From: an uncultured archaeon
Lineage (GTDB): Archaea > Thermoproteota > EX4484-205 > JAAOZP01
NCBI GenBank assembly: GCA_938045545.1
Contig: CALIBN010000043.1
Span: forward strand, 1 to 29,977
DNA: 29,977 bases
Direction of reading: 5' to 3'
Below, piece by piece: positions 1-29,977 of this stretch (within the stretch, counting starts at the first letter, position 1; each line of letters begins with the position of its first letter). The position numbers were made by a program, and so were the translations under genes. The notes beneath the pieces are model-generated. The model was given only the letters and a program-made list of their open reading frames with translations, did no database searches and was not told where the DNA came from.

Positions 1-148
1 ATGAGGAAATGTTTCCTATGCGAAAGTAGTTCATGTATCGCGAGCTTTTAAACATCTTTCCACACTCCTTTACGAGCCTCATTCGCGAGAGCGCAGCCAA
101 CATCTTCGTAAACAAGGCGCTCGTCAGCAGAAGGAATGCGGGGATTTT

Positions 149-160
149 TAGCGCGCACTA
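149..160. repeat. Intergenic RY pseudo-palindrome copy
   Basis: TAGCGCGCACTA, overlapping the AKR stop codon. Confidence 0.55.
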
Positions 161-1168
161 CTCGTAAACCATGTTGCGTGGCCCAAGTATCTCGTCTATA
201 GCTTTCATCTGGCTTGGCTTAAGTGGCCCGTATTCCAAGGCTTTAGCATTCTCCTCTACTTGCTTCACTGTTTTAAAGCCGGGTATCGGGATGTTCATCG
301 GGGATTTAGCCCAGATCCAGCCTATGGCTCCCTGAACGAGCGTTCTCCCGTCTTCCATCAGTATCTGCCTTATCTGCTCAAGCTTTTTAACATACTCTGG
401 CGTGGGCTTCCCGTTCTTGAAGTAGACTAGCCAGCTTGGCGTGGATTTCCGGATGTCGTTATAAGGCAGGCTCGGAGAGTCCAGCGTGTATTTGCCTGAG
501 AGAAGCCCCATTGCCAGGGGTCCACGGTTTATGTTGGCCAACTGTTTTTCTTCGCAGAGCCCTATGATTTCGCTCGCAACTCTTAAAACGTTCAGCTCGC
601 TTTCAACAGCCACGAAGCGTTTACGGTCGGCGAAAGCGGCTGCACGGCTTGTTGAATCGGTGCTCCACCCGTAGCCTCGAATCAAGCCTTCATCAACGAG
701 ATCCTCAAGCGTGTCCATGGTTGCAGCCGCCTTTTCAACAGGATACCCCCATATGTGGAGCAGGTAGATGTCTATGTAGTCTGTTCTCAGCCTTTTAAGC
801 GAGGCTTCAACCGCTTTCCGGGCGTACTGTGGAGAACCGTCCTCACCCGTCTCCCGCCTCGTTTCAGGGTCGAAGGTTAATCCAAACTTGGTTATGATCA
901 CTATTTCGCCACGGTGTTCTCCCAGTGCCTCTCCAATAAGTTTCTCACTGCGGCCGCAGCCGTAGACGTCAGCAGTGTCGAAAACCCTTACCCCGAGCTC
1001 GAAAGCCCTCTTCAAAGCTCTTAGAGACTCCCTGTCATCAGTTTCCCCCCAGCCGTGAGCAAGCCCGTCAGACCCTGTGATAGGCCCTCCGATAGCCCAT
1101 GTTCCAAGCCCTAGAGCACTAGTCTCAACATTCAGCTTCAAAATCCTTCTCTTGTAGAGTCTTACCAT
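158..1168 (-). CDS. Aldo/keto reductase
   Basis: Motifs LGLGTWAIGG, FDTADVYG (catalytic D/Y), IITKFG, SLKRLRTDYIDIYLLH, PLAMGLLSGK and IPIPG. ATG at 1168 is preferred over 1177 because TATAAATA (minus strand, 1198-1191) lies 23-30 nt upstream. Confidence 0.95.
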   Translation of the reverse strand: MVRLYKRRILKLNVETSALGLGTWAIGGPITGSDGLAHGWGETDDRESLRALKRAFELGVRVFDTADVYGCGRSEKLIGEALGEHRGEIVIITKFGLTFDPETRRETGEDGSPQYARKAVEASLKRLRTDYIDIYLLHIWGYPVEKAAATMDTLEDLVDEGLIRGYGWSTDSTSRAAAFADRKRFVAVESELNVLRVASEIIGLCEEKQLANINRGPLAMGLLSGKYTLDSPSLPYNDIRKSTPSWLVYFKNGKPTPEYVKKLEQIRQILMEDGRTLVQGAIGWIWAKSPMNIPIPGFKTVKQVEENAKALEYGPLKPSQMKAIDEILGPRNMVYE

Positions 1169-1300
1169 GCGCTTCATCGCATCCCAATCTTATTTATAGT
1201 TTTCAGAAATACGGTAAGCCTTTGACACGAGTTTTTGATAAATTTGGGCTCGCTTAAGCTTAACCCGCAGCCCTTCTGTAATAAGCTTCAGCGCTTCCCC

Positions 1301-2014
1301 CTAGAGCTCAACCGGCATGTCTGGGTTATAGAGCTCCACCGCTTTGCGACCCGGTTCATAATGGGCTCCAATAGCCCTTATCTCAACACCTACCCTATCT
1401 GCTTGTTTCAGTAGTTCCGCTATCTTAGGATCGCCCTTTCTGTATGGCCTGAAAGCCTCAACTTCCGGCAGAGCAGCCATGAAGAGCATAATCGCCCTCT
1501 CCCCGCTTTTAGCCAATTTCATAAGTTCCATTATGTGTCTGCGTCCCCTTTCAGTTGGGCAATCGGGATAAGCTGCGTATGTTTCACTCTCTCTAAGCAC
1601 CGCACTCTTGATCTCAAGATAGGCTTTACTATCGCTCTTTAACAGTAAGTAGTCGATCAGGGAACCGCCCACTTTCACGTTTCTTTTAACCACCTTATAG
1701 TTGAGGAGCCACTTCAGAGCGTTCTTTTGCAAGCTTGCCTCGAAGGCTTTAGTCTGAAAAGCAGTATCTATAAGCGCTCCCAAACCCTTATCTGATATAG
1801 CGAATAGCCTGCAGTCAGTCTTATTTCCTTCAGAAGTGCAAAACCCCTTCCTCCCTCTTACAATATACTCTTGAAGCCTGCCTGTGTTGTTAATGTATGC
1901 CCTCAACTTTCTACCTTCAGCTGTGACGACCACTACGAACCTGTTTACTCGTTTCTCTATGGTGCATTTAAACGGGTTTTCGACGTTGAACAGCATAACA
2001 GGGTTCAAACCCAT
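1301..2014 (-). CDS. sfsA: DNA/RNA nuclease SfsA (sugar fermentation stimulation protein family)
   Basis: Motifs RVNRFVV, NNTGRLQE, IDYLL...YLEIKS (PD-(D/E)xK), YPDCPTERGRRHI and GVEIRA. Confidence 0.93.
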   Translation of the reverse strand: MGLNPVMLFNVENPFKCTIEKRVNRFVVVVTAEGRKLRAYINNTGRLQEYIVRGRKGFCTSEGNKTDCRLFAISDKGLGALIDTAFQTKAFEASLQKNALKWLLNYKVVKRNVKVGGSLIDYLLLKSDSKAYLEIKSAVLRESETYAAYPDCPTERGRRHIMELMKLAKSGERAIMLFMAALPEVEAFRPYRKGDPKIAELLKQADRVGVEIRAIGAHYEPGRKAVELYNPDMPVEL

Positions 2015-2354
2015 TACGTTACTTGTTAAACGGAGCTGTTAAGGTTTTATGCTGTCCAGGGCTTTCTTTTAAACTTGAAGCTTGGAACGGAATGTTGACG
2101 CTGAAGCTATTGAGGCCTGCTTAGAACCTATTCTTCGCTGGCTGAGAATTTTTCCCTCTAAAGCGATTAAAAGAAGGATGTTCCTCTAGACTATGCGCGT
2201 GATACTTTGCTTTTTTGCTAAGGGTATGTGGGGAAGGAGTTTAAGAGTGCCTGGAGACTAGGATTCCTTCACGGAGGCGTTGGCTTACGTTTCTAAGCAC
2301 ACTAATAGTTTAACATGCTCATGGATACTTTTTTGGCTGAGAACCTGCGTTTGC

Positions 2355-3275
2355 TCACTTTTTCTTTAACGCTGCTCTGGATGCTGCCAGCGTTAATACC
2401 CATCCTGTGAGCCCGGCTACGATGGCGAGCGGGCTCAGAAGCAGGCTTAGCAGAAAGTTTACTGTGAACACAGCTGCGGCGGCTGAAAACCTCGAGTCCC
2501 CAAGCTTCCCACCGAGTTTAAAGAGCCCCGCCACCAGTCCTGTTTGCCCGATGATCAGTAGAGCGGCTCCAGCCCAGAACAATGTTGTCGGCATGGTTGA
2601 AACAGGCTTTGAGCTTGAAACCTCTGTGGCAAGTATGATTATGGCTATTAGGAGGACCACGGGTCCAGAGCAGCCGATTTTAACGAGCGTCAAAGGGGTT
2701 CTGAAAGACTCGTCGTGCTTCCTAAGGTATCCGAACGCCGGGAGGAGAAGACCGTATTCTATCGCAAACACTGTCAGCCCCCCTCCGACGGCTAGCAGGA
2801 AGACCATGAGCATTGGCGCTGCAAGCAGGGAGAATTCTCCGGGGAGGCTTTTAAGCGGGAACCAGAGGCTTAAAACAATGGTTAAAAACTCCCTTGGGAC
2901 GGTGAAGCCGATGAGGGTCATTAAGCCGGCGGCGGAAACTAGGATCACAGCGCCGGCGAGCGGGGAGCCTACAAGGTATAGGGGAAGCATCCAGCTGAGC
3001 CTGTTAAGGCCCTTGCCGAGATCCTCGTCTATAACTCTTTCCTTAGGCTCCCTGGCGACGTTGGCGAGGAAACCCTCAGCCGACTCAACCGGCCTGCTCA
3101 CGGGTCCCGGTGTTTCCCGGGGTTCAAGCCTTGGCCTAGTTGTTTTAAGCTTCTTCATGGAAATGCAGTCGTGCTCCTCAGGGTCTAGGTGTTTCACGCA
3201 GAACACCCATTCGCAGAGGGGGCAGGGCTTGTTATCCTCACCCATCCTGCCGCACACGTGACACCTTTGCAGCAC
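2355..3275 (-). CDS. AN1-type zinc finger fused to a multi-pass membrane domain (DUF973/DUF996-like)
   Basis: N-terminal CHVC-x9-CPLC-x4-CVKH-x5-HDC matches the AN1 ligand pattern. About 5-6 hydrophobic segments follow, ending GLFKLGGKLGDSRF...GWVL. Confidence 0.8.
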   Translation of the reverse strand: MLQRCHVCGRMGEDNKPCPLCEWVFCVKHLDPEEHDCISMKKLKTTRPRLEPRETPGPVSRPVESAEGFLANVAREPKERVIDEDLGKGLNRLSWMLPLYLVGSPLAGAVILVSAAGLMTLIGFTVPREFLTIVLSLWFPLKSLPGEFSLLAAPMLMVFLLAVGGGLTVFAIEYGLLLPAFGYLRKHDESFRTPLTLVKIGCSGPVVLLIAIIILATEVSSSKPVSTMPTTLFWAGAALLIIGQTGLVAGLFKLGGKLGDSRFSAAAAVFTVNFLLSLLLSPLAIVAGLTGWVLTLAASRAALKKK

Positions 3276-3448
3276 GTTTTTACATAATGTTGTTTTCAGA
3301 TAAAAAGGTTTTCTTATAAGAAAATTATTGAAATTGGCGCTTAAGAATATATTTAAGAGGTATTACGCGGGGCACGTTGGAAAAAGCTTAGGGAAAGGTT
3401 TAACCGGCTTTCCAGAAACATATTAACCGCGCACGTCAGCCCCACATA

Positions 3449-3645
3449 CTACCGTTCAACAGGCACTGGAACCGGGTTACGCTCATACTTAACCCATTTC
3501 ACCGGGTCGCTGCCGCCAGCGTGGCAAACCGCCTGCGGAAAAAGGCTGCTGAGCCATATCTAGTAGTGCACGCTTTCCTCGTCGTCTTAATGGAAACATG
3601 GTGAGCCCCCAGTAGAGGGTGTGGTGTCGCTGAAAAACCCGTCGA
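3449..3645 (-). pseudogene. Remnant of a five-bladed beta-propeller glycosidase (GH32/GH43/GH130-like blade)
   Basis: Manual minus-strand translation gives GSPCFH*DDEESVHY*IWLSS...AVCHAGGSDPVKWVKYERNPV, resembling the A-x-S-x-D-x-x-x-W-x-K-Y-x-x-N-P-V blade repeat. It contains internal stops. Confidence 0.5.
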
Positions 3646-3772
3646 AAGGCCTATAGTGAACATGCTTCATACTTGGTGGCCACAGCCGGAGAAGACGGGT
3701 TGACTCGCATAAGCCTTACAGCTGGAACAATCGTCCTGTTAACTAGGGATTCGAGAATCACTGGACTATGGT

Positions 3773-4861
3773 TTAGAAGGCTGGCGTGGAAGCTTCGCAT
3801 TCTTCAAAGCTGCCGTAAAAATCCATATATCTTTCTATAGAGTTGCAGAGCGCATCCACGTTCTGCAGAGGGACATCCGGATAGATTCCCGCCGTCAACA
3901 TGAGGCCCCCCTTCTCCGAGCCCAGTTCAACTATGCTGCTCCTAATATGCTCATCTATTTCCCTCGCCGTCCCGAAGGGTAGGAGATACTGCCTATCAAT
4001 ATCCAGGTCTATGCAGATCCTGCCCTTTATTCTCCTCTTTATGTTTAGCAAGCCGTTAACCCTGTCCTGAAGGTTTAACACTGAAACACCAGACTCGATC
4101 AAGTCGTCAACCACCTCCATGACGTGCCCGTCAGTATGCAGGTAAACCCTCGCCCCAGCCTCCCTTATCCTGCGGAACATCCTGCGGTAAGAAGGGAACA
4201 CTAGTTTTCTGAACTTCTCCCTGCTTATCGGCATCCTATCCTGCAGGCCCAAGTCGTCCCCGAAAGTAACCAGGTCAACACCCATTTTAAGCACCCTTTC
4301 AATCAGCTCAAGATTGTACCGTGTCAGCCTTTCAATAAGCTCGTAGAGCTGAGGAGGCTCGACGAGGAAATCCTTCATAAGGTTCGTGAAACCCCTCAGG
4401 TAGTGAAGCCTCATGAAGAAGAAGCCGTGTGGAAAACCGACGATTGCAACCTCACCCCTCTCCTTCGCTGATTTAACTGAGGCCTCGATCTCCTCCCAAG
4501 GCTGCGGCGGACTGTGGGTGCCGGCTATGCCTTTGTCCACGTTCGGGATAACCATTTTATCCAGGTTGCTCCAGTCTTCAAGCGGATGCTTCACAACCTG
4601 GCCCTCCAACCCGTCGATTTTGAAAGTCCAAACACAGCCCCACTCGTCCACCACCGTGTTCCCCTTCCTATGCGTGCCGAAATCGTCGAAATCCACAGAC
4701 CCCTTTCTGAAACCTGGGAAAATCTTAGGATGCCTGGTCAAAACATCTTCGAGACGCTCCCTGTACTTATGCCATGTTGCTTGAATAATGGCAACGTTTG
4801 AAGGAACAAAGCCGCATCCATCTAGATCAATCACCTTCAGCAGGACTTTTTTAAACGGCAT
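3773..4861 (-). CDS. Uroporphyrinogen decarboxylase/MtaA-CmuA (URO-D-like) family protein
   Basis: Motifs VDEWGCVW, HPLEDW, LRGFTN, GDDLG, LHTDG, LPFGT, GGLML and VPLQNV. TATA-like CTTTTATAG on the minus strand near 4886-4894. Confidence 0.9.
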   Translation of the reverse strand: MPFKKVLLKVIDLDGCGFVPSNVAIIQATWHKYRERLEDVLTRHPKIFPGFRKGSVDFDDFGTHRKGNTVVDEWGCVWTFKIDGLEGQVVKHPLEDWSNLDKMVIPNVDKGIAGTHSPPQPWEEIEASVKSAKERGEVAIVGFPHGFFFMRLHYLRGFTNLMKDFLVEPPQLYELIERLTRYNLELIERVLKMGVDLVTFGDDLGLQDRMPISREKFRKLVFPSYRRMFRRIREAGARVYLHTDGHVMEVVDDLIESGVSVLNLQDRVNGLLNIKRRIKGRICIDLDIDRQYLLPFGTAREIDEHIRSSIVELGSEKGGLMLTAGIYPDVPLQNVDALCNSIERYMDFYGSFEECEASTPAF

Positions 4862-5188
4862 TGCTCGGCGGAATAGTCAAGAGAACTATAAAAGAGTATC
4901 GCATGCGACGCATGCCTGTTAAGCAGAGGATTATCCGGACGGGAAGCATACGGATTGGTTGAAAGAGCCCGATTGCAAGATAGCCTTGCTCCCGCTGAAT
5001 AATGGTGGAAGACTTATACTTCAGCGCCCATTCGTCTTGAAGCCAGCTGGCAGCGGGGAGGCAAGCCTTTCTATGCCGTAGAGAACAGTATGCCCGGCCG
5101 GTGGAAGAGGGACGGTGCCTCCTCCAGCCTAAACCCGTGGTCTTTAAAGAAACGTTAGGAATGCTTTTAAGGAAGAAGCGTCAAAGAT

Positions 5189-5743
5189 TTGCGAATGTGG
5201 CGCTGGAAACGCGGTAGAAAGAAGGACTCCTCAAGCATTAGCAGAGACTCCTTCGCCAAGTGGGCGGGCGAGTGTGTGAAACTAGTCGACGAGAAGACTG
5301 GCGTGAAGCTCGACTACAGCCTAGAATCCCTTAAGAACCTTGACGCTGTAGTAAGCAGGCTGAAGCCGGAGGACCCTGGGGAGTTTCAGAGCGAACTGCT
5401 CGGAGCCTACATTGTTTTAACCGGAAGCTACCTTGGCGAGGTGCTCGTTAGAAGCCGCGGCGGGAAGTGGGAGAAAACCGGCTCCCCCCTGGGCTGGGCG
5501 GTGAAGCTGGGCGTTAGAGAGATAGATGTTTTCCAAATCGCTTTCGAAAGCGTTTCCCAGCCCGACAGGTTCAGCAGGCTACACTCGGAGCTGGATTCAA
5601 AGGGGGAACAGGCAGGAGGTATGCCCAGGGTTCTTTCAGAGCTTGAGGAGCTAATAGTTAAAGGGTATACTTCGGAGATTGAGGAGCCTAAGAAGAAAGA
5701 GCCGTTGCCTTGGGAAACCCTGGAGGAGGATTACGAATACTGA
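5189..5743 (+). CDS. Hypothetical protein (DUF3806-like helical domain)
   Basis: LDYSLESLKNLD...GSYLGEVLV...GGKW pattern. Start uncertain (TTG 5189 or ATG 5195). Confidence 0.7.
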   Translation: MRMWRWKRGRKKDSSSISRDSFAKWAGECVKLVDEKTGVKLDYSLESLKNLDAVVSRLKPEDPGEFQSELLGAYIVLTGSYLGEVLVRSRGGKWEKTGSPLGWAVKLGVREIDVFQIAFESVSQPDRFSRLHSELDSKGEQAGGMPRVLSELEELIVKGYTSEIEEPKKKEPLPWETLEEDYEY

Positions 5744-5807
5744 CTGCGTTTCACCCAGTTAAAAAACCCTTAAAGCTTTTAAAAACCTCTTTCAACCGGT
5801 GAGGCAA

Positions 5808-6287
5808 ATGCCTTTGAAACTAGACCCGGATAGTGCGCTAAACCATCTGCCGCAGCCCCTTGTGATAGTTACTGCGGGAGACTTTGAGAAACCCAGCCGG
5901 AGAGGAGGAATGACTGCAGCATGGGTCAGCAGAGTATCCATGAGCCCCCCGCTAATAATGGTTTCAATCGCCCCTTCAAGACACACGTTGGAGCTCGTCA
6001 AGGAAAACGGTGAGTTCGCAGTCAACATAGTCGGGGGAAGGCTTGAGAAGGCTGCTTACGGCATCTTCGGCTCCAAGACGGGCAGAGGGCTGGACAAGAT
6101 TGCTGAAAGCAGAGTTAAAGCCAGGAGAGGGGAGAAGACAAGAGCCCCAATACTTGAGGACGCGACCGTATCGTTGGAGTGCAGGCTTGTTAAGACGGTG
6201 GAAGCAGGGGATCATATTCTTGTAATTGGTGAAGTGGTGAATGCTTTAAAGTTCAGCGACGAGCAGCCGATCGTCTTAACCCCCTAG
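5808..6287 (+). CDS. Flavin reductase family protein
   Basis: Motifs PQPLVIVT, GMTAAW, VSMSPPLIMVSI, GEFAVN, LECRL and GDHILVIGEV. TTTTAAAA at 5777-5784 fits ATG 5808. Confidence 0.95.
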   Translation: MPLKLDPDSALNHLPQPLVIVTAGDFEKPSRRGGMTAAWVSRVSMSPPLIMVSIAPSRHTLELVKENGEFAVNIVGGRLEKAAYGIFGSKTGRGLDKIAESRVKARRGEKTRAPILEDATVSLECRLVKTVEAGDHILVIGEVVNALKFSDEQPIVLTP

Positions 6288-6363
6288 GGTAACAGACAAT
6301 GCTTTACGCCATCCAGGGTTTCCTTCGAAGAAGCGTCGTAAACTTATAAGCGTGTTTCACATT

Positions 6364-7041
6364 ATGAGCAGCGTGCTGAAAATAGGCCACAGGGGAGCGA
6401 AATTCTACGAGCCGGAGAACACGCTGCGCAGTTTCAGGAAAGCATTGGAGCTTGGCGTTGACGCTGTGGAGCTTGACGTTAGGAGAACAAGGGACGGTGA
6501 ACTCGTGGTTATTCACGACGCGGGGGTTGAGAGAACCACGAACGGGAAGGGACTGGTGAGAGACCTCACGTTGAAAGAGATAAGGAGGCTTGACGCTGGA
6601 AAAGGAGAGAAGATACCCACCTTAGAAGAGGCTCTTGACTTCCTAGACGGGAAGGTAAAGATACTGATAGAGCTGAAGGAAGAAGGCTTTGAGGAGGAAG
6701 TGTTGAAATTGGTTCGTGGAAAAAGGTTGGAGAAGAACGTGATAATCATATCCTTCTTAGAGGACGCGTTGAGAAGAATAAGGCAGCTTGACAAGGATGT
6801 TGAAACCGGGTTGATCTATGTTAGACACGAAAACCCTGTTGAAGCAGCCCTGGAGCTGAAGGCGAACTACCTGCTGCCACAGTACCGTTTCGCACACTCT
6901 GCTTTAATCAAAAGGGCGCGTGAAAACGGATTGAAAGTGATCGTTTGGACGATAAACGATGAGAAGGAGGCTTCCGAGTACGCGGGGAAAGGGGTTGACG
7001 GCATAACTAGCGATAAGCCGGATATTCTTAAGGCGGTGTGA
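6364..7041 (+). CDS. Glycerophosphodiester phosphodiesterase
   Basis: Motifs IGHRGA, PENT, VELDVRRTRDG, VVIHD, IPTLEE, IELK, VWTIN and GVDGITSD. Start could be 6352, 6364 or 6373. Confidence 0.95.
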   Translation: MSSVLKIGHRGAKFYEPENTLRSFRKALELGVDAVELDVRRTRDGELVVIHDAGVERTTNGKGLVRDLTLKEIRRLDAGKGEKIPTLEEALDFLDGKVKILIELKEEGFEEEVLKLVRGKRLEKNVIIISFLEDALRRIRQLDKDVETGLIYVRHENPVEAALELKANYLLPQYRFAHSALIKRARENGLKVIVWTINDEKEASEYAGKGVDGITSDKPDILKAV

Positions 7042-7193
7042 GCATCATCGAAACACGAGTAGAACCGTGTTCGGAAAAGCAGCTCAGCAGCGCGAGATAC
7101 GCTTAACGTGCGCCATCATACTTAAGCTGAGAAACATTCGGCGAAAAGAAAGATTAACGATGCTGACAGACTGTTAGAATGCTTTCTTAAAGG

Positions 7194-7487
7194 CTATTTG
7201 GAAAGGGTTTTCTCTATCCCCTCAGCTAAGCTGCTGGTCTCAACTCCAAACTCGTCAACCATTTCCGAAACTATTAGCCTCTCTATGATTCTGGCTCCGG
7301 AGCCATATATTTTCTCCAGACCAGTGATGAACTCCTCCGGCTTATCAGGTATCTCCTCCTTCTTCAACCCCTGCTCGTTCTCCAGGTACCAGTATATGAT
7401 TCGCTTAGCAGTCTCCCCTAGACAGCGTAGAGCATTGTCCACGCATTTTAAAACCCTATCCTTGGGGCTCCTTATCATTTTCCACAC
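7194..7487 (-). CDS. Small archaeal protein, NitrOD5/DUF3227-like
   Basis: VDNAL..LGETAKRIIYWYLE...LKKEEIPDKPEEF..GLEKIYGSGARIIERLIV pattern. GGTGA lies just upstream. Confidence 0.75.
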   Translation of the reverse strand: MWKMIRSPKDRVLKCVDNALRCLGETAKRIIYWYLENEQGLKKEEIPDKPEEFITGLEKIYGSGARIIERLIVSEMVDEFGVETSSLAEGIEKTLSK

Positions 7488-7548
7488 TCACCCTAAACTT
7501 CTAGAGTAACTTTCTCAAAGACCCTTCTTTGAATAGTCATGATCTGAA

Positions 7549-7560
7549 TAGCGTGCGCCA
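7549..7560. repeat. Intergenic RY pseudo-palindrome copy
   Basis: TAGCGTGCGCCA. A near-identical TAACGTGCGCCA lies at 7104-7115. Confidence 0.55.
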
Positions 7561-7727
7561 GAGTAGAGGACGCTACCGTAGTCCGGGTCCCCGTCGTCAA
7601 GACCAGGCTCGGGAAAACATTGCAGAGGCTTAAAAGCATTGTTTACGCTAGATCTATTTTTATAGATTTCAAACGCTTTTCACCGGCCGTCTAAGGCTGA
7701 AAAGACCATGTCGTAGCCATTCGCGCA

Positions 7728-8411
7728 CTACCAGAAGACCTTTTTCTTAGCCTGCATCTGCTCCATTAGTTTCGCAACCAGGCTGCTGAGAACATATGAG
7801 ATGCCGAGGGCGAACCCTCCGAAATAGGTTAAACCTGATCCGGCGAGAAGATTATCCCCGTAGTTGTTCCACCAGTTCCAGAAGACATGTAGAGACATGG
7901 GGAGGAAAACATTCTTGTAGCGCACCTGGCATACTGCTGCAATAATTCCGAACAACAGGGGCCAGAGGAAGCCGCCGAGCCCATAGTGGAAGAAGTGAGT
8001 CAGTGCGAATACTAGGCTGCTCACGGATATTGCTAGGGAAGTATCTATTTTCGCCAGTGTGGAAAGCAGAAGCCCTCTGAAGAACCATTCCTCGAGGAGG
8101 GGGAGAATGAGGATTCCGCAGGCAGGGGTGAAAGATTCTAAGAGGAAAACCGTCGGCACGACGAAAAGCGCGGTAGTCAGGAATGTAAGCTGCTCCCCGC
8201 TCATGCTTCTCTGGAGACCGGTGGAGGCTCTTATCTGACTACCCATTAGGAGCATGGGGATGAATGAGGAGAAGACAATGATCAGTGTAAGCTCGAGGAC
8301 CCGCTGCTCCAGGTACTGGGTGAATCCGACAGTCTGCAGAATGAGAAGCCAGAAGACAAACAGGTTGATAACACTAGCCAGAACCCTCCACTGTCTTAAC
8401 CCCTGGTCCAC
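7728..8411 (-). CDS. CPBP (CAAX/Abi) family intramembrane glutamic/metalloprotease
   Basis: EEWFFRG, FALTH and HVFWN motifs within a hydrophobic protein. Confidence 0.92.
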   Translation of the reverse strand: MDQGLRQWRVLASVINLFVFWLLILQTVGFTQYLEQRVLELTLIIVFSSFIPMLLMGSQIRASTGLQRSMSGEQLTFLTTALFVVPTVFLLESFTPACGILILPLLEEWFFRGLLLSTLAKIDTSLAISVSSLVFALTHFFHYGLGGFLWPLLFGIIAAVCQVRYKNVFLPMSLHVFWNWWNNYGDNLLAGSGLTYFGGFALGISYVLSSLVAKLMEQMQAKKKVFW

Positions 8412-8585
8412 AAGCAGTAGAGCCTACCTCCAGTAATTATGTTTTGCCCATAAGCCCTTTAAGCCCTGGGCTGTTAAAAGCGCGTCGACACTGGTTTTTA
8501 AAGCAGCCGGAGAAGCCTGGGGAAACATTTTCTTCGGGAAGCTCTAAAGTATTTAAACATCGGCGGGCTATTTTCCTGTTAAGCA

Positions 8586-8912
8586 TTGAGCGAGCAGAAG
8601 AACCCGGGATGGATGGTGGTTATCACGCTTACCATGCTTTTCGTGAGCGGCGCGTGGACGATTGCAGCGATCATGTCGGTCAACATGAATAAAACACTGG
8701 GGTCAATAATGCTCTCCACAGCAACAGCCTCGAACGTAAGCTTCCTTCTGGCAATGCTCGTGGCAATACTGCTGTACTCCGGGTTGGAGAAGGGGGAAAG
8801 GCTTAGAGTAATCATGGTTTGCCTCTTCGCAGTCGGAATAGTCAGCCTTGTCTACACGGTGGTGCTCTTCCTACTCGCCTTTCTGACAAGGTATCCAGTG
8901 CTACCGGATTAG
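8586..8912 (+). CDS. Small hypothetical membrane protein (3 TM)
   Basis: Three hydrophobic segments. TATTTAAA about 25 nt upstream of the TTG start. Confidence 0.7.
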   Translation: MSEQKNPGWMVVITLTMLFVSGAWTIAAIMSVNMNKTLGSIMLSTATASNVSFLLAMLVAILLYSGLEKGERLRVIMVCLFAVGIVSLVYTVVLFLLAFLTRYPVLPD

Positions 8913-8934
8913 AACACGGTTTCTCCAGCAAAGC

Positions 8935-9700
8935 CTTACTCTGAAAACAGAAAGGGCGAGACTGCTTCAACACTATTCTTATTAATCCACCCTTCAGAGG
9001 GGAGCATGGGAATAAGCCTTAAGAAGGACCCAGGCCCTCGCCCCCTAGATTCATAGCATACCGATTGTTAATCGACACGGAGAAAAGGAAACTGTGCATT
9101 ATCTACGAGGTTTACTGGAGCAGGCAGGACTGCACATGGAGAAAACTGAACAAGGATCATAATCATGATTATGAGCATTGCAGATTCATTTCGACGCGGC
9201 GGCGGGAACGATGGAGAAGGTTATTGTCTCCTCCACTGGGCCCATGGAGCACGAGGGCACGGCGTAGAAGTCCTCTCGAAAACCCGTGAGGCTTAGAGTA
9301 GGAGAGTACGTCACCCCGCCCCAGGGAAAGTTCCCCCTGGGGAGGACCCGGGGGAAGAAGGAATGCGACTGGAATCAGAGAGATCCCTGTTGAGCTGCCC
9401 GCCTTTTAGGGAAAGAGGCCCATCGTACTTGTTGTGAACCGCTACCACGTTTTCACAGGCTTGAAGAGGACGCTTAGGCCAGAGGAGAAGTTTGAGTTGA
9501 AAACCCGCTTGAGAAAACTCGACCGGAAACTACTGGAGAAATGGTATTACCAGCATTTCGGAGACGGTTCAGCCACGACGTCTCCAACCCTTTCAAGGAG
9601 CCTCATATCATGCATTATCCTCCGCCTGAAGACGGGTTGTCCAGACTAGTCTACAGCCTGTTGTACGCGTACGCCTCCGTAGAGATTTTTTCTCCTACCC
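8935..9700 (+). pseudogene. Multiply frameshifted gene, possibly NPP1/Vps62-like fold
   Basis: Coding-like segments alternate between frames: LFLLIHPSE; FIAYRLLIDTEKRKLCIIYEVYWSRQD...DHNHDYE; LQIHFD...EKVIVSSTGP; HGVEV; IREIPVELPAF*GKRPIVLVVNRYHVF...WYYQHF; FSHDVSNPF...YPPPED. In-frame TAG at 9407-9409. Boundaries approximate. Confidence 0.65.
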
Positions 9701-9823
9701 GTTTAGAATGCTTAGTGAACGCTAAAAAGCGGATTGGAACAGGGTGGGAGACGTTAGACCAGTGGGGAACAGTTATTTAGCTTAGCCGGGCAGTTCTCAG
9801 ACAGTAAAAGACGGTGGTCAGTC

Positions 9824-10500
9824 ATGATAGGGCCGGTTCACGGTCTCGCAGGATACTTGGTTGCCTACGCTGCTCTAACAAGGCTTAGGAGCAACGGGCC
9901 CCGCGACGGCGTGCTTGCAGCCATGCTTGGAGTAGCTCCCGACGTTGACTACGCTTCCCCGCTTCCGTTCGGCACGCCTCTCGGACACCACGGGCTGACT
10001 CATTCACCATCCCTGCTGATTCTGGTTTCCACGCCTTTTTCGCCAAGCACGGGTTGAAGGCTTCACCATACTTCTTAGCACTCATGTCGCACATCATGCT
10101 TGATTTTATTGACAACACTGTCCCCCTGCTGGCACCGTTCTCCTGGGAGGAATACGGGTTGAACCTCGCGTTCTCACACCCGTTTGCAGCTTATTGTCTG
10201 CAACTAGCCATAACAATGGTCTCAGCGTACGTTATTTTAAGGAAACCCGGTTGTCTCGCAATATCTCTACCCGACAAGTACGATAGGCTTGCGACGCCCG
10301 CCCTAGCGGTATGCGTACCCGCCTCCCCGTTCATACTCTGGTTCTTACACGAGGAGTCTGAGCGGTTTTTCGGCTACCCGCTGCATGCTTACCCCATAGT
10401 GTTCGTCACCCTAGCATTATCCTCGGCGCTCATTCTCCTGATCCTGGCGCTGAACAGCAGGCTCCTAGCTAGGAGAATCCTGAAACAGAAGACTCTTTGA
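9824..10500 (+). pseudogene. Metal-dependent membrane hydrolase (YdjM/LexA-binding family), split by one frameshift
   Basis: First frame has VHGLAG, APDVD and HHGLTHS; second frame has SHIMLD. Adding one T to the T5 run at 10036-10040 joins them (..TPFFAKHGLKASPY..). May be a sequencing error. Confidence 0.85.
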
Positions 10501-10784
10501 TAAACAGGATTTTTAAAGAGCAACTGCGGGCCTTAGACGGGCTTCCGCGGCTCAGCCTTTTAATCTATGCTGACTGAGGCTTGCAGCCATAAAGATCATT
10601 CTGCTTCTAGAAGTGTTGAGGACTAGAAACCTGTTCTCCATGTTGACTGTGCTGCATGAAAGGTTCAGGAGCGTTGAGGGTGGAAACTGGACGGAAGGGT
10701 TTAGACGGTATCTTTTCGAAAAACTGGGGGAGCAGCTGGAGACCAGTGGTTAAAGCTTTAAAACATAAAATAATGTGCAACACT

Positions 10785-11333
10785 ATGAATAAGGTTCAGA
10801 GGAGGGTTCTCAGGCTTGAGCTTGCGGGAGCAGTTTTCATAATCCTACTGGGGAGCATGCTGCACTTCACCTTCGAACTTTCCGGGCGCAACCCGGTTGT
10901 CGGAGTTTTCTCCGCCGTCAACGAAAGCGTCTGGGAGCATTTGAAGCTGGCCTACTGGCCGGCAGTAGCATACATGGGGGTTGAGCACAGAAGGTTGAAG
11001 ACTGTCAGCAGCTTTCTAACAGCTAAAGCCATCGGGATCTGCCTTACGCCAGTTATTATCGTCTCGTCATTCTACGCTTACAATGTTTTCATCGAGGAGA
11101 ACCTTCTGCTGGACATTGTGATTTTCATCGCCGCCGTAGTAACCGGGCAGCTGGCAAGCTACAGGCTTATGACGAGGGAAAACCTAGGTGCCTACGGGAG
11201 GATCAGCCTGATCGCCCTGGTCTCAATGGCTATTGTTTTCACGGTTTTCACCTTCCACCCGCCTAAGCTAGAGGTTTTCCGGGACCCTGTGAGCGGCAAC
11301 TACGGGTTTCAGGGTTTTAGCAAGCCGGGCTAA
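10785..11333 (+). CDS. DUF6512-like membrane protein
   Basis: GSMLHFTF...NESVWEHLKL signature, several TM segments and C-terminal PP...F.DP..G.YG. CTTTAAAA at about 10756-10763 supports ATG 10785 rather than 10656. Confidence 0.8.
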   Translation: MNKVQRRVLRLELAGAVFIILLGSMLHFTFELSGRNPVVGVFSAVNESVWEHLKLAYWPAVAYMGVEHRRLKTVSSFLTAKAIGICLTPVIIVSSFYAYNVFIEENLLLDIVIFIAAVVTGQLASYRLMTRENLGAYGRISLIALVSMAIVFTVFTFHPPKLEVFRDPVSGNYGFQGFSKPG

Positions 11334-11348
11334 GCCTGGAGACAGGTG

Positions 11349-11360
11349 TAGCACGCACCA
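11349..11360. repeat. Intergenic RY pseudo-palindrome copy
   Basis: TAGCACGCACCA, 15 nt after the DUF6512-like stop. AGGTGTAGCACGC (11344-11356) recurs exactly at 26943-26955. Confidence 0.55.
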
Positions 11361-11418
11361 CATCCTAGGCGGTGTTCAACAGTTGAAGCTTATATTTCTG
11401 AGCGGTGGCTTTAATCCC

Positions 11419-12849
11419 ATGATGGACAGGGCTAGGGTTTACAGGCAGATGGAGAAGGATTTTGAAAAGCATGTTGAAAACCTTCTAAGGTTCGTCAGAC
11501 AGCCCTCGGTTTCGCCTCAGAACATCGGCGTCAGGGATGCTGCGGAGCTTCTGAGAGAAATGGCTGGCGGGGCAGGCTTCAGGAACACGAGGCTCGTTGA
11601 AACCTCTGGAAACCCGGTTGTATACGGGGAGCTTGACGTCGGCGCCCCCGTGACCATGCTTGTCTACACGATGTACGACACGATGCCTGCCGACGAACCA
11701 GGGTGGACCGTGGACCCTTTCGCAGGAGAGATACGGAGGGTTGAGCCGTTCGGAGAAACCCTGATAGCAAGGGGAGCGGTGAACACGAAGGGGCCTCTCG
11801 TAGCATTCCTCAACACTGTGAAGGCTATTGTTGAAAGCGGGCAGGAGCCTCCGGTCAACCTGGTTTTCGCCGCGGAAGGCGAGGAGGAGCTTGGAAGCAA
11901 AAACCTGCCGGAGTTCATAAGGAAATGCGAGAGCCAGCTTAAGAAGGCGGACGTGCTCTTCTTCCCGGGCGCCAGCCAGAATTCAAAGGGCAAGGCGATA
12001 GTGACCCTGGGGGTTAAGGGGATAGTCTACTTCGAGCTTGAGCTAGACGGCAAGCAGTGGGGCAGGGGGCCGACGGAGTTCGGCATACATGGCAGCAACA
12101 AGGCTTGGGTGGACAGCCCGGCTTGGAGAATGGTGAAAGCGCTTTCAACAATGGTTGACGAAACAGGGAACAGGGTTCTAGTCGAAGGCTTCTACGACGA
12201 CGTCAAGGTGCCCAGTGAAGAGGACGAGGCTCTTCTCAGCAGGCTGGCTGAAACCTTCGACGAGCAGGAGGTTAAGGAGAGGATGAGGGTGGAGCGCTTC
12301 ATAGAAGACCTCCACGGGGTTGAAGCACTTAGGAAATACTTGTTCACACCGACCCTGAACATAGATGGATTATGGTCCGGGTACACGGGGCCCGGATCGA
12401 AGACACTGCTGCCCCACAGGATTACTGTGAAGATGGATGTTAGACTAGTGCCCCAGATGCAGGTTGAGAAAACGATGAGCCTGATTAGAAGCCACTTGGA
12501 CAAGCATGGGTTCAGCGAGATAAGGATAAGGAGGCTTGAAGAAGGCTACGGCTGGGCCAGGATGAGCGTCAACTCGCCTTACACGAAGGCTCTTCTAAGA
12601 GCGTTTGAAGAGTTCAACGTTGAAATCGAAATATGGCCGACCATAGCGGGGAGCGCGCCGTTCTCAATGTTCGCAGCACCGCCCCTCGGGCTTCCCTTCA
12701 TGGTTGGAGGAATGGGCCACGGCGGCCTGGCGCACTCGCCCAACGAGTACCTGGTCATAGGGGAGGGGGGACCGACTGGGGGTCTTTTAACGATGGAGAA
12801 GTCTTTCGCCGCAATACTCGACAAAGTTTCAACGCTGAAGAACTTTTAG
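11419..12849 (+). CDS. M20/M25/M40 family metallo-hydrolase (dipeptidase/ArgE-DapE-like)
   Basis: Motifs GNPVVYG, YTMYDTMP (His ligand replaced by Met), ARGAVNTKG, EGEEELGS, PTLNIDG, GYTGPGSKT and AHSPNE. TATA-like CTTATATT about 25 nt before ATG 11419. Confidence 0.92.
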   Translation: MMDRARVYRQMEKDFEKHVENLLRFVRQPSVSPQNIGVRDAAELLREMAGGAGFRNTRLVETSGNPVVYGELDVGAPVTMLVYTMYDTMPADEPGWTVDPFAGEIRRVEPFGETLIARGAVNTKGPLVAFLNTVKAIVESGQEPPVNLVFAAEGEEELGSKNLPEFIRKCESQLKKADVLFFPGASQNSKGKAIVTLGVKGIVYFELELDGKQWGRGPTEFGIHGSNKAWVDSPAWRMVKALSTMVDETGNRVLVEGFYDDVKVPSEEDEALLSRLAETFDEQEVKERMRVERFIEDLHGVEALRKYLFTPTLNIDGLWSGYTGPGSKTLLPHRITVKMDVRLVPQMQVEKTMSLIRSHLDKHGFSEIRIRRLEEGYGWARMSVNSPYTKALLRAFEEFNVEIEIWPTIAGSAPFSMFAAPPLGLPFMVGGMGHGGLAHSPNEYLVIGEGGPTGGLLTMEKSFAAILDKVSTLKNF

Positions 12850-12980
12850 CAGTCACCTGAGCTTAAGCTTGGCTGGCTTGCGCGCGCTTCCTCCAAGCCT
12901 GTATTGCACAGCCAGGTTAAGCGCAACCCTTGAGGTTTTCTTCGTCCGACCGAAGAATTCAACGTACGGGGTATATCAAC

Positions 12981-13038
12981 AGCATTCTCAGCGCGCGCAT
13001 AGCACAGTATGTTTGTGTCAAGCGCACGCTAGAATGCT
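12981..13038. repeat. Imperfect inverted repeat (hairpin) built from two copies of the intergenic RY motif
   Basis: Left arm AGCATTCT-C-AGCGCGCGC (12981-12998), right arm GCGCACGCT-AGAATGCT (13022-13038). 17 pairs, with one bulged C and one mismatch. Confidence 0.8.
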
Positions 13039-13236
13039 AAAGACGATTATAAGTCAGGCTGGTTCAAAGTTGAAGAAACCATTAAGATTCTAATTTCCAG
13101 CCTCTTAATAGACTAGGTTGTAAGGCTGCGAGCATAACTGCTTAAAGCAACCCCTATTCTACGCTCTCGTAGACCATTCGAAGCCGGTGTTAAACAGATA
13201 TTAATCTACCGTTAGCTGGTTTCTCAAGGTTTTCGG

Positions 13237-13677
13237 ATGGGAAAAAAGAATGCGAAGCATACGGCGGAAAGCTTTGCCGAGGTTCGTTTCATAGGCTTCG
13301 TCGAGAGCGCTGGAGAAGACTGGGCGAGGATACGGATCTACCCGGAGTTTTGCAACGGGCTTAGGGGCATAGAGGGTTTTTCACACTTGATAGTGCTATA
13401 CTGGCTTCACCTGCGCGACAGTGAGGAGAGGCGAACCCTGCTCGTCTACCTGAAGAGGCATACGGTAAACGTTTTAACCGGGGTCTTCGCATGCAGGAGC
13501 CCAGCCCGCCCAAACCCGGTGGGAATATGCGTCGTCGAACTCTTAAAAAGAGAGGAGTGCAGCCTGACGGTCAGGGGGCTGGACGCTTTTGAAAAATCCC
13601 CGGTGATGGACATAAAGCCCTATATTCCGAGGATAGACTCGGTTGAGAAAGCGTGGACACCCGAATGGGCATGCTAG
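13237..13677 (+). CDS. trmO: tRNA (N6-threonylcarbamoyladenosine(37)-N6)-methyltransferase, TrmO/TsaA family (short form)
   Basis: Motifs GIEGFSHLIVLYWLH, GVFACRSPARPNPVG and GLDA...SPVMDIKPY. Confidence 0.9.
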   Translation: MGKKNAKHTAESFAEVRFIGFVESAGEDWARIRIYPEFCNGLRGIEGFSHLIVLYWLHLRDSEERRTLLVYLKRHTVNVLTGVFACRSPARPNPVGICVVELLKREECSLTVRGLDAFEKSPVMDIKPYIPRIDSVEKAWTPEWAC

Positions 13678-13740
13678 AAGGAACGGGTTTAATAACACGA
13701 CCAGTGAAGCTGGGGCGCGGAGCCTTTTTCCACGGGTTCT

Positions 13741-14601
13741 TCAGAAAGGTAGACCCGCTTCCAGCCAGACTTTTTTCAACGCTTCACCAGTAGTCTTCAC
13801 AGCCTCCTCGGGGCTCATCCTGCTTACCTTCTCGCTGAAAGGCTCAGGAGTCACCGGGCCGTCGTAGCCGATGCTTTTCAAAGCCTTAAGGAAACCAGCC
13901 AGGTTGATTACGCCCGTCTCCCCGGGGAGACACCTAACGTTGTCGAGAAGCCTGTCTAAAGACACGTTGACAGGAGCATCGTTAACATGCACGTAGACAA
14001 CATCCCTCCCGCGGAGCCTCAAAATATCCTCGATGGTTCCGCGGGAAGCATACCAGTGCCAACTGTCCAGCAGGAGGCCGACGTTTCCGTACTCCAATGC
14101 TCTGCACAATCCCATCATACCGTTTAAATCATGGATGAAAACATGCTTACGATTGGCCCTGAGAGACTCGGTGCCTATGAACTCCAGCCCAAGCATGCAG
14201 CCGTTGTCGGACAATACTCTGGCCACTGGCTTAAGCCTTGAAACATGCCAGTTGAAGTTCTCTTCGAAAGGCTTGTCGTCGGAGAAAGGCATTATGAAGG
14301 TGAAAGCCCTTGGGCAGCCTATTTCAGCAGCCAGGGAAGCCAGACGGCTGAGAACAGTTAAACCCTTCTCGTAAGCATGCTCGTCGCCACGCCAGTTGAA
14401 AGGCAGACCCCAGCCCCCGGGCCTTACCCCGGCTTCTTCAAAAAGGCTCCTCACGTAGCTGAGAGGTTTCTCCTCGACAAGCCTCGAGGCCTCAGCCATG
14501 TCCACCTCGACGCCTTGAAAACCACCGGTCCTGGCGAGCATAATGTTTTCAGACAGGGGTTTCTGAACACCTATGGCGCCGGGGCTCAGGTTTCTAAACA
14601 T
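13741..14601 (-). CDS. Sugar phosphate isomerase/epimerase (xylose-isomerase-like TIM barrel)
   Basis: Metal ligands in GFQGVE, LGLEF, LLLDSWHW, VHVND, LPGETG and VTPEPF. CTTTTAAG (minus strand, 14631-14624) fits ATG 14601. Confidence 0.92.
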   Translation of the reverse strand: MFRNLSPGAIGVQKPLSENIMLARTGGFQGVEVDMAEASRLVEEKPLSYVRSLFEEAGVRPGGWGLPFNWRGDEHAYEKGLTVLSRLASLAAEIGCPRAFTFIMPFSDDKPFEENFNWHVSRLKPVARVLSDNGCMLGLEFIGTESLRANRKHVFIHDLNGMMGLCRALEYGNVGLLLDSWHWYASRGTIEDILRLRGRDVVYVHVNDAPVNVSLDRLLDNVRCLPGETGVINLAGFLKALKSIGYDGPVTPEPFSEKVSRMSPEEAVKTTGEALKKVWLEAGLPF

Positions 14602-14665
14602 GGCTTTAAACGTGTTTTCAACCCTTAAAAGCATTTAGAACGTGAGCCTGAGGAGATTTGGGAAA

Positions 14666-15676
14666 CTAGCCTATTCTAATCCTTCTACCCGTGTCAAAAC
14701 TCTTAACGATAGCGTCAAGCGTTTTCAAAGCGTAGTAAGCATCCTCAGCGTCAGCGTGGGGACGCTCCCCTGAAAGAACGCTTTGAGCGAAGACCTCGAG
14801 CTCCTCAACGTAGCCCGGGCGGGACACACCCCTGTAGTGGCTTCCATGCTCGAAAACCAGCGTTTGAATCGCAGAGGGGTCAGTCGGCTCAATCCATCTT
14901 TCCCTACTCGCGTACCTCAGCCTCTTAAACTGCTCAGCCTCAGCCCAGCCCCCGGTTCCCTGAACACCCACGCGCTCGTAGAACAACGGGGAGCAGCCGG
15001 CTAGCGTGAAAGAGCCCACGGCGCCTGAGGCGAACCCTAGGGAAGCGGAGACCACGAGCCTCCTGCCCTCCTCCGCAACGCCCCGGGCCTCAGCCTCGAC
15101 AACCCTTCCCCCCAGGAACTGCAGGCAGTCCATCGGGTGGATCGCCTGGTTAAGCATGAAGCCCCATTCGAAGGAAAGGCCCCAGGCGCCCCGGGTGTCG
15201 GGAGCGAGATAAGTGGCTTCAAGACGGAAAACCTCGCCGAAAGCCTCCTTCTCGGAGAGCGTTTTAAGAGCCCTGTGGACAGGCATGTGGCGCCAATGGG
15301 TGCCGACCATGCAGATCCTCCCGGAAGCCTTCATCGCCTCCATAAGCCTCCTGGCACCGTCCAGGGTTAGGGAAGGAGGCTTCTCAACGAAAACGTGCAG
15401 ACCCTTCTTCAAGCATGATACTCCGGCTTCCTCGTGAAGCTGGGGAGGGCCCACGATTACGACGGCGTCGGGAGACTCCTCATCAACCATTTCAACGTAG
15501 TCAGTATAGGTTTTCCTGGCTCCGAAGCGCCTCGCAGCCTCCCTAGCCTTCTCCACGTCAAGGTCGCAGGCAGCCACGTAGTCGAACCGTGGAATGAGCG
15601 AGACAGCGGGCTGAAGACTCTCCATGGAATGGTGGCCGCAGCCGATGAAGCAAACGCGAACCCTCTTCTCAACCAT
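14666..15676 (-). CDS. Gfo/Idh/MocA family oxidoreductase
   Basis: Motifs FIGCG, AACD, HVFVEKP and QAIHPMD. Confidence 0.94.
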   Translation of the reverse strand: MVEKRVRVCFIGCGHHSMESLQPAVSLIPRFDYVAACDLDVEKAREAARRFGARKTYTDYVEMVDEESPDAVVIVGPPQLHEEAGVSCLKKGLHVFVEKPPSLTLDGARRLMEAMKASGRICMVGTHWRHMPVHRALKTLSEKEAFGEVFRLEATYLAPDTRGAWGLSFEWGFMLNQAIHPMDCLQFLGGRVVEAEARGVAEEGRRLVVSASLGFASGAVGSFTLAGCSPLFYERVGVQGTGGWAEAEQFKRLRYASRERWIEPTDPSAIQTLVFEHGSHYRGVSRPGYVEELEVFAQSVLSGERPHADAEDAYYALKTLDAIVKSFDTGRRIRIG

Positions 15677-15785
15677 CTGAGAACACCCTGTTGGAAAAAC
15701 GGTGGTGACGAATTTAAGCGTTCACACGTTTTCAATCAAAACCGGGAACCTCTTTAAACAGGCTGCCCTGCTCCTGAAGAACCCG

Positions 15786-16478
15786 CTATTCAACGGGTTT
15801 TCTAGGCCGGCGTTTCCTCTGTTTCAACAACCATTCGTAGAGCTTAGGATTATCGTAGGTGACTGTCCACGAGTCGTGGCCCAAGTCGGGATAGACCGTG
15901 AGCCTCACTTTCCCACCGATTTTCTTAAGAGCCTCGTAAAGCTGCTTCGAGTTGTCAACAGGCACAAGCTCATCCTTAGCGCCGTGGAAAATCCAGATCG
16001 GAATGTCTTTCAAAGCCCTTATCCGTTCTTGAAACTTTTCATCCGGAAACATGCCTCCGCATATTGGGACAACGGCGGCGAAGAGCTCAGGATAGGCGGA
16101 GGCCAGGTGCCAGGCTCCGAAGCCACCCATGCTCAGCCCAGTGAGGTAGACGCGCGTCTCGTCGATACGATACCGTTTCAAAGAGTCCAGGAGAAGGTCG
16201 CGAAGCTCATCCACCATCATAGGCCACATGGAGTACGACGGGCACTGGGGCGAGATGGCGATGAACGGGAAGCCCGGTTTCTCCTCGACGATCTTCGGGA
16301 CCCCATGCTTCTTGACGAGCTCAAGGTTGTCTCCCCTCTCACCCATTCCATGCAGGAAAAGGATCGTAGGCCACTTAGCATTAGGCTTCCTATCATAGTC
16401 TTCAGGCAGGTAGAGCAAGTATTTGATGGAGACCTTCTTCACAACCTCCTCTTCAAACACTTGCGCAGTCTGACTCAT
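15786..16478 (-). CDS. Alpha/beta hydrolase (predicted peptidase/phospholipase-carboxylesterase)
   Basis: FLHGMGERG, nucleophile GLSMGG, FHGAKD (Asp) and GHDSW (His). TTTATATAAA at 16502-16511. Confidence 0.92.
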   Translation of the reverse strand: MSQTAQVFEEEVVKKVSIKYLLYLPEDYDRKPNAKWPTILFLHGMGERGDNLELVKKHGVPKIVEEKPGFPFIAISPQCPSYSMWPMMVDELRDLLLDSLKRYRIDETRVYLTGLSMGGFGAWHLASAYPELFAAVVPICGGMFPDEKFQERIRALKDIPIWIFHGAKDELVPVDNSKQLYEALKKIGGKVRLTVYPDLGHDSWTVTYDNPKLYEWLLKQRKRRPRKPVE

Positions 16479-16881
16479 AAACCATTATCTACTGAACCGG
16501 GTTTATATAAACATGGGGACTGAGCGCCGCCGAACTGTTTCTGCAAGCCGTGCCACTATCATGAATCATCGTGCTTGCGACATCCGAAGCCTGTGGAATA
16601 GGTCGTTTTAGAGAGGGTTTAGCCCTCGTTCCCCTGCAGAAGGAGGCGGCAGCCTTACAATTAGGCTGCGAGGGACCTAGGGTGGCGCGCTAGCCGACTC
16701 GTGAAGAGATTTAGAAACATAGGGCTAAACGCTCTTAAGTGTTTTAACCGCTAAGCGTGGTTTTTTCGACGTGAACTTAAGCTTGATTACAGGAGGCGAG
16801 CAAAGGGGGTTCGCCTAAGGCGAGCGAAGTTTCACCTATACGCTTTCAAAGGGGGTTGTCTCAGAGCCGCGGGTTTTGGAG

Positions 16882-18096
16882 TTAACCAGCAGCATCTTGT
16901 TCCTGAGATTTTATCAGCTTCCTGTAGTATTCGCCTGTTGAAGAGAATTTTCCAGCCATGATGTTCTTAACGGCTTCCCTGTTCACCATCTCGCTTAATT
17001 CACTGTAGGATAGTCGAGCAGTGTTCCAATTATAGTCGACATAGGCGAAGAAGTACGTGCTCCAGAAGGGCGAGACATATTCTATCCCGTTCACTCTCGC
17101 AGATTTCACCAGCACGGCGAGAAACAGCTGGTCCAGGGGGGCCCAGAAGCTGTAGGCATCTAGGCGGAAGACCTCTGCGGTCGCGGCAACGTTAGGCACT
17201 GACCTGTCAACCTTGTAGAGCCAAGCCTCATTCACCATGATCTTCTTGCCGTGCCGCCTAGCGATCTCTGAGACGGCATCTATGTTGTAGAGCAGTTTTC
17301 CAAAAACAGGATACACATGTATCACGATGAAATCCAGACCGGTTTCGTTGCAGAAACGCTTAACGTACTCTATGTTGCCCCAGTTTCCTATGCCTGCGCC
17401 AATCTTAGTAACGCCCTTTTCAAGGCCGTTTAAAACGTAGTTTACGAGTTCAACGTATTTCTCAGGATTTTTTAACTCGCTTAACCCGAGTAGGCCGGAT
17501 TCAGTATCTGGTTCAGCGCCGATTGTAAGATAATCCGGCCGCAGGCTCGTAAGAATGTTAATGATCATCTGCCTCTTCTTCACCTTGTAGTCCTCGAAAG
17601 TGAGCCCTGAGTAGTTTAATCTCAGCCTTGAAAATGGTGTTCCAGAAAAAACAACCCCTGCTTCGACATCAAGCTTCATTCCCCGAGCCCTCACTTCTTC
17701 AGCAACCTGCCTGTAGAACTCAACATACTCCTGATAACGGTCGAATCCTTGGAGGTACAACGGATAGTTTATCGCTATCGTTACACCTTGGACGCCGAGC
17801 TCCTTAAGGCGGTCAAGATATGTCTTTACACCCTCGATAGCCCCTGGATTCAGCAGGTCCGGTCCACGGTTAGCGTTTGCAGGCAGAAGCTCGGCGCCGA
17901 AAATAATCCTATGAGCCTCGTTTACGTTTTTAGAGTCTAAGTGCCTCTCATAATCCTCTAGACTCGCCTTGAGCCCCGAATAGAGTTCACGATATTCGCG
18001 TGGGACGTTTCCCCTAAGGATTCCCAGGATTAAAACTGTTGCAAGGAACAGGATAAAGAGGAACAGGATGATGGCGATTAGTAATGGGCTTTTCAC
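16882..18096 (-). CDS. Membrane-anchored putative glycoside hydrolase (GH-A clan-like TIM barrel)
   Basis: N-terminal TM helix, IGAEPD (acid/base Glu), DFIVIHVYP and KKIMVNEAW (nucleophile Glu). Confidence 0.72.
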   Translation of the reverse strand: MKSPLLIAIILFLFILFLATVLILGILRGNVPREYRELYSGLKASLEDYERHLDSKNVNEAHRIIFGAELLPANANRGPDLLNPGAIEGVKTYLDRLKELGVQGVTIAINYPLYLQGFDRYQEYVEFYRQVAEEVRARGMKLDVEAGVVFSGTPFSRLRLNYSGLTFEDYKVKKRQMIINILTSLRPDYLTIGAEPDTESGLLGLSELKNPEKYVELVNYVLNGLEKGVTKIGAGIGNWGNIEYVKRFCNETGLDFIVIHVYPVFGKLLYNIDAVSEIARRHGKKIMVNEAWLYKVDRSVPNVAATAEVFRLDAYSFWAPLDQLFLAVLVKSARVNGIEYVSPFWSTYFFAYVDYNWNTARLSYSELSEMVNREAVKNIMAGKFSSTGEYYRKLIKSQEQDAAG

Positions 18097-18267
18097 AACT
18101 ATCCTGCTTAAAGTTAAGCCTATAAATTTATTCCTGTGGAAGATGATACATGGTGGCCCTATGCGAGAGGATTAGCAAAAACCCTATGAGAATTAAACGT
18201 GATTTAAACTGGAAGATTGCAGACTGGTGGGGAAAACTATAGGGCGCGGCCAGAAATACAGGCGCCT

Positions 18268-18630
18268 TCATCGGGCACGCCCAAAATATTTCTCCGCCGG
18301 GTATTTCTCCTCGTTCTTCCCAAGCTTCCTGAAAACGGCTTCCGACAGATCTATGTCAAGGGCGTTCGCCATGCTTAGACAGTAGATTAATATATCCGCC
18401 AACTCCTCTTCGATGCTCTGCATTTTCACATGATCGTTTCTCCACGATGAGGCCTCCTCCACGGTTGACCACTGGAAGACCTCGAGAAGCTCAGCCGCCT
18501 CGATGCATATTGCTTCAGCGAGATCCTTAGGATTATGATATTTCTCCCAGCCCCTTCTGGAGACGAATGCTTTAACCCGGTTTTTCAACAGTTGAACCGT
18601 TGATTCGGAATCCATCCGCCTGCTTTCCAA
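18268..18630 (-). CDS. MazG-like nucleotide pyrophosphohydrolase (dCTP pyrophosphatase/RS21-C6-like)
   Basis: RGWEKYHNPKDLA, EAAELLEVFQW, EELADILIY and K..KNEEKYP. Start TTG 18630 or ATG 18615. Confidence 0.93.
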   Translation of the reverse strand: MESRRMDSESTVQLLKNRVKAFVSRRGWEKYHNPKDLAEAICIEAAELLEVFQWSTVEEASSWRNDHVKMQSIEEELADILIYCLSMANALDIDLSEAVFRKLGKNEEKYPAEKYFGRAR

Positions 18631-18693
18631 GCCGTAGAATAGCCGGCAGCCCTAAATATAAGTAGTTCGCCCCCTTTTATTCTCTGGAGGCTG

Positions 18694-19398
18694 TTAAATC
18701 TTTGAGAGCAGCCTAGAGTACTTCTCCATCCTCATCATGCTTCCCTCCCTCTGAACCAGCCAGGTCATCCAGCAGAGCTCTATCGGCCTGTATCCACAGC
18801 TTAACGCAACCTGCTCAGCCGTCTTTATGAACCTTAAATCCTCCTCAACGGGCTCGCAGCCAGCCTCAGCCAGAATCCCGTTCACAACCCTCTTGACAAT
18901 CTTATCAGGCATCACCGTGTCAACCCCACCCATCATCCTCAAGTATTGAAACGTGACTAGGCCGACTCCCTTAATCCTACCCACGGGGTCCTCCCTCCAA
19001 TTCTCGAGACTAGCGTTCCCAGCCCACGTCCTAAGCGCTTCTTTATCATGCATGCTTAAAGTAGCCAGGTAGGAGGCTATGCTCCTAGCGATACTCCACG
19101 ACCTCCTGTTCCTCCAGACCTTTTTCAACTCGCTGAGGTTAGCCTTGGAGAGCTGTTTCAGGCTTTTTATTCTCCCTGTTTCTATGAACCTCTTGTTGAA
19201 CTCCTCAACCTTCGGGACGACGGCGGTGAAATAGTTCAGCCCGATGGAGGTAAAGGATGCGTCGACAACCATCAGCACAACGCTCCCGCCCCACCTCTCA
19301 GTCCTGAGACACCTTTCGCAATGCTCTCTGAGGCCTGAAACCCTACCCATGTAACTGTCAACAATCTTCTTCAAGAGGGACAGCTGGCCAGCATCCAT
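18694..19398 (-). CDS. Helix-hairpin-helix (HhH-GPD-like) protein, putative DNA glycosylase
   Basis: IKGVGLVTFQYLRMMGGVDTVMPDKIV: an HhH hairpin followed by a PD Asp. No 4Fe-4S Cys cluster. Confidence 0.7.
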   Translation of the reverse strand: MDAGQLSLLKKIVDSYMGRVSGLREHCERCLRTERWGGSVVLMVVDASFTSIGLNYFTAVVPKVEEFNKRFIETGRIKSLKQLSKANLSELKKVWRNRRSWSIARSIASYLATLSMHDKEALRTWAGNASLENWREDPVGRIKGVGLVTFQYLRMMGGVDTVMPDKIVKRVVNGILAEAGCEPVEEDLRFIKTAEQVALSCGYRPIELCWMTWLVQREGSMMRMEKYSRLLSKI

Positions 19399-20188
19399 GT
19401 TCCCGATTCCCCGCCTGATGATTATGCTGGCCTCTTAGATAAGCATGCTGTTTTACGCTGGCGGAAACATGTTAAAGCCCGATGGCGCTTGTCCCAGGCT
19501 GAAAACACGCGTTTCCACCTAATGCCGGTTAAAACGTTCAGGGTTTAGGATTATTCTGGGGAATTCAGAGGCACCGGCGAGTAGGGAAGCTGAGAAAACA
19601 CTTGTTCTCGTCCTCACGCGTGCGTTCAGCCTGGCTGAAATCTCATTCCCTCCCGATATTCGTGAGCTAGGCTTAGATGAACACTCCGGCTCTTAGCCAC
19701 CTGAGGTGTAAAATTCCTCATCTCATCCCTAACCTTGTTAACAACATTTCACAACAGGACGCGCGCCGTTGGGATTGATTTATATTTAACCTATTCTGAC
19801 TCAGAAGGAATTCAGGAAGAACATATAATTGATTATGTGCGAATCCTCGTTAAGGGCCTCCCCTGAGCTGTTTAAGATATTACGTGCCCAAACCGTATAG
19901 CCGCTCTGTTAAATATTGGTAGTATTCCACAAGTAGGCGACTATTTTTCCGGCGGGCCGCGTTAGACCATCATTAAACCACCGTGGCTGCGGCATACTAA
20001 GACAAGCGGAATAGGAAGTCTTAGAGACAGCCAGCGTCACTCGAAGAAGCACGTGCAATGGCACGCTACACGTCAACCCAGTATTTCTCATAGTTGCTAA
20101 CAGCGGGTTTTCTTCCTTTCGAATGGCCTTGAAGCCTTATTTCTCAATAGTTTCATATGGTTCTCCAAGCCGCCAAGATACTTCTCGT

Positions 20189-20200
20189 TGGCGCGCGCTA
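20189..20200. repeat. Intergenic RY pseudo-palindrome copy
   Basis: TGGCGCGCGCTA, 14 nt after the AAA ATPase stop. Confidence 0.55.
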
Positions 20201-20214
20201 AAACTGTTAAAGAG

Positions 20215-21497
20215 CTAAACAGCCTTGCTCGCTAGCAGCCATTTCCATAAGGGGGTGCACTTGATTATTTCATTGTTCGCCTTCAACTCGTCTTCAAGGT
20301 CCCAGGTGATCATTAACAAGTCTTTGCATTTCAACTGCTCCGCAGCCTTCGTTAAGGCCCTGGTTTCCCTTCTCTCAATCTCATCTCTCCCCGAGGCGTA
20401 AGTTACTTGTATCAGCTGCTTAATCCTCAAACCATCTTTAAGGACGAGGTCAACCTCATTCTGCTGATAGTCTTTCCAGTAGAAAGCCTCAAGCATTGGG
20501 TTGCTCTTCCTCATCCTTTTAGCCTGAAGGAAAACCAGGTTTCCCATTAGCCTGCCTAGGTTTTCAGAAAACCTTGAAAACCTTTTTATGAAAAAGTTAT
20601 CGATTACCGATACCTTTTTTGAAGCCCTGATGCTCTCCTTAACCTTCGGGGAGCAAACTTCTATGAGATTTATGAAGAACGAGGGTTCCAAGTATTGAAA
20701 ATAGTTCGCAACTGTCTCCTTCCCAACTTTATGACCCAGGGATTTCAAGGTTTCAAAGCTTTTTGAAAACGTGGCGTATGGGGAGTTAAGTAGAAGCCGG
20801 ATTAGGTCGACCATCACGCTCCTATTTCTTATACCGTATCTTTCAAAAATATCTCTGGTGAGAAACGTCTTAAAATATTCATCTGTTACTGGAAATTTTC
20901 TGCTCTTTTCACTTAAAACTATTTCCGGAAGCCCGCCATATTCTAAATACTCCCTTGCCAAGTTTAAAATCAGCCCCTCGCTTAAATTCTCGAGCTTCTC
21001 ATTCTTAAAATAGATGAATTCTTTAAAGGATAACGGATACATTTCAATCGGGAGGCTTCTCCCCCTAAGCTCCGTCGACGCTCTTTCAGTGAAAGCTTGG
21101 ACGAGGACCCGGAGATGATTATCTGGTAGTTCCCCGTGTCAAGCATTCTCCTTACCCATCTGCTCCACTCCGGAATCTCGTGAACCTCATCTAGCAGCAG
21201 AAACAGTTTCCGCCTCCCATATTCCTCCTTTATAATTCTTGAAAACTCTGTAAGGACCTCCTTTCTTCTGGGAACCCGTTCATCCTCAAAATCGATATAG
21301 ACCGAGTTTTCCTTCCCGACTTTCTTAGCCACGTTAAGAAGGAGGAAAGTTTTACCGGTTCTTCTAAAGCCTACGATTGGAATCGCCTTAACCACGTTCC
21401 AGTCAACAAGCTTCAGAGGATCATCCTATCTTTCTATGATTAATGGAAAATCCCGCTCCTTCCAGTCCTTGAGCATTTCTCTTAATAATTGTCTCAC
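20215..21497 (-). pseudogene. AAA_14 ATPase + DUF4143 family protein, disrupted
   Basis: Walker A GFRRTGKT, Walker B LLLDEVHE, SGSSS, YGGLPE and EVDLV...LIQVT. In-frame TAG at 21428-21426, 23 codons after GTG 21497. One-base deletion near 21080 (restores ...STELRGRSLPIEMYPLSF). Confidence 0.88.
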
Positions 21498-21508
21498 AAC
21501 CAGAGTAA

Positions 21509-21540
21509 TGCAGTACAAAATTTAAAGTCTTTGTACTACA
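21509..21540. promoter_or_regulatory. Inverted repeat flanking the TATA box of the AAA ATPase gene
   Basis: TG-C-AGTACAAA (21509-21519), a 10-nt spacer containing TTTAAA, then TTTGTACT-A-CA (21530-21540). The TTTAAA is 24-29 nt upstream of GTG 21497. Confidence 0.6.
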
Positions 21541-21558
21541 ATATGCTTTTAAAAGACC

Positions 21559-21583
21559 GGGGGCATGTTTTTAAACATCCCCC
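21559..21583. promoter_or_regulatory. Inverted repeat upstream of acr3 (candidate operator)
   Basis: GGGGG-C-ATGTTT-TT-AAACAT-CCCCC. Confidence 0.45.
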
Positions 21584-21640
21584 ATGCGCGCCAATGACGC
21601 TGGGAAACCATAAATCTTCGTAGAAAGCTTTTAAAGAGAA

Positions 21641-22678
21641 ATGGAGAATGGCGACGATATGTCTGAAAATAAAGCTGCATTAGGAGGGTTTGAGAAATAC
21701 CTCACTCTATGGGTTATAGCCAGCATGTTTGCAGGCTTTCTTCTGGGAAGGTTTTTCCCCGGGCTGGGCCTATGGATCGAGATGCTTCAGATCGGGGACG
21801 TATCAATCCCTATGGGAGTCTGCCTTTTCCTTCTAATGTACCCCACTATGGCCAGCATAGAGTTTAAGGAGATCGTTAAGGCAGCAAAGTCTCCAAGGCC
21901 TACGGTGCTCACGTTGATAGGCAACTGGGCTGTGGCCCCGGCCCTAATGGCCCTGTTGGCCCGCCTTTTTCTAGCGGGCTATCCCGAGTATGCCGCGGGC
22001 GTAATCCTGCTTGGGATAGCGCCGTGCACAGGCATGGTTCTTTTCTGGATCCTGCTCGCCCAGGGCGATGTAGCTAAGGGTGTTGTGATAACCGCGATAA
22101 ACGCCTTATCAACTCTTTTACTGTACACGCCTCTGGCAGCTTTCTACCTTGGGGTGGGAGGAGTACCCGTCCCAATAGCGCCGATAGCTGAAAGCGTAAT
22201 ACTGTTCGTCGGCTTACCCCTGGCGCTAGGCCAAATCTCCAGGAAAATCCTCATGGAGAAGAAGGGAGGGGAATGGTTTAACAACAGGTTTAGACCATTA
22301 ATAGGGAGGCTCGCCGCATTGGCTTTGCTCGCCACGATTATAATTTTATTCTCCATGAAGGGGGAGGCGATCGCCTACCAGCCTCTTTTAGTCGGCCTGA
22401 TCTCCATGCCGCTCTTAACACATTTCTTCATAATGGCTACGCTTTTCTACGCAATACCTTGGCTACTGGGCTTCAACTATAAAGATAGTGTAACAATAGC
22501 CTTCATAAGCTCCGGCACCCAATTCGAGGTTGCCATAGCGACCGCAACCGTTGTGTTCGGAGCCGGCTCAGAAGCAGCCCTCGCCACCGTAGTCGGACCC
22601 TTATGGGAGGTGCCTTCGATGCTGCTGTTCGTAAAGCTTGCTCTAAGAGGGAGACGCTACTTTAGGGAGGTTGACTAG
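21641..22678 (+). CDS. acr3: Acr3-family arsenite efflux transporter
   Basis: FEKYLTLWV, LMYPTM, NWAVAP, GIAPCTGMV (conserved Cys), FEVAIA and VVGPLWEVP. Alternative start at ATG 21659. Confidence 0.93.
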   Translation: MENGDDMSENKAALGGFEKYLTLWVIASMFAGFLLGRFFPGLGLWIEMLQIGDVSIPMGVCLFLLMYPTMASIEFKEIVKAAKSPRPTVLTLIGNWAVAPALMALLARLFLAGYPEYAAGVILLGIAPCTGMVLFWILLAQGDVAKGVVITAINALSTLLLYTPLAAFYLGVGGVPVPIAPIAESVILFVGLPLALGQISRKILMEKKGGEWFNNRFRPLIGRLAALALLATIIILFSMKGEAIAYQPLLVGLISMPLLTHFFIMATLFYAIPWLLGFNYKDSVTIAFISSGTQFEVAIATATVVFGAGSEAALATVVGPLWEVPSMLLFVKLALRGRRYFREVD

Positions 22679-22713
22679 CTGACAGTTGTAGAAAATGTTA
22701 GCCCACCCTATAG

Positions 22714-22739
22714 TTCAATATTTAAGGGCTAATATTGAA
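22714..22739. promoter_or_regulatory. Perfect 9-bp inverted repeat around a TATA-like box
   Basis: TTCAATATT-TAAGGGCT-AATATTGAA. No intact gene start nearby. Confidence 0.45.
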
Positions 22740-23109
22740 AAATATCTGTCGCGCTTTTTCGTGTTTTTCCTCTCCTCTGAGATTTAGCCTGACGATGGTG
22801 AATGGGGATGCATGCCTCAACTTTCAAGGCGGTGGGCAACGCAGAAAACTGCAAGCATCCCGTTAACAAGCGGCTCATAACCAGAGTAATCCGGTAAAAA
22901 CTAAGTTTAGCACTGCAACGTGCTTTTAAAGAACAGATACTGGGGGCAGCTTAAGTATAGCTCATGCTAAAGGTTTCTGAAAACCAGGGACCCCTACTTT
23001 TCACCAGGGTCAGGCGCATGCTTTACTATTCTTTGACCCCTTTAAACAGGCCAGGCTTATTCGGAGCAACCCGTTATAAAAACATTTTAATCTAAGACCG
23101 TTCACGTAC

Positions 23110-24915
23110 GTGATGCTCGGGTTCAGCGAGACCGCTAGGAAGCTTAAGGTGGAGACATCTATTCTCGTGGATGCTTTCAGGAGGAGGGCGAGGCAGATCC
23201 GTGGCTCCAGGGAGCTTACGGCCCTGATTAAGCCGCTCGACAGGGAGACTGCTGTCAGAACGGCATGCGAATACTTTGGAGAAGGAGAGTACTTGGCCGC
23301 TGGGATAGACGGGTCGATGCAGACGGATGAGCTTCTCGAAATGTTCATATTCTACATTAACGCTGCAGCCTACAGTTGCCCCTTCACGGTTTCCAAGGGT
23401 CGCGTGGAGTTCCACCTTGACCGGGCTGAGAGAAACGATAAGCTGTCCGTCTCAGCCGCTGTCCCGCTCTGGATGGAGGACCTGCCTGAGGCTGCCGACT
23501 CATCCGTAGAGACAGACTACCAGGTTGAAGCGGCCTCCAGCAGGATCAGCTTCGCAATAATGACGATGGCTGAGCTGAAGATGGCTTGCGAGGCCGTGGG
23601 CGCGGGGCAGGTTAAAATCCTGCTTCTAGACAGGCCGTTATCCGGCACGTTTCCGCCTCTCGCGAGAGACTACAGGGACCTTTTGAGGATGAAAAAGTTC
23701 TCCTTAGCCGGCATGGCTACTCCGGCTGGAACCCTCTCGCTTCTAGACATGACGCTGGCCTACTACCTTGGCTCAGGCGACAACCCTCTGCCGCCCAGGG
23801 AGAGACTGCTGCCGTATGTCGTCGTAAGAATGCTGCTCGACGGCGAAACCCATTCGGCCACGGAAATAGGCGGGAAGCTGGGTCTCAGCGTAAACGGTTT
23901 CGAGAAGGCTGTGAAAAGGCTGAGGAGAATAAACGCGGATTCAGACGGCTTGCTGCTTGAGAAGGGCGGTGGAAAAGGGGAGGACCGTTTTCAAATCACG
24001 GATTACGCTAGGCGCTACTGGAGGAGGGTTGAGCACGCTTTAGACTGGGTTCTTGAGAAAGTTTTCAAGGGCGTGGAGCACCCGTTGGCGTTCGGCGACG
24101 ACAGGTGGCTGACCGCCAGGGACCTTAACGTTTTCAACACTCTTCTAGTATACAGGCTGAGGAGCCTGGCTCAGGAGAATAAGGCTCTGGTCATCGGGGT
24201 GGCGAAGGACGTTGGCGCCACGGACTTAAGCAGGGTGGTGATGCCTTTCGCAGCCTCAGTGGGCATGCTTGACCCCGGGAGGATCCCCAGGGGGGTTAAG
24301 AGCGACAGGGCGCTGCTCGGATTGTTAAGCACCTCTGAGGAGATTGATTTCCCAACGCCCTGGAGGACGCTTGGATACGACGCTGTCTTCACCACGCTTG
24401 TCTTCAGAGAGGAGGGGGAGCCCAGTCTCGCGGCTGCGAGGAAGAGGGCTGGGCTGGAAGGGTTTTTCGTGAGAAGCTACTTCCAGCTTAGAAGCATGGA
24501 GACGGATTACAGGAGCAAGTCCTCAGTCTTCCTCTACGACAGGTTTCAGAACGAGGTTTTCGACGGCGGGCACAGGATGACGGTTAAGATGAGCGAGATG
24601 AACAGGTCTTGCGACGCAAACGTTTACTTCGAGGGGGAAAGTCGCAACAGGCTTGACGAGCTTATCCTTCTGGTTCTAAGCGTCTCGGACAACCCGCATG
24701 TGGCCGAGGCGTTTGGACACAACCAGCTCCTGTTCCTGGCTGACAAGGCGGTTAAGGCTGAGGCTAAGCAGGCTAGGCCAATGCTCAGGGGAGTCGTGGA
24801 ACTGGAGATAGGGCCGCTGGCGAGGACTGACAGAATGTTCAACATAGCCCGGAGGTTTAGAGATATAAGGGCGGAGTACGAGGGTATGAGGGAGGCTGGG
24901 GGAGGAGAGGAGTGA
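23110..24915 (+). CDS. nurA: NurA-family nuclease (601 aa) with internal winged-helix-like insertion
   Basis: AGIDGS (D67), MTMAELKMA (E155), ILLLDRPLSG (D174), IGVAKD (K366) and C-terminal GHNQLLFLADKAVK. HTH-like segment at about aa 235-302. Adjacent to a HerA-type ATPase. Confidence 0.82.
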   Translation: MMLGFSETARKLKVETSILVDAFRRRARQIRGSRELTALIKPLDRETAVRTACEYFGEGEYLAAGIDGSMQTDELLEMFIFYINAAAYSCPFTVSKGRVEFHLDRAERNDKLSVSAAVPLWMEDLPEAADSSVETDYQVEAASSRISFAIMTMAELKMACEAVGAGQVKILLLDRPLSGTFPPLARDYRDLLRMKKFSLAGMATPAGTLSLLDMTLAYYLGSGDNPLPPRERLLPYVVVRMLLDGETHSATEIGGKLGLSVNGFEKAVKRLRRINADSDGLLLEKGGGKGEDRFQITDYARRYWRRVEHALDWVLEKVFKGVEHPLAFGDDRWLTARDLNVFNTLLVYRLRSLAQENKALVIGVAKDVGATDLSRVVMPFAASVGMLDPGRIPRGVKSDRALLGLLSTSEEIDFPTPWRTLGYDAVFTTLVFREEGEPSLAAARKRAGLEGFFVRSYFQLRSMETDYRSKSSVFLYDRFQNEVFDGGHRMTVKMSEMNRSCDANVYFEGESRNRLDELILLVLSVSDNPHVAEAFGHNQLLFLADKAVKAEAKQARPMLRGVVELEIGPLARTDRMFNIARRFRDIRAEYEGMREAGGGEE

Positions 24916-26702
24916 GGCTGAGGGAGGAGCAGCTTTTCGACGACATTGACGGAAGGTTCCAGGCCAGGGTTAGGACGCATGGAACCTCCTTCCTGAAGAC
25001 ATCCATAAGGGGCACGGAGGTTACGCTTAGAAGCTCGACTGCGACGCTTGAAACAAGGTTCAACATGCTTGTTCTCGACAAGCTTCACTCACCCTCCTTC
25101 GTAGGGATTGAGCGGCCAACCGCGTCAAACCCCAAGACGTTCCTGATTTACGAGGTTATAGGGGTTAGGGCGACGCACCTGCAGGAGCTTGGCGTAAGAG
25201 TATCCATGCCCGGGGTGCTTAGGGAAGAGTTCCTACAGACGATTGAGAAAGACTGGGAGACGGCGAGGGAGAACTGGATAGACGTCGTCGCAGCGCCCAC
25301 AGGCTACCTGGCCAGGGTTGTCAACGGCATTGTGGAGTTTGAGAAGACGACAATAAGCCCGCTCACAGGTAAGCAGGCGCACCTCCTTTCGAAAGAGGCT
25401 GTGGAAGCATTCGTATGCGTCGAAAACGGGGCGGAGGTGGGGAGGCTAATGGGGCTGAACGTGCCTGTGACCGCTAGGATAGACGCCATGATAAGGTATC
25501 ATACTGGAGTGTTCGGCTTCACGGGGACAGGCAAGTCTAACCTGACCTCGACGCTGGTTAGGAAGGCTGTTGAAACAGTTGAAGGCCTGCGCGTAGTCGT
25601 CTTCGACGTCGCGGGAGAGTACGTTGTAAACCTGCTGGACCTTCTGGAAGACGGCTTAGTCTACACGACTGAGAGGGGGGCTGTTGAAAACGTTGAGGAA
25701 TTCGTGAGGTCTCAGACAATTCCTGAGTCGCTCGAGGAGGAATTGGGGGCGGAGAGGATAGAGAAGGCTTTAAGAACGCTTCACGAGGACGGAAGGGTCC
25801 GCCGGCTGGTTTTAACCGAGCCGAGCAGGATGGAAGTATTGGTGGAGGATGTTTTGAACTTCCTAGGCTCGATCGTAAGCTCGGAAAGACCCGGAGCGTT
25901 CGCGGCGAAAATAGCCCTTGGGAGGCTGGTGAGCTTCATTGAGGAGAACGGCATCAGGGATACGGATAGGCTGCTCAACGTGGCTGCTGACCCCAGGAGG
26001 GCCGAGGCTTTTCGAAGCATTCTCAAGGAGTTCGGAGAAGAGTTGCACGGAATGTCGTCTGAGGCGAAGACTGTGAACACGATTCTAAGGGTCTTGGAGA
26101 ACCCTCGAGAGATAACGAGCGTCAGGAGAGAGGCTGCGGTGAACCCTGAGCGGCTGGCTGAGCTCACCCTGGGCGAGGAGGCTCCACGCCTAACCATAGT
26201 CTATGCTCCAGACCTCGTTGAGGCGAGGAAGGCGGTGTCACGATACGTGGACCGCCTGCTCGAGTTGAAGAAGAAGGGCTTCTCCCGCGTCAACGTTTTA
26301 ACCGTGCTCGACGAAGCCCAGGAATTCGTCCCGGACAAGGCGAGAAAAGAGGATGCTACGGAGCAGTCTAACACGGCTGTTGAAACCCTTCTGAGGCAGG
26401 GCAGGAAGTACAGGGCGGGCTGCTGGCTGAGCACGCAGAGAGTCGCCCACCTTAACGTTAACGCTCTGCAGCAGCTACACACGTATTTCACGAGCACGCT
26501 TCCAAGGTCCTACGACAGGATGGTTATAGCTGATGCCTACTCGCTCGACTACGAGGTTGTCAACAGGGTTGCTGAGCTCGACACCGGGGAATGGATGTTC
26601 GTCTCGTACAAGGCGACGAAAAGGAGAAACGTCCCGGTTTTCATAAGCACGCCCAACAACGAGCAGAAAATCGTCGAGCACGTTAAGAAGCTTACGCTAT
26701 AA
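24912..26702 (+). CDS. herA: HerA/FtsK-superfamily ATPase (DUF87)
   Basis: HTGVFGFTGTGKS (Walker A), VVVFDVAGEY, LTVLDEAQEF (Walker B), RQGRKY (Arg finger) and LSTQR. Beta-rich N-terminal HAS-barrel-like region. GTGA start/stop overlap with nurA, preceded by GGAGG. Confidence 0.9.
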   Translation: MRLREEQLFDDIDGRFQARVRTHGTSFLKTSIRGTEVTLRSSTATLETRFNMLVLDKLHSPSFVGIERPTASNPKTFLIYEVIGVRATHLQELGVRVSMPGVLREEFLQTIEKDWETARENWIDVVAAPTGYLARVVNGIVEFEKTTISPLTGKQAHLLSKEAVEAFVCVENGAEVGRLMGLNVPVTARIDAMIRYHTGVFGFTGTGKSNLTSTLVRKAVETVEGLRVVVFDVAGEYVVNLLDLLEDGLVYTTERGAVENVEEFVRSQTIPESLEEELGAERIEKALRTLHEDGRVRRLVLTEPSRMEVLVEDVLNFLGSIVSSERPGAFAAKIALGRLVSFIEENGIRDTDRLLNVAADPRRAEAFRSILKEFGEELHGMSSEAKTVNTILRVLENPREITSVRREAAVNPERLAELTLGEEAPRLTIVYAPDLVEARKAVSRYVDRLLELKKKGFSRVNVLTVLDEAQEFVPDKARKEDATEQSNTAVETLLRQGRKYRAGCWLSTQRVAHLNVNALQQLHTYFTSTLPRSYDRMVIADAYSLDYEVVNRVAELDTGEWMFVSYKATKRRNVPVFISTPNNEQKIVEHVKKLTL

Positions 26703-27053
26703 TCACTTCCCAACTTTGCCGATTCTTTAGGCATTTTTGAACAGCTGGAAAAACACGTGGAGCCGGGGTGCTGCTTGCGGAGGAGAATCACCCTGCCTGA
26801 GGATGCTCATCTGGCGCGTCATTACTTCCTATGGATCTATCGCGTCCCCGCATGTTTAAGGAACTTAAGTCTAAAGGATTTCTAGAGGGTTATGGTGTGC
26901 GTGCTGCGCTAGCCATGTAAGGTTTTTCGTCTTTAATGTCGGAGGTGTAGCACGCCTCTCGGCTATTTTGCTCGGTTAACAGGTTTCAGTAATTTTCCGA
27001 AAAGAAGGCTTAAGTATGTTACTGGCCACTATCAGTAAAGCGGTGTGAAACAC

Positions 27054-28391
27054 ATGACTGTTAAAATAACAGTGATAGGCGCAGGCAGCCTTGTTTTCAC
27101 CCCCAATATTCTTGCCGACATTGCTAAGTCGAGTGTCCTCGCCGGCTCTGAAGTCTGCCTTATGGATGTTGATGAGGAGAGACTTGGTTTGATGGCTAAG
27201 CTTGCTGATAGAATAGTGCGTGAAAAGAAGACGGATATCGCCGTTGACACGACCACGGACAGGGTTGAAGCCTTGAGAAACGCTGACTACGTGATCATCT
27301 CAATATCTGTGGGCACTGATGTTGAAAGGCTCGACGTTGAAATACCGGTGAAGCATGGTTTATACACGCCTGTCGGCGATACTACTGGGCCGCAGGGTTT
27401 TGCAAGAGCGCTTAGACACATCCCGGTTATGGTGGATATCGCTAAGGATGTTGAAAAAATCTGTCCGAGTGCCTACGTGCTTAACGTGACTAATCCGATG
27501 ACCGCGTTGTGCACAGCTATGCTTAAGGCCTCGAGGATAAACCTCATCGGGCTTTGCGGCGGAATATATTCGGCGAAAAGCTTCATCGCCAGGTTTCTAA
27601 ACGTGGATCCTGAGGCTGTAAGCGTGATTGCGGGCGGGATAAACCACTTCACATGGATAAAAGAGATGTTTGTTAGGGGCGAGAAGGCCTATCCCAGGTT
27701 TAGAGAAGCCTGGGAGAACGCTAAGAGGAAATACGGTGAAACTGAGATGCTTGAAAAATTCAGAGGCCACTACGTATCCCTGCTCTTGTACGATAAGCTT
27801 GGGCTCCTCCCCTCGCCGTCGGACTCCCACATAGCTGAATTCCTACCATTCTTTATAAGAGAGGAAAGGTCTTACGGCGCCTCCTATGGTTTAACACTCT
27901 ACCCGGAGGGGACGATATATGATCCCGAGTGGCGTGAGGAAGCCTGGTCGCAGCTGGTTAAATGGGCGGTCGGCGGGGCTCCGTTGGACGAGTTGTTTGC
28001 AAGGACGTTCACGGAGGAAACGCTTGTAATCAGGGTGCTTGAAAGCCTAGCCTCTGACCGCGACGATTTCTACGAGGCGGTGAACGTCCCGAACATGGGG
28101 TCTATCCCGGATATTCCGGGCGACGCTGTGGTCGAGGTTCCCGGGGTTGTTGGCAATATTGGGGTTAAGCCTGTTCAAGTCGGCCCGCTTCCGGAAGCGA
28201 TTACAATGTTTCTGAGACAGCAGCTTACGCACGTAGGTTTAACTGTTGACGCAGCTTTAACCGGGGACCGTGGGCTTGCGCTGCAAGCATTGTTAACCCA
28301 TCCTTCAACGCCGACTTTAGAGGCCGCTGAAAACATTCTTGACGACCTGATACGCTACGAGGCTAAGTATCTTCCAAAGTTTAAAGGTTAA
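27054..28391 (+). CDS. Family 4 glycoside hydrolase (NAD+/Mn2+-dependent, alpha-galactosidase/glucosidase-like)
   Basis: Motifs KITVIGAGSLVF, ALRNADYV, GDTTGPQG, LNVTNPM, GLC, GINHFTW, DSHIAEF, NVPNMG and VVEVP. Alternative start at GTG 27045. Confidence 0.93.
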   Translation: MTVKITVIGAGSLVFTPNILADIAKSSVLAGSEVCLMDVDEERLGLMAKLADRIVREKKTDIAVDTTTDRVEALRNADYVIISISVGTDVERLDVEIPVKHGLYTPVGDTTGPQGFARALRHIPVMVDIAKDVEKICPSAYVLNVTNPMTALCTAMLKASRINLIGLCGGIYSAKSFIARFLNVDPEAVSVIAGGINHFTWIKEMFVRGEKAYPRFREAWENAKRKYGETEMLEKFRGHYVSLLLYDKLGLLPSPSDSHIAEFLPFFIREERSYGASYGLTLYPEGTIYDPEWREEAWSQLVKWAVGGAPLDELFARTFTEETLVIRVLESLASDRDDFYEAVNVPNMGSIPDIPGDAVVEVPGVVGNIGVKPVQVGPLPEAITMFLRQQLTHVGLTVDAALTGDRGLALQALLTHPSTPTLEAAENILDDLIRYEAKYLPKFKG

Positions 28392-29590
28392 CAGCCTACA
28401 GGGTAGTCTGCCAGACGCCTCCAAGCCTCCAACACCGCCTCTATGCTCTCCCAAGGAGTGTCTGGAAATATTTGGTCTATCGCCGACAATATGAACCCTC
28501 CCCCGGGAGCGAGTATTCCAATAGCTTCCGCAACCGCCTTCTCGATCTCCCCTCTGGACCATTGGGTCAGCGTGACTGACGAGTTTAAGCCTCCCCATAT
28601 GCATATCCTGTCTCCGACCTGCTTCTTAACCTCGTGCAGCTTCGCCCCGCCTTGAACAGGGTCCACACCGTAGAGAACATCCACCCCGGCTTCTTTAAAG
28701 AAGCCTAGAAGAGGCATTATGCCGGTGGACATTATGTAGCAAAACTTGAGCCCATGTTTATGAACGTAGTCAGCCAGCCTTTTAACATAGGGCAGAATAA
28801 ACCTGCTGTAGAGCCTCGGCGGCCAGAAATCAGCGTTCTCATACCATCCGCGGTGAACCACGAGGTCCACCGCACCAGTCTCCACGGCCAGCCGTATATA
28901 CCTAACGTCCCATTCAAATATCACGTCCAGTATTCTCTGGATGAACTCCGGCTTAAAATAGGCGGCTTTAACAGTGTTTTCAAGGCCGCAGAGCCAGTGC
29001 AGCGCGTCTGCGCCGACGACTCCGCCCTCAACCCCCTTCTCAGAGGTCATGCCGGCTTCAACCAGGACACCGTGCTCGTCTGCGAAGCTTTTAACCCTGT
29101 CGGCTTCCTGAAGGAAGGCTTCGAGCTCCCTGTCTGAAGGCTCCGCGAGAAGGCTGGAGAGAGCGTCTAAATCCTCCTCTTTCTCAACGAGAAACTTTAC
29201 GGAGCGGGCTCTCGGGACAACGAAATCCGTGAAGAGAGGAATATCGTCGCCATGCGGCCAATCAGGCGTTTGACGCACAACACGCTTGAGAACACCCTTG
29301 GCAGTATGATACTCTTTCACGATGAGCGGGTATTTTTCTCCAGCCGGATGAACCTTGCTAACCCTGGTTTCAACCTCCGGGTTGAGTGAAACAGGGACTT
29401 TCAAAGTAACGGTGTCATCCATCCCAAGCTTCAAAAGTTTGGGGACGCGTTCAAACTCGCTGCGCCAAGAGTCGCCCTCATCCACCAAGTAGGGCCGCTC
29501 CCACCATTTGAAGCATAATGGAACATGGTCGGGCTCCTTCAGGCTCATAGCTGTTAAGAGGCGCTCCCTCGAACTCAACTCCACCCTCAA
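28388..29590 (-). CDS. URO-D-like (uroporphyrinogen decarboxylase/methyltransferase fold) protein
   Basis: SSRERLLTAM...PDHVP N-terminus, GVDPVQG, ICIWGG, GGGFILS and TPWESI. Stop overlaps the convergent GH4 stop in GTTAAC. Confidence 0.88.
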   Translation of the reverse strand: MRVELSSRERLLTAMSLKEPDHVPLCFKWWERPYLVDEGDSWRSEFERVPKLLKLGMDDTVTLKVPVSLNPEVETRVSKVHPAGEKYPLIVKEYHTAKGVLKRVVRQTPDWPHGDDIPLFTDFVVPRARSVKFLVEKEEDLDALSSLLAEPSDRELEAFLQEADRVKSFADEHGVLVEAGMTSEKGVEGGVVGADALHWLCGLENTVKAAYFKPEFIQRILDVIFEWDVRYIRLAVETGAVDLVVHRGWYENADFWPPRLYSRFILPYVKRLADYVHKHGLKFCYIMSTGIMPLLGFFKEAGVDVLYGVDPVQGGAKLHEVKKQVGDRICIWGGLNSSVTLTQWSRGEIEKAVAEAIGILAPGGGFILSAIDQIFPDTPWESIEAVLEAWRRLADYPVGC

Positions 29591-29692
29591 CTTAAATACT
29601 TCAACAAGATTTAGAAAGACTCTTTAAAACTTTAAACAAAACTCTAGAGTTCATATTTAAACTGCACGCTAAGGGGGTTGACGCATGCAATC

Positions 29693-29890
29693 TCAGAATG
29701 AGGCAAATATTCTTAAGGAAGGTAAAACCGGCCTTTGATCCTTCTTGAGCAGAGTAACCACTACCTTCACGCATTCATCGTGATTAACGATAATATGCAT
29801 ATTTCTAACGAGTTCATCAAGGCCCAGCCCATGCGAAATCATTTTCTCAAAGGGGAATGGCCTGAATATTTCTTCATCAGCCTGATAACT
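29693..29890 (-). pseudogene. C-terminal remnant of a zinc-type alcohol dehydrogenase (MDR family)
   Basis: VIRLMKKYSG, then after a frameshift FPFEKMISHGLGLDELVRNM...ECVKVVVT. This matches the ITH-x-x-x-L-D-E...KVV tail of MDR dehydrogenases. No intact upstream frame. Confidence 0.55.
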
Positions 29891-29977
29891 CTCCCCCGCC
29901 TATTTCCGCGCGCTACTCCCAGTATTCTTGCCAACATCGGAGTCGAGTGTACTCGCCGGCTTAGAAGCTTGTTCCAA

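Follow-up and report, generated by a model that had tools for sequence, protein, structure and literature searches.

Why does a 12-bp alternating purine-pyrimidine pseudo-palindrome recur along a contig of a hot-spring archaeon, concentrated between genes? The window, i.e., the whole stretch of DNA analysed here, comprises 29,977 nt of CALIBN010000043.1 (GCA_938045545.1, forward strand) from an uncultured archaeon (EX4484-205; JAAOZP01), represented by a Brockarchaeota MAG of 2.03 Mb (G000). The initial annotation had listed 19 strings, all 19 of which are present where it placed them, and had read them mainly as a genome-wide binding site or a Z-DNA-prone element. The underlying unit is the perfect palindrome TAGCGCGCGCTA, with the general form TA(GC)nTA (n = 3-6, most often n = 4), and no published description of such tracts was found in the literature. 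We give about an even chance to the explanation that the tract is a junction scar or filler of an undescribed break-rejoining process and not a gene-expression signal.

Coding and non-coding counts are based on crude gene calls (the longest ORFs with a minimum of 90 aa, together 84% of the genome). With these calls the strict form TAGCRYRYGCTA occurs 15 times in non-coding DNA of the 2.03-Mb MAG and never in coding DNA. Copies with up to two mismatches number 76 in the non-coding part, where 9.0 (order-1 Markov) or 5.6 (order-3) are expected, versus 25 in the five-fold larger coding part. GCGCGC reaches 3.6 times its Markov expectation in non-coding but only 0.5 times in coding DNA, and the control hexamers GGCGCC and CCGCGG show no enrichment in the same MAG. 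The genome-wide excess over a Markov background (76 versus 6-9) is thus real, and the cores are scarce in coding sequence, as had been noticed by eye. In the window alone, six copies with up to two mismatches (149, 7549, 12878, 13020, 20189, 29904) were found versus 0.97 expected, and none of 100 shuffles reached six. Because the excess at up to three mismatches is weak (17 versus 11.2; 5 of 100 shuffles reached 17), the listed sites at 3427, 19757, 21582, 29660 and 29679 and the three 10-mers are indistinguishable from chance by sequence alone. Site 7719 has four mismatches, yet it is backed by comparison with relatives.

The tract has a defined size. GC-rich purine-pyrimidine runs in non-coding DNA have their maximum at exactly 8 bp (117 runs, versus 58 at 7 bp and 40 at 9 bp), and among the copies A precedes the core (-1) in 52%, with T following at +1 in 54% and A at +2 in 46%. 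Core positions 5-10 carry 46 transitions versus 15 transversions, so the predominance of transitions accounts for the alternation that the initial annotation had seen preserved. Among 15 perfect copies in G016, the flanks have nothing in common and reveal no larger unit.

The motif is limited to one subclade of the genus, with a maximum of 35 perfect copies per genome. Perfect copies are absent from 8 of 17 congeners and near zero in most of the 284 further genomes that were sampled across the phylum. G016 has 35 perfect copies, whereas G000 has 1 perfect among 76 near copies, and from their sequences the copies would differ in age, with young perfect ones in some genomes and decayed ones in others. 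Perfect copies were counted by length in G016, G008, G002, G007 and G006, in this order: n = 3 gives 10, 17, 16, 9 and 4 copies, n = 4 gives 35, 28, 26, 14 and 9, n = 5 gives 9, 4, 2, 0 and 0, and n = 6 gives 2, 0, 0, 0 and 0. For n = 2 the counts (22, 12, 20, 13, 11) show no excess over the reversed control (21, 23, 16, 14, 24). As an n = 2 excess of a few copies would hide in this background of about 20, the series is compatible with simple microsatellite slippage around n = 4.

Concerning gene expression, copies per kb amount to 0.47 in convergent, 0.37 and 0.33 in tandem and 0.31 in divergent spacers, and no preferred distance to stops or starts was found for the copies in the MAG. With the density the same in all spacer types, a role as promoter or terminator signal is not supported. 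That copies sit on or just after stop codons is correct for 149-160 and 7719-7730, which overlap the minus-strand stops of genes 158-1177 and 7728-8411, but it is not a general positional rule. Few sites lie in DNA alignable to 85-90% relatives (17 of 128 spanned, mostly coding DNA). This number, the origin of perfect copies in a decaying pseudogene and between two gene interiors, and the eight congeners that have no perfect copy do not sit easily with a conserved regulatory site.

The single sites of the window were compared with the related genomes. At the left end, TAGCGCGCACTA (149..160; one mismatch) provides with its CTA the stop (TAG, minus strand) of an aldo/keto reductase gene (158-1177); it is conserved in G006 with a different left flank, and in the Logan contig X3 a joint 68->147 ends 2 nt before it. 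TAGTGCACGCTT (3564..3575; three mismatches) lies in the spacer 3276-3772 beside a decayed gene fragment (about 3440-3560), and homology to G007 and G012 restarts at 3571-3574. Compared with G007 (gctta|cctcat), the 8 nt of the core ACGTGCGC are inserted in TAACGTGCGCCA (7104..7115; three mismatches), and in G010 the same spacer carries a 1.4-kb insertion terminating in TAGCGCGCACTA. TAGCGTGCGCCA (7549..7560; two mismatches; convergent spacer 7510-7727) has counterparts at the aligned position in G009 (TGGCGTGCACCG), G010 (TGACGCATGCCA) and G016 (TAGTGCATGCTA) and is an old copy, common to relatives as transition variants. ATTCGCGCACTA (7719..7730; four mismatches), which overlaps the stop of an Rce1-like gene (7728-8411, minus strand), is a junction copy: in X3, 2144 other letters replace 7723-7729, in X5 there are 401 letters between 7660 and 7730, G008 and L105 have TGGCGTGCGCTT and AAGCGCACGCTA, respectively, at this place, and G016, G002 and L102-L104 have five unrelated nt there. 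TAGTGAACGCTA (9713..9724; three mismatches), absent from the initial list, lies within a 60-nt stretch (9707-9768) whose counterpart in G002 and L104 is 257 nt long and unrelated.

Further to the right, TAGCACGCACCA (11349..11360; three mismatches) is located 15 nt past the stop of a DUF6512 gene (10656-11333), with orthologous copies in G009 (TAGCGCGCACTA), G006 (TAGCGCGAACCA) and G007 (AAGCGCGCGCTT, with an adjoining 16-nt indel). TTGCGCGCGCTT (12878..12889; two mismatches), 28 nt past the stop of an M20 peptidase gene, is 10 nt from a joint (12843-12866) at which a GNAT/wHTH gene was lost in the window and kept in G006, where the counterpart reads CTGCGCGCGCTT. An imperfect inverted repeat (about 12981-13038; fold of 12870-13040, z = -3.75) has as its inner arms the copies CAGCGCGCGCAT at 12989 and AAGCGCACGCTA at 13020 (12989..13031), both of which are kept in G006 with transitions. 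TGGCGCGCGCTA (20189..20200; one mismatch) lies 14 nt beyond the stop of gene 20215-21042 (minus strand); G009 does not have 19025-20206, and its joint retains only AGCGCG ahead of the shared gttaaaga. The weak copy CCATGCGCGCCA (21582..21593; five mismatches) marks the left edge of a segment (21586-23078) replaced in G009 and G007, and the replacement in G009 is bounded by TAGCGTGCGCTT on the left and by TAGAGCGCGCGCTA on the right, the latter abutting the restart of homology. TTCCGCGCGCTA (29904..29915; two mismatches) is upstream of gene 28388-29590 near the contig end. The weak copy GGACGCGCGCCG (19757..19768) is found 90 nt right of 19667, where close relatives diverge and where the loose ends of X3 and X5 start with GCGCGCGCAGAG and GCGCGCAGAG, respectively.

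Several copies lie at the joints of deletions. In G007 a 688-nt stretch (10448..11137 of the window) is lost, which comprises the 3' end of ORF 10054-10500, the spacer that follows and, from its 5' end, two-thirds of the DUF6512 gene. At the joint (G007:C12:141943-141954, ...gatcctggcTAGCGCGCGCTAgtagctgggc...) one perfect TAGCGCGCGCTA alone separates the interiors of two genes, which in the window lie 688 nt from each other. Another perfect copy is located at the left break of a deletion of ~390 nt (G009:C4:103245) whose lost stretch is kept in G000 and G007. Half or near copies accompany the loss of 2286 nt (ACGCGCT, G009:C4:17284), 632 nt (CAGCGTGCGCTA, G009:C4:137985) and about 200 nt (TAGCGCGC, G000 C12:130834), and deletions with full or half copies span 20-2286 nt; the direction of several events (deletion here versus insertion there) is based on one other genome only. 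Copies are also created by small replacements: a GNAT gene intact in G006 is frame-shifted in G016 and has a perfect copy there in place of ~20 nt of its interior, GGCTCC is changed to CGCGCGCT in L102 in comparison with L104 and G016, 20 nt are exchanged for TAACACGCGCT in G007, and 8 nt are gained at window position 7106. Between L102 and L104, which are 97-98% identical, a replaced segment terminates exactly at TAGCGCGCGCTC. The X3 and X5 contigs, about 95% identical to the window, break at 147, 7722/7730, 17293 and 19667, with loose ends ...TAGCACGCGCTAA at 17293 and GCGCGCGC... at 19667.

The association with junctions was also quantified. At 21 independent clean indel joints the half-motif was found in four, the 12-mer with up to three mismatches in three and with up to two in two, versus non-coding null rates of 2.7%, 1.9% and 0.69% (binomial tails 2e-3, 7e-3 and 9e-3, respectively). 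No resemblance to the tract was seen at 15 of these joints, and therefore the process is one of several or acts only sometimes. Of 33 informative comparisons with other genomes, which are partly non-independent as some sites were counted against two genomes, 25 lose homology at the site, versus 141 of 313 control non-coding positions (Fisher p = 6e-4), and an indel falls exactly at the site in 5 of 33 versus 7 of 313. From the range of interpretations offered initially, those of recombination or rearrangement and of a break-prone, Z-DNA-like element fit these data, as copies lie at indel and replacement junctions far more often than control positions do.

The link of copies to junctions, their de novo appearance in DNA that is dispensable, a length series and restriction to one clade are observed; that writing and rejoining are one event, that it proceeds by tails and that a dedicated enzyme exists, we infer. 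In one subclade of this Brockarchaeota genus, rejoining would write a short palindrome of alternating GC into the joint. The deletions that accompany it would range from 0 to about 2300 nt, and the boundaries of insertions and replacements would receive the tract as well. Each broken end would gain the same short tail, ~TA(GC)3, the model giving no reason for the TA start. The self-complementary GC repeats of two tails could pair in different registers and yield TA(GC)3-6TA, and a tailed end joined to an untailed one would give the half forms. Because an insert would wreck a reading frame, copies would persist only between genes and in pseudogenes, which would explain their intergenic concentration. 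Later decay by C>T and G>A transitions would retain the purine-pyrimidine alternation. When candidate enzymes were looked for in the genus, Ku was absent from all 17 genomes and Prim-Pol was present only in G002, and neither search yielded an enzyme for the proposed rejoining.

Some deletions end beside a pre-existing copy (window 12867 near 12878, a copy also present in G006; the G009 deletion ending at 20189), and these suit a break-prone site as well as or better than a scar. A tract that is Z-DNA-like or otherwise non-B, or is recognised by a nuclease or recombinase, would be a hotspot of double-strand breaks, and one-sided resection and rejoining would remove the adjacent DNA and leave a whole or half tract at the joint. 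A cut at the palindrome centre would produce half copies like those seen at joints (TAGCGCGC|flank, flank|GCGCACT), breakpoints lie exactly at tract edges in the close strains L102/L104, and the joint and homology-break statistics fit equally well. However, the origin of copies is left unaccounted for, as perfect ones arise between gene interiors or in a pseudogene where both end points are free of copies in relatives. In addition, small replacements generate the tract without a large deletion, and for Z-DNA at physiological torsion (GC)4 would be short. We consider this reading possible, at a chance well below even. It is unlikely that the tract is the footprint of a cut-and-paste element missing from the assemblies, one that duplicates a TA target, has GCGC termini and leaves TA-GCGC|GCGC-TA on excision. 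Tc1/mariner elements leave TA-flanked palindromic footprints, and the symmetry of the scar, the lack of target preference in the flanks, the occurrence in one clade, where copies look young in some genomes but decayed elsewhere, and the frequent absence of multi-copy elements from MAGs all suit it. However, the IS630/Tc1-type DDE_3 family is absent from 17 of 17 genus genomes (control genomes were positive), no long side of the 21 clean indels carries GCGC tips at both ends, and tracts are not in excess near contig ends (0.28 versus 0.22 per kb). Nearly all dated events pair the tract with flanking loss (20-2286 nt), and resection of an excision break would first remove element-derived tips. 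The sole repeated family seen in G000 non-coding DNA resembles, by eye, putative IS200/IS605 TnpB remnants, and these elements transpose without footprints.

A selected protein-binding site (chromatin, segregation, a global regulator, a methylation or uptake signal) kept intergenic by selection, the main inference of the initial annotation, is quite improbable. In its favour, the symmetry of a 12-bp palindrome is of the kind that suits a DNA-binding dimer, copy numbers run from tens to about 150 per genome, and variants persist at orthologous places in 80-90% relatives (7549, 11349). However, such a role accounts for none of the junction data, with perfect copies created at deletion joints and inside pseudogenes, and gene-poor decaying DNA is rich in copies (10 in 12 kb of G008:C4). 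The lack of start/stop and spacer bias, the 8 of 17 congeners devoid of the motif, the degradation of nearly all G000 copies and the absence of any Rfam match in the window also argue against it. Least probable of all, and highly so, are site-specific recombination sites bounding mobile gene cassettes, like integron attC or pdif modules. Copies sometimes lie on both sides of an inserted or replaced segment, as in the G009 replacement of 21586-23078 or around the G006 GNAT gene (TAGCACACGCTA and CTGCGCGCGCTT). However, the end points of the cleanest deletions are both without a copy in relatives, the GNAT deletion of the window does not run from copy to copy since it spared 25 nt at the 3' end of the gene, and recombinase sites are not known to look like half copies at joints or 12 bp without accessory sequence.

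Compared with known systems, the scar shares features with several. Like HIP1 (GCGATCGC) of cyanobacteria, it is a short GC-rich palindrome over-represented in one lineage without agreed function; HIP1, however, has thousands of copies within genes and between them, whereas the tract is excluded from genes (15 versus 0) and tied to junctions. Z-DNA and other non-B fragile sequences share the alternating CG tract at or next to which deletions end, but fragile tracts studied experimentally are longer and fragility does not explain new perfect copies. Excision footprints of Tc1/mariner/IS630 elements are similar TA-flanked short palindromes without flank preference, but the tract has neither a DDE_3 transposase (17 genomes) nor insertions with matching tips (21 indels) and accompanies flanking deletions and one-sided half forms. 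End-joining filler and N-/P-nucleotides (Ku/LigD NHEJ, polymerase-theta-type templated insertions, TdT in V(D)J joining) likewise add a few to about a dozen nt exactly at joints of variable deletions without a larger element. However, known fillers vary or copy nearby DNA, whereas the tract is one fixed palindrome in tens of copies per genome, and Ku was found in 0 of 17 genus genomes. Ogata and Miura reportedly observed that thermophilic DNA polymerases make short palindromic repeats in vitro without template or primer. Hyperthermophile polymerases can make TA- and GC-containing palindromic units untemplated, in vitro and as long tandem arrays. Such synthesis could supply a fixed self-complementary tail, but it leaves the restriction to one subclade of one genus unaccounted for, and its long arrays differ from the short tract. 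De novo telomere addition occurs at breaks and can be followed by head-to-head fusion, and bdelloid rotifers carry telomere-repeat scars. The host chromosomes are presumably circular and the cap would be only about 8 nt; the logic, however, would be that of the tail model, with like caps joined head to head giving a palindrome and a capped end joined to an uncapped one giving a half site.

The initial annotation had listed 19 strings of a 12-bp purine-pyrimidine pseudo-palindrome between positions 149 and 29915, and all 19 are present in the window where it placed them. The observation as a whole was confirmed and could be sharpened to the palindrome TAGCGCGCGCTA, which the consensus given there, TRRCGYRCGYYA, approximates. 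The motif was analyzed in the assembly that contains the window (G000; 2.03 Mb, 51 contigs, the window being contig C43), with genes called crudely as the longest ORFs of 90 aa or more, which cover 84% of the genome. Among the top 8-mers enriched outside these genes were GCGCGCGC (31 vs 7) and TAGCGCGC/GCGCGCTA (47 vs 14), together with AT-rich words resembling archaeal promoter boxes. In non-coding DNA the length of GC-rich purine-pyrimidine runs peaks at exactly 8 bp, and the flanks of the 8-bp runs prefer A at -1 (52%), T at +1 (54%) and A at +2 (46%), which together define TAGCGCGCGCTA, i.e., TA(GC)nTA with n = 4, as the unit. Its strict form TAGCRYRYGCTA occurs 15 times outside the gene calls and never inside them.

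The proposed intergenic enrichment held against a Markov background, as 76 copies with at most two mismatches were found outside genes vs 5.6-9.0 when the same DNA was simulated; the coding part, five times as large, contains 25. GCGCGC reaches 3.6 times the Markov expectation in non-coding and 0.5 times in coding DNA, and the other GC hexamers compared are not enriched. Within the window alone, six copies with at most two mismatches stand against 0.97 expected, a number reached by none of 100 shuffles. When three mismatches are allowed the excess is weak (17 vs 11.2), and therefore several of the weaker copies listed initially are indistinguishable from chance by their sequence. Core mismatches comprise 46 transitions and 15 transversions, so that the alternation of purines and pyrimidines is preserved as the initial annotation had noticed, and as alternating CG tracts the copies may be prone to form Z-DNA. 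The window itself encodes ordinary single metabolic genes on both strands; it contains no tRNA, and no Rfam match was obtained up to an E value of 1.

A role as promoter or terminator was not borne out by the positions of the copies. Their density per kb is equal across spacer types (0.47 in convergent, 0.37 and 0.33 in tandem and 0.31 in divergent spacers), and the distances to stops or starts are flat without a preferred value, gene starts being crude. With neither a spacer-type bias nor a fixed distance to gene ends, a transcription signal was rejected. Two copies (149 and 7719) overlap a stop codon, which is in both cases the TAG of the palindrome itself; a frame entering a copy would stop there with a one-in-three chance. 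A structured or known RNA was likewise rejected, since the fold of 3420-3585 is no better than that of shuffled sequences (z = -0.39) and Rfam gave no match. The fold of 12870-13040 reaches z = -3.75, and the two copies lying 31 nt apart at 12981-13038 form the inner part of an imperfect inverted repeat of ~17 bp (agcattctcAGCGCGCGC ... GCGCACGCTagaatgct). REP/RAYT elements, MITEs and other small repeats were discarded, as the flank composition equals the background beyond +/-2 in addition to the missing Rfam matches; 15 perfect copies of the congener G016 likewise share no flanks beyond the 12-mer. Pairs of copies as the borders of an element (3427...3564 and 12878...12989) were also considered and rejected, because the first appears to be a gene fragment in decay, whose paralogue lies in contig C15. 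In particular, the non-coding stretch 3440-3560 is ~74% similar to the interior of a gene on C15 (53691-55098) and probably represents such a fragment. Finally, an assembly artefact was rejected because copies recur with substitutions at orthologous places in MAGs and metagenome contigs of different records.

The motif is largely restricted to one genus. All 17 genomes of the genus contain the strict pattern, 1-54 times each, compared with 0-4 times in 24 relatives from outside the genus; the reversed control occurs 0-3 times. Nine genomes of the genus contain the perfect 12-mer (35, 28, 26, 14, 11, 9, 4, 1 and 1 copies) and the other eight have none. Among the other 284 sampled genomes of the phylum, only three have at least four perfect copies: G285 (12, with 4 for the reversed control), G105 (5) and G142 (4). 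Copies in G016 are mostly perfect vs a single perfect one among 76 near copies in G000, and for this reason the underlying process seems recent in certain lineages but old in that of G000. Perfect TA(GC)nTA tracts in G016, G008, G002, G007 and G006, in this order, number 10, 17, 16, 9 and 4 for n = 3, 35, 28, 26, 14 and 9 for n = 4, 9, 4, 2, 0 and 0 for n = 5 and 2, 0, 0, 0 and 0 for n = 6. For n = 2 there is no excess (22, 12, 20, 13 and 11, reversed control 21, 23, 16, 14 and 24), and since a small excess would vanish in this background, slippage around n = 4 is also possible. In G008 one 12-kb locus (L117; G008:C4:196000-208000) carries 10 palindrome copies vs 0.28 expected; its part from ~4800 to 11400 is gene-poor without any ORF above 177 aa, and this stretch looks like a graveyard of decayed genes.

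Syntenic DNA from eight congeners and from four metagenome contigs was aligned with the window, and copies were repeatedly located where homology breaks. In the cleanest case, G007 lost 688 nt (window 10448-11137), the interior of ORF 10054-10500 being fused to the interior of a DUF6512 gene, and the joint between the two gene interiors consists of a single perfect TAGCGCGCGCTA. Another perfect copy lies at G009:C4:103245, at the left break of a ~390-nt deletion, the stretch being kept in both G000 and G007, which polarizes the event. Further joints carry whole, near or half copies, namely ACGCGCT (2286-nt deletion), CAGCGTGCGCTA (632-nt deletion), TAGCGCGC (~200-nt deletion in G000 itself), CAGCGTGCACTA (loss of the SfsA gene in G007) and AAGCGCACGCTT (loss of ORF 16882-18096 in G008). 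One-sided forms at joints comprise 7-8 nt, either TAGCGCGC or, from the opposite flank, its complement.

A single gene was followed through several states of decay. It encodes a wHTH (DUF7347) and GNAT acetyltransferase protein of 290 aa (locus L001, 2316-3880). In G006 it is intact and follows the M20 peptidase gene, whereas G016 has it as a frame-shifted pseudogene and G009 in truncated form; from the window it was deleted, with ~25 nt of the 3' end left at 12843-12866. Inside this gene, G016 has a perfect copy in place of ~20 nt, and this copy would have arisen in dead DNA. Small changes were seen as well: GGCTCC was converted to CGCGCGCT in L102, whereas both its close-strain counterpart L104 and G016 have the older state, and at 7106-7113 the window has 8 nt inserted relative to G007. 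A replaced segment ending exactly at TAGCGCGCGCTC also distinguishes L102 from L104 (97-98% identical). Two metagenome contigs ~95% identical to the window (X3 and X5) break at 147, at 7722/7730, where X3 has 2144 letters instead of GCGCACT, at 17293 with a loose end finishing in TAGCACGCGCTAA and at 19667 with a loose end starting with GCGCGCGC. Three perfect copies of G016 were searched in five genomes; one lies where a member of a multi-copy family is cut off, with all hits ending at the first base of the tract, the second was aligned through in G002 and the third was uninformative. A 214-aa ORF of G016 (locus L049, 876-1520, from G016:C1) has no Pfam family and is a member of a multi-copy family with two copies in G000 and five in G007; the G016 copy is cut off exactly at a perfect palindrome.

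The association with junctions was also evaluated statistically. All pairs of adjacent collinear BLAST blocks between G000, G007:C12 (266 kb) and G009:C4 (156 kb) were listed in which the short side measured no more than 40 nt and the long side 200 nt or more. Of the 22 joints obtained in this way, 21 are independent, and their short sides contain the half-motif four times, the 12-mer with at most three mismatches three times and with at most two mismatches twice; at non-coding null rates of 2.7%, 1.9% and 0.69% the corresponding tails are 2e-3, 7e-3 and 9e-3. Fifteen joints have no resemblance to the motif, so most indels arise otherwise. In a second test, 94 non-coding copies were compared with 1166 control positions in non-coding DNA as to whether their 200-nt left and right flanks have adjacent homology in other genomes. 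Among the informative comparisons, a break in homology at the site was seen in 25 of 33 vs 141 of 313 for the controls (Fisher one-sided p = 6e-4, some sites being counted twice), and an indel exactly at the site in 5 of 33 vs 7 of 313; a further 155 comparisons for the copies and 2019 for the controls gave no information. DNA alignable to G007 or G009 contains only 17 of 128 sites, most of them in coding sequence.

Among the interpretations offered by the initial annotation, a recombination or break-prone tract thus fits, whereas a transcription or binding signal does not. A selected binding site would account for none of the junction data and is very improbable. That the tract is a break-prone or nuclease-targeted site is unlikely: two deletions do end beside copies already there (12878 and 20189), but others create the copy, and the origin of copies would be left unexplained. 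Symmetry and TA flanks would fit the footprint of a transposon, but this reading is quite improbable, since the transposase family DDE_3 (PF13358) had no match in 17 of 17 genomes of the genus (controls were positive in 5/14, and MAGs can lose IS copies), none of the 21 long sides of clean indels has GCGC tips at both ends, the 2144-letter insert of X3 at 7722/7730 does not extend the GCGC match, and there is no tract excess at contig ends. Moreover, the scars are accompanied by flank loss, which ranges from 6 to 2286 nt in the dated events, a plain gain of 8 nt being seen in one case only (window 7106). Least probable are cassette recombination sites of an attC or dif-module-like type, as relatives keep the 688-nt, 390-nt and 2286-nt stretches without a copy at either end point.

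The repeats and contig ends of G000 were inspected as well. Its main non-coding repeat family (C4 1-764, C24, C29, C2, C16 and C17) resembles, by eye, the 3' ends of IS200/IS605 TnpB genes with the right ends of these elements, and is unrelated to the motif apart from sharing long spacers. Contig ends show assembly overlaps only; the last 141 nt of the window (29837-29977) are identical to the first 141 nt of C39, into which C43 therefore continues. The short stretches 7281-7466 (within ORF 7198-7509) and 5420-5475 of the window recur with 70-88% similarity at several positions, unlinked to each other, in G000 and its relatives, and may represent paralogous small genes or a conserved motif.

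We put the chances at about even that the tract is the junction scar of an undescribed break-rejoining process. Each broken end would gain a tail of about TA(GC)3, and two such tails would pair over 6, 4, 2 or 0 nt and give n = 3, 4, 5 or 6, while a tailed end joined to a bare end would leave a half site. This model would account for both the length series and the one-sided joint forms. More tentatively, and with the odds rather against it, some uncultured archaea (Brockarchaeota here) may possess a lineage-restricted break-healing activity that caps ends with the self-complementary tail, so that any two ends could zip via a GC-rich microhomology that is paired at high temperature, a sequence-writing end-joining without Ku. 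Regarding the enzymes, a NurA-like gene (weak Pfam match) and a HerA-like gene (DUF87) form a pair at 23110-26702 of the window. The NurA-like gene was detected in seven of the 17 genomes, each of which bears tracts, but neither in G008 (28 perfect copies) nor in G010; in a Pfam search of the 17 genomes Prim-Pol was present only in G002. Judged from sequence, the pair is possibly involved in end processing, a weak lead with a pattern confounded by phylogeny. A full-text literature search retrieved the 12-mer in no paper, and the abstracts and listings retrieved on excision footprints, archaeal intergenic GCGCGCGC and filler DNA at archaeal deletion junctions contained nothing relevant. Ogata and Miura reportedly described in 1998 that thermophilic polymerases create palindromic repeats in vitro.

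If the tracts are written at rejoined breaks, they would reveal an archaeal route of DNA repair and rearrangement without a described enzyme and account for a striking peculiarity in the composition of these genomes. They would also provide a built-in marker of past deletions, insertions and gene decay, in which perfect copies are recent and transition-decayed ones old, useful for studies of genome reduction and flux in uncultured hot-spring archaea. Under the break-healing reading the scars would document which genes a genome lost and gained over time, and rearrangements could be dated and counted from them. Even if it were a fragile site or an unseen transposon's footprint, the tract would mark where these genomes break, and annotation pipelines should not treat these palindromes as terminators or binding sites.

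The tracts can be compared with three known systems. Footprints of Tc1/mariner/IS630 elements go along with a source element, occupied TA-flanked sites whose termini match the halves of the footprint, and intact flanks; here neither such an element nor such sites were seen, and the flanks are intact in the single case at window 7106. Site-specific recombination expects both partner sites before a deletion and one hybrid site afterwards, in difference to the joints described here. End joining by Ku and LigD requires Ku, for which PF02735 gave no match in 17 of 17 genomes; its filler DNA nevertheless resembles the tracts in that extra nucleotides are placed exactly at deletion joints.
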